Source: Acidobacteriota bacterium (GTDB taxonomy: Bacteria > Acidobacteriota > Thermoanaerobaculia > Multivoradales > Multivoraceae). Taken from it: a DNA stretch of 64,000 nucleotides. Within the stretch, counting starts at the first letter, position 1, and every line of letters begins with the position of its first letter. The position numbers and the translations under genes were made by a program. The stretch covers positions 3,514 through 67,513 of the forward strand of contig JAJCXN010000003.1 in assembly GCA_029263415.1 (NCBI GenBank), read 5' to 3'. Positions 1 to 64,000 of the stretch are shown here, piece after piece. The notes below the pieces were generated by a model that saw nothing but the letters and a program-made list of their open reading frames with translations, was not told the origin of the DNA and ran no database searches.

Positions 1-201
1 ACAACCTGTCGGTTGGCAAGAGGGTTAGCGGCTGGCACGTCGGAGTGGGCCACATCTGACCGTCGGCAAGAACTGCGAGCGCCTTGACTCGATCACCGTG
101 AGAGCAGTTCCCATTGTTCCAGTAGCTTGCAACGACTGCGGCCGCAATGAAGGTCCAGTGCCCAAGTGCTGCGACGCCTGCGCCGGTTCCAGTTGAATCC
201 A
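1..201 (-). CDS. Hypothetical small protein, 5' portion only (ATG at 201, good GAGGAA RBS, runs off the window start). Hydrophobic N-terminus.
   Basis: Reverse-strand translation from 201 gives MDSTGTGAGVAALGHWTFIAAAVVASYWNNGNCSHGDRVKALAVLADGQMWPTPTCQPL... with no stop before position 1. The RBS GAGGAA lies 6 nt upstream of the ATG. The ORF track lists only the alternative frame 93..527. Confidence 0.3.
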
Positions 202-683
202 TGATCTGTTCCTCGACAGTAGATTGAAGTGTCCGTCACTTGTACAGGTGCGGTCAGGCGCGCATTGGATGCAGGATCTCCAAAAAAAGGTGGCGGGTGT
301 AGCGGCGCTGTCGAAAGCTGCCAGCCAAATTTTGCCGCGCTGATCTGTCTTTGACGGGCTTTCAGAAGGCCTTTCGCGACGCCGTTCCGACTGCGCGGCA
401 CCTCCGGGCGCGGCGAAACCGGCTTCAAGAGGTCCGGGGGCAAATTCGCATGATCAACCGGCTGACGCGGATCGCAAGCGCGCACCAACCGAATCAGCGG
501 CCCCACAACGATACGAAGGGGGTTCACAAACCAGAGACGAAGGATTCTTGGTCAGGCCGCATCTAACCCGGTATTAGGACGCTGCACCCAGCTCTCGAGC
601 TGGTGGCGCCCATCACCGGAGCGCCGGTCCACGCGCACTGTGCGTATCGGTTCACAACGCGCTCCACACGCGGAGTACGACTC

Positions 684-1754
684 ATGACCAGGACCCTCAA
701 GATCGCGGCCATCGCGATCACAACGTTCGCTTGTTTACTGCTCGCGGCAAGCACGGTAACAGCGCAGGAGTTCACCGAAGACTTCGACCGAGACGCCTGC
801 ACCTTCACCACCACCGGCAACAACCCCTACTTCCTGCTCCAACCAGGCCACCAAATCGTGATCGAAGGCGACGAGGATGACGAAGGCGAGATCATCACCA
901 TTCGCCATCGCATCACCGTCCTTAGCGAAACGCAGGTGATTGATGGCGTCCGCACCCGGGTGGTCGAAGAATTCGAAACCGAGGACGCCGAGCTCGTTGA
1001 GATCTCGCGCAACTTCATTGCCCACTGCCGCGAGACCGGTGCTGTGTGGTACTTCGGCGAAGATGTAGAAGACTACGAGGATGGTGAACTGGTTGGGTCC
1101 GCCGGTGAGTGGCGCGCAGGTGTGAACGGCGCAAAGGCCGGTATCTTGATGCCAGGGACCCCAACTCTCGGCGCACGCTTCTTTCAAGAAGTAGCACCTG
1201 CCGACGAAGCACTTGATCGCGCTGAGATCGTCGGCCTTGGTGGAGAACTGACGGTACCGGCTGGCACCTTCGACAATGTTCTGAAAACCGAAGAGTCCTC
1301 AGCACTGGATCCCGAGAGCCTCGCCGAGAAGTTCTACGCCTACGGCGTTGGCATCATCAAGGACGAAACGCTCGAGCTGATCAGCTACACGCCTCCTCCA
1401 TGCGTACCCAACGACACCACCCACTGCTTGAACAACGGTCGCTTTGAGGTGACCACGCAGTGGGGCGACTTCAACAGCAATCAGGGCGACGGCCACGCCA
1501 TTTTGGGCTCAGCAGACAGTGGCGAGTTCTGGTTCTTCGACTCAGACAACACCGAACTCATCGTCAAGGTTCTTGACGCTTGCAACCTCGATGGATTCAA
1601 CAACTTCTGGGTCTTTTCCAGCGCCGCCACCAACGTCGATGTCACCCTCACGGTCAGGGATACAACCTCGGGCCAGACTAAGACCTACTCCAACGATCTA
1701 GGCAATCCGTTCGAGCCGATTCTTGATACCGACGCGTTTGATACTTGCCCCTAG
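684..1754 (+). CDS. Secreted hypothetical protein with N-terminal signal peptide.
   Basis: ATG at 684 gives MTRTLKIAAIAITTFACLLLAASTVTAQ, a classic Sec signal with an AQ cleavage site. Long ORF with typical high-GC codon usage. No recognisable catalytic motif. Confidence 0.6.
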   Translation: MTRTLKIAAIAITTFACLLLAASTVTAQEFTEDFDRDACTFTTTGNNPYFLLQPGHQIVIEGDEDDEGEIITIRHRITVLSETQVIDGVRTRVVEEFETEDAELVEISRNFIAHCRETGAVWYFGEDVEDYEDGELVGSAGEWRAGVNGAKAGILMPGTPTLGARFFQEVAPADEALDRAEIVGLGGELTVPAGTFDNVLKTEESSALDPESLAEKFYAYGVGIIKDETLELISYTPPPCVPNDTTHCLNNGRFEVTTQWGDFNSNQGDGHAILGSADSGEFWFFDSDNTELIVKVLDACNLDGFNNFWVFSSAATNVDVTLTVRDTTSGQTKTYSNDLGNPFEPILDTDAFDTCP

Positions 1755-1813
1755 CAGCCTGACCCGCGACCAGCAGACCGGCGGGCCGCAACTGCGGCCC
1801 GCTAGCGAACCGC

Positions 1814-3421
1814 CTATTGCTGCGACCAAGCCGGCGGCCACTGTCGTCGTCGGTCCTTCTCGTCGACCACCAGATGCTCCGTTCCTTCGGGCAGCAGCTG
1901 CAGGGTCTTGAGAAACTCGATGATCGAGTTGCGGTCGTAGTCGTTCAGCGCTGTCCATCCGTCGGCTGATGCCTGAGCCTCACCTGCATGGGCTTCGATC
2001 GCTTCTCGCATGGTCATGAACTTGCCGTGGTGAAAGTACGGCGGTTCGTTGCCGGCGCCCCAGAGCTTCTTGGTGAGGAACTTGCAGTTGCCGTCGAAGA
2101 ACTCTGGTGTGCCCGCTCGGTGTTGATCAAGTTGCTCGCAGTTCGGGTCGTCTGGACCGGACGTAATGTCGTGCAGCTTCAGGTCGGTGTAGGCGGGAAC
2201 CCAGGTGATGTCACCGTCCTGTCGCAGCCGTGGCTGCGGCAGAAAAGCACCGTTGAGGTTGATCTTCATCTCCGGGATGTCGCCGGGCTGAGCGTTTCCG
2301 GTCGGGTTGAACGGGCTCGGCTCGGTGTAGAACCAGCCCCAGTCGTCGAGAGGGAGGGCTGACTTGTGGCAGCCGTCGCAACCGATCTGAGCGAACTTCT
2401 GTTCGCCGTTGAGAACGGCTTCCTCAATCGGCCGGTAGCGCGGAATACGGCGACCAGGCACGGCCAATGTTGTCTGATAGATCGTTGCAGCTGTGACCTC
2501 GGCGCGACTCATCTCATCGGTGAATCCGTCGCCGTCCGGGTCAGTGCCGTCGCCGAAACGCTCGGCCGTCTGGATTCCATGATGATGGTTGAACGCGTTG
2601 TTGGTGAACTCGCGCACTGAGATCACCGCCCCCACTTGATGGAACGGTCGGACGATCAGGTTCGGTGGGTCTTGTCCGTGAGCAGCAGACGACGCGGGCG
2701 GCAATCCCGTAAGGCTCGAGGTATCCCAGGTGCCATCGACGTTGCGTGCGAGGGTGCCAAAGGACACGCCTTTTGTGAGCAGCATAGCGTTGGTACCCGG
2801 TGCTATCGAAGCAGCCGTCGCTTGCATTTCCGTTGTCATCTGGCGCGCCAACATCTCGATGTAGCCCGACCCGAACATGCCTAGGGTAGCGCGGCTGTTG
2901 GCCACTTCATCAAGGGTCGGGAACTTGCCGTCCTCGTCGATCGCTCCGCGCTTGGTAATGCTGTCGTTGTGGTCGAAGGTCAAGTGGTCAAAACGCTGGC
3001 CGAGCACAAAAACGTTGGTGACGATGTCACCGCCGCCGCCTGAGCGGGGCAGGTTATGGCAGCCGCCACACGAGTTGGCATCGGGTGCCGAGATGCGGTT
3101 GGCGTTGCGCGGAAACACCAACGGGCTCGATGGATCGGCGATCGCGGCTCCAGTACCGGTGGTGAGGGGGCGTCCGCCACCCTCCTGGCGAGTCCACATC
3201 GCATTGAAGAGCTTGGCACCATGACGGATCAAGGAAATGCGATTCATCTGCATCTCGTCGCCGTCAACCAGGCGATTGCTGACCGAGATTTCTTTGCCCA
3301 GTTCGGAGTCGTCTGCCAGGAGCGGCATGGCCAGGACTGCAGTCACCAGCAAAATCGAAATAGGCAGCCACGTCTTTGGTCGGCCGATCTGTGTATGTGG
3401 TGTTTTCCTTTGTTCGAGCAA
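1814..3421 (-). CDS. Di-haem cytochrome c family protein (cytochrome c peroxidase / DUF1111-like 'thiol oxidoreductase' family), secreted.
   Basis: Two CxxCH haem-binding motifs (CGGCH and CDGCH) about 240 aa apart. Signal peptide MLEQRKTPHTQIGRPKTWLPISILLVTAVLAMPLLA. TTG start at 3421 is preceded by GAGGAG. Size (~535 aa) and two-haem layout fit the DUF1111/MauG-CCP superfamily. Confidence 0.65.
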   Translation of the reverse strand: MLEQRKTPHTQIGRPKTWLPISILLVTAVLAMPLLADDSELGKEISVSNRLVDGDEMQMNRISLIRHGAKLFNAMWTRQEGGGRPLTTGTGAAIADPSSPLVFPRNANRISAPDANSCGGCHNLPRSGGGGDIVTNVFVLGQRFDHLTFDHNDSITKRGAIDEDGKFPTLDEVANSRATLGMFGSGYIEMLARQMTTEMQATAASIAPGTNAMLLTKGVSFGTLARNVDGTWDTSSLTGLPPASSAAHGQDPPNLIVRPFHQVGAVISVREFTNNAFNHHHGIQTAERFGDGTDPDGDGFTDEMSRAEVTAATIYQTTLAVPGRRIPRYRPIEEAVLNGEQKFAQIGCDGCHKSALPLDDWGWFYTEPSPFNPTGNAQPGDIPEMKINLNGAFLPQPRLRQDGDITWVPAYTDLKLHDITSGPDDPNCEQLDQHRAGTPEFFDGNCKFLTKKLWGAGNEPPYFHHGKFMTMREAIEAHAGEAQASADGWTALNDYDRNSIIEFLKTLQLLPEGTEHLVVDEKDRRRQWPPAWSQQ

Positions 3422-3593
3422 AAACGTCTCCTCGGATGCTGGGTAGTGGCCGTGTAGATCAGTAGATTCTGACTTGCAAGAGAGTCATGAAGCGTGAATC
3501 ACCCTCTGTGGACTTGGCTGCGGGCATTGCCGTTGGTGGCCGCGATGCCCTACGCTGCAGCGGGACTATACCCTGGCACAAAGGGAGACCTAT

Positions 3594-3673
3594 GAGACAG
3601 AGGGAGACAGAGGGAGACAGAGGGAGACAAAGGAGTTGAACGAATCGGAAGAAAGAAGCAAGGACCAAACCTG
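3594..3673 (+). repeat. Dispersed intergenic repeat, copy A: tandem (AGGGAGACAG)x~4 followed by conserved core TTGAACGAATCGGAAGAAAGAAGCAAGGACCAAACCTG.
   Basis: The core recurs at 7522, 16078, 20139, 36541 (diverged) and 37866, always on the + strand. The tandem unit is read directly at 3594-3635. Confidence 0.7.
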
Positions 3674-3824
3674 TCCGGCCACTTGGTCGGGTGCGGCACC
3701 AAGCCTTCCTTGACGCTTTGTACATGAGGTACAGCAGACGACTCCGCGGTGCCTCGGCTTCTTCGGTGACAACGGTGCGCTGTGCCGAACGCAGAGGGAC
3801 AAACAACGCCAAGGGGCCACAAAG

Positions 3825-3870
3825 GTGGAGTCCACAAAAATGGAGTCCACAAAGGTGCCGCCCAAATGTT
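3825..3870 (-). repeat. Inverted copy of the 'GCTCAACATTTGG(C)GGCACCTTTGTG' sub-module of the repeat family, with a local GGAGTCCACAAA x2 tandem.
   Basis: The reverse complement of 3844-3870 matches 7611-7640 and 5272-5300 (...CTCAACATTTGG-GGCACCT-T...). Confidence 0.5.
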
Positions 3871-3901
3871 GAGCGAAGTGAGCTAAGCCAGTCTCAAGTG
3901 A

Positions 3902-4555
3902 TCACCCCTCGGCCACATCGACCCTGAGTGTCTGCATCACTAGAGGCTCACCGGGCGGCACCAACAACTGACCGACGCATTTCAAGAAGAAATCCTTCAC
4001 GGTGTTCCAATCGGCATCGCCCTCACCCGGCAGCTTTGCTTCGCGATCGGCATCATCGAAGTAGACCATTGCGCGCAACAAAAGCGAGTCGTTGATCGGC
4101 TGTCGGTACACCGTTCGGATCGCCCTGAGGGCGTCAGCGATGCCCTTCCTTTGATGCTGCAACGTCACATAGAGGTCAAAAAAGTCGCGACGTGTGCCGC
4201 GGTCAAGAATCGCGTGCAGCTTAGTCGCGAGGATGCCATCGACATTCAGCCGTCGATCCACCGTGAACTCCGCAATGTCTTCGAGCAAGAAGATAGAGAC
4301 CGGGATCGAGTTCCATCGTAAATGCACAGTGTCAGCGGATCGCTCTTGAACCTCGGTCTCTCCACTGCCTGAAAGAGCGGCCACCAACTGTTCGAGTGAC
4401 GCGCTCTCCCCTACTCCGAAGTCGACATCGCGGGTCGGTCGGTAAGGGCACAAGCAGCGAACCGCGTGGCCGCCGATCACAAACCAGTACGGCAACGGTT
4501 CGAGGACTGGCCGAAACTCCTGCGGGATGACGTCTTCGGGGCGTAGATCGCTCAC
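3902..4555 (-). CDS. Nucleotidyltransferase-fold protein, AbiEii-like (type IV TA toxin-like). Probable GTG start at 4555 overlaps the upstream stop (GTGA).
   Basis: Motif YWFVIGGHAVRCLCPYRPTRDVDF matches the hhhGG.A.....R.T.D.D NTase signature. The GTG at 4553-4555 shares nucleotides with the TGA of ORF 4552..5058, implying translational coupling. Confidence 0.5.
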   Translation of the reverse strand: MSDLRPEDVIPQEFRPVLEPLPYWFVIGGHAVRCLCPYRPTRDVDFGVGESASLEQLVAALSGSGETEVQERSADTVHLRWNSIPVSIFLLEDIAEFTVDRRLNVDGILATKLHAILDRGTRRDFFDLYVTLQHQRKGIADALRAIRTVYRQPINDSLLLRAMVYFDDADREAKLPGEGDADWNTVKDFFLKCVGQLLVPPGEPLVMQTLRVDVAEG

Positions 4556-5058
4556 CGACTGATGCCCCGCACCCGCAGCGTTGCATCCAGCAGACCGCGG
4601 CTGCGAGCCCGCCAGCCTGGCAGTCGAGCAGCTTGGTAGAGCGCGAGCCAAGGGAGGCCCGCGGCAAAGCTCAGTGCTTCTGAACCACCATAGTTGAAGC
4701 AATAGAAGGCGAGCTGGTGGCCAGGAACGGTCCCGCTAGCAGACACGTTGTAGAGAGTCTCTCTAGCTGGCGCTGGCAGTTCCGCGACCGGGAACGCACG
4801 CGTCGGCAGAAACGCCATCGCCTGGTAGATGGTTGCCCGCGCTGGCACTCGCAAGGACAGCGGCTCGCAGAAGGTTTGAAGTTCCGCCAAGACGTCTCGC
4901 ACCGGAGGCCGCTCCTGGCCGCTCAGTAACGACTCGAGCTTCGCTAGAACCCTGGGTTCTAATCGCAATTGTCCCCGGTCTCGCCGACGGCGTAAACCAT
5001 TGGAGCCAAAGCGTTTGGCGGCCCGATCGAACGACGCCTGAAGATTAAAGACGGACAT
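4552..5058 (-). CDS. Hypothetical protein, candidate cognate partner (antitoxin-like) of the downstream AbiEii-like NTase.
   Basis: ATG at 5058 (MSVFNLQASFDRAAKRF...). Same strand as the NTase gene, with a stop/start overlap. No recognisable domain. Weak RBS. Confidence 0.3.
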   Translation of the reverse strand: MSVFNLQASFDRAAKRFGSNGLRRRRDRGQLRLEPRVLAKLESLLSGQERPPVRDVLAELQTFCEPLSLRVPARATIYQAMAFLPTRAFPVAELPAPARETLYNVSASGTVPGHQLAFYCFNYGGSEALSFAAGLPWLALYQAARLPGWRARSRGLLDATLRVRGISR

Positions 5059-5236
5059 CTCCCCGAATAATACCAGACACCGGGCCAACCGATGGCATCG
5101 CGAGCGCCGGCCTCCGAGAGGCCGGGCCGGCGGGTTCGTACGCGGCCTACCCAGAGGTGCAGCTCTGGGCGGCCGCGGGAGCAGGGTCAATGCACCACAA
5201 CGCGAGTCAGGATCGATGGGTCTTTCGTTCAGAGCC

Positions 5237-5385
5237 AGCTTGGAGCTCCAACGATAATCTGGCCGCTCCAGAACCTCAACATTTGGGAGGCACCTGTACG
5301 TGGGCCTCTGTGGACCTCTGCGCCTCCGACTTGCCGTGCGTAGCTGCCGGACCATCTCTTCCGCTGTGTGGCGCTTTCTTTTCAT
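5237..5385 (-). pseudogene. Remnant of an IS3-family transposase OrfA N-terminus (HTH region), internally deleted.
   Basis: Translation MKRKRHTAEEMVRQLRTASRRRRGPQRPTYRCLPNVEVLERPDYRWSSKLAL resembles IS3-family OrfA (MKRKRFT.EEIVRKLRE...VCRELGVSEQTYYRWRKKYGG) but lacks the middle helix. The DNA is homologous to repeat modules at 7575-7642 and 3825-3870. Confidence 0.5.
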
Positions 5386-5584
5386 TGAGGACCCCTGTCC
5401 GATGAGCCCGAGGAAATTGCACACTAAACGGACAGTACGGATGCCCCAAGATCATCCGCCGATATGATCAGCCGCCTGGTCCACTTTGCCCTGAGGCTTA
5501 AGAAACAAGCTCAAGTAGTAGGGTTGCCCGAACGAACAGCTCTCCGGCGACAGAGCACTACCTTTCCCTCCCTCGCGAGCAGGT

Positions 5585-7525
5585 ATGACAACCGAACACG
5601 ATCTTCATCGTTCCGAACACAGGCTGTACCGCAGCCCGCTGATTCCTCTACGTTACAGGAACCTGTTGAGGCTGCGACTCTTGCTATTCCGAGAAGCCCC
5701 GAGCACACAAGTGCTCCAAGACCTTAGGCGCCCTCAGCTGCGCGGCCAGTTCTGGTTGCTCCGGTCCTACTTTGCCCGGCGGATCGTTGCGACGGTCCTC
5801 GAGAAGGCCCTGCCGTCACTTCTTGCAACGTGGATTGGCTTGTTTGCGCTTCACCAAGCGCTCTTGATACCCACATTTGCGAGCATAATTTTGGCGGTCG
5901 TATCAACAATCCTGCTTCTATGGATTTACTACCGTGCGATCGATGTCGACCAAATGTCTGGTCTCATGGTCGACCAAGTACCCTTCAGCAAGACCGTTCG
6001 CGTACTAGCTATTCTATCGCAGAATACACTAGTCAACGTCTCCCGGGCCAGACTTGGTCTTGACATACTGTTGGGAAACTTAGTCATCAAGTTAGCAGCT
6101 CCTCCAAAGAAGGACTTTCTGTTGCCGGTCATTCTGGAGGCAGAAAAGAAGTTCCGAAGGTACTCGGCCACGATCACGAAACAGATTCCAAAGATCACTG
6201 CTCTGGAACACCAGAAGATGGCCGCATGCGAGGCCATGGGGATACCCAAGCGTGCCCTATGCGACCACGTGCTCCACTACTCTCCCGCGCTACACAAGTT
6301 GAACTGTGACCGCTACTTTGAGGTTTCTCGGGAGTTGATCGACTTTGCGAAGATCGCGTCTCATGGCGGCAGCACTCCGGATCCGGATATCCGGGAGCAC
6401 CTGAAGGATCTGGAAGATCGCCGAGAATCCTACTCTCGACTCGTTGGAAGCCGTCATCGCTTCCTGATGGCGGTGCAGTCTCACAGCGACCTGTTAGAGG
6501 ATCTGTTGCGCCTTGCGCGAGTGAGATCGTCTACGACGGCATGTGGGCTGTACCTTAGACTTCTTTCCAGAATCGCGGCGGAGGGACTCTGCCTGGCAAG
6601 TGATCGAGAAGGTGGCCCCCGCAAGGTCGTCTCGCCCAAGCTGCACAAGTGGATGAGCGATCGCCTCGAGTTCGTCTATAGGACCCAACAAGCCTACGTC
6701 GGTGTCGACCTCCACAAAACCGCGATCAGAATCGCTCATGGTTTCACAAGCCCCTTCGAGGATTCAGACTGGACATCGCTTGCCAATGATGGGCGCGAAC
6801 TGTTGAGCGTAAAAGGAGCGACACTCGCGCCCGGCAACGAACCGCTTCTCAATTCAAGAGAGGTACACATCCAATGCCAACAACTGCTTGCCTTCGCCGA
6901 CGCCGCACGATTTCTGCTTGCCAGAGCCCAGGTCGAGGTCGGGGCCTCTCTAGGAGTTCTGCAGAAAGATGAGACTCCAGACTTCTACGTGTTACTCGGA
7001 ACCAGTCGCGTAGCTGCTGCGGCCCTCTCCACACTCAAAGGTGTCGAAGTGATCGTGGTGGCCGAGCGCGATCAGGCACACGAGGCGCTTGCTGTTCAAG
7101 AAATCATCGGCCAACGCCGCTCCGGTGCGCACGTTCGCATCGCAGGGAGAGGATTTCTCCCTGCCCTGCTTCCCAACAACGCCAAGGTTGCCATCCTTGC
7201 TGGGTGCGAGGCGTTCCTCGTGGACGAGAGTTCGACGGGTATTGAGGTTCTTTCCAAAGACTCTCAGCAAGAGTTCCGTCTCACCCTCGACGAGTTGGAG
7301 TCGCTGGCGGAACAGGACCGAATCTCCATCTGTAGCAGGGGCGTGGTTGCTGAACCCTTCAAGAAGGAAGATCTCGCCAGCAAGAAGGAAGACCTCATCA
7401 GCACGGCAACCCCGTCTAAGCGCTGGCAAGAGCGCTCGCATTTCGCGGCACTCTCAACAATTCGGCTTGAGGGCTTCTCTTGGTTGGAATCGAACAGTAC
7501 GAGTCGTTTAAGACAGGGGAGTTGA
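5585..7525 (+). CDS. Hypothetical protein (646 aa as listed) with N-terminal transmembrane helices and a large cytoplasmic domain of unknown function; visibly lower G+C than its surroundings.
   Basis: Long uninterrupted ORF. Hydrophobic segments LPSLLATWIGLFALHQALLIPTFASIILAVVSTILLLWIYY. AT-richer codon usage through ~5800-7100. No recognisable motif. True start uncertain (ATG 5585, or an internal ATG near 5953). Confidence 0.5.
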   Translation: MTTEHDLHRSEHRLYRSPLIPLRYRNLLRLRLLLFREAPSTQVLQDLRRPQLRGQFWLLRSYFARRIVATVLEKALPSLLATWIGLFALHQALLIPTFASIILAVVSTILLLWIYYRAIDVDQMSGLMVDQVPFSKTVRVLAILSQNTLVNVSRARLGLDILLGNLVIKLAAPPKKDFLLPVILEAEKKFRRYSATITKQIPKITALEHQKMAACEAMGIPKRALCDHVLHYSPALHKLNCDRYFEVSRELIDFAKIASHGGSTPDPDIREHLKDLEDRRESYSRLVGSRHRFLMAVQSHSDLLEDLLRLARVRSSTTACGLYLRLLSRIAAEGLCLASDREGGPRKVVSPKLHKWMSDRLEFVYRTQQAYVGVDLHKTAIRIAHGFTSPFEDSDWTSLANDGRELLSVKGATLAPGNEPLLNSREVHIQCQQLLAFADAARFLLARAQVEVGASLGVLQKDETPDFYVLLGTSRVAAAALSTLKGVEVIVVAERDQAHEALAVQEIIGQRRSGAHVRIAGRGFLPALLPNNAKVAILAGCEAFLVDESSTGIEVLSKDSQQEFRLTLDELESLAEQDRISICSRGVVAEPFKKEDLASKKEDLISTATPSKRWQERSHFAALSTIRLEGFSWLESNSTSRLRQGS

Positions 7526-7642
7526 ACGAATCGGAAGAAGGAGGCAACACCAAACCTGCCTCTGACGCGCCGGCTCCAGCTTGGAGCTGTCTCAGCAATC
7601 TAGCCGCTCCAAGAGCTCAACATTTGGCGGCACCTTTGTGTG
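7522..7642 (+). repeat. Dispersed intergenic repeat, copy B: core TTGAACGAATCGGAAGAAGGAGGCAACACCAAACCTGCCTCTG plus the 'CCAGCTTGGAGCT...GCTCAACATTTGGCGGCACCTTTGTG' module.
   Basis: Direct sequence identity to copies A, C and E (core) and to 5215-5300 (second module). Confidence 0.7.
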
Positions 7643-7691
7643 AGAGGCAGGGGTCAGTTGACCGCATCTACCAGGCTGGGGCGACCAGCCT

Positions 7692-8186
7692 TCACCTCTC
7701 GTTGCGATCGATTTCGGCCAGGAGCTGGCGCAGAAAAGGTAGTTGGTACTGGTCTTTCGGCCGATCCGCCTGCTCCTTGGTCTCGATGATCTTCCCGAGC
7801 CCCAGGACTCGAACCCGGATTTCGTCGACATCCAGCATGTGACAGTGGTCGACTAGGGCCTCGAACGACAGACCATCGCCAACAGTCTTCAACAAGTCAA
7901 GACGCCCACATCGGGTCTCGAGAAGATGAATCCTCATTGACGACAACCTTTCTAGATCGGGTTCGATCCGTCGGCCGGCCGGATCCAAATAAGTTGCTTC
8001 GAGACGAACAAGTGCAGATGCCAGGCGAACGTGATTCTCATCGGTAGCTTGGTAGAGGATATCGAGGTCCAAGGTGGTCAATGGCGATCCTTGGAGGATG
8101 GCCGCGATGCCACCGACGATGATGAACTCGACCTCGTGCTCTACGAGAATCGCGAGAGCTTCGTCGAACTTAAGCTCGTTGGCCAT
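7692..8186 (-). CDS. Nucleotidyltransferase-fold protein (minimal NTase, AbiEii/MNT-like), downstream gene of a two-gene TA-like module.
   Basis: MANELKFDEALAILVEHEVEFIIVGGIAAILQGSPLTTLDLDIL carries the GG.A....G..R.T.DLD NTase signature. Overlaps the upstream small ORF by 17 nt. Confidence 0.6.
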   Translation of the reverse strand: MANELKFDEALAILVEHEVEFIIVGGIAAILQGSPLTTLDLDILYQATDENHVRLASALVRLEATYLDPAGRRIEPDLERLSSMRIHLLETRCGRLDLLKTVGDGLSFEALVDHCHMLDVDEIRVRVLGLGKIIETKEQADRPKDQYQLPFLRQLLAEIDRNER

Positions 8187-8430
8187 TGAGAGCCCGAACC
8201 TCTAAGAGCCGATTCATGAGGGTTTGAGCAGCCTGAAGCCGTTCCGTCGGCGTCAGGGCCAGCCGATCGCGAATCATGCTGATGTCCCCCCAATCAAGGC
8301 CCCACTCGGAGGCCTCTAGACCCTCGTAGTCAGGGGGAAGGTCGCTGGATTCCTCCTGGAGCCTTTTGTATAACTTGCGGTCCACTGGTGCATGATACCA
8401 GCGCCCGAGCGTCCCCTGAGATCGCTCCAT
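8170..8430 (-). CDS. Small protein (~87 aa), putative partner/antitoxin of the NTase at 7692-8186.
   Basis: ATG at 8430 (MERSQGTLGRWYHAPVDRKLYKRL...TPTERLQAAQTLMNRLLEVRALNGQRA). Paralogous to the C-terminus of ORF 9481-9765 (SAAERLAMVWPLTLQSWRLSGRDL). Start could instead be 8529. Confidence 0.4.
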   Translation of the reverse strand: MERSQGTLGRWYHAPVDRKLYKRLQEESSDLPPDYEGLEASEWGLDWGDISMIRDRLALTPTERLQAAQTLMNRLLEVRALNGQRA

Positions 8431-9019
8431 TGAGACAGACGAGTGGAGCGAATCGGGGTCGACTTCCACCCGCGCGGTCGCGCTCAAAAGAAGGAGTGGA
8501 TCGCGCGCAACGCAAAAGGTGCCGCGCATTTGAGGATGTTCGTCAATGGGCAAAGCTGATCCGTGCCGAAGCTTGTGCTCGGTTGTTGCTGAGTTGAAAT
8601 CGAAGGCGTGCGGAGTCAGGCCAGCGGAGTCAGGCAAGCGCGCCCTTGGTGTATCGCTATTGATGTCGCTGAGAGTAAGCGCACCAGCCACGCATTTGGA
8701 TCTAGGCTGATCGAAGCCCCAGACGAGTTACGCCCCAGACGGCGGGAGCCGCCCCAGAAACCACTCGGTACCCAATCTCGTCCAGGGTTCGTCCAGGGGT
8801 CAACAGATGAATGGCTCGATCAGCATGGCCGATCGCCCAGCTCCCGGTCGGCTCGAGATTGGGTAAAGCTACCCCGGGAAGCTTCCCGCAGGAAAAGGCG
8901 AAGGCGTCGCTAGCGTCGTCTAAGTGGCCACAAGCAACTCGAAAAGCACGCACGAACTCACGCTAGATTTCGCGCCACTCCTTTCTCGGAGTTCTGTTGG
9001 ACTCGTGGAATGCAACGCC

Positions 9020-9484
9020 CTATTCCTTCTCTCGCAGCAGGTCGGCGTCAACAAGATCCTTCGCGCGACCCGCGGCCAGTTTGTTGGCCAGCAGCTGTCC
9101 CCGCGCGAGCACCGGCAGCTCCATGCCATCGATCGACACTCGGATAGCGGTACGTTCTGCTTCTTCCCAGTCAACACCGCTGATAGCTGTCAACAAATCA
9201 ATTCTTCGGGGAGGAACTCCGAGCTGGTACACCGTGCCCGCAATCTCGAAATCAGCCGCGGTGACACCATGAATTTCGACTGGCGCACCGAACTCCACGA
9301 GAGCCTCGAAAGCACGCTGGGCATTCTCAGGCTCCGGAACGATCAACAGGTCGAGATCCCCGGTCGCTCGCGGCACTCCGTGCACGGCGAGAGCGTGCGC
9401 ACCTACGACTACAAACCTTACGTTCCCCTCAATCAGCTCGAAGAGCAAGTCTCGAAAGTCCTGGTGCAGGACCGGCTCGTTCAA
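9020..9484 (-). CDS. Nucleotidyltransferase-fold protein, paralog of 7692-8186. Probable TTG start at 9484 overlaps the upstream stop (TTGA).
   Basis: FVVVGAHALAVHGVPRATGDLDLLIV motif. Plus-strand TCAA at 9481-9484 is the reverse complement of TTGA, so a TTG start would overlap the TGA of ORF 9481-9765. That start gives an N-terminal length matching the paralog. Confidence 0.55.
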   Translation of the reverse strand: MNEPVLHQDFRDLLFELIEGNVRFVVVGAHALAVHGVPRATGDLDLLIVPEPENAQRAFEALVEFGAPVEIHGVTAADFEIAGTVYQLGVPPRRIDLLTAISGVDWEEAERTAIRVSIDGMELPVLARGQLLANKLAAGRAKDLVDADLLREKE

Positions 9485-16211: not shown

Positions 16212-18977
16212 CTAGCGGGGAACCTCCGTGGCGGACCCGGCCGAAGCGGTGGACAACTGAGCCCGGGCTTGAGCGGCCGCGGCGTTGCGTCCGGCGTTCT
16301 CCAGCAGATCGGACAACCGGTTCAGCAATCCATCTCGCCGTTGCTGAGGTACCGGCTCTAGCTGATCGACCAACTCCAGACCCTCGCGGTAGTAGGCCTC
16401 CGCTACGTCCACTCGTCCTTGCGCAGCGGCCACCAGCCCGAGGTTCTGCAAACTCGAGATTACGGTGGGGTGCTGCGGGGACAAGGTCCTTCGCTTGATG
16501 TCCAACGACCGTTCGTCGAGGCGCTGCGCCTCGTCCAGCTTGCCCTGAAGCCGGGCCACCGCGCCCCAGTTGTTGTAGACGAAGGCAACGAAGGGATGGT
16601 CCTCGCCAAAGACGTCGCGGCCGATCTCAGCTGCTCGCTCGTAGTTGCTCCAGGCTACGTCCAGTAGTCCCAGATCTTCGTGCGCCTTGCCGAGGTCGTT
16701 GTTGAAGTTCGCAATGAGAAGCAAGTTGCCCTCATGATCACGCTCGGCAAGCTCGAGTCCATCTTGGAGCAGGGCCCGCGCCTCTTCCGTCTGTCCTATT
16801 CGCAGAAGCAACGCACCAACGGACCCACGAGCACGAAGAGACATGATGTGAGACGGCCCTAGGCTCGACTCGAATAGTTCGCGTGACCTCCGCACCGCAA
16901 CCTCGGCCTCGTCGAAGCGCTCCTGACGCGCGATCACTTCGCCCAAGGCGCCCCAGGCAGACGCAGACTGAAGATCGGTTGAACCCAGAGCCTCGTGCCG
17001 CTCAATGACACGACGGAGCCGCTCCTCTGCTTCCGGGAGGCGTCCTTGCATGAGAAGCGGTTGGGTCGACCCAGTCAGAGCGCGGATCTGCCCCACCACG
17101 TCGTCAGTGGTGTCCAGAATCGAGATCGCCCGATCCAGCGTACTGTTGGCTTGCTCTAACTCCCCTAGCTCGACATAGGTGGAACCCAACTCCGCTAGAG
17201 CGGCGCCAAGGATGCGAGGATCTCCGGACTGTTCAGCGAGTTCGACGCCACGCTGTGCCACTTCGTGCGCATCTCGAATCTGGCCGCGCTCGACCAAGAT
17301 ATCCACCATCCTCTCGTGTGCAGAGGCCTCGGCACCGCGCGAGGTGCGCTCCGGAAACTCTCGATAGATCTGCAGCCCTTGGTTTCCCAGATCCTCCGCC
17401 CGGTCCAACAGCCCCAGTCCCTCGTTCACTTCGGCGAGGGTCATCAGCAACCGGGCCCGAACGGCGGGTTCATCGGCCAGGGAGTCGTCGAGATGGCGCG
17501 CGCCCTGCTCAATGAGTTCGCGCGCTGAGGAGTCAGGTCCGACCCCACTAAAGGGATCGGCTGCGTCGAACAGATCAACCAGGAACGACGACACGCGTTC
17601 AGCAGTGCGCGACTCTTGGCGTGCGAGTTCGGCCTGCCGCACCGCCTCGCGCTCGGCCTGCCGCGCTTGTACGAAACCCACCGACGCTGCAACAGCGCCG
17701 GTGAGAATGGCGGCCAAGGCCCCGGCTACCGCCACTACTCCAACGCGGTGACGGCGCACGAACTTGCGCACGCGGTAGCGAGAACTCGGCGGTCGCGCGG
17801 AGATCGGTTGGTCCGCGAGGAAACGACGTAGGTCAGCCGCAAGTTCTGCTGGGCTGCGGTACCGTCGATCTCGCTCCTTGGCCAAGGCCTTCAGAACGAT
17901 CCAGTCCAGGTCTCGCCGATATTCAGCCATACGCTGCCGAGTAGACGCCGGTCCGACCGTCCCATCCTGGGTGCCCCCAGCAACCTTGGCATTCCGATCG
18001 AGTTCCTCGAGGCGCACACTGGGTCTAGGTGGGTCTATCTCGCGCAGGCGGCGCGCCCGCTCCACCGGGGTGGAGTTGGAGCCGCCACCGGTGCGGATGG
18101 GCACCTCGCCCACGAGGATCTCGAACAAAACCACGCCCAGCGAGTACACGTCCGTGCGCGTGTCGATGTCCGTACCCTCGAGGTCAGCCTGCTCTGGGCT
18201 CATGTAGTCGGGCGTTCCAACCACCTGGCCGAGTTGGGTCATGGGCGCGGTGAGACCTTGCTCTGCAACCAGTGCCGGCGACAGGGCCTTGGCGATGCCG
18301 AAGTCGATGACCTTGGCCACCGGGTGCTCCGAATCGTCGGCCACCAAGATGTTGGACGGTTTGAGATCACGATGGATCACGCCCTTCTGATGAGCGTGTT
18401 GCACTGCGTCGCAGACTTCAAGAAACAGCCGAAGGCGCGCTTCAGTGTCGAGTTTCCGGGTGGCACAGAAGCGGGTGATCGGCGTGCCTCGCACCAACTC
18501 CATGGCAAAGAACGGCCGTCCCTCGGGGGTGGTGCCGGCGTCGAACACGCGGGCAATATTGGGGTGATCCATGCGCGCCAGAACCTGGCGTTCCGCCTCG
18601 AAGCGGGCCACGATCTGCCGCGAGTCCATGCCCGGACGAATGATCTTGAGAGCTACGTCCCGCTGGATCGGCCCTGTCTGCTCGGCGGCATAGACATCGC
18701 CCATGCCGCCCTCCCCGAGCAGTCGGTCCACGCGGTAGTGCGAGAAGGTCGTGCCCGGCTCGATGCGCCCATCGACGAAGAACTGCTTCGAAGCCGCACT
18801 CGGGCCGCCCACTACGGTGGCCGTAGAATGGTCGGAGCCAAGCAACTTGTACACCTCGGCCAGCAACTGCGGAGAATCACCACACAGTTCTTCGAGACGC
18901 GCCGCGCGTTGGTCCTGGTCCAGACTGACCACCTCAGCAACGATTGAGCGGACCCGTTCCCAGGTCTCCTTCACCAC
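16212..18977 (-). CDS. Serine/threonine protein kinase with a C-terminal TPR-repeat domain and a central transmembrane segment.
   Basis: Kinase motifs GEGGMGDVY, VALK, HRDLKPSNILV, DFGIA, SPEQ. Hydrophobic segment VGVVAVAGALAAILTGAVAA. Multiple TPR-like repeats through the C-terminal ~450 aa. GTG start. Confidence 0.85.
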   Translation of the reverse strand: MVKETWERVRSIVAEVVSLDQDQRAARLEELCGDSPQLLAEVYKLLGSDHSTATVVGGPSAASKQFFVDGRIEPGTTFSHYRVDRLLGEGGMGDVYAAEQTGPIQRDVALKIIRPGMDSRQIVARFEAERQVLARMDHPNIARVFDAGTTPEGRPFFAMELVRGTPITRFCATRKLDTEARLRLFLEVCDAVQHAHQKGVIHRDLKPSNILVADDSEHPVAKVIDFGIAKALSPALVAEQGLTAPMTQLGQVVGTPDYMSPEQADLEGTDIDTRTDVYSLGVVLFEILVGEVPIRTGGGSNSTPVERARRLREIDPPRPSVRLEELDRNAKVAGGTQDGTVGPASTRQRMAEYRRDLDWIVLKALAKERDRRYRSPAELAADLRRFLADQPISARPPSSRYRVRKFVRRHRVGVVAVAGALAAILTGAVAASVGFVQARQAEREAVRQAELARQESRTAERVSSFLVDLFDAADPFSGVGPDSSARELIEQGARHLDDSLADEPAVRARLLMTLAEVNEGLGLLDRAEDLGNQGLQIYREFPERTSRGAEASAHERMVDILVERGQIRDAHEVAQRGVELAEQSGDPRILGAALAELGSTYVELGELEQANSTLDRAISILDTTDDVVGQIRALTGSTQPLLMQGRLPEAEERLRRVIERHEALGSTDLQSASAWGALGEVIARQERFDEAEVAVRRSRELFESSLGPSHIMSLRARGSVGALLLRIGQTEEARALLQDGLELAERDHEGNLLLIANFNNDLGKAHEDLGLLDVAWSNYERAAEIGRDVFGEDHPFVAFVYNNWGAVARLQGKLDEAQRLDERSLDIKRRTLSPQHPTVISSLQNLGLVAAAQGRVDVAEAYYREGLELVDQLEPVPQQRRDGLLNRLSDLLENAGRNAAAAQARAQLSTASAGSATEVPR

Positions 18978-19190
18978 CGGCCGGCTCCTTCATCCTGTCT
19001 ATCGTGTTCGATTGAATCGCCAGTATAGGACGGACTCAGCAAAAGATCGATGCTTGGACGGCGAGGGCCGGACCAGGTGTTGCGAAGCCTGGTTTTGTAT
19101 CTTCCTTGAAGACGCCGTCCTTCCAGCCAACCGCTCAAGACCCGTGCGCCCCGGATAGACATGCATGTGCATGCATCATACGATGGGCAC

Positions 19191-19430
19191 ATGAGAACGA
19201 CCCTTGAGATCCCCGATGAACAGCGTGCTCGGTTACTCGAAATAGCGGGAGCGCGTGGGGAGAAGGGTTACTCACATTTGGTCCAGGAGGCGATCGAACT
19301 CCTCCTAGAGCAACTGCGCCGCAAAGAGGGAAAGGTCCAAGCCGCCCTGGCCCAAAAGGGTGTCTTGTCTGAGAAGGAAGCGGATGACCTCGAACGTCGA
19401 ACCCAGCAAACCCGGTGCGACTGGCGTTGA
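19191..19430 (+). CDS. vapB: VapB-type ribbon-helix-helix antitoxin.
   Basis: MRTTLEIPDEQRARLLEIAGARGEKGYSHLVQEAIELL is a typical RHH fold signature. The stop overlaps the GTG start of the downstream PIN gene by 16 nt. Confidence 0.7.
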   Translation: MRTTLEIPDEQRARLLEIAGARGEKGYSHLVQEAIELLLEQLRRKEGKVQAALAQKGVLSEKEADDLERRTQQTRCDWR

Positions 19431-19831
19431 TCGTTGCAGACACCGATGTCTTGATCGACTTTCTTCGCGGTCACCAACCAATGGCGGATCGCATTGCCAT
19501 CGAACTCACCTCAGGCTCCTTCGTGACCACAGTCATCACTGAATTCGAACTCAGGAGCGGAGTTCGTAGTAGCCGACAAGCGACCGCCGTGGACGCTCTA
19601 CTGGACGCTTTGGATGTCTATTCTCTCGATCCTCCTGCGGCAAGGCGAGCCAGCGGTGTGCGGAGGGTGCTGGAATCGAAGGGAGAATCCATCGGCATGG
19701 CGGATTCCCTAATTGCCGGGATCTGCCTCGATAGGAATGCCGTCCTGCTCACCCGAAACAAAAAGCACTTTTCGCGAGTTGCAGACCTAGTCATCAGTGG
19801 CAATTCTCATCCTTCAGCAACGTCGCTCTGA
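19415..19831 (+). CDS. vapC: VapC PIN-domain toxin.
   Basis: ALIVADTDVLIDFL...ADSLIAGICLDRNAVLLTRNKKHF matches the PIN acidic residues and the C-terminal T.N..HF motif. GTG start at 19415. Confidence 0.75.
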   Translation: MRLALIVADTDVLIDFLRGHQPMADRIAIELTSGSFVTTVITEFELRSGVRSSRQATAVDALLDALDVYSLDPPAARRASGVRRVLESKGESIGMADSLIAGICLDRNAVLLTRNKKHFSRVADLVISGNSHPSATSL

Positions 19832-19884
19832 GAGCGAGATTGTTCTGTGGGTGACCATGTAGAGACGGCCACGTAGGGTGCGTC

Positions 19885-20005
19885 GGAGTGCTTTTCCCAT
19901 GTCCCAATAGACGCCGGAGGCAATGCAGGTCGCTAAAAACAGGACTATCTTGGATACGGCGACCCGACCGTCAAGTGATCTGCCGATCCGTTCGACACCT
20001 CTGAC
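19885..20005 (+). repeat. ~120-bp repeat, second family (leader-like); other copy at 43232-43345.
   Basis: GGAGTGCTTTTCCCATGTCCCAATAGACGCCGGAGGCAA...CTTGGATACGGCGAC...GATCTGCCGATCCGTTCGACACCTC aligns with 43232-43342 at high identity. Confidence 0.6.
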
Positions 20006-20163
20006 TCTGACTCTGACTCCTCTGACTACCTCTGACTATTCGACACCCGAGAGCCGCGGTGGGATCGAGAACCCGAGATAGACCGAGGTGAGACCGAGGA
20101 GACCGAGGAGACCGAGGAGACCGAGGAGACCGAGGAGATGAACGAATCGGAAGAAAGAGGCCT
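20001..20163 (+). repeat. Dispersed repeat, copy D: (CTCTGA)n, then (GAGACCGAG)x~6, then truncated core ATGAACGAATCGGAAGAAAGAGG.
   Basis: Direct reading. Core matches 20139-20161. Lies between convergent genes. Confidence 0.65.
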
Positions 20164-20170
20164 CTTCACC

Positions 20171-22510
20171 TCAGGCGACTGGCCGGCTACTCCGGCTTTG
20201 GGCAGACAACACGAGTGAGCGTAGTTGCGCCGGATCCACTGGTTTGTGTAGCAAAGGAACACCTAACTCTTTCGCTTGTATGCGGCGCTCATTGCTGGTG
20301 TCTCCAGTGATCATGGCTTGAGTGCACGGATGCGACTTGGCAACAGCTGTGAGCAGCTCCAAACCTGACTGTCTGCCGCCAAGATCGACGTCGGCGAGCA
20401 TGAGATCTGGTCGCAGGGTGCTTTGCTCCAGCTCTTTCAACACGGCGGAGGCGCTAGAGAAGGTTTGTACACTCAGCCCCCAATCTTCCAGCAGACCGCC
20501 CATGGCGTCGCGAACCATCTCGTCGTTGTCTACAAACCAAACGACGATACTGCGTTGCAAGTCAGCGGTCCCGGAGGCCTTCAGCTCAGGCTCCGAAGGC
20601 GGTTCGGTTAGTGGCACTTCAAGGGAGAAGACCGTGCCCTGGCCAGGGATCGATCTCGTAGCCAGAGGATGTCCCAAGAGGTCCGCAGTACGCTGCACAA
20701 TTGACAGGCCCAAACCCATGCCCCCTGCTTGGGTACCGGGCACCTGGACGAACTCCTCGAATGCTAGTTCAATCTCATCTGCGGTCATGCCGTTTCCGGT
20801 ATCCCACACCTGGATCAGCGCAACTCCATGGGCTCGCCGGCGGCAGCTCAGGAGAACGCCGCCAGAACTCGTGTAACGCAGGGCGTTGGACACCAAATTG
20901 CGCACAATCCTATTCAGCAGAACGATGTCAGAACGCACGTACACATCTTGTGTTCGGCAGGAAAAGCGTAGGCCCTGAGCTTCGGCTTGCGGACGAAACT
21001 CATCGGCAACTTCTCTAAGGACCTGTTGTAGAGCAACAGCACTTGGGTCAACCGTCTCGACACCGGCATCGAGACGACTGACGTCGAGCAATGAGTTGAA
21101 CAACCTGCTCATCGAGTCGACACTTCGTTTGAGCTTGTTAAGGACTGAAGCGCCTTCGGCACTCTCTACGTGCTGATCGAGCGTGGCGGCGAACAGGCCG
21201 AGTGCGTGAAGTGGTTGGCGCAGGTCGTGGCTTGCTGCGGCAAAGAACCGTGAGCGCGCGTTGGCGAGAGACTCGAGCTCCAGTGCCTGGTCTTCGAAGC
21301 GTCTTGAATCTCGGTGACTTCGCCTGGCCTGCTGTTGTGCGTGGTCACGTTCCAGACGCTGTTGATTGATTAGAGCCGCGAGTCCCAGGGCGAGCAGGAT
21401 GGGTTGCAGGCCGGAACCGAGGTAGTAGTAGAGCCAACCGTTCTTTAGTAGATGGCTGGGCATTATCGCTGGGAACAGGTTCCCTACTTCGCTGACCAGA
21501 ATGCCGATTCCCGCTGGCACGAAGGACAGGGTAAAAAGGCGTGCTACTCGACTGCCGCCCACCGAGACATAGATCGACGCAGACAAGACCAACACCGTTC
21601 CGCTGACAAGCAGGAGAGCCTGCGATGCACCAGCACCCTGCGGAGTGAACCCCAAGAAGAGAACCAGGAGCCCGGCACCGTGGTAGGCGAGAAACAGCTT
21701 GTCGATTCTGGGATGCACTTTTGCGATGGGCAGCAACTGCCGCGCAAACTCGACCATGGCAAGAGCCGTAATGCACCAACCAGTATCCGAAATCGTGCGT
21801 AGAAAGTAGCCGGAGTAGGCGCGCTCGGTGTAGAACAACACGTACCCGTCGTAGAAAATCGTGGCCACGGAGTAGGCCACCAGGTGCAGCACGTAGTAGC
21901 CGTAGTAGTGGACTCCAGTAGTACGAAATACGATCGTCCAGTACACCGCGATCGCCATCAAGAGTGCGAGCAGGCTCGTCTGCACGTCGGCGGTTAGGGC
22001 ATTGCGACCGTCTGCATGTTGCTCACTACTGACTTGAATGCGATCAAGCCCGCCATTCGATATTCGTAGCAAGAGAGTTGTTGGAGTGGTGGAAAGAATG
22101 ACCGCAAAACGTGGATAGCGGGCCCGCACTTGCCGCTCGGATCGCGGCACCATCGACCCGGCCAACCCGTGCCAGACCGCGTTGCCGTCTTGCACCAAAT
22201 AGGCGTCTATTCGCTCTGCTTTGGAGTTGCCAAACTCAAGTGAGTAGCCTTGTGCCCGCTTGGTTGAACCGACTAGTTCGATCTTTGCCAGGACCTCGCC
22301 AGTCTTCAGCTGACCGCTGGCCAGGACCAGCGACCGTTCGCTTGCTTTCAGGAAGTCATGCGCCACTCGTTGCTCTCGCACCACATGCGTTTCGGCCTGG
22401 TCAAGTAGATTGACCCGCCCGGCCGTAGCGTCAACCTGGACTTGAGCAAGAAGCCCTGAAGTGCTCACGGCGGCGACGCAGCAGAGATGAAAAATTCGGC
22501 GGATCAACAT
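20171..22510 (-). CDS. Hybrid sensor histidine kinase/response regulator with N-terminal 7TMR-DISM (extracellular + 7TM) sensor. ATG at 22510 preferred over TTG at 22558.
   Basis: Signal peptide MLIRRIFHLCCVAAVSTSGLLAQV. A block of seven hydrophobic helices. HisKA H-box FFAAASHDLRQPLHAL. HATPase motifs (VWDTGNGM, GMGLGLSIV). C-terminal REC domain (VWFVDND...LMLADVDLGG...ITGD). Confidence 0.85.
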   Translation of the reverse strand: MLIRRIFHLCCVAAVSTSGLLAQVQVDATAGRVNLLDQAETHVVREQRVAHDFLKASERSLVLASGQLKTGEVLAKIELVGSTKRAQGYSLEFGNSKAERIDAYLVQDGNAVWHGLAGSMVPRSERQVRARYPRFAVILSTTPTTLLLRISNGGLDRIQVSSEQHADGRNALTADVQTSLLALLMAIAVYWTIVFRTTGVHYYGYYVLHLVAYSVATIFYDGYVLFYTERAYSGYFLRTISDTGWCITALAMVEFARQLLPIAKVHPRIDKLFLAYHGAGLLVLFLGFTPQGAGASQALLLVSGTVLVLSASIYVSVGGSRVARLFTLSFVPAGIGILVSEVGNLFPAIMPSHLLKNGWLYYYLGSGLQPILLALGLAALINQQRLERDHAQQQARRSHRDSRRFEDQALELESLANARSRFFAAASHDLRQPLHALGLFAATLDQHVESAEGASVLNKLKRSVDSMSRLFNSLLDVSRLDAGVETVDPSAVALQQVLREVADEFRPQAEAQGLRFSCRTQDVYVRSDIVLLNRIVRNLVSNALRYTSSGGVLLSCRRRAHGVALIQVWDTGNGMTADEIELAFEEFVQVPGTQAGGMGLGLSIVQRTADLLGHPLATRSIPGQGTVFSLEVPLTEPPSEPELKASGTADLQRSIVVWFVDNDEMVRDAMGGLLEDWGLSVQTFSSASAVLKELEQSTLRPDLMLADVDLGGRQSGLELLTAVAKSHPCTQAMITGDTSNERRIQAKELGVPLLHKPVDPAQLRSLVLSAQSRSSRPVA

Positions 22511-22642
22511 TGCTTTGGGTGTACAGCTTCCTGTCTTCTTGGGTTCCGTAGAGCGCAAGAGTTGGCGGCACTTGAAATCCGTGAGGCAGGAGTCAGGCGT
22601 AGTTCGTGGCCGAACCCTAGCCGCTACTGACTCGGCTCAGTA

Positions 22643-22722
22643 ACCCTCCATTCGTAGGGGTGTGACTACTTGTGCGAACTGGTGTGCTCGCGCGAGTCCA
22701 ACAACCCTACATTCGTAGGGTT
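22643..22722. promoter_or_regulatory. Two copies of an ~18-bp palindromic motif AACCCTnCATTCGTAGGG(TT), 60 bp apart, in the divergent promoter region between the hybrid HK and the giant adhesin gene.
   Basis: 22703-22722 AACCCTACATTCGTAGGGTT is a perfect 8-4-8 inverted repeat. 22643-22660 AACCCTCCATTCGTAGGG is the same with one arm mismatch. Confidence 0.4.
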
Positions 22723-22854
22723 GCATTAGCTCTTCGCGCTTCCTAGGCTTGGGAGGTGACATGAACCTCAGATTGACACTTCAGATCATGGTCTCGAGAA
22801 ACTACCCTTCACGTTAGGCCGTGCTGAGCAATCAGAACCTCCTAGGGGTCTCCC

Positions 22855-25800
22855 ATGGCTACAGCAACGTCGTTCTACACCAAGGTTCAGGGGACCTTGG
22901 CCCTGCTCCTTGTGACATGCCAGGTTGCAAGTGCTCAGCTCTCAGCATCCACGCCAGTTGCCCTTGGCTCGAACTCCAGTACTAAGGAATCTGAGAGAAG
23001 TAGAGCCAACGAGGTAGCGCTTGCGAACTACAACGGTTTCGAGAGAGACCAGTTGGAAGGGATGGCGCGGGAACTCTTGAGTGAGCAAGACCTCGCTCAA
23101 ATCGCGACGCTTTCGGACGACCTCACCCAAGATCTTCTCAATCGTGGGCTCACGACCAACGAAGCGGTTGGTGCTTGTGCGCTAACTGGCAACATCATTT
23201 TCACGTGGGGCGCCTCCAACCTCACTTCTTTCGGTGCGATCGGGATCGTCAAGGCCTTCTTCAGCGGTGGCTTGTTGACCAACAAACTTGCGAGCATTCA
23301 CAAGTACCTGATCGCGGTGGTCGCTGGCTCAACGATCATGACTGCCTGCCCGCCGTTTCTCGTTCCAGGTGACTTCAGTACCTATTCTCGGCAGGAAAAG
23401 TTGGACTGGGCCCTTTCACGCGGGTTCGCGGCGACCAAGGCAGATGATCTGCTTTTGTCGGTCGATGAGCCGACAAATCCTGGCTCCTGCCAGCGGACCG
23501 TGCAGATGGATCTGCTCGTCGATCCTGAGTACTCGGGTGAGGTCAATCGCTTCGAAGTGACTGATCCAGGCACGCTACCGCCCTTGCCTGGTATCGCACT
23601 GATAGAGCCATTTGGAACATTCCCAAGCCCCGCTGGTGATCTGAACTCCGGCTTCTTGCAGCCTGGACTATTCTCAGCCATCTCTTTCGGATTGAGGCTG
23701 TTCGCAAGTTCAACCCCACCGCCGCAGGTCATTGACACCAGTGACAGCCTCTCGCTCTTCCCTGGCGGATTGACTGACAACCTCGCTTGGGCGATGGACA
23801 TCATGCCGGATCTCAGTCCCTTTTTTGAAGATCCAGATCGGTTGTCTTGGTACACCAACCCCTTTGAGTCTTGGCAACCACCAGTGACCGTGTTGGACTT
23901 GCCGGGCGATGCCGTTGGCATGCAACTCGAAGTCGGTTCTTCCGAGATTCGTTTCCAGGGTCGCGGCGAAAATGTGACTCTGGAAGACTTGTTGGGATTG
24001 GGCGGCGAAGATGCTTTCTTCGAGACTTTGGGTGACGTGTTCGGGCTGGATGGCCCTGTGGACCTCGGATTCAATCTTAATCCGTATACAGAGTTCTTCA
24101 ACTCCTTGACCTACGAACAAGAGGTCACTGTCACGGAGGGCTTTGCGCCAGAGTTCGTGGTCTTGACCACTGAGGTGGTGCCGTCAATTTCCCCGAATCC
24201 GATTCCAATCGTGCAGTCGTTGGTCTATGAGGCCTTGTTTCCCACCGGCGTTGATCGGGGGTTGATCCAGCCCTATGAGACGGCTGGTGGGCTAACGATC
24301 ACGGACAATTGTGATCAAGCACCCCGGTTGATCGACAATGTGCCTCCTCACGTTCCGCTGGGCATTAGCTACCACTCTGTTGCGGCAGAAGATGCTTCCG
24401 GAAATAGAAGCAGCGACTACTGGGTAAAAATCGAGGTCATCGACACGATACCTCCCGATTTGCCCCCAACCGATGCCGTGACTGTTGAGGTACCAGCTGG
24501 ATCAACCGCACCGCTGGGGCCGTACATCTGTACCGACTATCTCTGCCAGATCAATGACCCCGTCCCGCTCTTTCCGCCACCCTTTTTCGACTTAGCATCG
24601 TTGGCACCGCAGTATGGGTGCACAGTTAGCAACACGATTGGTGCAGATGTACCGTGTGAAGCGGCTAGCGTGCCCATTGGCAATGCGAGTACCGCCGTTC
24701 CTCCTTCGGTGATCCGCTGGACAGCCACCGACGCGGCCGGCAATTCAAGTTCGATCGATCAGTTGGTCGCCTTTCGGGAGGTGGGATCAAACCAGCGGCC
24801 GGCGGCAACGGCGGCCAGCTACACGATTGCTGCCAATCAACCGACCACGATCCCTCTGGCCGGCACCGACGGCGACCTCGATCCGCTCGACTTTCTATTG
24901 ACGATGCCACCAGTGTTTGGCGACCTAGAAATCTCTGCCGAGCCGACCTTTCAAACCAGGTTCAGCCTCAACGGCACACTGCAAAGGTTGACGGGGGTTG
25001 TGCAATACAGGGTCAGTGTGAATGCGATCACTCGCTATCTTGTGGCCGACACAGCCAATCGTCGCCTGATTGAAGTAGATGGCAATGGTGCCCTCACCAA
25101 CATGCTCTTCCTCGGTCAAGTGCAACCACATGCGATTGCGTCGTATCGGCGTCCCTCGGTTGTTGAGCAAATCAGCAATTCCGTCTTTAGCAACCAGAGC
25201 GCAATCGCGGACAGTCTCGTCATCGCGGATGTAAGTACCAACAAGCTTCATACCTTGGTCTGGGACTCTACTCTTGGCTACGTACCGTCGACGGGAATAC
25301 CGATTCCTTCAGCTTTCGGCAACACAGACCCTGTGATGTCGATTGGGTTTGACATCGCCGACACTCCCGGAGGCTCCTTCGGCGATCAATTGCTAATCGT
25401 GCGCCAGGGTGATGGTGTTGCCAGCACAGAGTCATTCAACGGGAACTTTGGTGACGGATTCGCCTTGACGCCTGATTCGGCGTGGAACCCCTCTGGGGGT
25501 AGTGCCTGGACGATTCAGGCAGAAAAGTACGCAATTGGTCCAGACTGTGACGATACTGCCGGAGGCTACTACCAGGTGGTACACGAGTTTGCACATGGCT
25601 CGATTGGCGCAGGTGACCGGATCTTTCGGCGCCGCAATCACTCTCCGTCGAGTCTCACCCGGATTGACTTTCCGTCCCTAAGCCTAGACGCCGCGGTGAC
25701 GGGAATGTTCGTCGAATGCACGGGCTCTAATTCAGTCAACCTAGTCCTCGCAGACAATGAAGGTCAGCGTCTTCAGCGCTGGAGACAAACGTTCAACAAT

Positions 25801-28800
25801 GCTCCGAGCCTTTCGAACACGATCAACATCGGTGGGCGATTCACCTCGATCACTCAACTCATCGCCGACCAAGACGGTACGTTCTACGCCATGGACGACC
25901 GGCGCCTGATGCACTTCGACGTCTTCGGACGCTTGTTGGGCTTGATCTTCACGCGGCCCGATGACGACGATGTCAACGGCAACATTGCTCGTCTCGAAAG
26001 TCCGAGCGGCAGCAACTGGGTTGATCTTGCCCGCTTTGGTGACGACTTCTACCTACTCAATCCAGGAGACGAACACAATTCGGACACGATACAGCGTTTC
26101 CGTTTCAACGATGGTTTCGCTGACTTCGACCTAATGGGAAGCGCCGGCCTTTCCTCGGCAGACGGCGGCCAGGCCCTGGCAGCCGAAGACAATGGTCTGC
26201 TGGGTTTGGGAAGCCACGCTCTAAAGTACTACCCGAATGGCGACCTGACCAACCCAGACCTACTTGGCGATTGGGACGATGGCTGCGATGGCGACTTCTG
26301 CAATGTGACCGAATTCGCTCAGATCATCAACGCCAACACCAACGAGCCATTCGTTGATGTTGCAGGTTATGACGGAACCGTCTTACTGAGTGACGGGCAG
26401 CGGGTCCACGCTTTGACCCTTGCGGGCGCTTACCGAGGATGGATCGGCAGTTGTTCTGCTGGCAGCCGCTGCGATGTCGGCACCGGGATGACCACTGAAT
26501 TTTGCACCGACTGCACTGAGTCTGGCCCGTCAATTGGCGACCAACTAGAGGTCAACCCGAGCAAGGGCTACTTGTATGTAGGCAACGGCAACGACCAGGT
26601 GTTGCTGTTCGCCTTGGATGACAACGGCAGTTTGCGCACCGAGATCTCACCGGACGGAGATCCGAACAACTTGCTCACGTTTCTAGAGGCGGGTGACTTC
26701 ACATCGGTCAATGCTTTTGCTGCTCTTGGTGACCACCTTTACGTGGCCGAGGGGTCGCCGCTGAAGCGAGTCCACTTCTTCGAGGTCGACGCCTTTGGCA
26801 ATGTGGAGTTGGATCAGGCAACGGTGACTTATACGCCAGATCCGGGGTACCTCGGCTCGGATCAAATTGGGTTCAATGTTGACGACGGCTTGGACCTGGG
26901 CCAACCGGCGGTGGTCAGTCTGGTTGTTGTTGATGACCAGACTGCTCCTGCAATCACGTGCCCTGCTGACATCACTGTTGAACTCACTCAAGCTGGCGGC
27001 GCGAAACCGCTCAATACCGAGACTGGGGACTTCGGTAGCAGGCAGTTGGCCGACTTCATCGAAGCTGGTATTGCTTCTGACAACGTCACTCTGCCGGCAG
27101 TAACGTTGACCGTTGATGTTGCTGGCTCCGCACTTCCGGCTGTCTTTCCTCTTGGCACTACGACCGTCCGATTTACTGCCACTGATGCTACTGGTTTGGA
27201 CACGCGTTGTACGGCGGATGTCAGTGTCGTCGACACAGTGCCGCCCCAGTTGATCCTCGACTCGCAGCTGAGGGTGGTTGAAGCCACGGGTCCGCTGACT
27301 TCGGTTGACTTGGTTGCTCCGGCCGTGATCGAAGTCGGTGGCGGCGTCGTAATCAGCAATGACGCTCCGGCTTCTTTCCCACTAGGTGACACCGTGGTGC
27401 GTTGGCAAGCGATTGATCTGAGTGGCAATGTCGGCTTCGCGGACCTCTTGGTGCAGATCGTAGATACCACGCCACCAGACATCGATCCTCTGCCAGCGAC
27501 GGTGATAGCCGCGGTCAATGGACACTCGAACACTCTGCAGTACTCCCAACCGACGGCCCATGATTTGGTTTCCGGCTCTGTAGAAGTTGCTTGCTCTCCT
27601 GGGGATGAAACGATCGAGCAGCCAGCTTTGCCGTACAGCGTCTATTGCCGTGCGTTCGATGCGAGCGAGAACGAGAGCAGCAGTGTTGTGCAAGTGGAGA
27701 TTAGGCAACTCGATGGCGACGATGATGGCATCGCCGACGTGATCGACAGTGTGCCAGCCGGGGCGGCTCGGCTCGGCCAACCGATGTTTAGCGACGTCGG
27801 CCTGGGCGGAGTGACGCATGGTGACCTAGCCGGCGACACAACGGGGTTGGCAATGTTGGACGCGCTGCAGGAGTCTTGGGGCGTCCGTGCCTCCGTTGCG
27901 CTGGCATCCACTGGGGAGGTGGCGGCCTGCGCCAATGAACTCAACATCAGTGAGCTAACTCCAACGATTGAAGATGGCGAGACGGTGCCCGGTGTTGTTG
28001 ACTTCTCCTGCTCTCCGGCGGCGCTACGTTTGATCAACGGCTCAGCAGCCGCGCGCTTCATCTTGCCCAACACGCTTTTTGTCGACTCTCAAGTCGAGAC
28101 TGGGCACGAGTTGAGTTTGCAGGGCTTTGTGGCCACGGCGTCCGCAGAGAACCCTGCCCCTCTCAGCCTAGTAGTTGAGAACTACCCAGATCCGGTCTTA
28201 CTCCAACCTGGGCAGTCAATCGACCTGTCGAGTGTTGCGATTCCGCTGTCTAGCCTCGCCATCACCAACACAGATGACTTGGCGGTCGCGGTACCGGGCC
28301 TTGGCCTCACATATACGATCAACGTCTCGAATGCTGGCCCCAATCCGGATTTTGCGGTCTCCGTCGCCGACTCATTTCCAACCGCGCTGGCCTGCAGCTG
28401 GACGAGCGTTGCCGACGGTGGTGCGACCGGCAACAGCAACAGTTCGGGCCTGCTGAACGATTCATTGAACATGCCAGTAGGAAGTTCGGTCGTTTATACA
28501 GCGGTCTGCGCCATCGACTCCTCAGCCACCGGGACGCTAACCAATACTGCTCAAGTGACGCCGTCAGGAAACGATCCTTCACTGGCAGACAATGTTGCGA
28601 TAGATGACAACACTGAGCTGACCCCGCAGGCAGACGCCGCAGTTAGCGTTGGTGATGGAACGACGATGGCCACCCCTGGAGAGACCACCCTTGGCTACAC
28701 AATCATCGCCACGAACCTCGGGCCTAGCGCCGACCCCAACCTGCATCTAACCGACGTCTTTCCCAATTCGCTCGATTGCGCCTGGACCAGTTTGGCCATC

Positions 28801-30351
28801 GGCGGAGCGACTGGTAATGGCAATGGAGTGGGCGATATTGATCAACTACTCAACCTGCCAGTGAACAGTTCGGTCACCTACAACGCACTGTGCGATATCG
28901 ACCCATCGGCTTTGGGTACGCTCACCAATACTGCGGTGGTGACGTCATCAGTGGCTGACCTGGTTGGCCTCAACGATGTTGCGACCGACGGCGACACCGA
29001 GCTCACTCCACGAGGCAATCTGTCAGTGATGCTCGCAGATTCGGCCGATCCGATCGCAGCAGGGCTGTCGTTCTCCTACTACGTGACGGTAAGCAACAAA
29101 GGACCGTCCACTGCGCGTGGCGTCATGGCTACCCTTGACCTCGCTGATGCGTTGACTGTGACTGCTACCACTGGTTGCGTCAACGACCCGCTCGGATCAC
29201 CGGCTTGCGAATTGAGTGAGCTGCTGCCGAGCGAATCAGTGGAGGTGGTGGTCGAGGTTGCGGTTGAGCCGGGGACTGAAGGCCCGATGACGAGCACCGC
29301 TAGTGTGACTACCAGCACAAACGAAACAGACCTCAGCAACAACTCATCGAGCGAAGACACCCTCGCCGACGCCACCGCTCCAGCGGTGACTCTGGTGGCT
29401 CACGTCAATGATTTGGGCAGCGTCGAAATCAGCGAGTGTTTGTTTACTAGCCAGTCCGTGTATGAGCTAGAGGTCACATTCAGTGAAGAGATGTGGGATC
29501 CCGATTCGAACGTGGAGCCGGGTGACGTCACCAATCCACTCAACTACCGACTGGTGGCGAGCGGCCCTGATGGCGACTTCTCAAGCGCAACGTGTGATGG
29601 GCCACTTGACGACGATGTCTTGCTCGCGATCGAGAGTGTGAACTACGACAGCGCGAACTCCACTGCTACGATCCATCTCGATCCACCAATTGCGCTCGGC
29701 GACTCGCTGTATCGCCTAAAGGTCTGCAGTACTCATCGAGACCTCGGCGGCAATCCGCTCGAAACGGACTCGGATAGCGCATTCCAGCGTCTCTTTCGAG
29801 TTGAGCGCACGACGATGCTTCGGAACGGTTCATTCGATTGTACGCTTGACGAGTGGGAAGCCACCAGCCTGCTGCCGGAGGAGATCGTGCACAGTTCAGA
29901 AGACGTCGACGGGTCAACAGTTTCTGGGTCGGCTCGCGTGGTGAATCTGTCTGGCAATGCCGACTTTGCGCTAGCGCAGTGTGTCGACACGATCGGCAAC
30001 ATCGAACAGACGATTCGGCAACAGACACGTGTCTCGTTGCCGTCGCCGTCGGTCTTGACATTGAGTAGATCGTGCGAGTTCTTCTCCGAAACTGCTTGTA
30101 CGGGCATCAGCCTAGTCAGCGATTTCTCGTTGACGTTCTTGGAAGATACCGCGGGGCTGTGGGAACCCATGCAAGGGATTCTGGCGGCCCCGGCAGAGGC
30201 TGACTCCTTGCGGTGCACGTACGACATTCGATCTCCAAGTGGAGCACCCTTCGAGGTGTTCATTGACAGTTCCAATCTGACGACGACCCCGCTCTTTGCC
30301 GATGGGTTTGAGTCCGGGAATACCGCGGCTTGGTCAGGGGGTGTGTTGTGA
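22855..30351 (+). CDS. Giant (2498 aa) secreted surface/adhesin-like protein with HYR (hyalin-repeat) domains, DUF11 'conserved repeat' domains and Ig/cadherin-like modules. Carries the C-terminal F.DGFE.G.T..W tag.
   Basis: Signal peptide MATATSFYTKVQGTLALLLVTCQVASAQ. HYR signatures (TDNCDQAP...AAEDASGN, DQTAPAITCPADITV...TATDATG). DUF11 blocks (LTYTINVSNAGPNPDFAVSVADSFP...TLTNTAQV). D-rich calcium-binding-like DGDDDGIAD. Ends ...LFADGFESGNTAAWSGGVL. Confidence 0.85.
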   Translation: MATATSFYTKVQGTLALLLVTCQVASAQLSASTPVALGSNSSTKESERSRANEVALANYNGFERDQLEGMARELLSEQDLAQIATLSDDLTQDLLNRGLTTNEAVGACALTGNIIFTWGASNLTSFGAIGIVKAFFSGGLLTNKLASIHKYLIAVVAGSTIMTACPPFLVPGDFSTYSRQEKLDWALSRGFAATKADDLLLSVDEPTNPGSCQRTVQMDLLVDPEYSGEVNRFEVTDPGTLPPLPGIALIEPFGTFPSPAGDLNSGFLQPGLFSAISFGLRLFASSTPPPQVIDTSDSLSLFPGGLTDNLAWAMDIMPDLSPFFEDPDRLSWYTNPFESWQPPVTVLDLPGDAVGMQLEVGSSEIRFQGRGENVTLEDLLGLGGEDAFFETLGDVFGLDGPVDLGFNLNPYTEFFNSLTYEQEVTVTEGFAPEFVVLTTEVVPSISPNPIPIVQSLVYEALFPTGVDRGLIQPYETAGGLTITDNCDQAPRLIDNVPPHVPLGISYHSVAAEDASGNRSSDYWVKIEVIDTIPPDLPPTDAVTVEVPAGSTAPLGPYICTDYLCQINDPVPLFPPPFFDLASLAPQYGCTVSNTIGADVPCEAASVPIGNASTAVPPSVIRWTATDAAGNSSSIDQLVAFREVGSNQRPAATAASYTIAANQPTTIPLAGTDGDLDPLDFLLTMPPVFGDLEISAEPTFQTRFSLNGTLQRLTGVVQYRVSVNAITRYLVADTANRRLIEVDGNGALTNMLFLGQVQPHAIASYRRPSVVEQISNSVFSNQSAIADSLVIADVSTNKLHTLVWDSTLGYVPSTGIPIPSAFGNTDPVMSIGFDIADTPGGSFGDQLLIVRQGDGVASTESFNGNFGDGFALTPDSAWNPSGGSAWTIQAEKYAIGPDCDDTAGGYYQVVHEFAHGSIGAGDRIFRRRNHSPSSLTRIDFPSLSLDAAVTGMFVECTGSNSVNLVLADNEGQRLQRWRQTFNNAPSLSNTINIGGRFTSITQLIADQDGTFYAMDDRRLMHFDVFGRLLGLIFTRPDDDDVNGNIARLESPSGSNWVDLARFGDDFYLLNPGDEHNSDTIQRFRFNDGFADFDLMGSAGLSSADGGQALAAEDNGLLGLGSHALKYYPNGDLTNPDLLGDWDDGCDGDFCNVTEFAQIINANTNEPFVDVAGYDGTVLLSDGQRVHALTLAGAYRGWIGSCSAGSRCDVGTGMTTEFCTDCTESGPSIGDQLEVNPSKGYLYVGNGNDQVLLFALDDNGSLRTEISPDGDPNNLLTFLEAGDFTSVNAFAALGDHLYVAEGSPLKRVHFFEVDAFGNVELDQATVTYTPDPGYLGSDQIGFNVDDGLDLGQPAVVSLVVVDDQTAPAITCPADITVELTQAGGAKPLNTETGDFGSRQLADFIEAGIASDNVTLPAVTLTVDVAGSALPAVFPLGTTTVRFTATDATGLDTRCTADVSVVDTVPPQLILDSQLRVVEATGPLTSVDLVAPAVIEVGGGVVISNDAPASFPLGDTVVRWQAIDLSGNVGFADLLVQIVDTTPPDIDPLPATVIAAVNGHSNTLQYSQPTAHDLVSGSVEVACSPGDETIEQPALPYSVYCRAFDASENESSSVVQVEIRQLDGDDDGIADVIDSVPAGAARLGQPMFSDVGLGGVTHGDLAGDTTGLAMLDALQESWGVRASVALASTGEVAACANELNISELTPTIEDGETVPGVVDFSCSPAALRLINGSAAARFILPNTLFVDSQVETGHELSLQGFVATASAENPAPLSLVVENYPDPVLLQPGQSIDLSSVAIPLSSLAITNTDDLAVAVPGLGLTYTINVSNAGPNPDFAVSVADSFPTALACSWTSVADGGATGNSNSSGLLNDSLNMPVGSSVVYTAVCAIDSSATGTLTNTAQVTPSGNDPSLADNVAIDDNTELTPQADAAVSVGDGTTMATPGETTLGYTIIATNLGPSADPNLHLTDVFPNSLDCAWTSLAIGGATGNGNGVGDIDQLLNLPVNSSVTYNALCDIDPSALGTLTNTAVVTSSVADLVGLNDVATDGDTELTPRGNLSVMLADSADPIAAGLSFSYYVTVSNKGPSTARGVMATLDLADALTVTATTGCVNDPLGSPACELSELLPSESVEVVVEVAVEPGTEGPMTSTASVTTSTNETDLSNNSSSEDTLADATAPAVTLVAHVNDLGSVEISECLFTSQSVYELEVTFSEEMWDPDSNVEPGDVTNPLNYRLVASGPDGDFSSATCDGPLDDDVLLAIESVNYDSANSTATIHLDPPIALGDSLYRLKVCSTHRDLGGNPLETDSDSAFQRLFRVERTTMLRNGSFDCTLDEWEATSLLPEEIVHSSEDVDGSTVSGSARVVNLSGNADFALAQCVDTIGNIEQTIRQQTRVSLPSPSVLTLSRSCEFFSETACTGISLVSDFSLTFLEDTAGLWEPMQGILAAPAEADSLRCTYDIRSPSGAPFEVFIDSSNLTTTPLFADGFESGNTAAWSGGVL

Positions 30352-31256
30352 AGAGTCAACCGCGTTTCCGTTGCGCTGTCACGCGGTACGCCGGGGGCGA
30401 AGATCCTGCTGCCCAGGATCTTGCTCCGCTAGAAGCTGAATCGCCGGAGACTGGTCTCCGAGAGAGTGGTGCGCGTTGTCTTGGCCCGTTGCTTCTATGG
30501 ATTTTGGCCCTCCTCGGCACCTCAAGTCTCCTCGGAGCAACCGAGCCCTTCGATTGGTCTGTGAGTGATCGTGCGGGTTCGGGAGACGGACTTGTTGACC
30601 TGAACTTGGAACCTCCCATTCAGTTTGTTTTGGATGACGGCGTGCCGGAGGCGGACTTCGGCGTTGGCGGCACTACGGCTCGTCAGTTTCTCTGGTTGAA
30701 CCAGTTCGAAAGTCCGGGCGGTCTCTTTCAGTTGGAGTCAGTTTGCGTAGCGTTTCCGATCAACTCGAACCTGCCGGCGGGCAGTCCGATTGAACTTGTT
30801 GTGTACTTCGACACGGACGACGATCCAACGAACGGCGCCACGTTGCTTGGGACCTATCCGCGTGAGATTGGCGTTTTGGCTCCTGAAACGTGCGCCATGT
30901 TCGAGTTGGATCGCCCCTTGCTGATGCACGACGGCACAGCAATCCTGATCGGCGTGATCAATCGATTTGTCACCTCTGGAGTCAGCAGCCCGATTGCAGT
31001 CGCAGTGTTAGATACCACGCTCAGCCAGGGTAGGAGTTGGATCGCCATTTGGCAAGACGATCCGCCACCAGAGCCTGACCTGCAACCCGACTTGTATTTT
31101 GATCGGATCGACACCTTGATCCCAGGCAACTGGGTGATCCGGGGTTTCGGTCGGCGGCCAATCACCGTGATTCCGACGCTCGGGATGAAGTTTCTGATCG
31201 GGTTCGGGGCCCTTCTCAGCTTTGCCGCGATAGGTCAGATGAGGCGCCTCGGCTAG
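30348..31256 (+). CDS. Secreted protein with IPTL-CTERM sorting signal. Probable GTG start overlaps the stop of the giant gene (GTGA).
   Basis: C-terminus ...ITVIPTLGMKFLIGFGALLSFAAIGQMRRLG has an IPTL motif plus a hydrophobic helix plus a basic tail. Internal signal-like segment LGPLLLWILALLGTSSLLGA. Start uncertain (TTG 30330 or GTG 30348). Confidence 0.6.
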   Translation: MKSQPRFRCAVTRYAGGEDPAAQDLAPLEAESPETGLRESGARCLGPLLLWILALLGTSSLLGATEPFDWSVSDRAGSGDGLVDLNLEPPIQFVLDDGVPEADFGVGGTTARQFLWLNQFESPGGLFQLESVCVAFPINSNLPAGSPIELVVYFDTDDDPTNGATLLGTYPREIGVLAPETCAMFELDRPLLMHDGTAILIGVINRFVTSGVSSPIAVAVLDTTLSQGRSWIAIWQDDPPPEPDLQPDLYFDRIDTLIPGNWVIRGFGRRPITVIPTLGMKFLIGFGALLSFAAIGQMRRLG

Positions 31257-31435
31257 GCTCTCGGTCCGCTAGCGGAGCGCTTTCAACGCAGGGCACAGCG
31301 CCGGTCGCAGGTGGTTCGAGTACAGTTTGAGTCGCAGCCGGCTGGCGTCCCTGGGGCGTTGTCGATAGCCTGGCGGCCAGATTCGCTGATCGCGCCAAGC
31401 TTTTGGATTCGAGTACGACTCGGAGGAGAGCGAGA

Positions 31436-32041
31436 TTGCTCACGGGCAAAGTACTCATTGCTGAAGATCATCCCATGTTTCGAGATGGCCTTGAGATGAT
31501 TGTGCAAGAGCTAGCGACCGAGTGCCAGGTGCTTTGTGCCGGTGACTTTCAGACCGCCTGGAAGCTGGGGCAGCAACACCCTGATCTAGATCTTTTGTTG
31601 CTAGATCTGAAGCTCCCTGGCACCCAAGGCCTAGATGGTCTGACCCGGTTTCGCGAGGCTTTTCAACTTTGCCCGATTGTTGTGATCTCGATGCTGGAAA
31701 TGGCTGGCAACGTGCGCAACGTGATGGATCTTGGAGCCAACGGGTTCATTGCGAAATCCACACCCCGCGATGGGCTCATGGCGGGGCTTCGCCAAGTGCT
31801 TGAGGGTCACATCGTGACCATCACCGACGACCCCACGCCGGTCGTTAAACTGACGCCACGTCAGGTGGAAGTGCTCGGGCTGGTCAAGGTGGGCAAGTCG
31901 AACAAGGAGATTGCCAAGATTCTGTTGATCGCGGACTCCACCGTGCGGGAACATCTGTCCGAAGCGATGTCGCTGCTCAGGGTGAGTAACCGAACCCAAG
32001 TGGTTCTGGAGGCACAACGCCTGGGATTGATTCTCGAATAG
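31436..32041 (+). CDS. LuxR/NarL/FixJ-family response regulator (REC + LuxR HTH). TTG start at 31436 after GGAGGAG (the ORF track begins at TTG 31403).
   Basis: KVLIAEDHPMFRDGL...LLLLDLKLPGTQGL...GANGFIAKS is a REC domain. ...LTPRQVEVLGLVKVGKSNKEIAKILLIADSTVREHLSEAMSLLRVSNRTQ is a LuxR-type HTH. Confidence 0.8.
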   Translation: MLTGKVLIAEDHPMFRDGLEMIVQELATECQVLCAGDFQTAWKLGQQHPDLDLLLLDLKLPGTQGLDGLTRFREAFQLCPIVVISMLEMAGNVRNVMDLGANGFIAKSTPRDGLMAGLRQVLEGHIVTITDDPTPVVKLTPRQVEVLGLVKVGKSNKEIAKILLIADSTVREHLSEAMSLLRVSNRTQVVLEAQRLGLILE

Positions 32042-32107
32042 TGCTTTGAGTTCGTCGCTTGGAAGACCGAGAGCTTGTTGCCCGTGACTTCAGATGCGGT
32101 GGCGTCT

Positions 32108-32335
32108 TTAGATCAGACTTGTAGAGGAACAGGTGGAATCGGTGACAGCAGATCGCTGCGAACAGAGGAACAAGGCGGTCGCCCGTTCTGCAAGCACCAG
32201 CAGTTTGGCCACTGCGGCCTGCAAGTGCGGAGAATCACCACACAGTTCTTCGAGACGCGCCGTGCGTTGGTCCTGGTCGAGACTGACCATTTCAGCAACG
32301 ATTGAATAGACCCGTCCCAAGGGCTCCTTCACCAC
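32108..32335 (-). pseudogene. Duplicated 5' fragment (promoter region + first ~36 codons) of the Ser/Thr kinase gene.
   Basis: MVKEPLGRVYSIVAEMVSLDQDQRTARLEELCGDSP matches the STK N-terminus MVKETWERVRSIVAEVVSLDQDQRAARLEELCGDSP. DNA 32218-32445 aligns with 18860-19090. Confidence 0.6.
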
Positions 32336-32489
32336 CGACCGGCTGCTTCATCCTGACTACCGTGTTCGAGTGGATCGACAGTCTGGGACGGACTCGGCGA
32401 AAGATCGATGCCTTGAGGGCGAGCGCCGGACCAAGTGCGGATCTCTACTCCCCTGCTCCCCTGCTCCCCACTCCTGTTCCCTCCGGCTC

Positions 32490-32861
32490 CTAAATCAGCT
32501 CAAGATCTGGAACATCTTCGAAATCCCGGCGGTTCAGCGTCCACAGTGCCGCGTTGGCCGAGATCGCTGTCGCCGCGATCGCGATGTCAGCCGCTCTCCG
32601 CCGCGGCTTGCCCAAGGCGCGAAAGGTGTCAGCAGCCAGCAACGCAGCGCGTGCGTCGAAGACCAAAGCACCTTCACTCGGGAACAGCAATTCTTGCAGC
32701 TCTAACTCCCGTGGACTCCTCGGTCCTCGTCTCCATTCGTACAAGACCAGAGAAGGAAGCTGAAGCCGCTCTCCATCTCGAACGAGCTTCTCCAACTGCT
32801 CTAACTCGGAGCGATCGCCGCACAGCGCCCGAACGAGTGCACAGGTGTCGAGCGCGATCAA
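32490..32861 (-). CDS. vapC: VapC PIN-domain toxin (intact copy).
   Basis: MIALDTCALVRAL...ADIAIAATAISANAALWTLNRRDFE. ATGA overlap with the upstream antitoxin stop. Confidence 0.75.
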   Translation of the reverse strand: MIALDTCALVRALCGDRSELEQLEKLVRDGERLQLPSLVLYEWRRGPRSPRELELQELLFPSEGALVFDARAALLAADTFRALGKPRRRAADIAIAATAISANAALWTLNRRDFEDVPDLELI

Positions 32862-33127
32862 CGAACCGAGAATCCTTGCCGTCGTTCGGACTGGAGCTCT
32901 TCCAGTTCGTGATCTACATCCGCTTGGTTCGAAACGCTCGAGAGCTTCTTGAACCTCGCAAGCGCCGCCAGCTGCTCCTGCCGTTCGGCCTCGGTGAGCC
33001 GGTCACAACGCGCTTCGAACTCTAGAACTGCCCGTCGCACAACAGCACTCTTGGATTCACCCAGCCTCTCAGCGGTCCGGCGAAGTGCTGCGTCTGTCGA
33101 TTGGTCGATGGAAAAGGTGGCACGCAT
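32858..33127 (-). CDS. vapB: Ribbon-helix-helix VapB-type antitoxin (intact locus copy).
   Basis: ATG at 33127 (MRATFSIDQSTDAALRRTAERLGESKSAVVRRAVLE...). Near-identical to 11732-11974 with a 9-aa longer C-terminus. Confidence 0.7.
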   Translation of the reverse strand: MRATFSIDQSTDAALRRTAERLGESKSAVVRRAVLEFEARCDRLTEAERQEQLAALARFKKLSSVSNQADVDHELEELQSERRQGFSVR

Positions 33128-33199
33128 AACGGTTGCATAATAGCATAACGAGATAGAATTCGGCACCAGAACACTCCGCCCCATCAACACAGCACAGCA

Positions 33200-33330
33200 A
33201 TGCAGTTGCTGCAAGCCGGGCGTCAATATCATCTCCATCGCCACGTTGTTGGTGCCAGCAAAGGCTTACCAGCAGAGGAGTCGGACGCCTTTACAACACT
33301 AACCGCTGACAACCCAGGCCCACCATGAAG
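33200..33330 (+). pseudogene. Tyrosine-recombinase C-terminal fragment (second copy), at the end of the duplicated vapBC segment.
   Basis: MQLLQAGRQYHLH... aligns at DNA level with 12050-12100 (MHLLQAGVDITTIA). No upstream integrase body. Confidence 0.35.
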
Positions 33331-33356
33331 GCGCCGAGAACGAAAGCGTCGTAGCC

Positions 33357-35471
33357 TCAGAAACTGCCTTCGAACGTGATCGTGTAGATCGTTCCAAAGG
33401 ACCGGACGCGCTCCTCCTGAAACCTGACAATGCCCGCCATTCGATCCTCGAACGCGGTTCGATAGAACTCATTGCGCCGGTCGAGCACGTTCGCAACACT
33501 GGCTCTCACGGTCAGTCCCAGGATGTCCTTGTGTTCGAGGAAGACGGTGGCGAACGCGAAGCTCTCGACGCTGCGGTTGATGGAGTTCAGCCGAAAGTCA
33601 GGCGCCTCTTCCTCATACCTGAGGCCAAAACCCGCGGCCCAGTCACTGTTCGTAAAGTCCTGCCGAAAGTCAGTGTTCAGATCGAACGTCGTGGTACCCG
33701 ACACTTTGCGCCGCACGCCAAGCAGCGGGTCGATCACCTCGGAGTCGCCAAACCCCATCTGAATGTCGAAGCGCCCGCCGCGCCATTTCAAAGGGTCCGT
33801 GAGCAGCGTCAAGTCGGCGGAGAGACCGTAGCGTTCAGCCGAGTCGATATTGCCGGGAGCCTGGCCACCGCCCTCGATGGGAATCTGATCGACGATGTCC
33901 GTAACGTCTTCAGCGAAGGCACTCAGCGTTAAAGAGCCAAAGCCGCCGAGGCTCTGGTTTGCCTCGGCCTCGAGCAGCCAGCTCTGCGGCGGCACAAGGT
34001 TGACGTTGCTGACATCGACCTCGCCTTCGGTCAGGTTCACAGAGGAGACGAAGTCCGAGAAGCCGAGCTGCCCCACCACACGTTCTAGCTTGCTCGAAAC
34101 ATCGAGCTGGTCGCTCACCTGCCAGTCGATTGAAAAGAACCCCTTGGGCCTGACGAAATCTCGCGTCAGACCGCCCCCGCCGGTTTGGCGGATCGTCGAA
34201 GTCTCAACGCCCGCGGAGGCCTGGATCTGGAGCCGGGGGCTCAACGAACGGCCGTAGCTCAAAGTGGTCTCGGCCCGATCTTCCTCAACGCGCGAGGATG
34301 AACCGGGGAACTCCACGGGCCGCAGGATCCCTAAGTCGTCGCGCTCGGCCAGCTCGGACTCGATGTCCAGAACGTTGCGCGCGCCCTCGAGGGAGAGCTG
34401 CCAGTCGCCACCGAGTGCTTGCAAGGTGTACTCGGCACGCAGGATGCTCTCGAACTCGTCTACCTCGCGTCTAAACTCCTCGCCACCTTCGGGTCGCTCG
34501 TCGTCGAACTCGAACTGCGTCGTCTCCAGCGACGGCCCGCCTTCCGAACGATGCAACGCAATGAGCTTCAGCTGGCCCGCGCCAAGGCCGAACTCGTAGT
34601 CAGCACCCAACTCGTATTCGAGCTCTTCTTCGCGCTCGTCGAGGAAACGCACCCGGTTTCCGTCGGCAACACTGGTCTGACGCGACACCTCCCGTCGCTT
34701 CGCGTCTTCGAACTGCACGGCACCCGTGAGGTTGAAGACCCGACCATCCGTGGTCTCGAACGCGTAGGAACCTGAAAGGCCAGGCCGGTCAGTTTCTCGG
34801 TTTAGACGTTCTTCCCTCATGATCAACACGTTGCCCGCTGCATCGAACACGACCTCCGGCCCCTCGTCGTGTCGAAACTCCTGGTCGCTCTCGAAGCCGA
34901 GCGTCCACTCGCTCTGAGCGTCGCCCCCAGAGAGCGAAATCTCGCCGTTGCCCCAACGGAAGGGAGTGCCTCTTGAGCGCCACTGGGGGCTATAGGAGAA
35001 CTGGCCGGTGATCTTTCCAGTGCTCTTGGTCACGACATTGAGCACCTGGCCGGAAAGGCCACCGATTTCCAGGCTCGCTCCGTCGACGATCTCGAGCTTG
35101 ACCACTTCACCAACCGGGATCCGGCCCAGCGCGTCGACCGGCCCATTGGACTTGCCCGAGAGACGGCGGCCGTTGATCAGAACGTTGGTGTCGGCCTGCC
35201 CGAGACCGCGATCCGAACCGCCCTCACGAACTGAGAAACCAGGGATTTGCTGCACCATGTCGAGAGCAGTCCGCGGCGCGAACCGCTCGAAGTCACTCAC
35301 TGTGAACGTGCGGCGCACCGTGCTTTGCTCAAGGTCGTCTTCTGGGGCGCGTGTAGACGGCCCCTTCGCGCCGCTAGCCACGACCAGGTCGGCACCGAAG
35401 ATCAGCATGCTCAGAATGGGTATCAAGCGCGCAAGGAAAGCGAGCGGGCCGCGAATATGAGGTGGGTTCAT
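33357..35471 (-). CDS. TonB-dependent outer-membrane receptor.
   Basis: Signal peptide. Plug-domain motifs (…DFERFAPRTALDMVQQIPGFSVREGG…VLINGRRL). About 700 aa. C-terminal aromatic terminus ...TITFEGSF typical of TBDR beta-barrels. Confidence 0.85.
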   Translation of the reverse strand: MNPPHIRGPLAFLARLIPILSMLIFGADLVVASGAKGPSTRAPEDDLEQSTVRRTFTVSDFERFAPRTALDMVQQIPGFSVREGGSDRGLGQADTNVLINGRRLSGKSNGPVDALGRIPVGEVVKLEIVDGASLEIGGLSGQVLNVVTKSTGKITGQFSYSPQWRSRGTPFRWGNGEISLSGGDAQSEWTLGFESDQEFRHDEGPEVVFDAAGNVLIMREERLNRETDRPGLSGSYAFETTDGRVFNLTGAVQFEDAKRREVSRQTSVADGNRVRFLDEREEELEYELGADYEFGLGAGQLKLIALHRSEGGPSLETTQFEFDDERPEGGEEFRREVDEFESILRAEYTLQALGGDWQLSLEGARNVLDIESELAERDDLGILRPVEFPGSSSRVEEDRAETTLSYGRSLSPRLQIQASAGVETSTIRQTGGGGLTRDFVRPKGFFSIDWQVSDQLDVSSKLERVVGQLGFSDFVSSVNLTEGEVDVSNVNLVPPQSWLLEAEANQSLGGFGSLTLSAFAEDVTDIVDQIPIEGGGQAPGNIDSAERYGLSADLTLLTDPLKWRGGRFDIQMGFGDSEVIDPLLGVRRKVSGTTTFDLNTDFRQDFTNSDWAAGFGLRYEEEAPDFRLNSINRSVESFAFATVFLEHKDILGLTVRASVANVLDRRNEFYRTAFEDRMAGIVRFQEERVRSFGTIYTITFEGSF

Positions 35472-35547
35472 GTGTGACCGTTTTTAGAGATGAGTGGCGA
35501 GCCGCAGACTGGCAGCAGGATAGCTATCGAGTTGACCCTCGCGCGAA

Positions 35548-35600
35548 GCTTCGTGTTTCAGCTTCGTGCTTCGGCTATGTGCTTCGGCTATGTGCTTCGC
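35548..35600. repeat. Short imperfect tandem repeat (GCTTCGGCTATGT-like units).
   Basis: Direct reading of 35557-35596. Confidence 0.5.
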
Positions 35601-35876
35601 ACCAGCGGCTCATCTTCTAGCATGCCGCGGGCAACCGGGCCATAGCGCGCTAACTCTGTAGGAATGAGGCGAGGTCAGTGATCGACCTCGCGATCTCGCG
35701 GACGTGCGCTCGAGAGTTAGCCGCAGAGCTGGAACCCTAGGCTACTGTTGGACATGGTGTGCCGGTCTTTCCAGGGTTGACTCCGTTAGTCAACTTCAAG
35801 ATATGCAGCATGCGCACCCAACTTTCATCCACACCAATGACTGGACTAGGTAGTCCCTCCAAGGAGTCGCGCTACA

Positions 35877-36421
35877 TGTCGACAACCAGATCCGCCCTCG
35901 GGGCCACTCTCCTCATCTCGCTCGCAAGCGCGACGGCCTTCTCCCAGGAGGCCTTTCATGCAGGTCCGCTCATTCCCGACTACGGACGGATTGCGACGAT
36001 CGACAGTGACCTGGAAATCCCAAGCGACCTGATCCTGCAACTTGCCTTCGACGTCAGCACCGGCAGCGGTGGCAGCCTCAACCGGAGCCTCGACAGTGTG
36101 GCGCGCTTTCTCAACATGCACGTAGAAGCAGGTGTCAGTCCAGAGCGCCTGCAGCCGGTGGTGGTCATCCACGGTAGCGCGGCATTCGACGCCCTGAAGG
36201 CCACGCGCTACGACGCCCAGTACTCGGGGGAGACCAACCCCAACGCCGGGCTGATCGCAGCACTGCTCGCCAACGGCGTCAAGATCTACCTCTGCGGCCA
36301 GAGCGCGGCGGCACGAGGGATCGATAAATCCGATCTACTTCCTGGCGTGAAGTTGGCGCTCTCCGCCATGACTGTGCACGCCATGCTCCAGCAGCAGGGG
36401 TATTCGCTGAATCCTTTCTGA
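35877..36421 (+). CDS. Secreted DsrE/DsrF-like (YchN-like) family protein.
   Basis: ATG at 35877 after AAGGAG. Signal peptide MSTTRSALGATLLISLASATAFSQ. Conserved-Cys context IYLCGQSAAARGI and the VVIHGSAAF block resemble the DsrE/DsrF fold family. Moderate confidence only. Confidence 0.45.
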
Positions 36422-36519
36422 TCAGGTCCTAGACTCGGCGGCTTGCTTCGAACTAGAAATCATCGTTAGGCCAGCAACTGAAAAGACACAGTTGTACGAC
36501 CTAATAGCCGACCCGGATA

Positions 36520-36637
36520 AGCAGACCCGAGGCAGAAGAGGCAGAACGAATCAGAACAAGGAAGCAAGACCAAACCTGCCTCTGCTGGGCTGGCTCGATC
36601 TCAACCTCTTCCGGGGGCATTCTTGAGCAACGCGGCC
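36520..36637 (+). repeat. Dispersed intergenic repeat, copy E (diverged core CAGAACGAATCAGAACAAGGAAGCAAGACCAAACCTGCCTCTG + conserved 3' extension), preceded by a GAGGCAGAA-like tandem.
   Basis: About 95 nt align with copy C. Lies directly upstream of the 5'-truncated Fic gene. Confidence 0.7.
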
Positions 36638-36706
36638 CGAGGGAGCGCGAACACAGACCATCGAAACCGCCCTTTCGACGAGGGTAGGAAGGCGAAAACG
36701 TAGTAA

Positions 36707-37712
36707 ACAAGGGGAAGACCGTGGTATTTCGCCTCATCAAACACCACGTTTCTCGAAGGTCCCTCCTCATTCGAGCCAGCGCATGCCATCCTCCAACCAC
36801 ATTTCCTGGACCATCTCACCTTCTCCGCCGAAAGTGTCGCCTCTTTGGTGAAGCTCGGTGAGTTCAAGGGGCAGCAGGAACTCTTTCGCCGGCAGCGCCC
36901 CGAGATCCTGACTGCACTCCGGACTCGCGCATCGATCGAGTCAACCGAGTCATCTAACCGCATCGAAGGCATCGTCAACTCGCGCAAGAGAGTTGAGCTG
37001 ATCGTTGAACGGAAGGCGGAGCCCGAGACCCGCTCCGGGCAAGAACTCGCGGGCTATCGCGACGCCCTTCAACTCATCCGCAAATCGGCTCTCGACATGC
37101 CTTTTCGTGAATCCGTCTTGCTCCAGCTCCACAAGATTCCCTTCCGCTATCAGCCAGCACGTGGAGGTCGTTGGAGGCCCACCGACAACTCCATCGTGGA
37201 GCTCGACGCTACCGGCAGGATCCCCAAGTTGAGATTCGATCCTACGCCTGCGATCGCAACATCTCAGGCGATGAATGACCTCACAACCGGGTTCACAGAA
37301 GCCCTAGCCCGCGGCCCCCTACGATCCGATGGTGCTGATTCCGCTGGCGGTGCTGGACCTCTCCTGCATCCACCCCTTCGCCGATGGCAACGGTCGCATC
37401 AGTCTCCTAGCAACCCTCCACCTGCTCTATCTCAGTGGATACGACGTTGGCCGACTCATCAGTCTGGAGCGCCTGACTGAGAACACAAAGGTGGGCTACT
37501 ACCGCGCTCTGCAGCGCAGTTCGCTGGGTTGGCACGAAGACCAGCATGATCCTCTGCCTTGGCTGCAGTATTTATGGGGCATCCTGCTGGCGGCTTGTCG
37601 TGAGTTCGAAGAACGGGTGGGCGAGATCGCAGGTGGACCGGGAGCCAAGTCGCGGCAGGTTCGCGCCGCGGCCCGACGTCGCCTTGCACCGTTCTCGATC
37701 TCAGAGCTCTAA
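36707..37712 (+). pseudogene. Fic/Doc-family protein gene (HPFADGNGR), apparently 5'-truncated (no in-frame start before TTG 36845) and carrying a frameshift in a C5 run near 37313-37320.
   Basis: Frame 1 reads ...ILQPHFLDHLTFSAESVASLVKLGEFKGQQELF...TEALARGP. Frame 2 continues DPMVLIPLAVLDLSCIHPFADGNGRISLLATLHLLYLSGYDVGRLISLE..., which contains the Fic motif HPFxDGNGR. Removing one C at GGCCCCCTAC restores a continuous Fic ORF. Confidence 0.6.
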
Positions 37713-37865
37713 CTCGACTGTCCGGGCGTTAGTCGGGAGACCGTGCGTGGAGTGCTCCAAGCCATGCGGGATGAAGGAGATCTAGAGCTGAAGGGTAAGG
37801 GTAGAGGATCCCGGTGGGTGGTCGTGCGCTGAAACACGCGGTGGGTTGTTGATGACAGATGAGTT

Positions 37866-37900
37866 GACGAATCGGAAGAAGGAAGCGCGCTCCCTATTCC
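37866..37900 (+). repeat. Dispersed repeat, copy F (partial core TTGACGAATCGGAAGAAGGAAGC...).
   Basis: 18/20 match to the core. Same orientation. Immediately downstream of the Fic pseudogene. Confidence 0.5.
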
Positions 37901-37923
37901 CTTCCCTGACTTCCGGGACGCCA

Positions 37924-38910
37924 CTACGGATATGGGCAGATCCACTTGCCGATTGGTTCAGCAACAGCCATTTGTTTGCGCGTCTCGGGGCACATCGCGA
38001 TGTCGGTGGACGAGCACACGCCGAACTTTGCGCATGGCTGGAGGTGTTGATACATCAGACCTTCCTTGCTCTTTGAGGGATCATTTACCACCCCACATTT
38101 CTTGCTGTTCGGCCGGTCGCGTGCACCGAGATTGTGGAGCACCTCATGCTCGGTAGCGAACATGGTTTCTAGGCACGACGCGCTCACGGCAGAGACTCCG
38201 CAGTACCGGCAGCCGGCGCCGATCTGCGCGAGCCCGGCGCCCTTGCACAGTCCATCCTTGCGATCGACGAAGCCAACCAGAAACCGGTCGCTGCCCCGAA
38301 GCTCCTGAATGAAACGTAAGACGGCCAGCACACAGCCATAGCTCTTGATCTTCCCAAGCGTCAGCTTAGCGATCCGAGTGCCCGCCACGAGGTTGACACC
38401 GACTCCCAAAGAATCGACGTTTGCTATGTGGTGCGCCACCGCCTTTTCATCGGGCATCGTTGCGGAGCTCGCGGCGGCGCTGTCCCATGTCACCCAATCC
38501 ACAGTGACTGACGACGGAGGTTTAACACCGCTTGGTTTGGCTCCCGACAGGCCGCAACCACACACAGCCTCGCCCACAACGGTAGGCTTGACCATGACCT
38601 GCTTCCCACTAATGGTTGCACAGGCGCTCGTTTTGCCTCCGCAGACGAAGCTCCGCTTCAAAGCGGTACCCCCATTTACCGTGATCTCGATAAGCTGGCG
38701 GTCGTCGTCTCCCTTCAGATCTCGACTGCTGACAGTGACACTGACGACTAGGCGCTCCTCGGCCGCAACGCTGAGGAGTTCGAGGTCAAAGCTCTCCTCC
38801 TCCGGGGTGCCCGCTGGCAGATCGAGAACCTCGATTCCGCCTGAAGAACAGGCCAGCAGGGCCAGTAGGGCCACGCAAGCTCCAAGGCGAGACCTGCTCC
38901 ATCGGCTCAT
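37924..38910 (-). CDS. Cys-rich lipoprotein with a metzincin-like HExxHxxGxxD motif (putative zinc metalloprotease; Asp as third ligand, as in snapalysin-type enzymes).
   Basis: Lipobox ...LLALLACSSGG. 20+ cysteines. ATEHEVLHNLGARD near the C-terminus. Start chosen at MSRWSRSRLGA (38910). Confidence 0.5.
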   Translation of the reverse strand: MSRWSRSRLGACVALLALLACSSGGIEVLDLPAGTPEEESFDLELLSVAAEERLVVSVTVSSRDLKGDDDRQLIEITVNGGTALKRSFVCGGKTSACATISGKQVMVKPTVVGEAVCGCGLSGAKPSGVKPPSSVTVDWVTWDSAAASSATMPDEKAVAHHIANVDSLGVGVNLVAGTRIAKLTLGKIKSYGCVLAVLRFIQELRGSDRFLVGFVDRKDGLCKGAGLAQIGAGCRYCGVSAVSASCLETMFATEHEVLHNLGARDRPNSKKCGVVNDPSKSKEGLMYQHLQPCAKFGVCSSTDIAMCPETRKQMAVAEPIGKWICPYP

Positions 38911-39935
38911 TTGCAGGAGATGGCCCACAGATCCTTGACGGCACTGGCCTTCGCCAGTCCCCTTGGCGGATTGCAGTTCGAGGTCCCCGTACCTGTTCCA
39001 GTCCCCATCTTCTTGGGTAGTTTAGGCCTAGGAGCGAGATCTCTTAGGGTCTTGCCGTTCCTCTTCATTTCCTTTTGCAGAGTTTTGGCCTTGTTGTTCT
39101 CGAAGAGCGCCAGGCTCCACAACACGTCCTCGTCGGTCCCGACCGCTCTGCTCACATTCCACTCCAGCGGGTTGTCGTAGCAGAGGTTTGCCAAGGTCAC
39201 CTCCAATTGGCCGTTCCTCTTCAACTTACCCAACGAGAGGATTCTGGCCTTCTTCTTTTGGTCCAGGTCTTCCACGACGATCTCCACCTTCTTGACCCCG
39301 GGCACTTCCCATATGAACGCTTCGGTTATGGGCTTGGTGGCACCAACTTTCTCGTTTGTGCTGTGTAGTTCCCACCGCAGGTTGTTGCCAGGCTCCTCGC
39401 AGGAGAACCGTCCGTACTTACCGAGCAGCACCTGCGCAATGACGGTGGGGGGTGGGACTTTCTCAAGGTTGTCGCTCTCTACGTAACGGCCCACGATCGC
39501 CGACAGATCAAGGGCGTTGCCAACACTCTCTTCTGCCCCCCAATCAACGAGGTTACTGTAGTCGTAGCTGCCCCATTTTGAGGTGTGTTTGAGTCCGTCT
39601 TTAGCATCGCGCTGGATTGACCACGGTGGCCTCTGCTCACCCTTGAACCTAAATCGGAACGTCAGTCGTTGCCGGTTCAGATAGGCCATATGTTTCACGA
39701 ACGCATCACTATAGGCGGGCTCCGGCCCTTTCGACGGCCAACGCAGGAACCCTAGATGCGGGCAATCGGACGAGTCTCTGCCAAGCACATCCTGCTCGAT
39801 AGGGTCGGGAGGCGCTTCCTTGATCGGCAGTAGGGCGGCAAGGTTGGGCAACACCACTGCCACAGGACCGTCTTTCTCCCAATCATCGGAGACCGCCAAC
39901 GAAACCCCTGTAATTCTCAAACGGAACGTGCCCAT
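38907..39935 (-). CDS. Hypothetical cytoplasmic protein (342 aa), visibly lower G+C, with a GT-repeat (GTGTGTGT) near the C-terminus. Overlaps the downstream lipoprotein gene by 4 nt (operon).
   Basis: Uninterrupted ORF with no signal peptide and no known motif. AT-richer composition than its neighbours. Confidence 0.5.
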   Translation of the reverse strand: MGTFRLRITGVSLAVSDDWEKDGPVAVVLPNLAALLPIKEAPPDPIEQDVLGRDSSDCPHLGFLRWPSKGPEPAYSDAFVKHMAYLNRQRLTFRFRFKGEQRPPWSIQRDAKDGLKHTSKWGSYDYSNLVDWGAEESVGNALDLSAIVGRYVESDNLEKVPPPTVIAQVLLGKYGRFSCEEPGNNLRWELHSTNEKVGATKPITEAFIWEVPGVKKVEIVVEDLDQKKKARILSLGKLKRNGQLEVTLANLCYDNPLEWNVSRAVGTDEDVLWSLALFENNKAKTLQKEMKRNGKTLRDLAPRPKLPKKMGTGTGTGTSNCNPPRGLAKASAVKDLWAISCK

Positions 39936-40033
39936 GATGACTCCTCTGCTTCGATTGTTGTTCGTAGCTACTAGCGTTTGAGCTGCCTTCGCGCTCGGGG
40001 CACTCCACAGGCCCTTTCCTTCACTGAGCAGTC

Positions 40034-42880
40034 CTACCCCGATACCTGTAGCGCAGACCAGCCCGACACAGGCGCTCCGATCTTCACAGAATCTCGCACT
40101 ACTAGACGGACAGCTTCCTCAGGTTCCACGCCTCCTAGCAATTCTCTGTGAAGTCTCTCCTGCAGCTCCACGGTTTCTGAGTCGTCGATGGGCCAGAGAA
40201 AGCCGACGACTCGCGCTGCCCCCGAAGAAAGGAAGCGCCGGGCCAGCCCGGTGACCAGCCGCCCCCTATTGGGCGCTGCCACCGCCGAGCTACACACGGA
40301 CAAAGAGACCAGCTCCAGATGCCGGATGGGTCCCAAGTCGTCGACCTTGAGTCCAACATCCGCCAGTACCAGAGACTCCACCCAAGGCACGTCTCGATCC
40401 GGACGGCTGTGCATAGCGAAGTGGATCCAGTTCACGGTCGGCACTAGAGCCTTGATGCGGGGTGCACTCGCCAACTCGCCGGTGACGAGGGTGGCTCGTG
40501 CACCATAGAGTTCCTGCAGAGTCGACGATTCACGCTCGACTTCCCGCAACGGCGGCAACAACCCCAACGGGTCGATCGCATTGGCGACGATACCGATGTT
40601 CGCGCCTTCCGTCTTGGGGAAGTTCAGGGTGCTCTTCCTTGTGCCAAACGGTGCCACCAGCACCGAGTGCGTCGCACCCAGGAACTGGTTCGACTGGTCG
40701 TCGACCAACGCCAGGAACGGAAGGTTGCCCAACCAGCGATCCGGCACCAGAACCAGTCGATCATGCTCCGACAACTGCAACGGTCGGATCAGCGAATCGT
40801 AGAGAGTGGAACTCGCGGAACGGATCTCGGCCCAAGCATCGCCGCGGGCCAGCGCCGCCGCGAACGAATGAGCGAGCGACGCCAGCGCAGGCGCGTCCTG
40901 TCGATGGGCCATGAGGGCCGGAAGGCCGGCGCCGTCCCTCACCAGGATGGTCAGCGTGGACCCGGTAACCAAGTAGTGGGCGACGACCGTCTTCGGGCCG
41001 GCCCTAGAACGAGTGGTACCGCGTTGCGTAGGGTTGTCCTCCAGAGCCCAAGCGCGTTCGAGTGCACTCAGCGCCTCTGAGTAACGGCCCGACTCGATCA
41101 GCAATTGGATGAGGTGGTCGACCGACGACTGCGCATTCTCAAGATACTCCAACCGAAACTGATTGGGACCGATCCGTGCCAGGATGCGCTCGTTGTGCTC
41201 AAGGGCCTGCCACAACAACGTGAGGCCAGCGGCAACTTCGCCGTGTGCCGCGGTCGCACGGCCGACTGCCTCGAGGGCCTTGCCTTCCCAGACCAAATCA
41301 TTCTGCTCGCGCACTCGCGCCAGCGCTCGTCGGGCGACGCTGAGTGTTCCGTCTCCCGCGGCAACGCCGATTTCGGCGTGCTGCAGGCTAGACAGCATCC
41401 TGGCTCTCTCGACGACGGTTCCGGCATGCTCTTGCGACTCGCGCTCCACTGCTTCGCGGGCGCGCTGGTTGTGACGTACCGCGCGGGAGAGGTCGCCCGC
41501 TTCGAGCGAGATTCGAGCCTGCGCAAAGTCTTGCTCGAAGCCGTAGATCCAACCGTCGAGCGCTTCACCAACCCGCGCCCGCTCGTGTTGGAAGACGGCG
41601 GCCAGGCCCGTGCAATCGCCGCACGCGGTCGCGGCGTCGCCGAGCAGGGCATGAAAGAAGTGCGATGGGCCCAAGCCAGCAAATGCGTGCAAGGCCTCGA
41701 TGCGCCGCTCCCACGCGACTGGCCCTTCGGCGAGGTGTCCCAACAGCTCGGCTTGCAGATACAGACTGTTGGCCACCTGCAGGGGGTCTTCCGCAGCGCG
41801 GAACTGACGTTCGGCCTCACGGAACGCCCGCAGTGCTCCTGGGTAGTCACCCGCACGACCGAGCGAGAGTCCTGCTCTCCACACCACCATCCCAAGTTGT
41901 GCGGGTTCAACCACGGCCGCGGCGCACGGCTCGAACACCAAGGCTTCGGCCGAATCCTGCAAACTCATCTGCGCAAGATCTCGATAGGTGCAGACCCAAG
42001 AAGCCAGCAGCGACGGGGTCGGTTTGGGACTGTCGAACATCGCGTCCCAGACCACCAACGCCTCGCCGTACCTACCGTCCCGATACGCTCGATAGGCGCT
42101 GGAGAACTGACGCCAGGAGGACTCCTCAACACTCTCGATCAGTACACGCCACCGGCGCGACCAGGAGCTGCCGACTTCCGCCTCCAGAATCTGCGATGCG
42201 CGAGCGAGATCCCCTTCGAATACCAGACGCCGCACTGCTGACTCGCTCCCCAGATCGTTACCATTCGGGGAGCGCTCTTGTGCGATCTGCTGCGATACCT
42301 GAAGGCCCAGTCGTCGGGCGAGCGCCATCAACCCCGGGGCCGCCGCCGGTGATAGTTCCGACAAACTGGCCTGGGCTGCGTGCCATAGACCTAGCTCCGC
42401 GAGCGCTAGCGCGCGATTGACCAACTGCTCCGCGGCGGCCTTCTCGAGGGGATCGAACAGCAGACAAAGAGCACGCACAAGATCAGTGACCTGTCCGTTC
42501 TCCTGCCAACGTATCAACAGCGCGACGGCCAGATTGTTGCGGTCCCGCGCAGAGCCAGCTCGATGAAGAGCGCGTTCGAGAATCCCCACCCCCGGATCCG
42601 GGCGACCCATGGCGACTGCGATCAGGGCCGTATCGGACGACCCGTTACCCATAGTCGTAAGTCGGCCGACACCTCCTGCACACAGGAACTTCGGCGCGGG
42701 CGCGCAGGGGCCGGAGTCGAATGTCGCGGCTGTCGGCACCAAGCTATGAGCCCAGTCAACAGTCCGTGAATCGGGAGCGCAGGAGGCAACGGTCAGTGCA
42801 CACAACACCACCCAAGCACCACGTGCACACCCTAACCCTGTCAGTCCGTCGCAGGCATTCGTGGAAGCGGTGGAAGACAA
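40034..42880 (-). CDS. TPR-CHAT protein (N-terminal TPR/tetratricopeptide-like repeats + C-terminal CHAT caspase-like domain), probable lipoprotein.
   Basis: N-terminus MSSTASTNACDGLTGLGCARGAWVVLCALTVASC has a lipobox-like Cys. C-terminal ...NWIHFAMHSRPD...(~40 aa)...LVSLSVCSSA gives the His/Cys dyad. Multiple Ala/Leu-rich TPR-like helices. Confidence 0.75.
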   Translation of the reverse strand: MSSTASTNACDGLTGLGCARGAWVVLCALTVASCAPDSRTVDWAHSLVPTAATFDSGPCAPAPKFLCAGGVGRLTTMGNGSSDTALIAVAMGRPDPGVGILERALHRAGSARDRNNLAVALLIRWQENGQVTDLVRALCLLFDPLEKAAAEQLVNRALALAELGLWHAAQASLSELSPAAAPGLMALARRLGLQVSQQIAQERSPNGNDLGSESAVRRLVFEGDLARASQILEAEVGSSWSRRWRVLIESVEESSWRQFSSAYRAYRDGRYGEALVVWDAMFDSPKPTPSLLASWVCTYRDLAQMSLQDSAEALVFEPCAAAVVEPAQLGMVVWRAGLSLGRAGDYPGALRAFREAERQFRAAEDPLQVANSLYLQAELLGHLAEGPVAWERRIEALHAFAGLGPSHFFHALLGDAATACGDCTGLAAVFQHERARVGEALDGWIYGFEQDFAQARISLEAGDLSRAVRHNQRAREAVERESQEHAGTVVERARMLSSLQHAEIGVAAGDGTLSVARRALARVREQNDLVWEGKALEAVGRATAAHGEVAAGLTLLWQALEHNERILARIGPNQFRLEYLENAQSSVDHLIQLLIESGRYSEALSALERAWALEDNPTQRGTTRSRAGPKTVVAHYLVTGSTLTILVRDGAGLPALMAHRQDAPALASLAHSFAAALARGDAWAEIRSASSTLYDSLIRPLQLSEHDRLVLVPDRWLGNLPFLALVDDQSNQFLGATHSVLVAPFGTRKSTLNFPKTEGANIGIVANAIDPLGLLPPLREVERESSTLQELYGARATLVTGELASAPRIKALVPTVNWIHFAMHSRPDRDVPWVESLVLADVGLKVDDLGPIRHLELVSLSVCSSAVAAPNRGRLVTGLARRFLSSGAARVVGFLWPIDDSETVELQERLHRELLGGVEPEEAVRLVVRDSVKIGAPVSGWSALQVSG

Positions 42881-43065
42881 ACCAAGTCACCAAATCTAGT
42901 TTAGGGTACAGCTCGTGCCCATCTCGATTGAACGCCCGCCACAGATACCTTCACTCGCGCTGCACCAACGATTGTACAGCCCCATGGTGCAGCACGTCGA
43001 CCTAACAAACGATGGTGGCGAACGACACCTTCTCGATCAACCGATCCACCGCGATCACGCCGGGG

Positions 43066-43085
43066 CTAACTAACTAACTAACTAG
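43066..43085. repeat. (CTAA)5 microsatellite.
   Basis: Direct reading. Confidence 0.8.
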
Positions 43086-43231
43086 ACTGCTGGCGCCGCG
43101 AGCCGTCCACACGAGGAACCTCGGGTCATGCCATCTACTTCCATTTCGGCGGACTCGATCTATGCCCAAGAGATCGCGTGACCCACGCGAAGCCCTGAAG
43201 AGCCACCAAGTAGAGGTACCCGCCAGGATGC

Positions 43232-43345
43232 ACCGGAGTACTCTTCCCATGTTTCAATAGACGCGGGTGGCAAGCGCAGGCCGCTCAAACAGCACTTTCT
43301 TGGATACGTCGTCGGGGCGTTCAAACGATCTGCCGATCCGTTCGA
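43232..43345 (+). repeat. Second copy of the ~120-bp repeat seen at 19885-20005, followed by a CTCCGATT-like tandem and a diverged core-like segment (GTGAACATCAGAACCG at 43397-43412).
   Basis: GGAGTACTCTTCCCATGTTTCAATAGACGCGGGTGGCAAGCGCAGG...CTTGGATACGTCGTCGGGG...GATCTGCCGATCCGTTCGACACCTC. Confidence 0.6.
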
Positions 43346-43474
43346 CACCTCCGATTGGCAACCTCCGATTCTCCTCTGGCAACGCCGGAGATTGAGACAA
43401 CGATGGGTAGTGAACATCAGAACCGCTCCTGACGTGAATCAAAGGAGAATGAAGCGGAGCCCTAGCCAACCTAC

Positions 43475-44824
43475 TCAGTTCCCAGTGATCGTCTTGCGTA
43501 GTGACTTCAGATCGATGGCCGCCAACACGCTGATGCGAATGTCTGACGGCCCGTCACCGCTTTTCGGAATATCGGCGAAAAGCCGCGTCGCTAGCCGCGC
43601 TGTCTCATTGCCCAATCTCGGAAACTCAAGCTGGGCTTCAAAAAAGTAGCGGTCACGCTCGTCACGCTGAACAACTTCCGGGTCAGTGCTTGGATCGCCA
43701 TCGGCATCGATCGATTCTTCAAACTGCCAGATGTCATCCCGCGCCATTCCGAACTGAACGAACCCGGTGGTCCCGCCAAAGTTCACCGGATCAAGTTTGC
43801 GATTATAGGAGTTCACCTGCCAACGAGCACCATAGAAGTACCGCTCCTTGGCTTCCACCGAGCTTCCGCTTCCGCCAGAAAACGTCGAGAAGCCGATGCC
43901 ACCCACCAGGCCGAACGACGGTGGATACAGCGGGTTTCCCTTAATCGTCGATTTTGGGTAGTAGACCGCATAAGCGTTGCCGCGGACGATCGATCCGCCT
44001 TCAGCGAACGGGTTGAAGATCTCTGGTGCTGCAGGCATCTCCGGCATTGCCGTCTCGGCCTCAGGCATCATCATTTCCTCATCTGGTGGAGGCGTCTCTT
44101 TGATGGCTGCGATCTCGGACAATCGGATGTCAACAACGCCTGTAATGCTCCTCGTCCAGCGCGACGTCGCGATCAGAGCGAGTTCGAGAGCACCATCGAA
44201 GCCATCGTCTTTGTTCCGCGAGAACACAGTGCCTGCATCGATCTTGAGCAACTGTTTCTCGAACGCGATCAGATAGGCCTGACCTTGGCGTCGTGCGGCG
44301 CAGACCTTGCCTTGCTCTTGCATGTGCTCTGTCCATTTCCGGTCTGCTTCCTCAGCCTCCTCTACGGTCTCCCCTTCCGCCGGTTCTCTCTTGCGCATGA
44401 GCTCATCGAAAGACTCAAAGGTCACACTCAGCACGTTGTCCAAGTAGAAGTCGAATCCTCCGAGTTCAACCGGAATCTCAAGAGTGCCGGGCAAAACGTG
44501 AAACCGACGGTCGGCCATTGGAGCGCTGGAGGCCCGCAGATGAGGCGGCACCATCACATCGATCGGCTGGGATCTTTGGCCGTCCGTTGTGCCTTGCAAT
44601 TGGAACTCGAAGTACCCCTCGGACTCCACTTTCACCACTAGCGTGGACTGGAATGGGCTTTGAAGCACAAGATCAAAGGCCGGCACATCACACACCATGC
44701 CCGCGCTTTGGCCAAACGACGGTGCGGCAACAACACCAGCAACGAGAGCCACGAGGAGTAAAGCCAACAACATTGACTTTGGTAGTGACTTCGAACATCT
44801 GGATCGGTCGCGGTTTACGTTCAT
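43475..44824 (-). CDS. Secreted hypothetical protein (~450 aa) with an acidic Met/Pro/Glu-rich linker; possible outer-membrane/periplasmic protein.
   Basis: Signal peptide ...KSLPKSMLLALLLVALVAGVVAAPSFGQ. Long ORF. No known motif. Start at ATG 44824 (GTG 44833 also possible). Confidence 0.5.
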   Translation of the reverse strand: MNVNRDRSRCSKSLPKSMLLALLLVALVAGVVAAPSFGQSAGMVCDVPAFDLVLQSPFQSTLVVKVESEGYFEFQLQGTTDGQRSQPIDVMVPPHLRASSAPMADRRFHVLPGTLEIPVELGGFDFYLDNVLSVTFESFDELMRKREPAEGETVEEAEEADRKWTEHMQEQGKVCAARRQGQAYLIAFEKQLLKIDAGTVFSRNKDDGFDGALELALIATSRWTRSITGVVDIRLSEIAAIKETPPPDEEMMMPEAETAMPEMPAAPEIFNPFAEGGSIVRGNAYAVYYPKSTIKGNPLYPPSFGLVGGIGFSTFSGGSGSSVEAKERYFYGARWQVNSYNRKLDPVNFGGTTGFVQFGMARDDIWQFEESIDADGDPSTDPEVVQRDERDRYFFEAQLEFPRLGNETARLATRLFADIPKSGDGPSDIRISVLAAIDLKSLRKTITGN

Positions 44825-45033
44825 CAATCTCACAGGCTGTCTCCTTGTTCTTGTTCTGGTCCATCACGTTCGAAAGAGCACTACGAAACGTTTCCTGTAG
44901 CGATTCGCTCTCAGTGGGGTTAGACGGACAAGTTCCGCGTTTTCAACGAAAACCAACATGGCCCGCTCGTTGGTCTCCGGAACGAGATCGGATCGTTCAC
45001 CTCCGCCGTGGAGCCGAGTGCTACGCTCGCTCC

Positions 45034-46209
45034 ATGACCGCTCGCCTTCAACTTCAGGCACACTCGCGCACCAAAGCCAGACGAGTGAGGTTGGCACTGC
45101 GTCCGCTCATTTGCGCTGTCGGACTCTCGCTGGGCTGCGGTCACACAATCCGCATGGAAACAATGGACGGTCGTGCGGCGAATTTCGACTTTCGTTCGTT
45201 TCAGTGTGAGCTACGAGCCGCAGCGCCCGCGACAGCTGCAGACCTTACGATTCGATACCTAGGTGTATCCGGTATCTACTTTGAGTGGCAGGGCGTCGGC
45301 TTGCTTTCAGCACCCTTCTTCTCGCATCAGGGTTTACTGCGCGTCGCCACAGGCAAGGGTCGTGTCAACAAGGAAGCCATCCGGAAAGGGATGGCTGGAG
45401 TACCCCGTGGTGCCGCCGCGGCGATGCTGATCGGTCACGCACATCACGACCACTTACTCGATGTGCCACACATTGCCCAACAGCATCCCGAAGCGATGAT
45501 TTATGGGAACCTCACAGCGACCAACCTGCTAGCGGGCACCGGCGATCTAGCGACCCGAACGAAAAGCCTCAATCAGCGCCTCGGCAGCTGGATTCAGCTC
45601 TCAGACCCGAACGGAATCGCACTTCCAATTCGCTTCATGGCAGTTCCATCGCCTCACGCCAGGCAGGGACCACTCTTCCACTGGGCACCCGGGTCCGTGA
45701 ACACAGCCAATCCAGACGGTCTCAGCCAGGTGCCCCTCCGCAATTTTAAGCAAGGGCAACCGCTCGCTTTCGTGGTCGATTTCCTCAATCCTAAGCGGGG
45801 AGATGTCGCTGTCAGGGTCTATCTCCAAGACGCCGCAACAGAAAGGAGTGGCCTGTCTCCGACGCAAGCTCACCCCGCACTCACAGAGCGCCCATTCGAC
45901 TTAGCAGTCCTCTGTATCGCATCCTTCCATCTGACTGATGGCTTTCCGGAAGGCCTCCTGTCTGACCTCGAACCGCGCCACGTCATGGTGACTCACTATC
46001 GCGACTTCTTTAGACCGCCTCACAAGCCAGTCCGTTTCGTGCCGATGCTGACGAACCGGAGGGCCAACCGATTCTTGGAGCGGGTAGCCGCTTCACTGAA
46101 AGCCCAGGAACGACCAGCGCTGCAGTGGTCAGCCCCTAGCTGCGGGCCGTCAGGACCGGGTTGGACCATGCCCGTCCCAGGCGAGCTACTCCAGCTAAAA
46201 ACGCCCTAG
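45034..46209 (+). CDS. Metallo-beta-lactamase-fold hydrolase, probable lipoprotein.
   Basis: ATG at 45034. Lipobox-like ...ICAVGLSLGCGHT. HxHxDH motif in LIGHAHHDHLLD. Confidence 0.6.
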   Translation: MTARLQLQAHSRTKARRVRLALRPLICAVGLSLGCGHTIRMETMDGRAANFDFRSFQCELRAAAPATAADLTIRYLGVSGIYFEWQGVGLLSAPFFSHQGLLRVATGKGRVNKEAIRKGMAGVPRGAAAAMLIGHAHHDHLLDVPHIAQQHPEAMIYGNLTATNLLAGTGDLATRTKSLNQRLGSWIQLSDPNGIALPIRFMAVPSPHARQGPLFHWAPGSVNTANPDGLSQVPLRNFKQGQPLAFVVDFLNPKRGDVAVRVYLQDAATERSGLSPTQAHPALTERPFDLAVLCIASFHLTDGFPEGLLSDLEPRHVMVTHYRDFFRPPHKPVRFVPMLTNRRANRFLERVAASLKAQERPALQWSAPSCGPSGPGWTMPVPGELLQLKTP

Positions 46210-46341
46210 GTCCAAGAGGCGAGCCAGAGACCGAATCTTCGAGACGCGTCCGTCTCACTCCTTGAGGCTACCCTCGCTCATGTGGTGTCAAAAGGAACGG
46301 CCTAAACTTGAAGTCACAATTCAGGATGGAGGAAGAACAGC

Positions 46342-48303
46342 GTGCAAAACAAGCTGCGTTCTTGGGTACTCGCAACTATCGTCGGTGTCATCCTTCTGGC
46401 TGCAGGATCTAGTTTCACCCACGCCTACCAAGGAAACGAGCACATAGCAGCCTCCAATCTGGGATTTGAACTCGCCCTGATGAGCCTGCTTGAACAGGGA
46501 GTTCTCAGTACAGCCGAGGCCGAAGAGTTGCGCGACAGCTATCTCGGCTGCGCACTGGCCCGGTCGAACAGGCGAGACTGTGTCCCCTTTGGCGCTATTA
46601 ACTCAGCAGTTGACCGTGTCTTCAGGCCTGAGGCACTTGTACCCGTCGAGTTCCTACATGACGCAACATCGAATGTTCGCAATCAACTCGCGGCAAGCCT
46701 TCCTGCCTGGGCTCCCGAGCGTTGTGGCCAGTTCCGCCATCTCGTCCCGGTCCCAGAGGTGCTTGACGAAATGCGCAACTTCAGGTCCAGAAACGAGAAC
46801 GTGTTCGAACCCTTCCCATTTGGTGTTGGCCGAGTTGCACGTAAAACCTGGCCATGGATGAGGCTGCTGATCGTTCACCAGAACACCAATCACTTTGAAG
46901 CGTGTGCGGCTGCAAAGTACTCCCAGCTTCATGCTCTCGCGCTGGAACTGGCTCGACCCAGCAATGGCGCGCCGTACGAGTCGAACCTGGCCGCTGCCTT
47001 GTTCGCTGAAGGAGCCGCTCAACACTTCCTCCAAGACGCAATCGCGCCCGGTCACCTCATGACCGCCCGTGGCAACGCTTCTGATTTGATTGGGCGCTTT
47101 CTGCACAACCGCAACAACCGCCAGCTTCTGCTCGGCCGCTTTGACTCCAATGACTGGCAGCCTTGGGCGGACCGTATCGACAAACTCCTATCAGCCCAGT
47201 CGCCAGACTGCCCAAACCTCACCAAGACTTCTGACCCAATCGAGTCCGCGCTATGTCGGCTTCCCGACGAACCACTCACCCAGCTACGCGACTGGAACGC
47301 ACCAGACGAGATCGAGCGGCGCTCTAAAGACCTGGGGCCACTCGCTACACTCCGACGAGGACCGCCGATCAAGAAACAGGCCGATGTGGCCAGGACAGAA
47401 CTCGAACAGATTGGAAAGACCGAAACCACTTGCGGTTCGCAACCTTGCAGCTCGATCGGCATGCTTGGCGATGGCGACGCATCCCACAACCGTGTGTTCG
47501 TCGCTCTTGCGGTACTCAGCGCCCGCTCTGTAGAAGAGGTCCTTCTGCACCACACAAGGCCAGATTCTGACCTTGCCTCAAACCCTATGGGATTCTGGTT
47601 TCGCTTGTGGAGCGCGGAAGCGACGGAAAACGGCCTCCCCAACGAAGAAACGCTTCAGCGGCCTGGAATGGCGATGACCTCGTCTTCGACCGGCATCGCC
47701 ACTGAACCGAACGCAGCGTTCCCCTATGAGACGTTCTTTGGCTTCCATCCAACCGAAAGCGGAAACCTTGATCGCTTCGGTTGGAGCCCTGGTCCGGGTG
47801 AGGTCTCGCTTTCATTTCTCAAGAGTGGCGCGGACGATCAAGAGGGGATGCGCTACGAGGCAAGCTGGCTCTTTGGGAGTCCACGCGAAGAAGATATCTG
47901 CCGCAACCCAGCGACGCAGGAGGGTGGCTGCACCGAGACCGGAAATCGCTTCACCCAGGTCTACGGTTCCTTAGTCAATGGTCCTGTCCTCTCCTGGTCC
48001 ATGAGCTACGAAGACTGGAACCACTTCGACGCCTACGGCCCCAAGCTTCGCTGGTGGTCGCATCTGAAGAGTGCAGGAGGACCTCGCATCGACTTTCTCT
48101 GGGGAGTTGATCTCGGTCTCAAGCGTTACACCAACGCCGCCAGAACCACCGACCGACTTGTCTGGGGCGGACACATCGCGACAGGCTTCTCCATCGTCTT
48201 CCTGGATCTTGGCATCGAACGGGGAAGCGTCCTCAACCGAGCTGGCGAACAGATGCGAAGCACCAACACGTCACTGTCGCTTCGGATTCAGCTGCCCTTC
48301 TAG
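46342..48303 (+). CDS. Secreted protein with a zinc-dependent phospholipase C / S1-P1 nuclease-like N-terminal fold (putative) and a C-terminal domain of unknown function.
   Basis: Signal peptide MQNKLRSWVLATIVGVILLAAGSSFTHA. GAAQHFLQDAIAPGHL resembles the H..GD..P.H zinc-ligand block of PLC/P1 nucleases. Functional call is tentative. Confidence 0.4.
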   Translation: MQNKLRSWVLATIVGVILLAAGSSFTHAYQGNEHIAASNLGFELALMSLLEQGVLSTAEAEELRDSYLGCALARSNRRDCVPFGAINSAVDRVFRPEALVPVEFLHDATSNVRNQLAASLPAWAPERCGQFRHLVPVPEVLDEMRNFRSRNENVFEPFPFGVGRVARKTWPWMRLLIVHQNTNHFEACAAAKYSQLHALALELARPSNGAPYESNLAAALFAEGAAQHFLQDAIAPGHLMTARGNASDLIGRFLHNRNNRQLLLGRFDSNDWQPWADRIDKLLSAQSPDCPNLTKTSDPIESALCRLPDEPLTQLRDWNAPDEIERRSKDLGPLATLRRGPPIKKQADVARTELEQIGKTETTCGSQPCSSIGMLGDGDASHNRVFVALAVLSARSVEEVLLHHTRPDSDLASNPMGFWFRLWSAEATENGLPNEETLQRPGMAMTSSSTGIATEPNAAFPYETFFGFHPTESGNLDRFGWSPGPGEVSLSFLKSGADDQEGMRYEASWLFGSPREEDICRNPATQEGGCTETGNRFTQVYGSLVNGPVLSWSMSYEDWNHFDAYGPKLRWWSHLKSAGGPRIDFLWGVDLGLKRYTNAARTTDRLVWGGHIATGFSIVFLDLGIERGSVLNRAGEQMRSTNTSLSLRIQLPF

Positions 48304-49039
48304 GCGCAGCTGCCCTTCGAAGCATCATCCGGCGAAACTGCCAGTCAAGCTCTGAAAATGGATATCAATCAGCGAAAGCAAGCAGATAGCAGCAGAGGTC
48401 ACGGGCTTCCTGGTGTTTCCAGACAAGAGAGCAAACGGATCGTAAGGACGCTCGCGGCCACCCTGTCGAAGTCGTCAAACCAAGATGGGCGGGTGCCTAC
48501 TCCTCGGACCCGCGCGCCAGAAGCAACCGGATGGCAGGAAGCAACCTTCTGGAAACTCCTGGAACCCTTCAGCGATCCTGGCCCGAAGACGGCGTGATAC
48601 GCGCTCGGATCGGTCCACCCAATCGTCCCATTCGATCTACCACACTTGCCACGTCTCCTCGCTCGGCATGGACCTCCGAAGGAGGTCGTTCTTCGCTGAT
48701 CGCGGCTGGGAGGCAAGCAACAGCAAACGCACTTTGACGACCGAAAGCGCCTGCAGTCGGCACAGTTCCAGAGAGTGTTCGACCATCAACAGCCCGGTCT
48801 TCACCGCTGTTCGCCTTGCCCTAACCACAAACATCCACGCCCGCGCCACCGCGGCAAACTAGGCACCGCCGATCTACTTAGGTTTGTCGAAGAACCTGGC
48901 CCTCCTCTTTAAACAATTGGACTCGCTCAAACATTCGGGCAGCTTTTTTTTGTGTGTGGGGGGCACCTTTTGTCGACTCCGGCACCTGGCGTCCCGGCAG
49001 TCGTCCGCCAACGGGTTGCCATCGCCTAATGCCTACAAG

Positions 49040-49882
49040 TCAGGGACTCGTTGACGACCACTGAGTGGTGTCGCCACTCTCGAATCCGTCAACGAACAAG
49101 ATTTCCCTAATGTCCCAGAAGACAACTATCTCCGCGAGATCGTAGCCCGCGATCTCGACCGGCTCGCCTTCGACCTGGAACTGCAGGAGAACGGTCCCAG
49201 AAAGGGTGACACCGTCGGATAGATCGGCGCTCAACGCCGGATTACTGAAGATGAGGGATCCAACCACGTCATAGGCCTCCACCCCAACTCCCACCACGCT
49301 AAACGGGGCGTCTGGCTGGATCTGATTGCTGGCATCGAACGCCCCTACATCGAGCCTCCACGTGATCAGTGTTGCTCCTGCGTTGCCAACTTGCCCTGCC
49401 GCGACCCACGGTTCCCTACCCAAGGCGCTGTTAAGGGCGGTCACCCCTACTGAAACCCGGTCGATCCCTGGGCCGCCGTGATCGACCGAATACGTTTCAA
49501 GAACGCTGAACGTGCCACCTGCGGAGCCTCGAAAGTTCGCACCGATGTTGGTGGCTGTGCCATCAAAGGTCAGCGTCGTTTCCGTCGGTGAAGTCATGGC
49601 ATAAGCCCCCGTCGGCACCGCATCGTCTTGGACCACCGGAGCCAGCGAGTAGGTGTCCCCTGAAGGGTCAGCGACGCGCGAGGGCTGCTCGCTAGCGTCA
49701 AGTGGAGCCAGGATTGCGCCAATCGTCGACCGCTCCTTCCAGGCGCTGCTGCCGCCATACCAAGCTGCAGTGAGTTCGCGGCTAGCAGAGGGCGGATCAG
49801 GGACCAGAGTCAGGGATTGTGCGGTGATCGGTAAGGCAGCAGTGAAGGTCAGCAGTCCAGCCAAAATCAGTTTTCGTCTCAT
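49040..49882 (-). CDS. Secreted hypothetical protein carrying the C-terminal F.DGFE.G.T..W tag.
   Basis: ATG at 49882 after AGGAG. Signal peptide MRRKLILAGLLTFTAALPITAQ. Ends ...EILFVDGFESGDTTQWSSTSP. Confidence 0.6.
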   Translation of the reverse strand: MRRKLILAGLLTFTAALPITAQSLTLVPDPPSASRELTAAWYGGSSAWKERSTIGAILAPLDASEQPSRVADPSGDTYSLAPVVQDDAVPTGAYAMTSPTETTLTFDGTATNIGANFRGSAGGTFSVLETYSVDHGGPGIDRVSVGVTALNSALGREPWVAAGQVGNAGATLITWRLDVGAFDASNQIQPDAPFSVVGVGVEAYDVVGSLIFSNPALSADLSDGVTLSGTVLLQFQVEGEPVEIAGYDLAEIVVFWDIREILFVDGFESGDTTQWSSTSP

Positions 49883-50385
49883 TTCGATCTCCTGTCGGTG
49901 TGTTCGCCCCTTAGGGATCACCTCTTTGACCTGGAATCCTCTGGGAAAGTCGTGCGACAACAGCACGCTCTCCATCAAGGGCGGAGAAAACAGCATCTGG
50001 GTGACACTCGGGAACGAAAGAGGGTGACGCCCTCCTGACTCAGGCGCCCCCAAAACTCGCAGCCCGATCAGATGTCTGAGATCAGATGTCTGAGATCAGA
50101 GTTTGCTACTCAGCCACGCCGAAACTCTGCGCTCAGAACTCGTGCTCAAGAACCGAGGGCGCCGACCCTCGAACGGCAGTCTTTTCTCGGCGACGCTGGC
50201 ACCGCTTCTACGGATCCTGCGCCTTCTGACTAGAGAGGAGATCGCTGTCGGCCCTGAGGTCCGCTGCCGATCACGGCTCCATCCTCGGAGCCGCAGTCGC
50301 CGCCCTGCCACAAAGCACTGGTCTAGCGGGAAAGGTGCAGAGCGCTCCTCGTCACCAATTTCACCTTTTCCGAGGAGACTCAGCC

Positions 50386-51504
50386 ATGACCCACTCGCGA
50401 CTCGCCCTGCTTCTTGCACCTCGAACCTCATGGCGCGCGCTGGTCCTCTGCATCTGCGTGTGTGCCCTGGTGGCGGCTGCGCCCGCGACCGCCTCGCTCG
50501 CAACCAACGGAGACTTTTCGACGAATCTCTCGTCATGGTCACAGACCGGTTCTTGGCAGCACAATGACTCGGACGGTCTGTTCGACTCCACCTCCGCTGA
50601 GACCAGCGGCGGGGGTACAGCGACTCTCACGCAATGCGTGGAGTTCAGTCCTATCGTCCCGGGCGGCTCCATCGCGGTGCTCGCCAACGCCAAGACTCCG
50701 TTCCTGGATACTCCTGTGTCGGCGGGGCTCCAACTCTTCTCCTCGGACGATTGTACGACCGGCCCGCTGGTCAGCAGCCTTGACCGACGAGAGACCATTG
50801 GTGCGGTCGACGCGTGGCGATTCCTGTACACCACCGTCGCTTCGCCTGCGGGCACCTCCAGTGCTCTCATCACCCTGACCGCCGAGCACGATGCACGAGG
50901 CATGGCCACCACGAGATTCGATCTCATCTCCTTGTACCATGACCTGGTGAGAGGCGGGAACTTCAACAGCGCAGCGTTCTTGGACCCCTTCTACCAGCCC
51001 TCCGGAACGTGGGGTTGGGTCGAGAACGAAGGCATCAGTCGACCCGATGCGAACTCCCCGCCACTCGGCGCCGCGCAGGGGACCATCGCTGCCAACGGTT
51101 CGATCAAGCTCGGCCAGTGCTTGACCAGAGCCACTGGACCGCTCAACTCGTTCGGATACTCCCTCCTTCGCATCAATGCCGGAACCAACTGGACCCCAGG
51201 GTTCGACGGCAGCTACGACTATCGGATCACCTTTCGGTTCCACGATGCAGCAGACTGCTTGGGGAATCAGATCGACGTGGTCTCACCTTGGGTGGAACCC
51301 ATGGCCGACGACGAATGGTGGCACTTCTTCAATGTGATCCCGATTCCAACGGACGCGGTCAGTTGGCGGATGGAGGTGGAATTAGAAGCCGGCCAGGGGG
51401 TCGAGGGCGAGACCTTCATGGTGGACGATCTTGTCTTCGCCGTACCCAACTTCGGGATCTTCTTCGATGGCTTTGAGAATGGCAGCACGTCAGCCTGGAA
51501 CTGA
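50386..51504 (+). CDS. Secreted hypothetical protein carrying the C-terminal F.DGFE.G.T..W tag.
   Basis: ATG at 50386. Signal peptide MTHSRLALLLAPRTSWRALVLCICVCALVAAAPATAS. Ends ...GIFFDGFENGSTSAWN. Confidence 0.6.
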   Translation: MTHSRLALLLAPRTSWRALVLCICVCALVAAAPATASLATNGDFSTNLSSWSQTGSWQHNDSDGLFDSTSAETSGGGTATLTQCVEFSPIVPGGSIAVLANAKTPFLDTPVSAGLQLFSSDDCTTGPLVSSLDRRETIGAVDAWRFLYTTVASPAGTSSALITLTAEHDARGMATTRFDLISLYHDLVRGGNFNSAAFLDPFYQPSGTWGWVENEGISRPDANSPPLGAAQGTIAANGSIKLGQCLTRATGPLNSFGYSLLRINAGTNWTPGFDGSYDYRITFRFHDAADCLGNQIDVVSPWVEPMADDEWWHFFNVIPIPTDAVSWRMEVELEAGQGVEGETFMVDDLVFAVPNFGIFFDGFENGSTSAWN

Positions 51505-51981
51505 CCAGCCCCGAAGGCTCTCCGGACTCCGATGCGCGTGCGTACTAAGACCGCGCTGTAGTACCTCACTAGATACATCGCGGGAACGGTTCGCAGAGAA
51601 AACAGATCGATTCACGCGCCGGTCCGGCGTGGTGCTCGGTAGTGCCTCAACGCGCGTTTGGCGGCTTCCCTCGGGCCCCAATAGACCTGTTCTGGGTCCG
51701 GGGTGTCGCCGATAGTCGGAGACTGGCGTGGATCCGGCCGAAGCCCCTGACTCCTTCCCCTCCTCAACAGCGTGGCCCTTGCTGCGATGATCCGCCAACC
51801 ACCACTACTAGCACTGCCTAGCACGAGCCGAGCGCGCTTCTGGTGATTGTGCAATGGCCGATTTCAATGCTATGTTGCTAGTTACAATTCATCAGGAATG
51901 AGTGATTTCGATCCCCAAGCGCCGCGACGGAGGAAGGGCGCGGGAGCGAAGTCTCGCGTTCCTCGAAGGGAGGTAGCGACA

Positions 51982-52725
51982 ATGTCGAACGAGGCCGTCC
52001 GCAAGGCTCTGTGGTGGATCTGTTTGGTCGTGGCACCCCTGGTGCTCCTGGTCATCGAGCTCTATCATCCGGCCGGGTTCACCAGCGACCCTGGGATGTT
52101 CGAGTACTTGCACAAGGCACAGCCGTATGATCCTCAGTTCAAGGCGTTGGCGTATCCAGGGCCGCATTGGTGGTTTGCACTGCACATGATCCAGACGCCG
52201 CTAGTGGCGATGGTGGCGGTGGGTCTCTGGCTCGTGGCTCGACGAGTCGACAGGAATGACGGCAGCCTCGCGGTGGTTTCGAGCTGGCTCTCGCGGGTCG
52301 CGACGTTTGTCTTTCTCATCTACTACACATCGCTCGACTCGATCGGGGGTAGCGGCCTCGGGCGGGCGCTCATTCATACCAACGAACTCGCTGCCAGTGG
52401 TGCGCTCACACCCGAGCAGGTGAAAGGCGTCGAGTTGGTCCTCAACACCAACTGGGCAGACGCCTGGGTCGGCGGGGTCGGGTCGTTCATCAGTCTGACC
52501 GGCTCTTGGGCTGTATTCGCCTCGACCGTGCTACTGGCCCTTGCTCTGCTGGTGGGCAAGAAGGCTCCATGGCCGGCCTTGGTCCTGCTCCTGGTCTTCG
52601 GGTGGGAATTGCAGATGAGCCATACCAATCCTCACGGCCCGATTGCCTTCGGTGCGCTAGCTGTGGCGGCCGTGTGGATCTGGTCTTCGGATCGTAGGTC
52701 AGCGTCGATGGCAGCAACGATGTAG
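51982..52725 (+). CDS. Integral membrane protein of unknown function (multiple TM helices).
   Basis: ATG at 51982 after GGGAGG. Six or more hydrophobic helices (LWWICLVVAPLVLLVIEL, MVAVGLWLVA, VATFVFLIYY, FISLTGSWAVFASTVLLALALLV, ...). Confidence 0.55.
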   Translation: MSNEAVRKALWWICLVVAPLVLLVIELYHPAGFTSDPGMFEYLHKAQPYDPQFKALAYPGPHWWFALHMIQTPLVAMVAVGLWLVARRVDRNDGSLAVVSSWLSRVATFVFLIYYTSLDSIGGSGLGRALIHTNELAASGALTPEQVKGVELVLNTNWADAWVGGVGSFISLTGSWAVFASTVLLALALLVGKKAPWPALVLLLVFGWELQMSHTNPHGPIAFGALAVAAVWIWSSDRRSASMAATM

Positions 52726-53051
52726 GCGCGGCGCCGTTCACTCAGCGCGCAAAACCAACGCCCGGTAGCGATCGGAGAAACTCTCAGCCGATACCGACAT
52801 CGGTGCCATTCTCCTTTGTCAGCAGGTTGATCAATACCGCAGCACTAGTACCAGTGGCGCAGTAGCAGTGGCGGGACAAACCCGCAGCTTCAAGGTCAAC
52901 CCGCCTCTAAACCATCCGGCGAGGCCGAGGACCAACAACTTGAGTAGCCAGGTCAACGTCTTCCAGAGAGCTTCTCAACCGCTAGGAGACCTGAGGCTAA
53001 GGTTGCGGAGCGTGCCAACCAAGCTCTAACCAGCCGAGTTGGTTCCATCGA

Positions 53052-53774
53052 TCAGTTCTGCCAACGCGGCCGGTTTGCGATGGTCTCAAGCAGTTCGAAG
53101 TAGTAATCCCGGGTGATGAAGGCCTTCTCGGGCTGCAGAGTTGCTGGAAACATGAGAGATGTCAGCGACTCTTCCTCGCCATTGCCCTCGGTCGACGACT
53201 TGTTCCAACCACTCGCGCCGTCGCGCGCCAGACGGAAGCCCTCAATGCCATCGTGCTTGAGAGTCGACCCGAGATTGCGGAGCTGTCTTAGAGACTGCAA
53301 AGCTCTCCCCCGGGGATCGTAGCCTCCGGTCGCATCAGTATCTGGTTTGTGATTCAGTCCCAAACTGCGGCCGATCTCGTGCACGGCACCCATGGTGGAC
53401 CAACCAATCGTCACCGGATCGTCCGCCACCCCCATGGCCACGATCTCGGGGAGCCCAGCCGCAGGATCGCTGACGAGATGTCTCCAGCCGCCCGCCGAGC
53501 ACCTCTGCGGGTGCGAAGTAGAGAACGACATCGGCGCTCGAGCCCGAAGAGTAGAGGCTACGAAGGGCCGACGGAATGCAGCCATCGACCGCTGGATCTG
53601 GGCAGTGGCCAGCGAGATGAGTCTCCCAGTCCATCGAACCCCGGGCGGCGAACTGGCCCGGTCGGAAGCGCACGTCGGCGAAGGGGAACAGTTGCCAGGC
53701 GTAGGTCTCGGCCGCAGCGGCAATACGCTGAGCGACGTCGATGAGGTGGCGATGACCGCCACCGGCCCAATCAC
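53052..53774 (-). CDS. Metzincin-like domain encoded in an alternative frame overlapping the 3' end of the PKD gene, HExxRxxGxxH (second His replaced by Arg). Probable frameshifted continuation of 53335-56148.
   Basis: ...EIVAMGVADDPVTIGWSTMGAVHEIGRSLGLNHKPD... The listed ORF overlaps 53335-53774 of the PKD ORF in another frame. The PKD ORF ends shortly after the overlap. Confidence 0.4.
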   Translation of the reverse strand: MIGPVAVIATSSTSLSVLPLRPRPTPGNCSPSPTCASDRASSPPGVRWTGRLISLATAQIQRSMAAFRRPFVASTLRARAPMSFSTSHPQRCSAGGWRHLVSDPAAGLPEIVAMGVADDPVTIGWSTMGAVHEIGRSLGLNHKPDTDATGGYDPRGRALQSLRQLRNLGSTLKHDGIEGFRLARDGASGWNKSSTEGNGEEESLTSLMFPATLQPEKAFITRDYYFELLETIANRPRWQN

Positions 53775-56148
53775 CCAACGGGGCCATGTACCAGTCGACG
53801 GTCAGTGTTGGAGAGCGGTCCCAGAGTTCTTCTCGGCAGTTAACCCGGGGTCCCCGCCGCCACTCGCCTTGCTTGCGGACCTTCAATTCGAGCCTGAGGT
53901 AGCCTGGCTCCCCTTCCCTCGGAGTCCAACCGAAGAGGTTGGCGGTGTGTTCGGCTTGAGCCTTGTTGACGTTGTGTTCCCCCCAAAGATCAGGACGCGA
54001 AAAGGTCTGTAGAGTCGAGAGCTCCGGAGTGGTGCGTATGGAGACGACTCGGGAATCAAACTGCCGTCGCTGGGCTAGCGGTGCGACCTCGGGGTGCTCT
54101 CTCCAATTGGCATAGACCCGGGCGACGGTTGGCTTGTCGAGAATCAGCTTGGGGTTTCTGACCGTCTGGAAGAGTTCGCAGGAGAGGTTGTTGCCGAGGG
54201 CGAGATCGAAGTCGAGCGCGGTCCAGAACTCCCATTCGTACCAACCACTGCCATCGGAATCCTCCAGCGGCACAGAGTCCCGTGACCTGACTCCCTCTTC
54301 ACCGGCACGGACCTTCGCCGTATAGCGAACCCCTTCGAGCCACGGTTCGTCGGGGTGGAACCAAACGGTGGTCGGTCCGCGCACGAGCCGTCCCGGGACG
54401 GTGACCAACTCGCCGCCTCCCCGCGGCGGATAACCCACCTTAAACGTATCGAGATTCAGCGTGTCGGGATCGTACTCGTCGTCGAAGGTAATGCCCACCC
54501 TTGCTCGTTGCTGGATCTGTTGATCAACTGGTGGGAAGACAGACTTCACCCCAAACGTGGCGTCGCTACACGCATACATCACCAACCCGTCACGCGTGGC
54601 GGTCTCGAGGTTCAAGACGAAATCACCCGTCAGCCGGATGGTGCCAGCGGACGGAGTCGACGGATCCACGAGAGTCAGGTCGACCTTAGCCATCATGCGG
54701 TCGTGCGGCAGAATTGTTACATCGAGGGAGCCGCCCCCTTCGAAACCGAGCCGCTTCTCCACCCCGAAGGGTGATAGGGCAACTGGCGCACCCGCATTCG
54801 GTTGTTCCTCACGATCCCCGACTTGCACAAATCCGGCACCGGAAGCTCTTAGCCCTTCGTTGATCGCATCCGCCCATTCCTCGTCGCTGCGCTCGCCGGA
54901 TCCTTGTCCCTCCCCGTCAGCGCCCGAACCGGCCGACAACTGCCGTATTCGAGGTAGGGCGCGCTGCAAGGCACGGCTACCGAGACCCATCGATGCCTGG
55001 CCTGCCTGATCGTACGCGCGGAGGTATTCCTCCGCGTTTGGTTGGGCGCTTACCTGTGCATATCGGCTTTGCAGCTGGTAGCGAGCCCCTTCCTGTGGAA
55101 GGTATCCAATGTCAGCCATGAGTTGCAGCAGCCCAAGCTTGCGCGGATCCCAGGCCGTCATCACAAAGCGGCAGCTATTGCCTTTTCCGGGGCCCAGGAA
55201 AAGGCCTACAAAGGGGCGGATCTCGCCCCGGAAATCGGACTCTAGCGCTCCGCTGATGGTCCCCTGGAAGCCGCTCACAGCGGTCTCTGCCGCAACCTCG
55301 TCTTCCACCACGATCGGGTCTGGCCGCGACGGCGCGTCACCACGACCATGCACCACAACCTGGATCGTTTCAGTGCCCTCGGTTCGGTGCTCGTCGCGAA
55401 CTGTCAACTGCACAGGGTAGGTACCTGGGAGCAAGAACCGATGCCGAGCCTCGGGTTCTTCGGTGGTCGCGGTAGTACCGTCCCCGAAATCCCAGTGATA
55501 GCTCAGCTCCTCGTATTGCGCGTCGTAAACGTAAGCAGTGAATTCGAACGAGGCATCGGTATCTGCTAGTCGAAGTGCGGCTAGTTCCCAAATCTGCGGC
55601 GGCTGATTGCGCACCAAGATTTCGTGAGTAGCGCTCGCCACAATTGTCCCAGACACCGTCGACTTCATGTCGACTTGGATCGTAAAGGCTCCGTCCTGGT
55701 GGTAGCGATGTTGAGCGACGGTCCGTTCGCCGGTCGAGAAAATCTCTCCAGTGTCGCCGAAACTCCACAGAAACTCGACCTCGTCTTCCCATGTCGTCGG
55801 CATGACCCCACTCGGCACTTGCTCACCGTTGAAGTCGTACGTCTCCCAAGCCGCCTTGGGGTTGTAACCGGCAGGCCCCGTACGAAGTCGCAGAGCTCCG
55901 TAGACGACGCTCCAGGTAGACAATGTCTCCTCGTAGACCTCGCGGGAACCGAGTATTTCGAGACTCGGTTCCGGTGAGACACGCTGACCTAGGATTGGCA
56001 TCCCGGTGGCGATAGCGAGGATAGCCACCACCAGCCCGACCCGGAAGCCGCGAACACGCGAGGTAGTGCTGCGAGCCGAAGCTGGGCACCCCCGGACACT
56101 GATGTAGGGGACGGACATTGTGCTCCTTACCGGGTAGCAGGCTGCCAA
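53335..56148 (-). CDS. Large secreted PKD-domain protein (937 aa as listed). Likely continues into a metzincin-like C-terminal domain after a frameshift (see 53052-53774).
   Basis: Signal/TM segment near the N-terminus. PKD signature YHWDFGDGTTATTEEPEARHRF..GTYPVQLTVRDE and a further PKD-like block. Confidence 0.7.
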   Translation of the reverse strand: MAACYPVRSTMSVPYISVRGCPASARSTTSRVRGFRVGLVVAILAIATGMPILGQRVSPEPSLEILGSREVYEETLSTWSVVYGALRLRTGPAGYNPKAAWETYDFNGEQVPSGVMPTTWEDEVEFLWSFGDTGEIFSTGERTVAQHRYHQDGAFTIQVDMKSTVSGTIVASATHEILVRNQPPQIWELAALRLADTDASFEFTAYVYDAQYEELSYHWDFGDGTTATTEEPEARHRFLLPGTYPVQLTVRDEHRTEGTETIQVVVHGRGDAPSRPDPIVVEDEVAAETAVSGFQGTISGALESDFRGEIRPFVGLFLGPGKGNSCRFVMTAWDPRKLGLLQLMADIGYLPQEGARYQLQSRYAQVSAQPNAEEYLRAYDQAGQASMGLGSRALQRALPRIRQLSAGSGADGEGQGSGERSDEEWADAINEGLRASGAGFVQVGDREEQPNAGAPVALSPFGVEKRLGFEGGGSLDVTILPHDRMMAKVDLTLVDPSTPSAGTIRLTGDFVLNLETATRDGLVMYACSDATFGVKSVFPPVDQQIQQRARVGITFDDEYDPDTLNLDTFKVGYPPRGGGELVTVPGRLVRGPTTVWFHPDEPWLEGVRYTAKVRAGEEGVRSRDSVPLEDSDGSGWYEWEFWTALDFDLALGNNLSCELFQTVRNPKLILDKPTVARVYANWREHPEVAPLAQRRQFDSRVVSIRTTPELSTLQTFSRPDLWGEHNVNKAQAEHTANLFGWTPREGEPGYLRLELKVRKQGEWRRGPRVNCREELWDRSPTLTVDWYMAPLGDWAGGGHRHLIDVAQRIAAAAETYAWQLFPFADVRFRPGQFAARGSMDWETHLAGHCPDPAVDGCIPSALRSLYSSGSSADVVLYFAPAEVLGGRLETSRQRSCGWAPRDRGHGGGGRSGDDWLVHHGCRARDRPQFGTESQTRY

Positions 56149-56190
56149 GCCGAAAGAGCTTCAGCTTCATCGCCCCGCGCCGCCACGCCA

Positions 56191-56240
56191 CGACACGACA
56201 CGACCGACACGACCGACACGACCGACACGACCGACACGAG
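56191..56240. repeat. (CGACACGAC)x5 tandem repeat upstream of the PKD gene.
   Basis: Direct reading. Confidence 0.8.
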
Positions 56241-56447
56241 CTGAAACCGAAGGAGCAGTCGCGATCCCGGCTGTTACAGGGGCTCAGCTGATGAAAACCT
56301 GAGATAGAAGACCCTGCCCCTTCCCGGCAACGGCCTTTTCAATCGAACAGTGGAGGCGCATTCCAAGTATTCCTTGCGACACCGTTCAGCACAGACGTCA
56401 TCCAGCATGGACACATCGCCCTAGACACCTTTGCGATACTTCCGCGC

Positions 56448-58988
56448 ATGACCGCGACCCACAAGCACCGAACGACTCAACATCAGCGAACCACAACCTG
56501 GATATCCCCGCTCCGACTTCATCGCCGAGTGTGTCTTCTATCGCTCTGTGCCGCTGCCTCATGCGTCTTTGCTTGCGCACCGGGCGATACACCCACGCGC
56601 GCGGCCAAGGTCGTCCTGATCGGGATCGACGGATTCGATCCCGACATCGCGACGGCAATGATGGACGAGGGGCACCTGCCCACATTCGCCGCCTTGCGTA
56701 CAAACGGGACCTTTGGACGGCTGCGTTCACGAGAGCCACTCCTGTCGCCGCTCGTTTGGACCTCAATCGCGACCGGTCGCACCCCTCAAGATCACGGCAT
56801 TCTTGACTTCGTCGAGGGCACAGACAGTGGCGACCTTATCCCGATCACCAGCAGGCGACGTCAGGTACCAGCGCTGTGGAACATCTCAACCGCGGCGGGT
56901 CTCGTGACCGGCTTCCTGGGTTGGTACGCCACATTCCCAGCCGAGCAAGTGCGCGGGTTTCAGATCTCGGATCGAATCGGCTTTCATCAGGTGCGCTCAG
57001 CCACCGCGACAACGGGTGTGACCTTCCCTGAACCGCTTGCCGCCAAGCTCTCCAGCACCGTCGGGCAGGCGACGATCGACATCGAAACCACTCGCGATCT
57101 GTTCGTCGCAGCCAACGCAACCCTCAGCGCCGACGGCGCAGAGCGCATCGACAAACTGGCGCGGATCCATGCCACAGCCGAACTCTTTCGTCGCGCCACG
57201 CCAGAGCTGCTCGACACGTTCGATCCTGACCTATTCGGAATCTACTTCGAACTGGTGGATGCTTGTAGCCATCTGTTCATGGAAAACGCCGGCCCCAAGC
57301 GTCCTAGCACCAGCACACAAGACTCCAACGCCTTCGCCGGTACAGTCGCTCGGTGCTACCAGGTTCAAGACCAGATCCTGGGCTCGATACTAGCGTCCCT
57401 CGACAGCGACACCACCGTCATGGTCGTCTCAGATCATGGGTTCAAGAGTGGAGACGCAAGGCCCCTGACTTCCGGCCGTGCAGACACTGGAGTTGCCGGG
57501 CTTTGGCATCGCTTGGATGGGGTCTTGTTCATGCGTGGGCCAGGAATCAAACAAGGAGTGTCGATTACCGGCGCTGGCATCCTCGACATCGCACCGACAG
57601 TGCTGGCTCTTCTGGGCCTACCAGCATCCCCGACGATGACCGGTGCCGTGCTCCTCGATGCGTTTGACCAAGCGCCGAGCACCGACCGCCATGTCGACTA
57701 TCAGCGCATTCCTGCTCGGTCCCTGCCACGTAGCGAGGTTTCCAGCCACCTGGCAGGCGCCAACCAAGACGAAGCCGGGGCCACCGCCGACCAGGAGTGG
57801 ATTGCGAAACTGCAAGCGCTCGGCTACCTGAACGGTGGAGGTAATCCCGTCATAGGCCGAGACGGCCGAACGGCATCGTCTTACGTCAATGAAGGCACCA
57901 GCCTAGCCGTGGATGGCGAGGTCGACGCTGCCCTACGCGCCTACTCCACAGCTGCTTCCATAGATCCTGCAAATCCAATTGCCGCCGCCTTCGCAAGCCG
58001 TCTGTTGATCGATCGTGGTGACCTGGAGCAAGCGCAGAAGCTCCTCAGAAAGGCGGCACAAGAGAACCCTGAGAGCATCTTTGTCCATCTGGAGCTGGCG
58101 CGGTACCACATCGCTGTGGGGCGTTGGGGGCTGGCCGCTAACGAACTGGTCTTGGCCGAGTCGCTAGACTCGAACCTGGCTCAACTCCACCTCTCAAAAG
58201 CACGGTTGGCCAACGTCCAGGGCCTGAGCGCCCAGGCCCTCGTGGCGCTCGACGAGGCAGCACGGCTCTCCGATGCAGGCCCCATGCTTGCTGAAATCCT
58301 ATTGCTGCGCGCCAGGGTGGCCGCAGAAGCCGGTGAGTTAGACATGGCCTTTGCCAGTCTCGACCGTGCGCGAGCGCTGAAGGTTTCCCCAGAAGCACTG
58401 GCTCCGGCCGAGGCTGACATCGCCCTGAGCCAGGGCAACTTCGAGGAGGCCCTAAGGCTCCTGAGCTTCGCTCGTGAGAACTCCCCGGGCGACGTGACCG
58501 TGGCCCGAAAGTTGGCCCAGGCTCTGGCGGCTACCGGCAGTCCGACTGGAGCCCAAGAGCTTCTTTCCGGACTTCTCAGCTCATCCGTCAACGCGCTGTC
58601 GCCCTTGGATCGATCTTGGGTCACCGGCGATCTAGCTTTGATCTTCCAGGCGCGCGGTCAGGACTCGAGAGTCGTGAAGCTGCTCGAGTCAGCTCTCGAA
58701 CGGCGCGATATCGCGGTGCTCAACGAGGCGCCCCGGGCCGCCAATCTGCTGGCTCTACTGGGTGCGGCGCACGGCCGACTAGGTAACCTGCACGCCGCTC
58801 GGGATGCATACGAGCAGTCCGTTGCCCTAGAAGAACACCCGCTAGCGCTCAAGACGCTCGCTCTGCTGGTCAATCGGCTCGACGGTGACCGCGATCGTGC
58901 CGTAGCGCTACTCAAACGATCCCTACAACTGCTCCCGGGCCAACGTGATGTGGAGCAGCTACTTGCTGACCTAGGGCAGAGTCACTGA
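56448..58988 (+). CDS. Alkaline-phosphatase-superfamily (nucleotide pyrophosphatase/phosphodiesterase-like) lipoprotein with C-terminal TPR repeats.
   Basis: Lipobox-like ...AAASCVFAC. VVLIGIDGFDPD...FGRLRSREPLLSPLVWTSIATGRTPQDHGILDF matches the type I phosphodiesterase/AP-family metal-binding N-terminus. The C-terminal ~300 aa is Ala/Leu-rich TPR-like. Confidence 0.7.
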   Translation: MTATHKHRTTQHQRTTTWISPLRLHRRVCLLSLCAAASCVFACAPGDTPTRAAKVVLIGIDGFDPDIATAMMDEGHLPTFAALRTNGTFGRLRSREPLLSPLVWTSIATGRTPQDHGILDFVEGTDSGDLIPITSRRRQVPALWNISTAAGLVTGFLGWYATFPAEQVRGFQISDRIGFHQVRSATATTGVTFPEPLAAKLSSTVGQATIDIETTRDLFVAANATLSADGAERIDKLARIHATAELFRRATPELLDTFDPDLFGIYFELVDACSHLFMENAGPKRPSTSTQDSNAFAGTVARCYQVQDQILGSILASLDSDTTVMVVSDHGFKSGDARPLTSGRADTGVAGLWHRLDGVLFMRGPGIKQGVSITGAGILDIAPTVLALLGLPASPTMTGAVLLDAFDQAPSTDRHVDYQRIPARSLPRSEVSSHLAGANQDEAGATADQEWIAKLQALGYLNGGGNPVIGRDGRTASSYVNEGTSLAVDGEVDAALRAYSTAASIDPANPIAAAFASRLLIDRGDLEQAQKLLRKAAQENPESIFVHLELARYHIAVGRWGLAANELVLAESLDSNLAQLHLSKARLANVQGLSAQALVALDEAARLSDAGPMLAEILLLRARVAAEAGELDMAFASLDRARALKVSPEALAPAEADIALSQGNFEEALRLLSFARENSPGDVTVARKLAQALAATGSPTGAQELLSGLLSSSVNALSPLDRSWVTGDLALIFQARGQDSRVVKLLESALERRDIAVLNEAPRAANLLALLGAAHGRLGNLHAARDAYEQSVALEEHPLALKTLALLVNRLDGDRDRAVALLKRSLQLLPGQRDVEQLLADLGQSH

Positions 58989-59041
58989 ACAATGCGTACA
59001 ATATGCAACTCGTCGAAAACTCCGTGTGTCCACTCCCCCCG

Positions 59042-59059
59042 GAGGCGTGAAAGCGCCTC
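59042..59059 (+). terminator. Possible stem-loop (GAGGCG-TGAAAG-CGCCTC) after the AP-family gene; no U-tract.
   Basis: 6-bp perfect stem, 6-nt loop, 54 nt after the stop codon. Confidence 0.25.
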
Positions 59060-59095
59060 AACCTCTTGCACTCAAACTGAACTGGGATATCACCT

Positions 59096-62095
59096 TTGAA
59101 GAAAACCCTCATCACCACCGTTGCCTTAATATTCGCAGCATCCGCTGCCTGGGTTTTGCTTCAACAGCCAACCGATGAAGCGAGCAGAGCATTCGCCAAA
59201 GGCCAACCGATCAAGGCCGCCAAACACAAACAAAAGTTGCGGATGGCCGCCGCAGCGACCGGCGTTGATCTCTCAGAAGAAGGTGATCGGTCCTCGCTCG
59301 GCTACGCAAGCTGGTTCCGTGACCAACGCGTCTATCCTGCAGACAGCTACCCACGGGACGCGATGAAGAATGCCTTCGCTCACATCGCGGCCAACAACCT
59401 CGGCCGAGCAATTGCAAACGACGAAACCAGAACCTCGCGAGGGCTACCAAGAGCGGGTGGATCAACGACCTTTCCTTGGGAATTCATTGGGCCTTCGACC
59501 TTGCCCGATGGGCAAACCGACACTGATGGTTCAATCGGCTACCCGCTGTCGAACGTTAGCGGTAGAACTCAAGCGATCGCCGTGCACCCAGGGAACTCGG
59601 ACATTGTCTACGCTGGCGGCGCCCAAGGTGGGGTCTGGAAGACCACCAATGCCACCGCCGCAACTCCAGCGTGGACACCGCTGACCGACCAGGAGGCAAC
59701 GCTCGCCACCGGCTCCATCGCCATCGACCCCTCAAACCCCGACATCATCTACGTTGGTACAGGGGAACCGGCAGGCTCTTGCGATTCTTACTATGGTCAG
59801 GGCATTCTTCGCTCAACCGACGCAGGCGACACTTGGTCGTTACTGGCACAGCCAACGTTCCAGTTCAAGAGCATCTCCAAGATCTTGGTGGACCCGGCGT
59901 CAGCAGGCAGCACCACGACCACAACCGTCTTCGCGTCGGTTCGCGTAGGCCTGTTTAGTTCCGGCACATCACAGTGTGCCGCCGCATCCGGCGCGGTCAC
60001 AGGGGGGGTATACCGTTCGACCGATAGCGGCCAAACCTGGACGCTACTCAACGTGCCAACAGGTGTCGGCGGAACTCAGCAAGTCCATGACATGAGCTTT
60101 GGTGCCACCGGAGCAACGCTCTATGCTGCAGTCCGTGGCTTCGGCGCTCAGGATACTGCCGGAATCTGGAAGAGCACCAATGCCTTGAGCGCTACCCCAA
60201 CATTCACCCGGATGGCGAACGGCTACGCTCAGACTTCAAACGCGACACCCTCTAGCCCGGAGACACGACGCAGCAGAATGGCTGTTTGCGAGGGCACTCC
60301 AGACACCATCTACACCGCGGTCGAGGCTCTGGGAAGTACGCTTTGGGGCATGTTCAAGACCACGGATGGCGGTGCCAATTGGTCGCATATGGATGGTAGT
60401 GACAGTGGTACCGCCAACTACAGCTCAGGCAGTACCACGGTTAGTCGCCTGAGCGGCCCAAACTTCATCGCAAGCATGATCGGACAGCGGATCATTCTCG
60501 ACGGGCGGATGTCGCGCACCGTTGCCTCCATCACCAATATCAACACTCTCGAATTGACCAGCGGAACCGACGCTGCAGGCAGTGCAGATTCTTGGTCGGT
60601 CGCCAGCTACCCTAGCTTTTGTGACGGACAGTGCTTCTACAACCTGACGGCTGGCTGCGACCCAAGCGACTCCGACGTGCTCTACATCGGTGGCAACCCC
60701 AGAACCTTTGCGCAAGATCTTGGTGGCGTTGGCGTAGCGAATCGCCTCAGTGCCTGGCGATCGGATGACGGCGGCGATAGCTGGACTGGCATCTCGCACG
60801 GTGACAACGTCACCGGCGGCATCCATACCGATGTGCAATCAGTTGCCTTCGACAGTTCAACCAAACCAAGCAGGGTGTTCGTTGGCACCGACGGCGGCGT
60901 TTGGAGTTCTGACAACGAAGGTGGTTCTTGGAAGTCGATGAACACGGATCTGGCGATCACTCAGTTCCAAGGCGTGGCATTGCATCCGAGCGACACAGGC
61001 ATCGTGCTCGGTGGAACCCAAGACAACGGCACCAACATTCTCAGGACTGATCTCGAACCAGCTCCCGCGTTCTTTCACACGGACTTTGGTGACGGTGGCC
61101 AGGCCATTATTGACCAGGGTGACGGAGATCGGATGTTCCACACCTATTTCAACCAGACGAACGCTTTTCAAGGGCCAGCGCGAAGTACAACTGGAGGCGA
61201 CGATGGACCGGGCGGCTGGACCTTCGTCGGTGGCTACTTTGGTTATGGAGCTGCCTATCAGAACGGTTTCATCGCCGGTGATCCGGTCCTGTTTTACGCA
61301 CCGCTAGCGCAGTTCGAAGGTACAGATCCGAACCCGGTCTACTTTGGCACCAACAAGGTGTTCCGCTCGCCGGATCCCGCACCCGCGGTACCAGCGCCTC
61401 CGCTGCCCGGGAGCTGGACGGCAGTCAGCCCCAATATCAACTCTGGAGATCCAACCGAACGCGTCAGCTGGATCGAGGTCTTTCCTGCGCTGATCTCTGG
61501 AGATGAGGTGGTCTACGCTGGTGGTGCATTCGGGAGCCTGATGGTGGCGCCGGACATTGACGGCACCACCAGTGGGTGCCCCGGTGCTTGCACAAGTACG
61601 TGGAACCAGATCGCGGATGCGGCGGTGACGCCGAGTCGATTCGTGACCGACATCGAAGTCTCACGAGGCGACGCAACAGCCAATACAGCGTACGTGACCT
61701 TCTCGGGCTTCAACGCCAGTACGCCGGCAACGCCCGGGCATGTATTCAAGACCGTCGACGGCCTTGCAGGAACGCCCACCTGGATGGACATCTCCGGGAA
61801 CCTGCCAGACATTCCCGCTAATGCGATTGCGGTTGATCACACGACCAGCCCAGAGAAGCTATACGTTGGTACCGATATCGGTGTCTTCAGCAGCTCGAAT
61901 GGGGGCAGCACTTGGATCTATGAGAACCAGGGGCATCCAGCGGCTGCAGTTTTCGGCTTGGATCGCAGTTCGCTTACAGGTCAGCTGGTTTCATCAACCC
62001 ACGGTCGGGGAATGTTCGAGGCGAACCTCGACATCATATTCACCGACGGTTTCGAAAGTGGCAACACCTCAGTGTGGTCGAACGCCGTACCCTAG
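59096..62095 (+). CDS. Secreted BNR/Asp-box repeat protein (sialidase/glycosidase-like beta-propeller), 999 aa, carrying the C-terminal F.DGFE.G.T..W tag.
   Basis: TTG start. Signal peptide MKKTLITTVALIFAASAAWVLL. At least six S/T-x-D-x-G-x-T/S-W Asp-box repeats (RSTDAGDTWS, RSTDSGQTWT, KTTDGGANWS, RSDDGGDSWT, SSDNEGGSWK, SSSNGGSTWI). Ends ...IIFTDGFESGNTSVWSNAVP. Confidence 0.75.
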   Translation: MKKTLITTVALIFAASAAWVLLQQPTDEASRAFAKGQPIKAAKHKQKLRMAAAATGVDLSEEGDRSSLGYASWFRDQRVYPADSYPRDAMKNAFAHIAANNLGRAIANDETRTSRGLPRAGGSTTFPWEFIGPSTLPDGQTDTDGSIGYPLSNVSGRTQAIAVHPGNSDIVYAGGAQGGVWKTTNATAATPAWTPLTDQEATLATGSIAIDPSNPDIIYVGTGEPAGSCDSYYGQGILRSTDAGDTWSLLAQPTFQFKSISKILVDPASAGSTTTTTVFASVRVGLFSSGTSQCAAASGAVTGGVYRSTDSGQTWTLLNVPTGVGGTQQVHDMSFGATGATLYAAVRGFGAQDTAGIWKSTNALSATPTFTRMANGYAQTSNATPSSPETRRSRMAVCEGTPDTIYTAVEALGSTLWGMFKTTDGGANWSHMDGSDSGTANYSSGSTTVSRLSGPNFIASMIGQRIILDGRMSRTVASITNINTLELTSGTDAAGSADSWSVASYPSFCDGQCFYNLTAGCDPSDSDVLYIGGNPRTFAQDLGGVGVANRLSAWRSDDGGDSWTGISHGDNVTGGIHTDVQSVAFDSSTKPSRVFVGTDGGVWSSDNEGGSWKSMNTDLAITQFQGVALHPSDTGIVLGGTQDNGTNILRTDLEPAPAFFHTDFGDGGQAIIDQGDGDRMFHTYFNQTNAFQGPARSTTGGDDGPGGWTFVGGYFGYGAAYQNGFIAGDPVLFYAPLAQFEGTDPNPVYFGTNKVFRSPDPAPAVPAPPLPGSWTAVSPNINSGDPTERVSWIEVFPALISGDEVVYAGGAFGSLMVAPDIDGTTSGCPGACTSTWNQIADAAVTPSRFVTDIEVSRGDATANTAYVTFSGFNASTPATPGHVFKTVDGLAGTPTWMDISGNLPDIPANAIAVDHTTSPEKLYVGTDIGVFSSSNGGSTWIYENQGHPAAAVFGLDRSSLTGQLVSSTHGRGMFEANLDIIFTDGFESGNTSVWSNAVP

Positions 62096-62950
62096 AGCTG
62101 ACACTCGCCCCTGCGGACGATCTTGTGCCCAGGGCCTCGACCTTGCCTTCGAGCCCAGGGCGCCAACGTGAGACGAGTCGCGAGGGGTAGCGGCTAGGTG
62201 CACTCAACGGCTAGGTGCGCACAATTCTCTCTTGGCTACCCGTTTGGGGATGCGTTCTGGTGCCATCTTCAACGCTCGCCGAACTGGGACATAGCACCAA
62301 AAGGCGCTCCTCAAAACAGAAGTGTTGGCCGGCTAAGCGCACCACGGCGCCTCCGGTGACGATCAGCCTCTAGCCGCAATCCTGCTCGCTGAACAAACCT
62401 CTGCAGGTCTGTCTCCATCGACCGCACGGTCAGGATAGAAGTTCAGCACGAAGATACCGCGGTCTGAACACGCCTGCTACTGCTCGACCGCTTCTAACTC
62501 CGACGCCTTTGATTCCAGACCTCCCGATTCTCTAGTCTCGCCGTGACCTCCCACGGGTTATCGCAGCACCTGCGTCGGAGTCCATCTCAAACCGCACTCA
62601 GTGACCTGGCCGCCGTACTCAAGGGGCCCGCGAGCCCGCCAGGTTACGACCGCCACTTTGCGACGCGCGCTCCAACGGCGATCGAAACGCCAGTCGCCAG
62701 TCGCCAGTCGCTGGTCGCACGCCTCCGGCTTCGCCAGGCGCAGCCCCCGGTCAGCGTTTAGATGGCTAGTTTCCGCACCTCTCAGGGTAACAATCGCGCT
62801 CCCGCTGCTCCGCGGCAGAAAGAAAGTCGAAAGATCGCCTGTCCGTTCAGGCTGGATTCTCGCGCGAAGACAGTGCGACCGAATGCTCGAAGCCAAGATC
62901 TTCGATAACCAACACATCAGGCTCAAGTGAGCTACGAGGCCCTACATGCC

Positions 62951-63430
62951 ATGACGCTTTCACAGACAATCATCAAACCCGCCGTAGGGGTTGTATCCCT
63001 CTCCTTCCTTCTGGTGTTTGCGGCGGGCGCTGCGCATTCACAGACCTGCAGTGTGCCCGGAACCCACCTGTCGATCGAAGCCGCAGTCGACGACCTCTCT
63101 TGCCTCGAGATCGACCTGGAGGCCGAGACCTACCTTGAGTCCGTCGTCTTAGAGCGAACGTTGACCTTGCGGGGCCCGGCAGGTGAAGGAGCACAAACCC
63201 TGATTGAGGGCACTGTTGACGTCCGCACTGAAGGAACCGTGGTCACTCTGCGAGACCTAACGATCCAGAACAGCTGCACGCCTGCCGCATTTACTGTTTC
63301 TAGCGGCGCGCTGGTCGACGCACTGGATGTAGACATCGTGTCTGACGAAACAAGAGGCTGCCCGCAGCTCTTGTTCGCGGACGGCTTCGAGACCGGAGAT
63401 ACAACTGGATGGTCGCTGACTAACCCGTGA
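62951..63430 (+). CDS. Small secreted protein (~160 aa) carrying the C-terminal F.DGFE.G.T..W tag.
   Basis: ATG at 62951. Signal peptide MTLSQTIIKPAVGVVSLSFLLVFAAGAAHSQ. Ends ...QLLFADGFETGDTTGWSLTNP. Confidence 0.55.
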   Translation: MTLSQTIIKPAVGVVSLSFLLVFAAGAAHSQTCSVPGTHLSIEAAVDDLSCLEIDLEAETYLESVVLERTLTLRGPAGEGAQTLIEGTVDVRTEGTVVTLRDLTIQNSCTPAAFTVSSGALVDALDVDIVSDETRGCPQLLFADGFETGDTTGWSLTNP

Positions 63431-63531
63431 TCGGGCAAAGAAGGTACGAGATTCCGCGTCGATTGCACCTGCGGGGAAACCCTCAGGGGGCTTGCCATTT
63501 CGAATCACTACTTGAGACCTTTGGAGCAACC

Positions 63532-64000: not shown

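Follow-up and report, generated by a model that had tools for sequence, protein, structure and literature searches.

Mycobacterial MIRUs and staphylococcal STAR/SIRU elements are dispersed intergenic loci carrying a short unit in variable tandem number with consistent orientation, the MIRU units being 40-100 bp with the entire element forming the tandem unit. The BIMEs of E. coli have been described as acting in 3'-end formation or Rho-dependent attenuation. REPs are palindromes of 20-40 bp with 5-13 bp stems and an unpaired GTAG or CGTC tag, found mostly as head-to-head dimers, and roles in termination and mRNA stabilisation have been proposed for REPs in general (PMC3733652).

A dispersed repeat in one acidobacterial genome

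The repeat described here constitutes a family of short, interspersed and non-coding DNA sequences, lineage-specific and seen so far in only one genome, that of an uncultured acidobacterium (Acidobacteriota, Thermoanaerobaculia-like). Exact-pattern and BLAST searches gave chance hits or none in 596 Gb GTDB representatives, JGI metagenomes, IMG/VR and PLSDB, and the repeat is missing from the 21.6 kb around the DHOR orthologue in the nearest relative (80% protein identity). In the 64-kb stretch of DNA analysed (the window), a core of 40-100 nt is common to six + strand copies (A-F) and one interrupted copy (X) of what is termed here the main family:

3585 to 3690, + strand: copy A, unit GAGACAGAGG amplified about 4-5x (3585-3633), then box GTTGAACGAATCGG and a core running to about 3675; the site has the stop of AbiEii (3902) on one side and the start of DHOR (3421) on the other
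7503 to 7565, + strand: copy B, one unit (TAAGACAGGGGAG), box and core; directly 5' of a motif termed M2 (7597-7640)
8433 to 8496, + strand: copy X, unit and box (AGACAGACGAGTGGAGCGAATCGG), a GC-rich 31-nt insertion (8457-8487) starting after CGAATCGG, then AAGAAGGAG (nhmmer E 0.047); lying downstream of degenerate AbiE-2 and, with respect to ORF 8170-8432, upstream of its coding part
16049 to 16166, + strand: copy C, unit beginning AGACAGATG present twice, box and long core; 46 nt from the stop (16212) of a Ser/Thr kinase gene
20049 to 20168, + strand: copy D, unit AGACCGAGG x6-9 (20049-20138), box ATGAACGAATCGG and short core, its end 3 nt from the stop codon of a 7TMR-DISM hybrid histidine kinase gene (20171-22558, - strand)
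36520 to 36627, + strand: copy E, unit GAGGCAGAA x2, degenerate box (CAGAACGAATCAG) and long core; DsrE (+) and a Fic pseudogene (+) lie one on each side
37845 to 37893, + strand: copy F, one unit, box with a 1-nt deletion (GTTGACGAATCGG) and short core; the stop of ORF 37924-38928 (-) is 30 nt away

An earlier note on this DNA had claimed a conserved core at six intergenic + strand sites. The core is a real repeat, borne out by matches at 3625-3666, 7511-7552, 16067-16108, 20127-20168, 36530-36572 and 37854-37893 (nhmmer E 8e-12 to 3e-7) and by five matches of an 18-mer against 0.02 expected. The intergenic placement likewise held, with all six copies A-F outside confident genes, but the box of copy B includes the TGA stop codon of ORF 5585-7525. 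The context of copy A was matched by an independent Logan contig (L017), which is 100% identical to window positions 412-4751.

The sequences flanking the main-family copies are unrelated to each other. The closest match of copy C is copy E, 20 kb away, and that of copy B is copy C, such that sequence relationships among copies do not track neighbourhood, which speaks for dispersal and against local duplication. The unit and box end is common to all copies while the inward reach of homology varies, extending from the start of TTGAACG for about 27 nt in D and F, 40-45 nt in A and B and 88 nt in C and E, whose long core is about 91% identical over 73-84 nt.

Amplification of the terminal unit

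Tandem heads were detected by TRF in copies A (10 nt x4), D (9 nt x6.3) and E (9 nt x2), with that of copy C (12 nt x2) recognised by eye, while B and F carry one unit only. Of the proposal that every copy is preceded by a tandem repeat, four cases in six thus remain. Each head consists of the repeat's own terminal 10-nt unit, locally amplified 1-7x. Units are near-identical inside one copy and different from copy to copy, indicating that most copies amplified theirs independently. The (CTCTGA)n tract previously listed as a main-family head is pyrimidine-rich on the + strand and is part of a neighbouring inverted element (copy H, below). Short tandem repeats are generally frequent in the intergenic regions of the source genome, and the amplified units may reflect a mutational tendency of the whole genome and not of the element itself.

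A second, inverted family shares a module with the first

The seven main-family copies all point the same way (two-sided p about 0.016), in keeping with the earlier view that the repeat lies always on the + strand. This is true of the main subfamily but not of a diverged one, in which the box has the opposite orientation:

9869 to 9970, - strand: copy G, reading on the + strand as GATCTGCCGGTTCGTTCCAC then (CACGTCTCATT)x2.3 (E 6e-21 to the model of H, I and G); within the divergent intergenic region of AbiEi-2 and ORF 10310-11602
19875 to 20048, - strand: copy H, with a conserved body of 130 nt, box CCGATCCGTTCGAC and after it a (CTCTGA)n/(CTCTGACTAC)n array; it begins 44 nt past the vapC stop and its repeat tail abuts that of copy D
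43225 to 43390, - strand: copy I, with (ACCTCCGATTSKCM)x2 after a 25-nt box; flanked by the start of a CHAT gene (42880) and the ORF 43475-44833 stop

Copies I and H are 80% identical over 131 nt and do not differ in their 25-nt box. The three best opposite-strand matches of the core model were exactly G, H and I, a repeat family that had been detected independently, each in the same register beside its own tandem units, and the reciprocal search with this second family returned five main-family boxes. The three diverged copies carry the same module of about 32 nt as the main family, inverted and with units also amplified, with identity between A-D/X and the second family of 20-23/34. Every copy has the module, which from outside to inside reads AGACAGAGG-AG-TTGAAC-GAATCGG-AAGA and is followed inward by 15-90 nt of family-specific sequence. 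Its outermost 10 nt or so are the unit that is tandemly amplified in most copies, giving rise to the differing heads. There are two end-types, one in the main family, always on the + strand, and one in the diverged family with the module inverted.

A further motif, M2, has a box unrelated to that of the main family and is built alike, from a box and an amplified adjacent unit:

3817 to 3875, - strand: M2, box CTCAACATTTGGSGGCACCT and tail (CCACAAAGGTGGAGT)x2.7
5256 to 5320, + strand: M2, second copy, followed by (GTGGRCCTCT)x2.1
7597 to 7640, + strand: M2, third copy, contiguous with copy B

The first two of these form an inverted pair around the AbiE-1 operon.

Gene context

The genes of the region (two AbiE, VapBC, two RHH-TA, a Fic pseudogene, two CHAT and STK) are typical accessory cargo. 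No IS3, as had been reported between A and B, was found in that segment, which holds AbiEii/AbiEi and a 646-aa ORF matching no family, and the 64-kb window showed no recognisable transposase, recombinase, RAYT or reverse transcriptase. None of the main-family copies is in a divergent (promoter) intergenic region; three lie within gaps of 170-340 nt between convergent genes, and in the gene map the elements occupy almost the entire gap in two convergent intergenic regions. No result spoke for the earlier note's suggestion that the direct pairs A/B, C/D and E/F bracket cassettes. Pairing of a + strand copy with an inverted second-family copy is a candidate arrangement at least as good, with X and G around AbiE-2, C and H around STK and VapBC, and F and I around a CHAT operon. 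X and G are mutual best partners with one AbiE operon (AbiE-2) between them, while the C-H and F-I pairs are not specially similar, and main-family (L-type) and inverted (R-type) ends number seven versus three.

Interpretation

The preferred, though tentative, reading takes the repeats for ends or remnants of non-autonomous mobile DNA, specific to this lineage and lodged in the non-promoter intergenic regions of a region rich in TA and defence genes. In its favour are the unrelated flanks, the dispersal pattern, the single shared end, the inverted X-G and M2 pairs around the AbiE operons, the accessory gene content and the restriction to one lineage. Against it count the missing transposase, recombinase, RAYT or reverse transcriptase in the window, the seven-to-three imbalance of end-types and the lack of special similarity within C-H and F-I. 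No significant hairpin or internal inverted repeat was found in the copies, and no target-site duplication above the non-cognate control (longest direct repeats averaging 6.9 nt versus 7.0 nt), indicating that these are not classical MITEs, REPs or attC sites. The suggestion of a MITE or REP-like element survives in that the repeat is dispersed, non-coding and lineage-specific with unrelated flanks, but not with regard to internal TIR and TSD or a tagged palindrome. With only ten copies (n=10), mobility is inferred rather than demonstrated.

The earlier note had, as one of two possibilities, likened the + strand tracts to CsrB/RsmX/Y/Z-type sRNAs, whose GGA motifs would sequester a CsrA-like protein; such a role now appears very unlikely. 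The purine and GGA richness on which this was built is confined to A and D (73% and 69% purine; six to seven GGA in about 110-125 nt, with a background of 1.5 per 100 nt) and missing from B, C, E and F (49-58% purine; one to four GGA). A LadS/RetS-like 7TMR-DISM hybrid kinase (beside D) and a NarL/GacA-family response regulator in the window are circumstantially in keeping with such a system, but no csrA gene was found in the window. No Rfam family was matched at gathering score or at E<=5, no covariation was found among the copies, and no sigma-70-like promoter or + strand terminator at any copy. Folding of 100-nt segments of both strands was no better than that of shuffles (+ strand z -1.1 to +1.8), with the minus strand of copy E the sole exception (z -2.1), and stem-loops were not found beyond chance. 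The three copies in convergent gaps also speak against this reading, and the repeat is not taken for an sRNA gene of the protein-sequestering kind.

A cis-acting 3'-end signal on the pyrimidine-rich strand, stopping transcription behind the upstream gene, is a possible but rather unlikely alternative, in which a weak hairpin with a U/C-rich tract would be joined by tandem C-rich, G-poor unstructured units acting as a periodic Rho-loading (rut-like) site. A consensus scan gave a minus-strand hairpin with a T-rich tail in A, C, D and E and none on the + strand, but hairpin energy and arm complementarity do not surpass background and the conserved 30-nt box downstream of the hairpin is left unexplained by a terminator. 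Copies A, B, X, C, D and F (minus strand) and H (+ strand) each follow the end of a co-oriented gene at a distance of 3-250 nt, with H and D tail-to-tail between the convergent vapC and kinase genes, each sense for its own gene. However, orientation relative to transcription is uninformative, being automatic in convergent regions and sense in 3/5 co-directional copies, with E and I antisense and G in a divergent region. In A, B, D, F and H, the pyrimidine strand reaches or exceeds the window's 98th percentile of C/G ratio, and several copies fold worse than shuffles, as an unstructured loading site would, but C richness is not seen in C, E, X, G and I, and the association of C richness with sense orientation is at p about 0.08. 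Two further readings make use of the unit periods of 9-12 bp, near one helical turn. As recombination sites bounding gene cassettes (cf. integron attC arrays, Xer/dif modules or tandem accretion at an att site), the co-oriented copies would be cassette junctions and the units arm-type binding sites of a recombinase. The shared orientation of the seven copies, the operon-sized TA/defence gene blocks they set apart and the box GTTCAAC, a 6/7 match to the attC R' consensus GTTRRRY, are all consistent with this. It is nonetheless improbable, given a window in which no integrase or recombinase was recognised, no complementary RYYYAAC partner or stable hairpin, a box that is not dif-like and has no AT-rich dyad, units that are versions of the element's own terminus, not foreign arm sites, and 'cassettes' of 0.9-16 kb with several genes each in both orientations. 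Conservation of the module in two otherwise unrelated families could equally reflect a protein-binding site used in both orientations. Extended to arrays for a sequence-specific DNA-binding protein (a regulator, a nucleoid/partition-like protein or a polar replication/transcription roadblock), with the 32-nt module as primary site and the phased units as auxiliary sites, this purely inferential reading would agree with the lack of conserved RNA structure, while polar stalling beside the bound protein would be compatible with one-sided amplification. Against this, no candidate protein was identified, the copies avoid promoter regions and the variation of unit sequences among copies is awkward for a single specificity, leaving it with a slim chance of being correct.

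If the repeats are ends or relics of mobile DNA, the copies would be solo ends, possibly also inverted end pairs bracketing TA/defence operons, that spread via insertion or illegitimate recombination rather than segmental duplication and persist in intergenic regions downstream of genes, where harm would be small. The terminal unit would have grown through replication slippage, with the fixed orientation of the main family suggesting a strand- or replication-coupled insertion process. The C-rich, G-poor strand, if transcribed behind a gene, may additionally act as a Rho-loading or weak terminator sequence.

Comparison with known systems

The GGA-rich purine tracts of A and D resemble CsrB/RsmX/Y/Z sRNAs, but GGA richness is not a trait of this repeat family, which also differs in having no covariance-model match, repeated GGA-loop hairpins, promoter or terminator. 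Like integron attC/CALIN sites, the copies are co-oriented, of 50-140 nt and on the 3' side of TA-rich gene modules, with a GTTCAAC heptamer resembling the R' core site; unlike them, they have no R''/R' complementary pair, bottom-strand hairpin with extrahelical bases or IntI, and the modules comprise several genes in both orientations over up to 16 kb. A common end with a variable simple tandem repeat, a variably shortened other end and an orientation bias recall, by analogy only, the 3' tails of eukaryotic LINEs and SINEs, but here there is no reverse transcriptase or flanking duplication and the tail units are the element's own terminal 10 nt; we know of no bacterial precedent for such tails. 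With MIRU and STAR/SIRU elements the repeat shares a variable short tandem unit beside conserved sequence and consistent orientation, while it differs from MIRUs in that amplification is limited to the outermost 9-12 nt of a longer conserved element, with the unit differing by locus.

REP/BIME/REPIN sequences mobilised by RAYT are similarly extragenic, multicopy and located behind genes, with 3'-end formation or Rho-dependent attenuation as a possible shared function, but the present copies have no significant palindrome or tag, and the sole inverted neighbours, H and D, belong to different subfamilies. In comparison with MITEs and other miniature elements (Correia, ERIC/RU, Nezha and Tn3-derived TIMEs), single copies are without internal terminal inverted repeats or detectable target-site duplication, no parent transposase was seen in the window, only one end is common, the terminal unit is tandemly amplified and one subfamily is strictly co-oriented. 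Like these elements, the repeat is 50-170 nt, non-coding, multicopy and lineage-specific, with unrelated flanks, intergenic sites and a stop codon sometimes given to the adjacent ORF (here by copy B), and its two end-types with the module of about 32 nt inverted resemble IRL and IRR.

Anatomy of the repeat copies

The core repeat reported in the earlier note was borne out, an 18-mer giving five + strand matches at three mismatches or fewer where 0.02 were expected and a six-copy profile (nhmmer) recovering all six copies (A-F) with E values of 8e-12 to 3e-7. A seventh copy, X, is split by a 31-nt GC-rich insertion. The DNA flanking the seven main-family copies and the three copies of a second family shows no mutual similarity. 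The dispersed repeat is genuine and lineage-specific, its orientation is fixed, and its terminal unit is unusual in being self-amplifying.

Repeat copies in the window (core matches from the profile; heads of A, D and E from Tandem Repeats Finder)
3585-3690, + strand, main-family copy A; core match 3625-3666; head 10 nt x4
7503-7565, + strand, main-family copy B; core match 7511-7552; single unit
8433-8496, + strand, main-family copy X
16049-16166, + strand, main-family copy C; core match 16067-16108; head of two 12-nt units
20049-20168, + strand, main-family copy D; core match 20127-20168; head 9 nt x6.3
36520-36627, + strand, main-family copy E; core match 36530-36572; head 9 nt x2
37845-37893, + strand, main-family copy F; core match 37854-37893; single unit
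9869-9970, second-family copy G, module inverted
19875-20048, second-family copy H, module inverted
43225-43390, second-family copy I, module inverted
3817-3875, - strand, M2 motif
5256-5320, + strand, M2 motif
7597-7640, + strand, M2 motif

When all copies were aligned from the outside inwards, each was seen to start with a unit of about 10 nt (consensus AGACAGAGGAG on the + strand, TCCTCTGTCT on the other) followed by the box TTGAAC-GAATCGG-AAGA and then by a further 15-90 nt of homology. The extent of this homology varies by copy, reaching from the start of TTGAACG for about 27 nt in D and F, about 40-45 nt in A and B, and about 88 nt common to C and E. The variable head is the terminal unit amplified 2-7x, with units near-identical inside one copy and different among copies (GAGACAGAGG, AGACCGAGG, AGACAGATG.., GAGGCAGAA), indicating that the amplifications were independent. 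Tandem heads had been ascribed to all six copies; this stands for A, C, D and E and not for B and F, while the (CTCTGA)n array counted among them is part of a neighbouring element. Likewise the purine richness is confined to A (73%) and D (69%), the other copies having 49-58%, and the same two copies are the GGA-rich ones (6-7 against 1-4; counts for A-F are 6, 4, 4, 7, 1 and 3, with a background of 1.5 per 100 nt). On the + strand, the copy A head (3594-3633) has the pattern G3-N7-G3-N7-G3-N7-G3, a canonical G-quadruplex motif absent from every other copy.

Short tandem arrays give 35 Tandem Repeats Finder rows per 64 kb in the window, overlapping rows counted, against 6 weak rows per 21.6 kb in the relative L018, which suggests a tendency to slippage across the whole genome. 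Intergenic examples are (AGCTTCGTGCTTC)n at 35547-35599, (CTAA)4.8 at 43066-43084, (GATCAGATGTCTGA)2.5 at 50066-50100 and (CACGACCGA)5.6 at 56184-56239. At 8586-8640 a degenerate core-like stretch (GAGTTGAAATCGAAGGCGT) is followed by (GCGGAGTCAGGCMA)x2.2 on the side opposite to that of the main family, and positions 12020-12050 match this stretch in inverted orientation (31 nt, 77%).

The second family and the M2 motif

The observation that all copies lie on the + strand holds for the main family and not for the second, where the shared module runs the other way. The second family (G, H and I) was detected by an independent repeat search, H and I being 80% identical over 131 nt with a conserved body of 130 nt. 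In it the ~32-nt module of unit and box is inverted (..CTGCC-GATCCG-TTCGAC-ACCTCTGACT) and followed by tandem units peculiar to each copy. Over the first 34 nt, A-D and X share 20-23 of 34 positions with the second family. Judged from the profile matches, the kinship of the module between the families is not a chance one, since the three best opposite-strand matches of the main-family profile are exactly G, H and I in the same register and the reciprocal second-family profile matches five main-family boxes. In the intergenic region between vapC and the kinase gene, copies H and D meet tail-to-tail.

M2 (CTCAACATTTGGSGGCACCT) is an unrelated motif of the same build, with a box and tandem copies of an adjacent unit. 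The copies at 3817-3875 (-) and 5256-5320 (+) form an inverted pair flanking AbiE-1, the first of two AbiEii/AbiEi toxin-antitoxin operons, and the third adjoins B. The minus strand of M2 at 5256-5295 resembles a -35/-10 promoter (TTGAGG-17-TATCGT).

Gene context and orientation

The gene map was built from ORFs, Pfam matches and a codon-usage score. Of the main-family sites B, D and F are convergent intergenic regions and A, X, C and E co-directional, with none divergent. The gaps between convergent genes are almost wholly filled by B and by the H+D pair, copy D ending 3 nt from the stop of the kinase gene. The box of copy B contains the TGA stop (7523-7525) of a 646-aa ORF at 5585-7525, so that the last codons of this ORF come from the repeat. 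Orientation relative to transcription carries no information, being automatic in convergent regions and sense in only three of five co-directional ones. Relative to the chromosome, orientation is non-random (7/7 main-family copies, two-sided p about 0.016). Across the window the cumulative GC skew declines steadily, placing the pyrimidine-rich strand of the main family on G-rich, leading-strand sequence; with all inference resting on ten copies (7 + 3), this leading-strand placement is only a lead.

The block between A and B was described as containing an IS3 element, none of which was found; it consists of AbiEii/AbiEi and the 646-aa ORF, which has no family match. AbiE-type modules with an AbiEii nucleotidyltransferase lie at 3902-5230 and 8702-9798 (- strand) and are unrelated as DNA, the second (~8.7-9.8 kb) appearing frameshifted or degenerate. 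Two duplications were noted. One of 487 nt (11605-12090 and 32759-33241, 92% identical) covers the gene for an antitoxin of the ribbon-helix-helix (CopG) type together with part of its partner. The other, of 239 nt and 86% identical, lies at 18841-19079 upstream of the Ser/Thr kinase and vapB genes and at 32199-32437 downstream of a LuxR-type response regulator gene, where it is directly followed by (CTCCCCTG)x2.8 at 32448-32469. A hybrid histidine kinase with 7TMR-DISMED2/7TMR-DISM domains and a LadS/RetS-like architecture (20171-22558, -) and a NarL/GacA-family response regulator (31403-32041, +) are also encoded, their tie to Gac/Rsm-type signalling being circumstantial only. Two large CHAT-domain proteins are encoded at 12779-15631 (-) and 37924-42880 (-), the gene for the second closing an apparent operon of three genes, in which the other two are ORFs of 334 and 342 aa. 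Neither these two ORFs nor the unknown ORFs near the copies matched Pfam, NCBIfam, PADLOC or PDB. The giant 2498-aa ORF at 22855-30351 (+) contains DUF11 repeats as well as a HYR domain; its product is probably a surface protein.

Distribution outside the window

A 4.3-kb Logan contig from SRR15505518 is 100% identical to window positions 412-4751, with an identical protein from the DHOR gene (1814-3421), and so confirms the context of copy A by an independent assembly. The closest DHOR relatives, at 80% identity, come from MAGs annotated as Thermoanaerobaculia, and the nearest of them (GCA_028066595.1, 80% DHOR identity) has no repeat copy in the 21.6-kb stretch examined, in which tandem repeats are few and synteny is limited to DHOR. 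Exact degenerate 20-22-mers had only single chance matches, from which similarity did not extend, in GTDB representative genomes, JGI metagenomes and IMG/VR, and blastn of the long elements against PLSDB gave no match. The core, translated in six frames and concatenated for a protein search aimed at spurious ORFs across further copies, returned nothing at E<=10. As far as can be seen from these searches, the family is lineage-specific.

Candidate origins and functions

The GGA motifs had led to the proposal of a CsrB/Rsm-like sRNA transcribed from the + strand, which is now very improbable. Using cmscan on both strands of the whole window, no match to an Rfam covariance model, those of CsrB, CsrC, RsmX/Y/Z and relatives included, reached the gathering score, and at E<=5 there were just two matches, both unrelated, located elsewhere and attributable to chance. 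Hairpins with GGA in the loop were not found throughout the family, GGA richness being restricted to two copies with folds no better than shuffles: 100-nt segments compared with dinucleotide shuffles on both strands gave z from -1.1 to +1.8, except for -2.1 on the minus strand of E. Folded to a consensus, A, B, C and E reach -6.9 kcal/mol (positive covariation term) and show no covariation, and the complementarity of the conserved pyrimidine stretch to the upstream arm is within background. No sigma-70-like promoter or + strand terminator was seen at any copy in a consensus scan, itself a weak test, and no CsrA/RsmA was found among the scanned ORFs of the window. Membership of the CsrB/Rsm group was thus rejected on covariance model, GGA-hairpin and transcription-unit features. 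An additional role as a 3′-end or Rho-loading sequence, secondary and possibly exapted, is unlikely but in keeping with several features: a hairpin with a T-rich tail on the minus strand of A, C, D and E in the consensus scan, a pyrimidine-strand C/G ratio that for A, B, D, F and H, all behind a co-oriented gene, reaches at least the 98th percentile within the window, and several copies less structured than shuffles, as expected of Rho-loading sites. The association of C richness with a co-oriented gene is weak (p about 0.08), the minus-strand hairpins are not significant, with stems not better than chance, and E, G and I do not lie behind co-oriented genes.

The most likely reading, a tentative one, is that the repeat represents ends or relics of non-autonomous mobile DNA. 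The pattern best fits short mobile or recombinogenic DNA that disperses and then decays, with local slippage, given the unrelated flanks, similarity that ignores neighbourhood, one common end with a variable inward extent, two end-types with an inverted ~32-nt module, the accessory-gene neighbourhood and the lineage restriction. Pairing of the main-family (L-type) and second-family (R-type) copies as left and right ends is suggestive and unproven. X and G, each the best partner of the other, enclose exactly one AbiE operon; further brackets are C..H around the Ser/Thr kinase and VapBC genes, F..I around the three-gene CHAT operon and the M2 copies around AbiE-1. Against pairing, neither C-H nor F-I stands out in similarity, L-type and R-type copies number seven and three, and whole operons are bracketed by any two intergenic elements. 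It is a long shot that the end-types delimit a new class of acidobacterial mobile cassettes carrying toxin-antitoxin or defence operons (AbiE, VapBC with the kinase, the CHAT operon), which would insert in a strand- or replication-coupled fixed orientation and leave no target-site duplication, the 10-nt unit at their ends being repeatedly re-copied in transposition (by templated 'stutter' at a nicked end or SINE-like tailing), with the M2-bounded AbiE-1 cassette a second member of the class.

Coding sequence was rejected, the reading frame varying between copies through indels, unit periods of 10, 11 and 14 not being multiples of 3 and ORFs across the copies having negative coding scores; H against I shows no codon periodicity. 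Resemblances considered and dismissed by inspection were the tRNA T-arm, the Tn3-family 38-bp IR, dif, the LexA GTTC-N7-GTTC box, sigma-70, sigma-54 and ECF promoters, IHF and DnaA boxes, and SD-plus-start-codon arrangements.

To our knowledge, hardly any small mobile element is on record for the Acidobacteriota, which are abundant and barely studied genetically. Should the copies be ends of mobile cassettes, they would show shuffling of toxin-antitoxin and defence operons in this phylum and add an unusual end architecture of self-amplifying terminal unit, no target duplication and fixed orientation. A C-rich strand acting as a portable Rho-loading/terminator module would illustrate a repeat family giving 3′-end signals in a high-GC genome. 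At present this is a well-documented lineage-specific repeat of unproven function, of use mainly as an annotation caveat, spurious ORFs being called across copies, and possibly as a VNTR-type strain marker.

Comparison with known mobile and recombination elements

Like MITEs, which the earlier note had named as an alternative, the main and second families (7 + 3 copies) are short, multicopy and non-coding with unrelated flanks. They differ in having no terminal inverted repeats inside copies, weak arm pairing being seen only in B, C and E with energies and duplex scores within background; the inverted ~32-nt module is common to the two families and not internal to any copy. Target-site duplication, a hallmark of MITEs, is not apparent, the longest flanking direct repeats being 5-8 nt (mean 6.9 against 7.0 for non-cognate flank pairs), and no transposase-bearing autonomous element with matching ends is present in the window.

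REP elements are palindromes of 20-40 bp with a stem of 5-13 bp and an unpaired GTAG or CGTC tag (PMC3733652). In contrast, the repeat has no significant stem, and the box of A-E has CGTT, the CGTC of F being due to a deletion. Copies occur singly rather than as the head-to-head doublets of REPINs, the sole inverted neighbours, H and D, being of different subfamilies, and no RAYT or Y1 transposase is found in the window.

In attC sites, complementary R'' (RYYYAAC) and R' (GTTRRRY) ends close an imperfect hairpin. The GTTCAAC of the repeat matches R' at 6/7 positions, but its partners GGTTGAC (C) and GGTTGAG (E) have no AAC triplet, D and F have no partner and the fold is not significant. The spacing of 0.9-16.4 kb, spanning several genes on both strands, is likewise unlike short single-gene cassettes, and neither IntI nor any other integrase is found in the window. 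More broadly, no partner enzyme (transposase, integrase, RAYT, RT or CsrA) is recognisable there. Since MITEs in the strict sense, REP elements and attC sites each fail on tested defining features, the repeat is filed with the broad class of bacterial small interspersed repeats, as a new variant.

Follow-up and report, generated by a model that had tools for sequence, protein, structure and literature searches.

The window analysed here, a 64,000-nucleotide (64 kb) stretch of Acidobacteriota DNA, raises the question of whether a short motif shared by the ends of five of its about 30 genes is a C-terminal tag that addresses exported proteins, as the preliminary description had proposed. Short C-terminal tags have repeatedly opened the way to envelope machineries, namely sortase, exosortase, rhombosortase, myxosortase and T9SS, and the Thermoanaerobaculia, common in sediments, soils and sponges, are poorly studied and mostly uncultured.

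A shared C-terminal tag on five proteins

A six-frame regular-expression search of the 64 kb window with [DN]GFE.[GN] returned exactly five matches, all 12-16 codons from the stop at the end of a long open reading frame (ORF) with an N-terminal signal peptide, against a mean of 0.03 matches over 200 base shuffles of the window, none of which placed a match C-terminally in an ORF of at least 100 aa. The five tails are 15-19 residues long, with eight invariant columns (F, D, G, F, E, G, T and W). Protein A (22855-30351, + strand; 2498 aa, signal peptide, DUF11 and HYR domains) ends in LFADGFESGNTAAWSGGVL (30292-30348, + strand), followed by a stop at 30349-30351, and is identical to P0206, which a profile built on the tails matches at residues 2464-2497 of 2498. 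Protein B (49040-49882, - strand; 280 aa, signal peptide, no known family) ends in LFVDGFESGDTTQWSSTSP (49043-49099, - strand; stop 49040-49042), protein D (59096-62095, + strand; 999 aa, signal peptide, Sortilin/BNR-type beta-propellers) in IFTDGFESGNTSVWSNAVP (62036-62092, + strand; stop 62093-62095), and protein E (62951-63430, + strand; 159 aa, signal peptide, a short beta-helix-like body with a weak NosD-like match and no Pfam family) in LFADGFETGDTTGWSLTNP (63371-63427, + strand; stop 63428-63430). The common form of the motif first described holds for these four, but not for protein C (50386-51504, + strand; 372 aa, signal peptide, all-beta, no Pfam family), which carries a short variant with G-S-T and a W-N end, IFFDGFENGSTSAWN (51457-51501, + strand; stop 51502-51504). 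The sole homolog found for protein C, P0276 (48% identical), has the same short-form end, ...IFADGFEGGSTSAWN.

The bodies of the five carriers are mutually unrelated by Pfam (DUF11/HYR in A, a Sortilin/BNR-type propeller in D and no family in B, C and E), and each begins with an N-terminal hydrophobic segment, judged by eye to be a signal peptide, in agreement with the preliminary description. Synonymous sites vary among the five tags, with Ser encoded by TCC in one and AGT in others, which indicates selection on the protein and excludes a DNA repeat or gene conversion as the origin of the match. No ORF continues past any of the five stops and the sequences 3' of them are unrelated to one another, the ORF after protein A having its own signal peptide, which rules out readthrough or frameshifting into a downstream domain.

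Distribution, consensus and cargo of the tag

With the five tails as queries, a word-indexed protein search gave only nine candidates, the first sign of the motif elsewhere, and a DNA-pattern scan of species genomes gave at least 118 loci containing 128 pattern matches. Among the matches listed, 103 of the 118 loci are labelled Acidobacteriota, mostly Thermoanaerobaculia, and a stop follows the F after 13-23 codons in 112 of the 128 matches and after exactly 18 in 74; L120 and L121 each hold a second tagged gene. The tail profile matched 3,734 protein clusters (50% identity) at E<=1e-3, and in nearly all single-copy matches the Asp lies exactly 16 residues from the C-terminus. That the resemblance is fortuitous, that it reflects recent paralogs or a DNA repeat, or that errors in assembly or ORF calling have cut a domain short has next to no probability; the initial sample of five is all that could speak for it, and it is refuted by the shuffles, the codon differences, the thousands of independent clusters and the stops at fixed distance in many genomes and assemblies. 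The worries that the tails might be the start of a truncated larger domain or a coincidence among five paralogs are thereby answered.

The consensus of the tags, about 19 residues long, reads [LIV]-F-x-D-G-F-E-[ST]-G-[DN]-T-S-A-W-S-x-T-V-P-stop. In a logo of 108 tags, position -1 is L, I or V in 100, a preference not forced by the search pattern, and the S/T at +6, the S-A before W and the S-x-T-V-P after W are likewise unforced; the Asp is invariant and another position alternates between D and N. There is no conserved position upstream of -1 in the same logo, positions -2 to -5 being Gly/Pro/Ser-rich and linker-like, so the module is about 19 residues long and not of the size of the T9SS C-terminal domain (CTD). 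Among the matches listed, ~20% of tags end 1-3 residues after the Trp, which makes the post-Trp tail dispensable and a fixed free C-terminus unnecessary for recognition; a PDZ-type reading of such a terminus was down-weighted for this reason and for the existence of tandem copies. Tandem double tags were found at C-termini, and ~10% of the matches listed are internal, some opening a full domain and others lying between domains. Neither Pfam nor NCBIfam has a model that covers the tag, and literature searches on the motif strings and on sorting signals of Thermoanaerobaculia or Acidobacteria returned nothing relevant, which upholds the original view that it is not a described family. The tag is a widespread C-terminal module of Thermoanaerobaculia without a model in Pfam, NCBIfam or the literature searched.

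The enrichment of signal peptides that the preliminary description had suggested checking was found: 65 of 80 complete tagged ORFs passed a crude test, as against 114 of 400 neighbouring ORFs, and of the 15 that failed, six have a visually recognisable signal peptide, and most others look like over-extended ORF calls. The carriers are diverse exported enzymes and adhesins, not cytoplasmic proteins, with 45 Pfam families on 71 tagged proteins, including S8, M14, M28, M43 and C1 peptidases, GH8, GH114, FG-GAP, BNR/sortilin, beta-helix and multihaem cytochromes. In the family of protein D, the body ends in ...HGRGMFEL, after which the nine closest homologs (P0007-P0015) bear the tag or a variant form, most other homologs end bare, and a few distant homologs have at the same position SLH modules (P0034, P0035), dockerin-like repeats read from the sequence (P0125) or other C-terminal domains. 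An AlphaFold2 (AF2) model of protein D has a mean pLDDT of 84 over the whole chain and leaves the tag (residues 980-999) at 46-47 and not packed on the body; that of protein C, from a two-sequence alignment, is all-beta and too poor for use (pLDDT 53).

Relationship to the first strand of jelly-roll domains

Internal copies of the motif open jelly-roll units of ~200 aa, at position 1 of PF14099 and positions 2-3 of CBM_4_9. Every tag aligned to positions 1-16/18 of a hidden Markov model (HMM) built from 86 such units, those of proteins A, B (interval 49043-50095) and E (interval 62909-63427) to positions 1-17, and protein C has in addition two internal strand motifs of the kind found in CBM-type jelly rolls, 'NGDFS...W' and 'GGNFNS...W', as read from its sequence. 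By sequence, then, the tag is equivalent to strand beta1, the first ~16-18 residues, of ConA-like jelly-roll domains of the PF14099/CBM_4_9 type. The original claim that it differs from known signals holds in that no CTERM or T9SS model matches it, but the tail does have a relationship to a known domain type.

The tag and ConA-like jelly rolls (PF14099 Polysacc_lyase, CBM_4_9 and Laminin_G_3 types) have [LIV]-F-x-D-G-F-E-S-G-D-x-S-x-W in common, whereas the tag is without the remaining ~180 residues, has Thr in place of a buried Leu/Phe, and has its own S-x-T-V-P end and stop. The complete beta-sandwich of ~190-220 residues that follows the first strand of a jelly roll is absent, and a Pfam scan of the tails gave no domain match. 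At one position 83 of 90 orphan tags have Thr where 85 of 116 full domains have Leu, Phe or Met, which points to a distinct selective regime for the orphan tags. Searches of PDB sequences with the full unit and with the motif found no relative, so beta1 could not be placed on any solved structure. New here is the beta1 equivalence.

Comparison with known C-terminal signals

The tag resembles LPXTG, PEP-CTERM, IPTL-CTERM, GlyGly-CTERM and MYXO-CTERM in being a short motif at the extreme C-terminus of signal-peptide proteins with many unrelated bodies, and also in being frequent where sampled and largely lineage-restricted. A transmembrane (TM) segment and an Arg/Lys cluster are part of the architecture that defines such tripartite signals (10.1101/2023.06.07.544157), whereas the tag has neither: 0-7 mostly S/A/T/V/P residues follow the Trp, the terminal consensus S-x-T-V-P contains no basic residue, and no tagged protein has a hydrophobic 15-mer with a basic tail, as first noted for the five. 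The curated CTERM HMMs of NCBIfam/TIGRFAM gave no match to whole proteins at E<=1 or to tails alone at E<=10. A protein at 30330-31256, cited earlier as an adjacent IPTL-CTERM protein and as an argument for dedicated sorting, shows an IPTL, a hydrophobic segment and RR on visual inspection, but that argument is not supported: neither the whole protein nor its tail alone matches the NCBIfam IPTL-CTERM model at E<=1. As a whole, the earlier interpretation is partly supported.

Dockerin and SLH modules are, like the tag, C-terminal additions to secreted hydrolases that are independent of the catalytic body and occasionally duplicated in tandem; they span about 60-70 residues against 19 in the tag, which matches neither family and for which no cohesin-like receptor was found. 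The two Ca-binding segments of ~22 residues that mark a dockerin had no Pfam match on the tails or on the five carrier C-termini, and the module is mostly single. The T9SS CTD likewise marks the C-terminus of large, hydrolase-rich, Sec-exported cargo in a diderm phylum, but it is a folded beta-sandwich of 70-100 residues that T9SS components recognise and PorU cleaves off, whereas the tag is a 19-residue peptide from another phylum without a match to TIGR04183 or Por_Secre_tail in NCBIfam and Pfam. In contrast to T1SS/RTX substrates, which lack such a leader and have Gly-rich nonapeptide repeats before their C-terminal signal, carriers have N-terminal signal-peptide-like segments and no RTX families were found on them; and in contrast to the beta-signal of outer membrane beta-barrels, with its C-terminal aromatic residue, tags end in Pro, Gln or Gly on soluble-type enzymes and propellers.

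Proposed function and its alternatives

The preferred reading, given about an even chance of being correct, is that the tag is an autonomous address or docking tag on Sec-exported proteins, derived from jelly-roll beta1 and held by a putative envelope partner; the sorting or secretion function originally proposed for it is to this extent only inferred. Strand beta1 of a ConA-like jelly roll (PF14099, CBM_4_9 or LamG type) would have become an orphan strand on many unrelated exported enzymes and adhesins. The N-terminal signal peptide would carry the protein over the inner membrane, the body would fold with the tag left exposed on a short Gly/Pro/Ser linker, and a putative envelope component would bind it and so keep the cargo at the cell surface or pass it on towards the surface; the most plausible mode of binding would be beta-strand augmentation, by analogy with the place of beta1 in the jelly roll. 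Several observations count against the docking tag: about 950 kb of neighbourhoods contained no recurrent non-tagged neighbour family beyond kinases, sigma factors and sulfatases, which appear to be generally abundant there, and the internal copies (~10%) and dispensable post-Trp tails (~20%) weigh in the same direction. Clustering of the neighbours in the 118 listed loci, and BLAST of the window proteins against these loci, brought up only families that seem common there in general, namely kinases (Ser/Thr and histidine), ECF sigma factors, sulfatases and CHAT proteins; same-strand operon partners showed nothing recurrent, and no sorting endopeptidase (sortase, exosortase, rhombosortase or myxosortase) was found in these neighbourhoods.

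Protein clusters with the tag number at least in the thousands in this class and comprise the degradative secretome of peptidases and glycosidases together with adhesins and cytochromes; the tag departs from the architecture of described short sorting signals while its origin can be traced to a jelly-roll strand. An HMM of the tag would improve genome annotation at once by flagging exported or surface proteins, and would give a handle on the partner via phylogenetic profiling. If docking is by strand complementation, evolution would have produced a minimal peptide tag of interest to biotechnology.

Among the alternatives, a structural or protective cap acting in cis without addressing is unlikely; it would be a leftover beta1 with a role in C-terminal stability, in Ca2+ binding or in protecting the protein against periplasmic tail-specific proteases. 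It would agree with derivation from a structural strand, with the jelly-roll or MAM-like domain directly before the tag in some carriers (InhA-like_MAM in 4 of 71; the L010 body, whose final strand is ...DDVKIQ) and with the lack of a partner in neighbourhood searches, but carriers end in folds as unrelated as propellers, beta-helices and peptidases, nothing upstream of the tag is conserved, AF2 leaves the tag of protein D unpacked on a confidently modelled body, and most homologs of D fold without it; nor would a passive remnant hold a fixed length and at least 13 constrained positions over thousands of clusters. Completion in trans, by the orphan beta1, of a beta1-less jelly roll on a surface-anchored or scaffold protein, a display akin to cohesin-dockerin with a 19-residue tag, is a specific form of the preferred reading and decidedly unlikely. 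The tag and beta1 of full domains conserve the same residues (F, D-G-F-E, G-D and W), which suggests a similar structural environment, the double tags in tandem are reminiscent of the repeated segment of dockerins, and SLH or dockerin-like modules occupy the tag position in distant D homologs; however, the unit HMM without beta1 found no such receptor in the window or the 118 listed loci, and an identical fit is made doubtful by the Thr that tags have where a genuine beta1 points a Leu/Phe into the core. The IPTL-like neighbour was rejected as the receptor, having no detectable similarity to the jelly-roll unit, no homolog near other tags and no match to the IPTL-CTERM HMM. Were trans completion to hold, each cell would have dozens to hundreds of exported enzymes docked into a beta1-less ConA-like envelope receptor, a surface display native to Thermoanaerobaculia that would be minimal and cohesin-dockerin-like, or SpyTag-like but non-covalent.

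Two further readings treat the tag as a substrate. That a soluble or lipid-anchored peptidase or transpeptidase of the envelope processes the tag covalently, following PorU or GPI-transamidase logic without a TM helix, is very unlikely; exported lipoprotein CHAT (caspase-fold) proteases, with a cut behind either the invariant Asp or the D/N position, would be one candidate, given those two positions, a CHAT protein with a lipobox in the window (40034-42880) and three CHAT neighbours of tagged genes with signal peptide and lipobox (L087, L112 and L113). These three are, however, the only CHAT neighbours in the 118 listed loci, CHAT genes seem generally common (two in the window, one apparently cytoplasmic) so that no association is shown, and a cleaved signal is hard to reconcile with tandem tags and with internal copies of the tag type. 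A site of post-translational modification, such as an O-glycosylation sequon in the Ser/Thr-rich D-T-S-A-W-S-x-T, is highly improbable, although only orphan tags show the Leu-to-Thr switch, their second half is S/T-rich, and O-glycosylation in Bacteroidota takes place at a D-[ST]-[AILVMT] motif. The mostly Ser third residue does not fit that motif; neighbourhoods showed no association with glycosyltransferases, and conservation is highest at F, D-G-F-E, G and W rather than at Ser/Thr.

A common C-terminal tail on five exported proteins

A six-frame search of the 64 kb window for [DN]GFE.[GN] returned exactly five matches, all of which end long ORFs with the stop 12–16 codons further on: A (22855–30351, +; 2498 aa, DUF11 and HYR domains), B (49040–49882, −; 280 aa), C (50386–51504, +; 372 aa), D (59096–62095, +; 999 aa, Sortilin/BNR-type propellers) and E (62951–63430, +; 159 aa), with no family match for B, C or E. 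In 200 base shuffles of the window, matches averaged 0.03 per shuffle, and in no case did one fall at the C-terminus of an ORF of 100 aa or more. The five tails have eight invariant columns in common (F, D, G, F, E, G, T and W), and a signal-peptide-like segment can be read at the start of each protein. The common motif, unrelated bodies and N-terminal signal peptides proposed in the preliminary description were thus all recovered. Synonymous codons vary among the five tags, with Ser, for example, encoded by TCC in A but by AGT in B and D, and the likeness is therefore kept at the protein level rather than as a DNA repeat. No domain continuation was seen in the sequences 3′ of the five stops. 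C and its sole detected homolog, the database protein P0276, have in common a short form (G-S-T, then W-N and stop) without the S-x-T-V-P end seen in other tags, so that some lineages can do without the residues that follow the Trp.

Occurrence and conservation of the tag

One genome per species was scanned for F-x-DGFE-x-G-[DN]-T-x-x-W encoded as a degenerate DNA pattern, for which fewer than one chance match is expected given an information content that we estimate at approximately 42 bits. At least 118 loci carried the pattern; 103 of the 118 listed are labelled Acidobacteriota and, among the matches listed, the majority belong to Thermoanaerobaculia (Ca. Multivoradales and Sulfomarinibacteraceae among them), these proportions being those of a sample of the collection. 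A stop follows 13–23 codons after the Phe in 112 of 128 matches listed, and at exactly 18 codons in 74 of them. In a sequence logo derived from 108 C-terminal examples, several features not forced by the search pattern were conserved, namely L/I/V at position −1 relative to the first Phe (100/108), S/T at +6, S-A preceding the Trp, and a terminal S-x-T-V-P followed by the stop. There was no conservation upstream of position −1, where Gly, Pro and Ser are frequent at −2 to −5 and give a linker-like stretch.

The scan of public databases suggested in the preliminary description extended this distribution, with a tail profile matching 3,734 proteins at E≤1e-3 among 1.84 billion cluster representatives, including A (as P0206). 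Nearly all single-copy profile matches have the Asp exactly 16 residues from the C-terminus, and two loci orthologous to D, from other assemblies, each contained one further tagged gene. Approximately 10% of the tag-type matches listed are internal; three of these start a full domain of the kind described below (in loci L087, L092 and L100), others lie between domains, and a few look like lost stop codons.

Tagged proteins also show an excess of export signals, with 65 of 80 complete tagged ORFs passing a crude signal-peptide test compared with 114 of 400 ORFs in their neighbourhood. Of the 15 that failed, six have a signal peptide visible on inspection, and the majority of the others have the look of over-extended ORF calls. 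Among 71 complete tagged proteins, 45 Pfam families are represented, every one of an extracytoplasmic type; they include peptidases (S8 in seven proteins, M14, M28, M43 and C1), glycosidases (GH8 and GH114), FG-GAP, BNR/sortilin, beta-helix, cytochrome c7-type, GSDH and PAD.

The tag is distinct from known sorting signals, as first proposed. There were no Pfam or NCBIfam matches to the tails at E≤10, nor any covering the tail in whole carrier proteins, and full-text literature searches for the motif strings or for sorting signals in these taxa returned nothing relevant. Described short C-terminal sorting signals are tripartite, comprising a signature motif, a transmembrane helix and an Arg cluster (10.1101/2023.06.07.544157), whereas only 0–7 mostly polar residues follow the Trp of the tag, so that the latter two defining features are absent. 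At approximately 19 residues the tag is far shorter than the T9SS CTD or a dockerin and, unlike T1SS substrates, its carriers have signal peptides. The tag is a real, widespread and undescribed feature.

A module appended to its carriers

Comparison of D with its homologs indicates that the tag is a module appended to the carrier body. The body in this family always ends ...HGRGMFEL, after which the nine closest homologs (53–66% identical, one annotated Thermoanaerobaculia) append the tag or a variant of it, while most others end bare and a few carry other modules in its place, such as SLH (P0034, P0035), dockerin-like repeats read from sequence (P0125), FG-GAP, or a domain ending ...FILDVNGYF. 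In an AlphaFold2 model of D (86-sequence alignment) the body is well predicted (mean pLDDT 84, pTM 0.85), with its last strand at residues 973–976; residues 980–999, which hold the tag, have pLDDT 46–47 and do not pack on the body. Some proteins have two consecutive C-terminal tags approximately 21 residues apart.

The D homologs P0016, P0025, P0030 and P0080 end in half-tags (...LIFEDGFQ, ...LFADGFENPPP, ...LFKDGFEQP and ...VFSDGFEN, respectively), reflecting either truncated gene calls or a shorter tag in which only [LIV]F-x-DGFE is kept. The unidentified C-terminal domain ending ...FILDVNGYF[KEQ] occurs in many D homologs (P0017–P0042 and others), turns up repeatedly together with FG-GAP and PKD extensions, and is a candidate for description as a further C-terminal module. 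Directly upstream of D lies a phosphodiesterase/sulfatase-superfamily protein with C-terminal TPRs (56448–58988, +); this synteny is conserved in two loci from other assemblies (L120, 7534–9894; L121, 7393–9831), and in a third (L029, 2442–4430) a homolog lies near a tagged gene resembling A and C rather than D.

Relationship to jelly-roll domains

The top-scoring tail-profile matches are proteins with 2–6 internal copies approximately 190–300 residues apart, each opening a beta-rich unit of approximately 200 residues. Weak Pfam assignments of these units to PF14099 (Polysacc_lyase, from position 1), CBM_4_9 (positions 2–3) and Laminin_G_3 identify them as ConA-like jelly rolls. Every C-terminal tag from the loci and the window aligns to positions 1–16/18 of an HMM built from 86 units, and the tag is therefore equivalent in sequence to the first jelly-roll strand, beta1. 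Three features set it apart from a mere truncated domain: thousands of unrelated proteins have the stop at one fixed place, the tag possesses a conserved S-x-T-V-P end of its own, and orphan tags have Thr (83/90) at a site that is hydrophobic in full domains (L/F/M in 85/116).

Possible roles and candidate partners

These observations describe an exported-protein C-terminal tag of atypical architecture and traceable structural origin, for which a function can be predicted. We give roughly even credence to an autonomous address or docking tag on Sec-exported proteins, derived from jelly-roll beta1, that would stay exposed after carrier folding and be read by an envelope component, most plausibly via beta-strand augmentation, with localisation or docking as the presumed outcome. 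A structural or protective cap acting in cis is unlikely, given that the carrier folds are unrelated, that the tag is unpacked in the model of D and that homologs without it exist. Somewhat more doubtful is completion of a receptor domain by the tag in trans, as a split jelly roll; in the window and the 118 loci, the unit HMM lacking beta1 picked up only the three complete domains noted above and no receptor missing that strand. Chance, paralogy or artefact is refuted by the shuffles, the codon variation, the thousands of clusters with the motif and the fixed distance of the stop.

A partner that would read the proposed docking tag was sought by clustering the ORFs of the 118 loci, searching these loci with the window proteins by BLAST and looking over neighbouring genes on the same strand. 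No tag-specific family emerged near tagged genes, only families apparently common throughout the loci, the recurrent ones being Ser/Thr kinases, histidine kinases, ECF sigma factors and sulfatases. A CHAT (caspase-fold) protein in the window (40034–42880, −) and three CHAT neighbours of tagged genes elsewhere (L087:5224–7836, L112:1133–4096 and L113:3993–7148) have a signal peptide and a lipobox-like Cys, and would therefore be exported lipoprotein proteases; a second window CHAT protein (12779–15631, −) has no signal peptide. The lipobox-bearing proteins are a tentative remaining lead, CHAT neighbours occurring in only three of the 118 loci. Use of the tag as a cleavage or transpeptidation site by a soluble or lipid-anchored peptidase is decidedly improbable, and its use as a modification site is more improbable again.

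Other genes in the window

The protein directly downstream of A (30330–31256, +), previously described as an IPTL-CTERM protein, ends ...PITVIPTLGMKFLIGFGALLSFAAIGQMRRLG and does have the IPTL, hydrophobic helix and RR of that class, but the NCBIfam IPTL-CTERM model gave no match at E≤1, and its body of approximately 200 residues has no Pfam family. Its tail is the only transmembrane-plus-basic C-terminal tail in the approximately 950 kb of window and loci examined. A frameshift seems to have divided a single untagged PKD-metalloprotease gene at 53052–56148 (−), as a result of either pseudogenization or an assembly error: the end of the PKD-domain ORF (53335–56148, −) looks out-of-frame, and an overlapping ORF in another frame (53052–53774) holds a zinc-protease-like HEIGRSLGLNH motif. 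A 653-aa signal-peptide protein without a family (46342–48303, +), just upstream of B and C, has an outer-membrane beta-barrel-like end (...SLSLRIQLPF). A Plug-domain TonB-receptor-like protein (33357–35471, −) ends ...TFEGSF. Directly after E, an ORF starting MKHLPTASH... (63532–64000, +) runs off the window and, with a signal-peptide-like segment and 'ELWRTDGT' / 'ELWITDGT' repeats, encodes another large exported repeat protein.

Follow-up and report, generated by a model that had tools for sequence, protein, structure and literature searches.

A conserved TPR-CHAT module with an undescribed middle protein and an interchangeable second protease suggests a bacterial protease cascade

The window analysed here is a whole stretch of 64,000 nucleotides from an Acidobacteriota bacterium. 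An earlier note on this DNA had described three ORFs on its minus strand, and all of them appear there in the ORF list of the window. They encode a TPR-CHAT protease, a middle protein that is called MID here, and a metzincin-like lipoprotein, and are laid out as follows.

37924-38910, minus strand: gene for a Cys-rich metzincin-like lipoprotein, 328 aa from ATG (ORF)
38907-38910, minus strand: ATGA stop/start overlap of MID and the lipoprotein gene (sequence)
38907-39935, minus strand: MID, 342 aa, of an undescribed family, without a signal peptide (ORF)
39936-40033, minus strand: spacer between CHAT and MID genes, 98 bp (sequence)
40034-42880, minus strand: gene for the TPR-CHAT protease, 948 aa from TTG (ORF; Pfam CHAT E 1.4e-28)

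The claimed overlap of 4 nt between the MID and lipoprotein genes can be read directly in the sequence as ATGA, and MID-protease junctions elsewhere are also commonly overlapping or nearly abutting. Inside the 98-bp spacer, a GGAG lies 7 nt upstream of the MID ATG, and no convincing terminator was found between the CHAT and MID genes. The GC content is 56.5% in MID, 63.7% in CHAT, 59.8% in the lipoprotein gene and 59.1% in the window; thus, MID is AT-richer, as had been noted, although the difference is modest. A repeat search found no CRISPR array in the 64-kb window, and none of the nine window proteins scanned against PADLOC, the CHAT protein included, gave a credible match. The sole match to a cas model (Cas5g, E 0.005) is marginal and falls on an unrelated 430-aa ORF, which agrees with the earlier statement that CRISPR/cas genes are missing here.

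NCBI annotates the TPR-CHAT protein with a start at 42811 and a length of 925 aa. Over its whole length it can be aligned with 10 orthologues encoded in MID loci, to which it is 22-27% identical. Its features are the following.

40097-40816, minus strand: CHAT (caspase-family) domain, residues 689-928 (Pfam PF12770)
40292-40294, minus strand: catalytic Cys863, in LSVCSS (invariant in 11 orthologues; aligns to DdvA C907)
40409-40411, minus strand: catalytic His824, in FAMHS (invariant in 11 orthologues; aligns to DdvA H862)
41021-42583, minus strand: TPR-like alpha-helical region, roughly residues 100-620 (family profile; approximate limits)
42779-42790, minus strand: lipobox-like VASC, residues 31-34, at the end of the N-terminal hydrophobic segment (sequence)

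The CHAT domain matches Pfam PF12770 over residues 689-928 (E 1.4e-28), scoring 100.6 bits where the cut-off is 24. Among solved structures, the CHAT profile matches DdvA (8ROT, E 7.7e-13), Csx29 (E about 3e-6) and also separase. The His/Cys dyad, whose alignment had been proposed as a check, is intact: all 11 orthologues keep His824 and Cys863, which align with H862 and C907, the residues named as catalytic in the DdvA report (PMC11506125). For the TPR part, single-sequence Pfam matches are below threshold (E 0.012-0.1), but a profile of 11 full-length orthologues (A6) matches TPR structures over positions of about 95-630, among them a consensus TPR (E 4.5e-8) and Rap phosphatases. In effect, the CHAT half of the proposed TPR + CHAT architecture stands on the Pfam match (E 1.4e-28), while the TPR half holds at the level of the family profile only. 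An N-terminal signal, lipobox or transmembrane segment is predicted in 8/8 full-length CHAT orthologues examined, and the TPR-CHAT protease is predicted from its sequence to be an exported lipoprotein. Pfam finds no zf-HC2 or other anti-sigma domain in it.

The same domain logic as that of Csx29 had been suggested for this protein. The TPR + CHAT order is indeed that of Craspase (Csx29, Cas7-11 and Csx30 of type III-E CRISPR), where the substrate is a small protein encoded nearby (Csx30), but the closest characterised relative is DdvA (E 7.7e-13 vs about 3e-6). In addition, Csx29 is cytoplasmic and activated by RNA, whereas the window CHAT carries a predicted export signal. Membership in Craspase looks to Cas7-11/gRAMP, a CRISPR array and Csx30/Csx31/RpoE, and MID is unlike any PDB sequence. 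With no CRISPR array in the window, no credible PADLOC match among the nine proteins and MID plus a protease as the conserved neighbours, the window system was rejected as a Craspase.

Among solved structures, DdvA is closest to the CHAT family of the window, and the catalytic His and Cys of the two align. Both are TPR-then-CHAT proteins, and an extracytoplasmic location is predicted for the window protein and proven for DdvA. Nevertheless, DdvA is a transmembrane protein with an N-terminal zinc anti-sigma domain and a cognate ECF sigma, whereas the window CHAT is a predicted lipoprotein with no such domain and no sigma factor among the flanking ORFs scanned. MID and a second protease also always accompany the window CHAT family, and no such partner is described for DdvA in the part of PMC11506125 that was available.

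MID had been described as a 342-aa protein with no known domain, and scans against Pfam, NCBIfam and PADLOC give no match. Nothing is found among PDB sequences at E<=10, and a Foldseek search of PDB and BFVD with the MID model is likewise without a match. A phmmer search of 1.8 billion representative proteins returned 20 distant homologues; the family comprises 68 distinct sequences of 290-345 aa, and none was found in viral contigs. The conserved parts of MID are given below.

38964-39035, minus strand: C-terminal tail with P302-x-P304, a variable Gly-rich linker and invariant Cys321 (alignment)
39117-39134, minus strand: signature D-x-D-x-x-W, residues 268-273 (alignment)
39159-39188, minus strand: signature N-L-C-Y-D-N-P-L-E-W, residues 250-259, with invariant Cys252 (alignment)

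In the first of these signatures along the protein, N250, C252, N255, P256, L257 and W259 are kept in at least 97% of the 68 sequences; in the second, D268, D270 and W273 are kept in at least 99% of them, and P302, P304 and C321 of the tail also reach at least 99%. The odd "GTGTGTGT" tract that had been pointed out is real as a (Gly-Thr)4 peptide, which constitutes the Gly-rich linker of the window MID (residues 311-318, 38982-39005), but it is absent from the window as a DNA string. An AlphaFold2 model from the family alignment (pLDDT 75.5, pTM 0.82) predicts a beta-rich core onto which the conserved C-terminal tail would pack back. The N-terminus is a conserved, confidently modelled beta-hairpin and not a signal peptide. 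MID thus presents a compartment mismatch, as both flanking proteases are predicted to be exported.

The third gene, which follows MID, has an alternative start (GTG at 38928), and the NCBI call is 316 aa. Its main features are these.

38047-38061, minus strand: candidate Met-turn GLMYQ, residues 284-288 ("LM" kept in the L013 orthologue)
38116-38148, minus strand: zinc motif HEVLHNLGARD, residues 255-265 (sequence)
38848-38859, minus strand: lipobox LLAC, with Cys21 (sequence pattern)

The signal MSRWSRSRLGACVALLALLA followed by C fits a lipobox: an n-region with three Arg precedes a hydrophobic core (hydropathy 2.71 in a 12-residue window) and L-L-A-C21, as judged by pattern match only. The metzincin-type zinc motif that had been claimed is found (residues 255-265), and Asp takes the place of the third ligand in it, whereas the count of more than 20 Cys is not borne out, as the protein has 16. 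Asp at this position also occurs in snapalysins. Homologues lie 3′ of MID in two other loci, L013 (27% identity, E 3e-25) and L016; these orthologues have His as the third ligand (HEVAHLLGAHH and HEFGHLLGAGH). GLMYQ is 19 residues past the zinc motif and its "LM" is aligned by the family profile to the "LM" of ADAMTS-5, while the candidate Met-turn of L016 is TVMAS. Against the PDB, the profile matches the ADAMTS-5 catalytic domain (E 5e-4), Bacteroides fragilis MPII (E 1.2e-3) and snake venom metalloproteinases. The family shares HExxHxxGxx(H/D) with adamalysin/fragilysin-type metzincins (M12-like; ADAMTS-5, MPII, BFT), and the strand before the zinc motif and the downstream "LM" are common to it, ADAMTS-5 and MPII. 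The match is, however, below every Pfam gathering threshold: a single-sequence Pfam scan of the window lipoprotein gives none, and those of L013 and L016 give sub-threshold ones only. In profragilysin, the pro-domain is located where the lipoprotein family has a long N-terminal region. On the best reading of these sequence data, the second protease of the window would be an adamalysin/fragilysin-like lipoprotein with Asp as third zinc ligand.

Synteny beyond the source genome was assessed by HMM scans of 11 genome loci, 27 metagenome loci and 9 contigs fetched by protein identity. About 50 loci of soil bacteria carry the module; their sources are Acidobacteriota, Gemmatimonadota and soil metagenomes, and they represent at least two phyla. 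Wherever the flanking DNA is long enough, in about 35 loci, a TPR-CHAT gene adjoins MID, and a protease nearly always follows. The nearest relative, L013, is on an independent contig and keeps all three genes at 27-40% identity (CHAT 40%, E 4e-72; MID 34%; lipoprotein 27%, E 3e-25). The genes around the module differ between loci. Pairwise identities of MID and CHAT correlate (r = 0.74, 253 pairs), with MID evolving faster. This synteny in practice rules out a chance adjacency of unrelated genes, which is extremely improbable given about 50 loci in at least two phyla, the gene fusions described below and the start/stop overlaps. The three genes are one conserved module around a caspase-family protease.

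Wider TPR-CHAT relatives exist without MID, next to an ECF sigma (as in L047) or to an S8 protease alone. Such relatives bear on an explanation in which TPR-CHAT is a DdvA-like periplasmic sensor protease for envelope signalling, while MID and the second protease are merely co-regulated outputs and no direct reaction takes place between MID and CHAT. DdvA is the closest solved relative, and PMC11506125 proposes that this periplasmic TPR-CHAT protein triggers regulated anti-sigma proteolysis. The explanation would also resolve the compartment mismatch, and L004 carries a sigma together with a zf-HC2 anti-sigma. However, this is only 1/5 of the MID loci with scanned flanking genes. The window CHAT has no anti-sigma domain, and neither sigma nor anti-sigma domains occur in the flanking ORFs scanned; it was consequently rejected as a DdvA-like anti-sigma factor. 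Only some relatives have these parts. Tight and often overlapping CHAT-MID junctions and co-varying identities suggest a physical partnership instead, and we regard the explanation as quite improbable.

A protease is nearly always encoded 3′ of MID, but which class it belongs to depends on the lineage. The partners found comprise three subfamilies of metzincin-like enzymes, subtilases (S8), caspases (C14) and papain-like proteases. Pfam supports the S8 (E down to 1e-44) and C14 (9e-16) assignments, and the metzincin-like partner families match fragilysin, MPII and ADAMTS-5. The S8, C14 and HELGH partners have no signals. Thus, the earlier picture of two proteases of different classes around an unassigned protein is correct for this locus, but the metzincin is not a fixed component. 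In two cases the protease is fused to the C-terminus of MID, either as a metzincin-like (P0046) or as a papain-like domain (P0055), and the latter is a separate gene in L048. Both fusion joints fall just after the MID C-terminal tail, and we infer that this tail may be a processing or docking site. Many partner proteases are rich in Cys, and two Cys of MID are invariant. That MID is constant while the adjoining protease changes would be explained equally well if MID were the substrate or payload rather than an adaptor.

The conserved triad with a swappable protease suggests an undescribed bacterial protease cascade. Its most plausible form, held tentatively and at somewhat below an even chance, has TPR-CHAT as sensor and initiator, MID as a constant adaptor or latency subunit that would couple a swappable executioner protease to it, and the variable protease as executioner. 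A trigger sensed via the TPR part would lead CHAT to cleave the MID-protease pair and free the active protease, which in the window would be the Cys-rich adamalysin/fragilysin-like lipoprotein. The likeliest cleavage site would be the conserved MID tail (P-x-P, Gly-rich linker, Cys) because the fusion joint is located there. Both the direction in which the cascade would run and the cleavage site are guesswork. The compartment mismatch of MID and the existence of wider TPR-CHAT relatives that lack MID speak against this reading. The single proteolytic module of the earlier note, with the middle protein as substrate, inhibitor or adaptor, gains support from the synteny, the fusions and the intact dyad. 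Of the refuting conditions that the note had named, a lack of synteny in other genomes and a misaligned CHAT dyad were checked, and neither proved true.

In polymorphic toxins, an N-terminal module likewise stays constant while the enzymes that are C-terminal to it or encoded downstream vary. MID might then serve exported protease toxins as their N-terminal domain for trafficking or secretion, with CHAT as the releasing peptidase. The constant module with variable, sometimes fused enzymes fits this idea, as do the Cys-rich partners and the two invariant MID Cys, which recall disulfide-bonded secreted proteins. A conserved gene of 188-189 aa 3′ of the protease in the papain-like sub-type could encode an immunity protein. 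Nevertheless, most loci have no consistent immunity gene after the protease, the protease is in most cases not part of the same protein as MID, and viral contigs have no MID. Membership in polymorphic toxin systems was rejected, as neither a linked secretion apparatus nor a consistent immunity gene was found and a conserved gene after the protease is confined to the papain-like sub-type; the idea is quite improbable.

Alternatively, MID could be the payload, that is, a toxin or cell-death executor activated by cleavage as in gasdermin logic, with CHAT and the variable protease activating it and the latter replaced by non-orthologous displacement. In bacterial and fungal gasdermin operons, a non-enzymatic protein of roughly 250-340 aa lies beside CHAT, C14 or S8 proteases, often fused to TPRs; bacterial gasdermins are similar to MID in size and have CHAT or C14 neighbours, and subtilases adjoin fungal gasdermins (bioRxiv 10.1101/2021.06.07.447441). 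The MID neighbourhood has this context (a caspase-family or subtilase protease with a repeat domain), and context alone does not confer membership. The constancy of MID while protease classes vary, its faster evolution than CHAT, and the modelled beta-rich core with its packed tail are consistent with a payload. By contrast, MID was rejected as a gasdermin by sequence or fold, with no similarity in Pfam, PADLOC, PDB sequences (E<=10) or Foldseek against PDB. Moreover, gasdermin systems do not typically have two proteases for one payload or fusions like those of MID with a protease, and the CHAT partner here is predicted to be exported while known gasdermin proteases are cytoplasmic. On balance, a payload role is unlikely.

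The initiator-adaptor-executioner cascade has a precedent in the type III-B CRISPR/CBASS hybrid of Haliangium ochraceum, where SAVED-CHAT activates PCaspase, a second protease of the same cluster, by cleaving it (bioRxiv 10.1101/2023.06.23.546230). The cascade logic is the one proposed for the window module, and one MID sub-type is followed by a C14 caspase. The sensor there is SAVED, whereas here it would be the TPR part, with no cyclic-oligonucleotide machinery; the module also has MID as an extra constant protein and draws its second protease from any of four classes. A constant component with a caspase-superfamily peptidase is likewise found in EACC1-caspase two-gene conflict systems, where variable effector domains are freed by proteolysis (Kaur et al. 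2020, PMC7159879). However, EACC1 is a small single-TM domain, while MID is a soluble, beta-rich protein of 300 aa with different motifs, and the variable parts of the module are all proteases. No PADLOC system matches the module.

The module would most likely serve in conflict or defence, or else in envelope-stress signalling. That MID, as a new fold and family, is the obligatory subunit coupling an exported TPR-CHAT initiator to an interchangeable executioner (metzincin, subtilase, caspase or papain-like), or else is a new kind of cell-death effector activated by cleavage, is somewhat unlikely as things stand. In the coupling case, if true, prokaryotes would have their own counterpart of initiator/executioner caspase logic, operating in or across the cell envelope.

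Three minus-strand ORFs, which the earlier note had located correctly, form a conserved three-gene module in which the TPR-CHAT protease has intact catalytic residues and the middle protein is physically linked, in natural fusions, to a variable protease:

40034-42880 (-): TPR-CHAT protease, 948 aa
38907-39935 (-): middle protein, 342 aa, called MID here together with its family
37924-38910 (-): Cys-rich, metzincin-like lipoprotein, 328 aa

The interpretation of these genes as one proteolytic module is supported, with some corrections. For instance, the middle gene is indeed AT-richer than its neighbors, although modestly so (GC 56.5% vs 63.7% and 59.8%), and the GTGTGTGT tract attributed to it exists as a peptide, (Gly-Thr)4 at residues 311-318, but not as DNA, where the string is absent from the window. 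Its ATGA overlap with the lipoprotein gene is present in the sequence. The lipoprotein carries both the signal (LLA/C21) and the motif HEVLHNLGARD, with 16 Cys counted instead of the more than 20 that had been claimed.

A word-index homology search returned only self-matches for MID and for the lipoprotein. As MID relatives were missed in this way, an exhaustive phmmer search was required, which recovered 20 homologues of similar length among 1.8 billion representative proteins (E 1.6e-39 to 7e-4). MID loci were taken from 11 GTDB species genomes, all Acidobacteriota (mostly Thermoanaerobaculia) or Gemmatimonadota (Gemmatimonadaceae, Longimicrobium), from JGI metagenomes (27 loci) and from contigs fetched via protein identity (nine). 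Once these loci were added, the family came to 68 distinct sequences. An alignment of the 20 homologues shows an N-terminal motif, M-x-F-x-L-x-V-x-F-T-G-L-C-x-F-V, and further along His60, likewise conserved, A-N-L-C-x-x-N-P-L-x-W, D-x-D-x-x-W, P-x-P and a Cys near the C-terminus; H60, G175, N250, C252, N255-P-L-x-W259, D268, D270, W273, P302, P304 and C321 are conserved in 96-100% of the 68 members.

The description of the 342-aa protein as lacking a known domain holds, as neither Pfam nor NCBIfam gave a match, and scans of all family members against Pfam, NCBIfam and PADLOC were equally negative. AlphaFold2 produced a confident model with the family alignment (pLDDT 75.5, pTM 0.82); the single sequence gave an unusable one (pLDDT 33). 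The model is chiefly beta, with helices at the C-terminus, and had no Foldseek match in PDB or BFVD; the family profile found nothing among PDB sequences at E<=10. Viral contigs contained no MID, and its comparison with CHAT and with the N-terminal regions of the partner proteases revealed no relationship. These searches bear on one of the main rival explanations, in which MID would be a payload that cleavage switches on, as in gasdermin systems. CHAT, C14 and S8 proteases are indeed encoded next to gasdermins (bioRxiv 10.1101/2021.06.07.447441), but MID has no detectable gasdermin homology, which was rejected for want of support in Pfam, PADLOC, the PDB profile search and Foldseek.

The synteny extends well beyond this genome. 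According to HMM scans of locus ORFs, a CHAT gene of ~1000-1170 aa adjoins MID in every locus where the flank suffices, the loci scored as lacking it being those in which the sequence runs out, on the side concerned, no more than about one gene away from MID. CHAT is mostly directly upstream of MID in the same orientation, and its stop codon often overlaps the MID start codon, while a subset of loci shows the order MID-protease-CHAT, at times followed by a second MID copy. Pairwise identities of MID and CHAT are correlated (r = 0.74, 253 pairs), with MID diverging faster than CHAT. Some loci are more elaborate: L037 (1788-14921) has two modules in tandem, CHAT-MID-S8 and then HELGH-CHAT-MID-HELGH (HELGH being a metzincin-like family described below), and in L003 (1873-8443) and L014 (3155-9536) a second MID copy directly follows CHAT without a protease of its own. 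Genes for GAF-adenylate/guanylate cyclases are found one to a few genes from the module in two unrelated loci (L002 15779-17461, L015 1428-3137), and a patatin-like protein follows it in L018.

In the 948-aa protein, the CHAT domain spans residues 689-928, far over the Pfam threshold (E 1.4e-28). The TPR part of the claimed architecture is sub-threshold in the single sequence; nevertheless, the protein aligns end to end with ten orthologues, and the N-terminal and middle parts of the resulting full-length profile match consensus TPR proteins (E 4.5e-8) and Rap phosphatases. The TPR plus CHAT reading therefore stands. A CHAT-domain profile built from the C-terminal 330 residues of 11 orthologues has DdvA of Myxococcus xanthus as its best solved relative (PDB 8ROT/8RW5, E 7.7e-13), followed by weaker matches to Csx29 (E ~3e-6) and separase (E ~4e-5). 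The earlier note had set the alignment of the His/Cys dyad as a test beforehand. The two residues that never vary in the family (His824 and Cys863 of the window protein) line up with H862 and C907, which the DdvA paper gives as the catalytic dyad (PMC11506125), and the dyad thus holds up.

The N-terminus of the window CHAT protein has a hydrophobic stretch followed by V-A-S-C, and all eight full-length orthologues examined have an export signal there, be it a signal peptide, a lipobox or a signal anchor, preceded by positive charges. From these signals, the TPR-CHAT proteins are predicted to be extracytoplasmic, like DdvA and in contrast to Csx29. A Craspase-type context was rejected: a repeat search confirmed that the window has no CRISPR array, and no credible PADLOC match was obtained among the nine window proteins scanned. 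The likeness to DdvA raises a second main rival, in which CHAT would be an envelope sensor of that kind, with MID and the protease merely co-regulated outputs. Some of the broader TPR-CHAT relatives do lie beside ECF sigma and anti-sigma genes, and others with S8 alone, which favors it; the window protein itself, unlike DdvA, has no anti-sigma domain in a Pfam scan. TPR-CHAT genes without MID occur in L046 (4607-8790) and L047 (4854-8658), in one of which the gene is directly 3′ of a subtilase that is itself preceded by a 172-aa gene of unknown function.

The gene after MID almost always encodes a protease, whose class varies between loci.

Types of protease encoded after MID
HELGH family: ~365-470 aa, ending LLAHELGHVLGGxH; the profile matches B. 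fragilis MPII (E 5.6e-4) and fragilysin (2e-3)
Peptidase_S8 subtilase: at least 13 loci, Pfam E down to 1e-44
Peptidase_C14 caspase: Pfam E 9e-16
HEWMHVAGFxH protein: convergent
Papain-like peptidase
Cys-rich metzincin-like protein: predicted to be exported; the type of the window's own clade

Two natural fusions join the MID C-terminus to a protease, HELGH in P0046 and papain-like in P0055, and the papain-like domain of P0055 is encoded as a separate gene in L048 (E 9e-36). This Rosetta-stone evidence indicates that MID and the protease work together. A polymorphic-toxin-like arrangement is the third main rival explanation for such a set of genes. In the papain-like sub-type, the protease gene is followed by a conserved gene of 188-189 aa (L015 10652-11218, L048 3649-4218; mutual E 9e-35) without a Pfam match, whose product may be an inhibitor, an immunity protein or a substrate.

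The MID closest to that of the window (34% identity) is on L013, a 3.6-kb contig from an unrelated sequencing run, which keeps the complete triad. Its CHAT is 40% identical to the window's over 404 residues (E 4e-72), and its lipoprotein homologue (345 aa, 27% identity, E 3e-25) has a Sec signal peptide, 14 Cys and the motif HEVAHLLGAHH. A third, more distant relative in L016 has HEFGHLLGAGH. The profile of the three matches the ADAMTS-5 catalytic domain (E 5e-4) across the pre-motif strand, the zinc motif and a downstream 'LM', as well as MPII, snake venom metalloproteinases, fragilysin and karilysin. These matches support a metzincin assignment at the profile level, below Pfam thresholds. 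The lipoproteins were rejected as members of the HELGH family, with which they share the zinc motif alone (hhalign probability 38%). Among the three relatives, Asp as third ligand is found in the window copy only. Since snapalysins also use Asp as third zinc ligand, the window site may, by analogy, still bind zinc.

How these components act together can be proposed only tentatively. In the favored reading, a possible cascade, TPR-CHAT would be sensor and initiator, MID a constant adaptor or latency subunit, and the exchangeable protease an executioner set free by CHAT cleavage. The conserved P-x-P, Gly-rich and Cys tail of MID would be the likely site of cutting, as the fusion joints are located there. 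There is precedent in the CHAT protease SAVED-CHAT, which switches on another protease, PCaspase (bioRxiv 10.1101/2023.06.23.546230), and a constant component with a caspase and a variable effector is a recognized pattern of conflict systems (PMC7159879). The predicted compartments of its parts are a difficulty for the cascade. Export is predicted for the CHAT proteins and the window metzincin, in contrast to MID, which has no signal peptide, is conserved from residue 2 and has an N-terminus modelled as a confident beta-hairpin. Signals are also absent from the S8, C14 and HELGH partners. MID has two invariant Cys, as do the HELGH partners, resembling disulfide-bonded secreted proteins. Either MID is exported by an unrecognized route or a signal crosses the membrane.

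Other features of the window are the following:

3902-4702 (-), 9020-9586 (-): AbiEii-type nucleotidyltransferase toxin genes (Pfam E 6e-12 and 1.6e-7)
4552-5424, 7692-8691, 9481-9798: small ORFs near the AbiEii-type genes
12779-15631 (-): second CHAT-domain protein, 950 aa (Pfam E 6e-10)
16212-18977 (-): Ser/Thr kinase fused to TPR repeats, 921 aa, neighboring the second CHAT gene
20090-20138: perfect tandem repeat of the 9-nt unit GAGACCGAG, 49 bases, about five and a half copies, just outside an adjoining 7TMR-DISM histidine kinase gene
22855-30351 (+): giant ORF, 2498 aa, with DUF11 repeats (E 2e-32) and a HYR domain
36845-37480 (+), 37329-37712 (+): Fic/DOC gene apparently split into two overlapping ORFs, convergent with the lipoprotein gene
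43475-44833 (-), 44518-46209 (+), 46342-48303 (+): ORFs beside the module

The second CHAT protein was rejected as a paralogue of the first, to which its N-terminal region is unrelated, and has no MID next to it. The AbiEii-type genes and small ORFs resemble clustered type IV toxin-antitoxin pairs. The 2498-aa protein, without a PADLOC match, is probably a surface protein. Of the two Fic/DOC ORFs, the first matches Fic_N weakly and the second has the Fic core motif; a frameshift may have made the gene a pseudogene. The three ORFs beside the module have no significant Pfam match (one shows a sub-threshold metallo-beta-lactamase-fold match) and no homologues in other MID loci. The first of them, a 452-aa ORF with an N-terminal hydrophobic segment resembling a signal peptide, was rejected as a module member because it is not conserved in those loci. 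All window proteins looked up in a 15-billion-protein collection (P0001-P0003, P0062-P0065) were singleton clusters; the lineage is poorly sampled.

The module was not found described in Pfam, NCBIfam, PADLOC or such literature as could be searched. Its kind is familiar, that of the caspase-family protease modules with downstream effectors; what is new is the obligatory partner family, MID, and the unusual exchangeable second protease. In bacterial immunity, caspase-family proteases that set off further proteases or death effectors are a topic of current interest, as in Craspase, SAVED-CHAT with PCaspase and gasdermin operons. To this topic the module adds a TPR-CHAT protein predicted to be exported, an obligatory partner without known relatives and a second protease whose catalytic class switches freely from one lineage to another. 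The module has been found in Acidobacteriota, Gemmatimonadota and unplaced lineages, groups with few characterized systems of this sort. If the cascade is true, the three genes would make a compact setting in which to study the licensing of one protease by another via an adaptor, and would give a way to approach what DdvA and other periplasmic TPR-CHAT sensors respond to.
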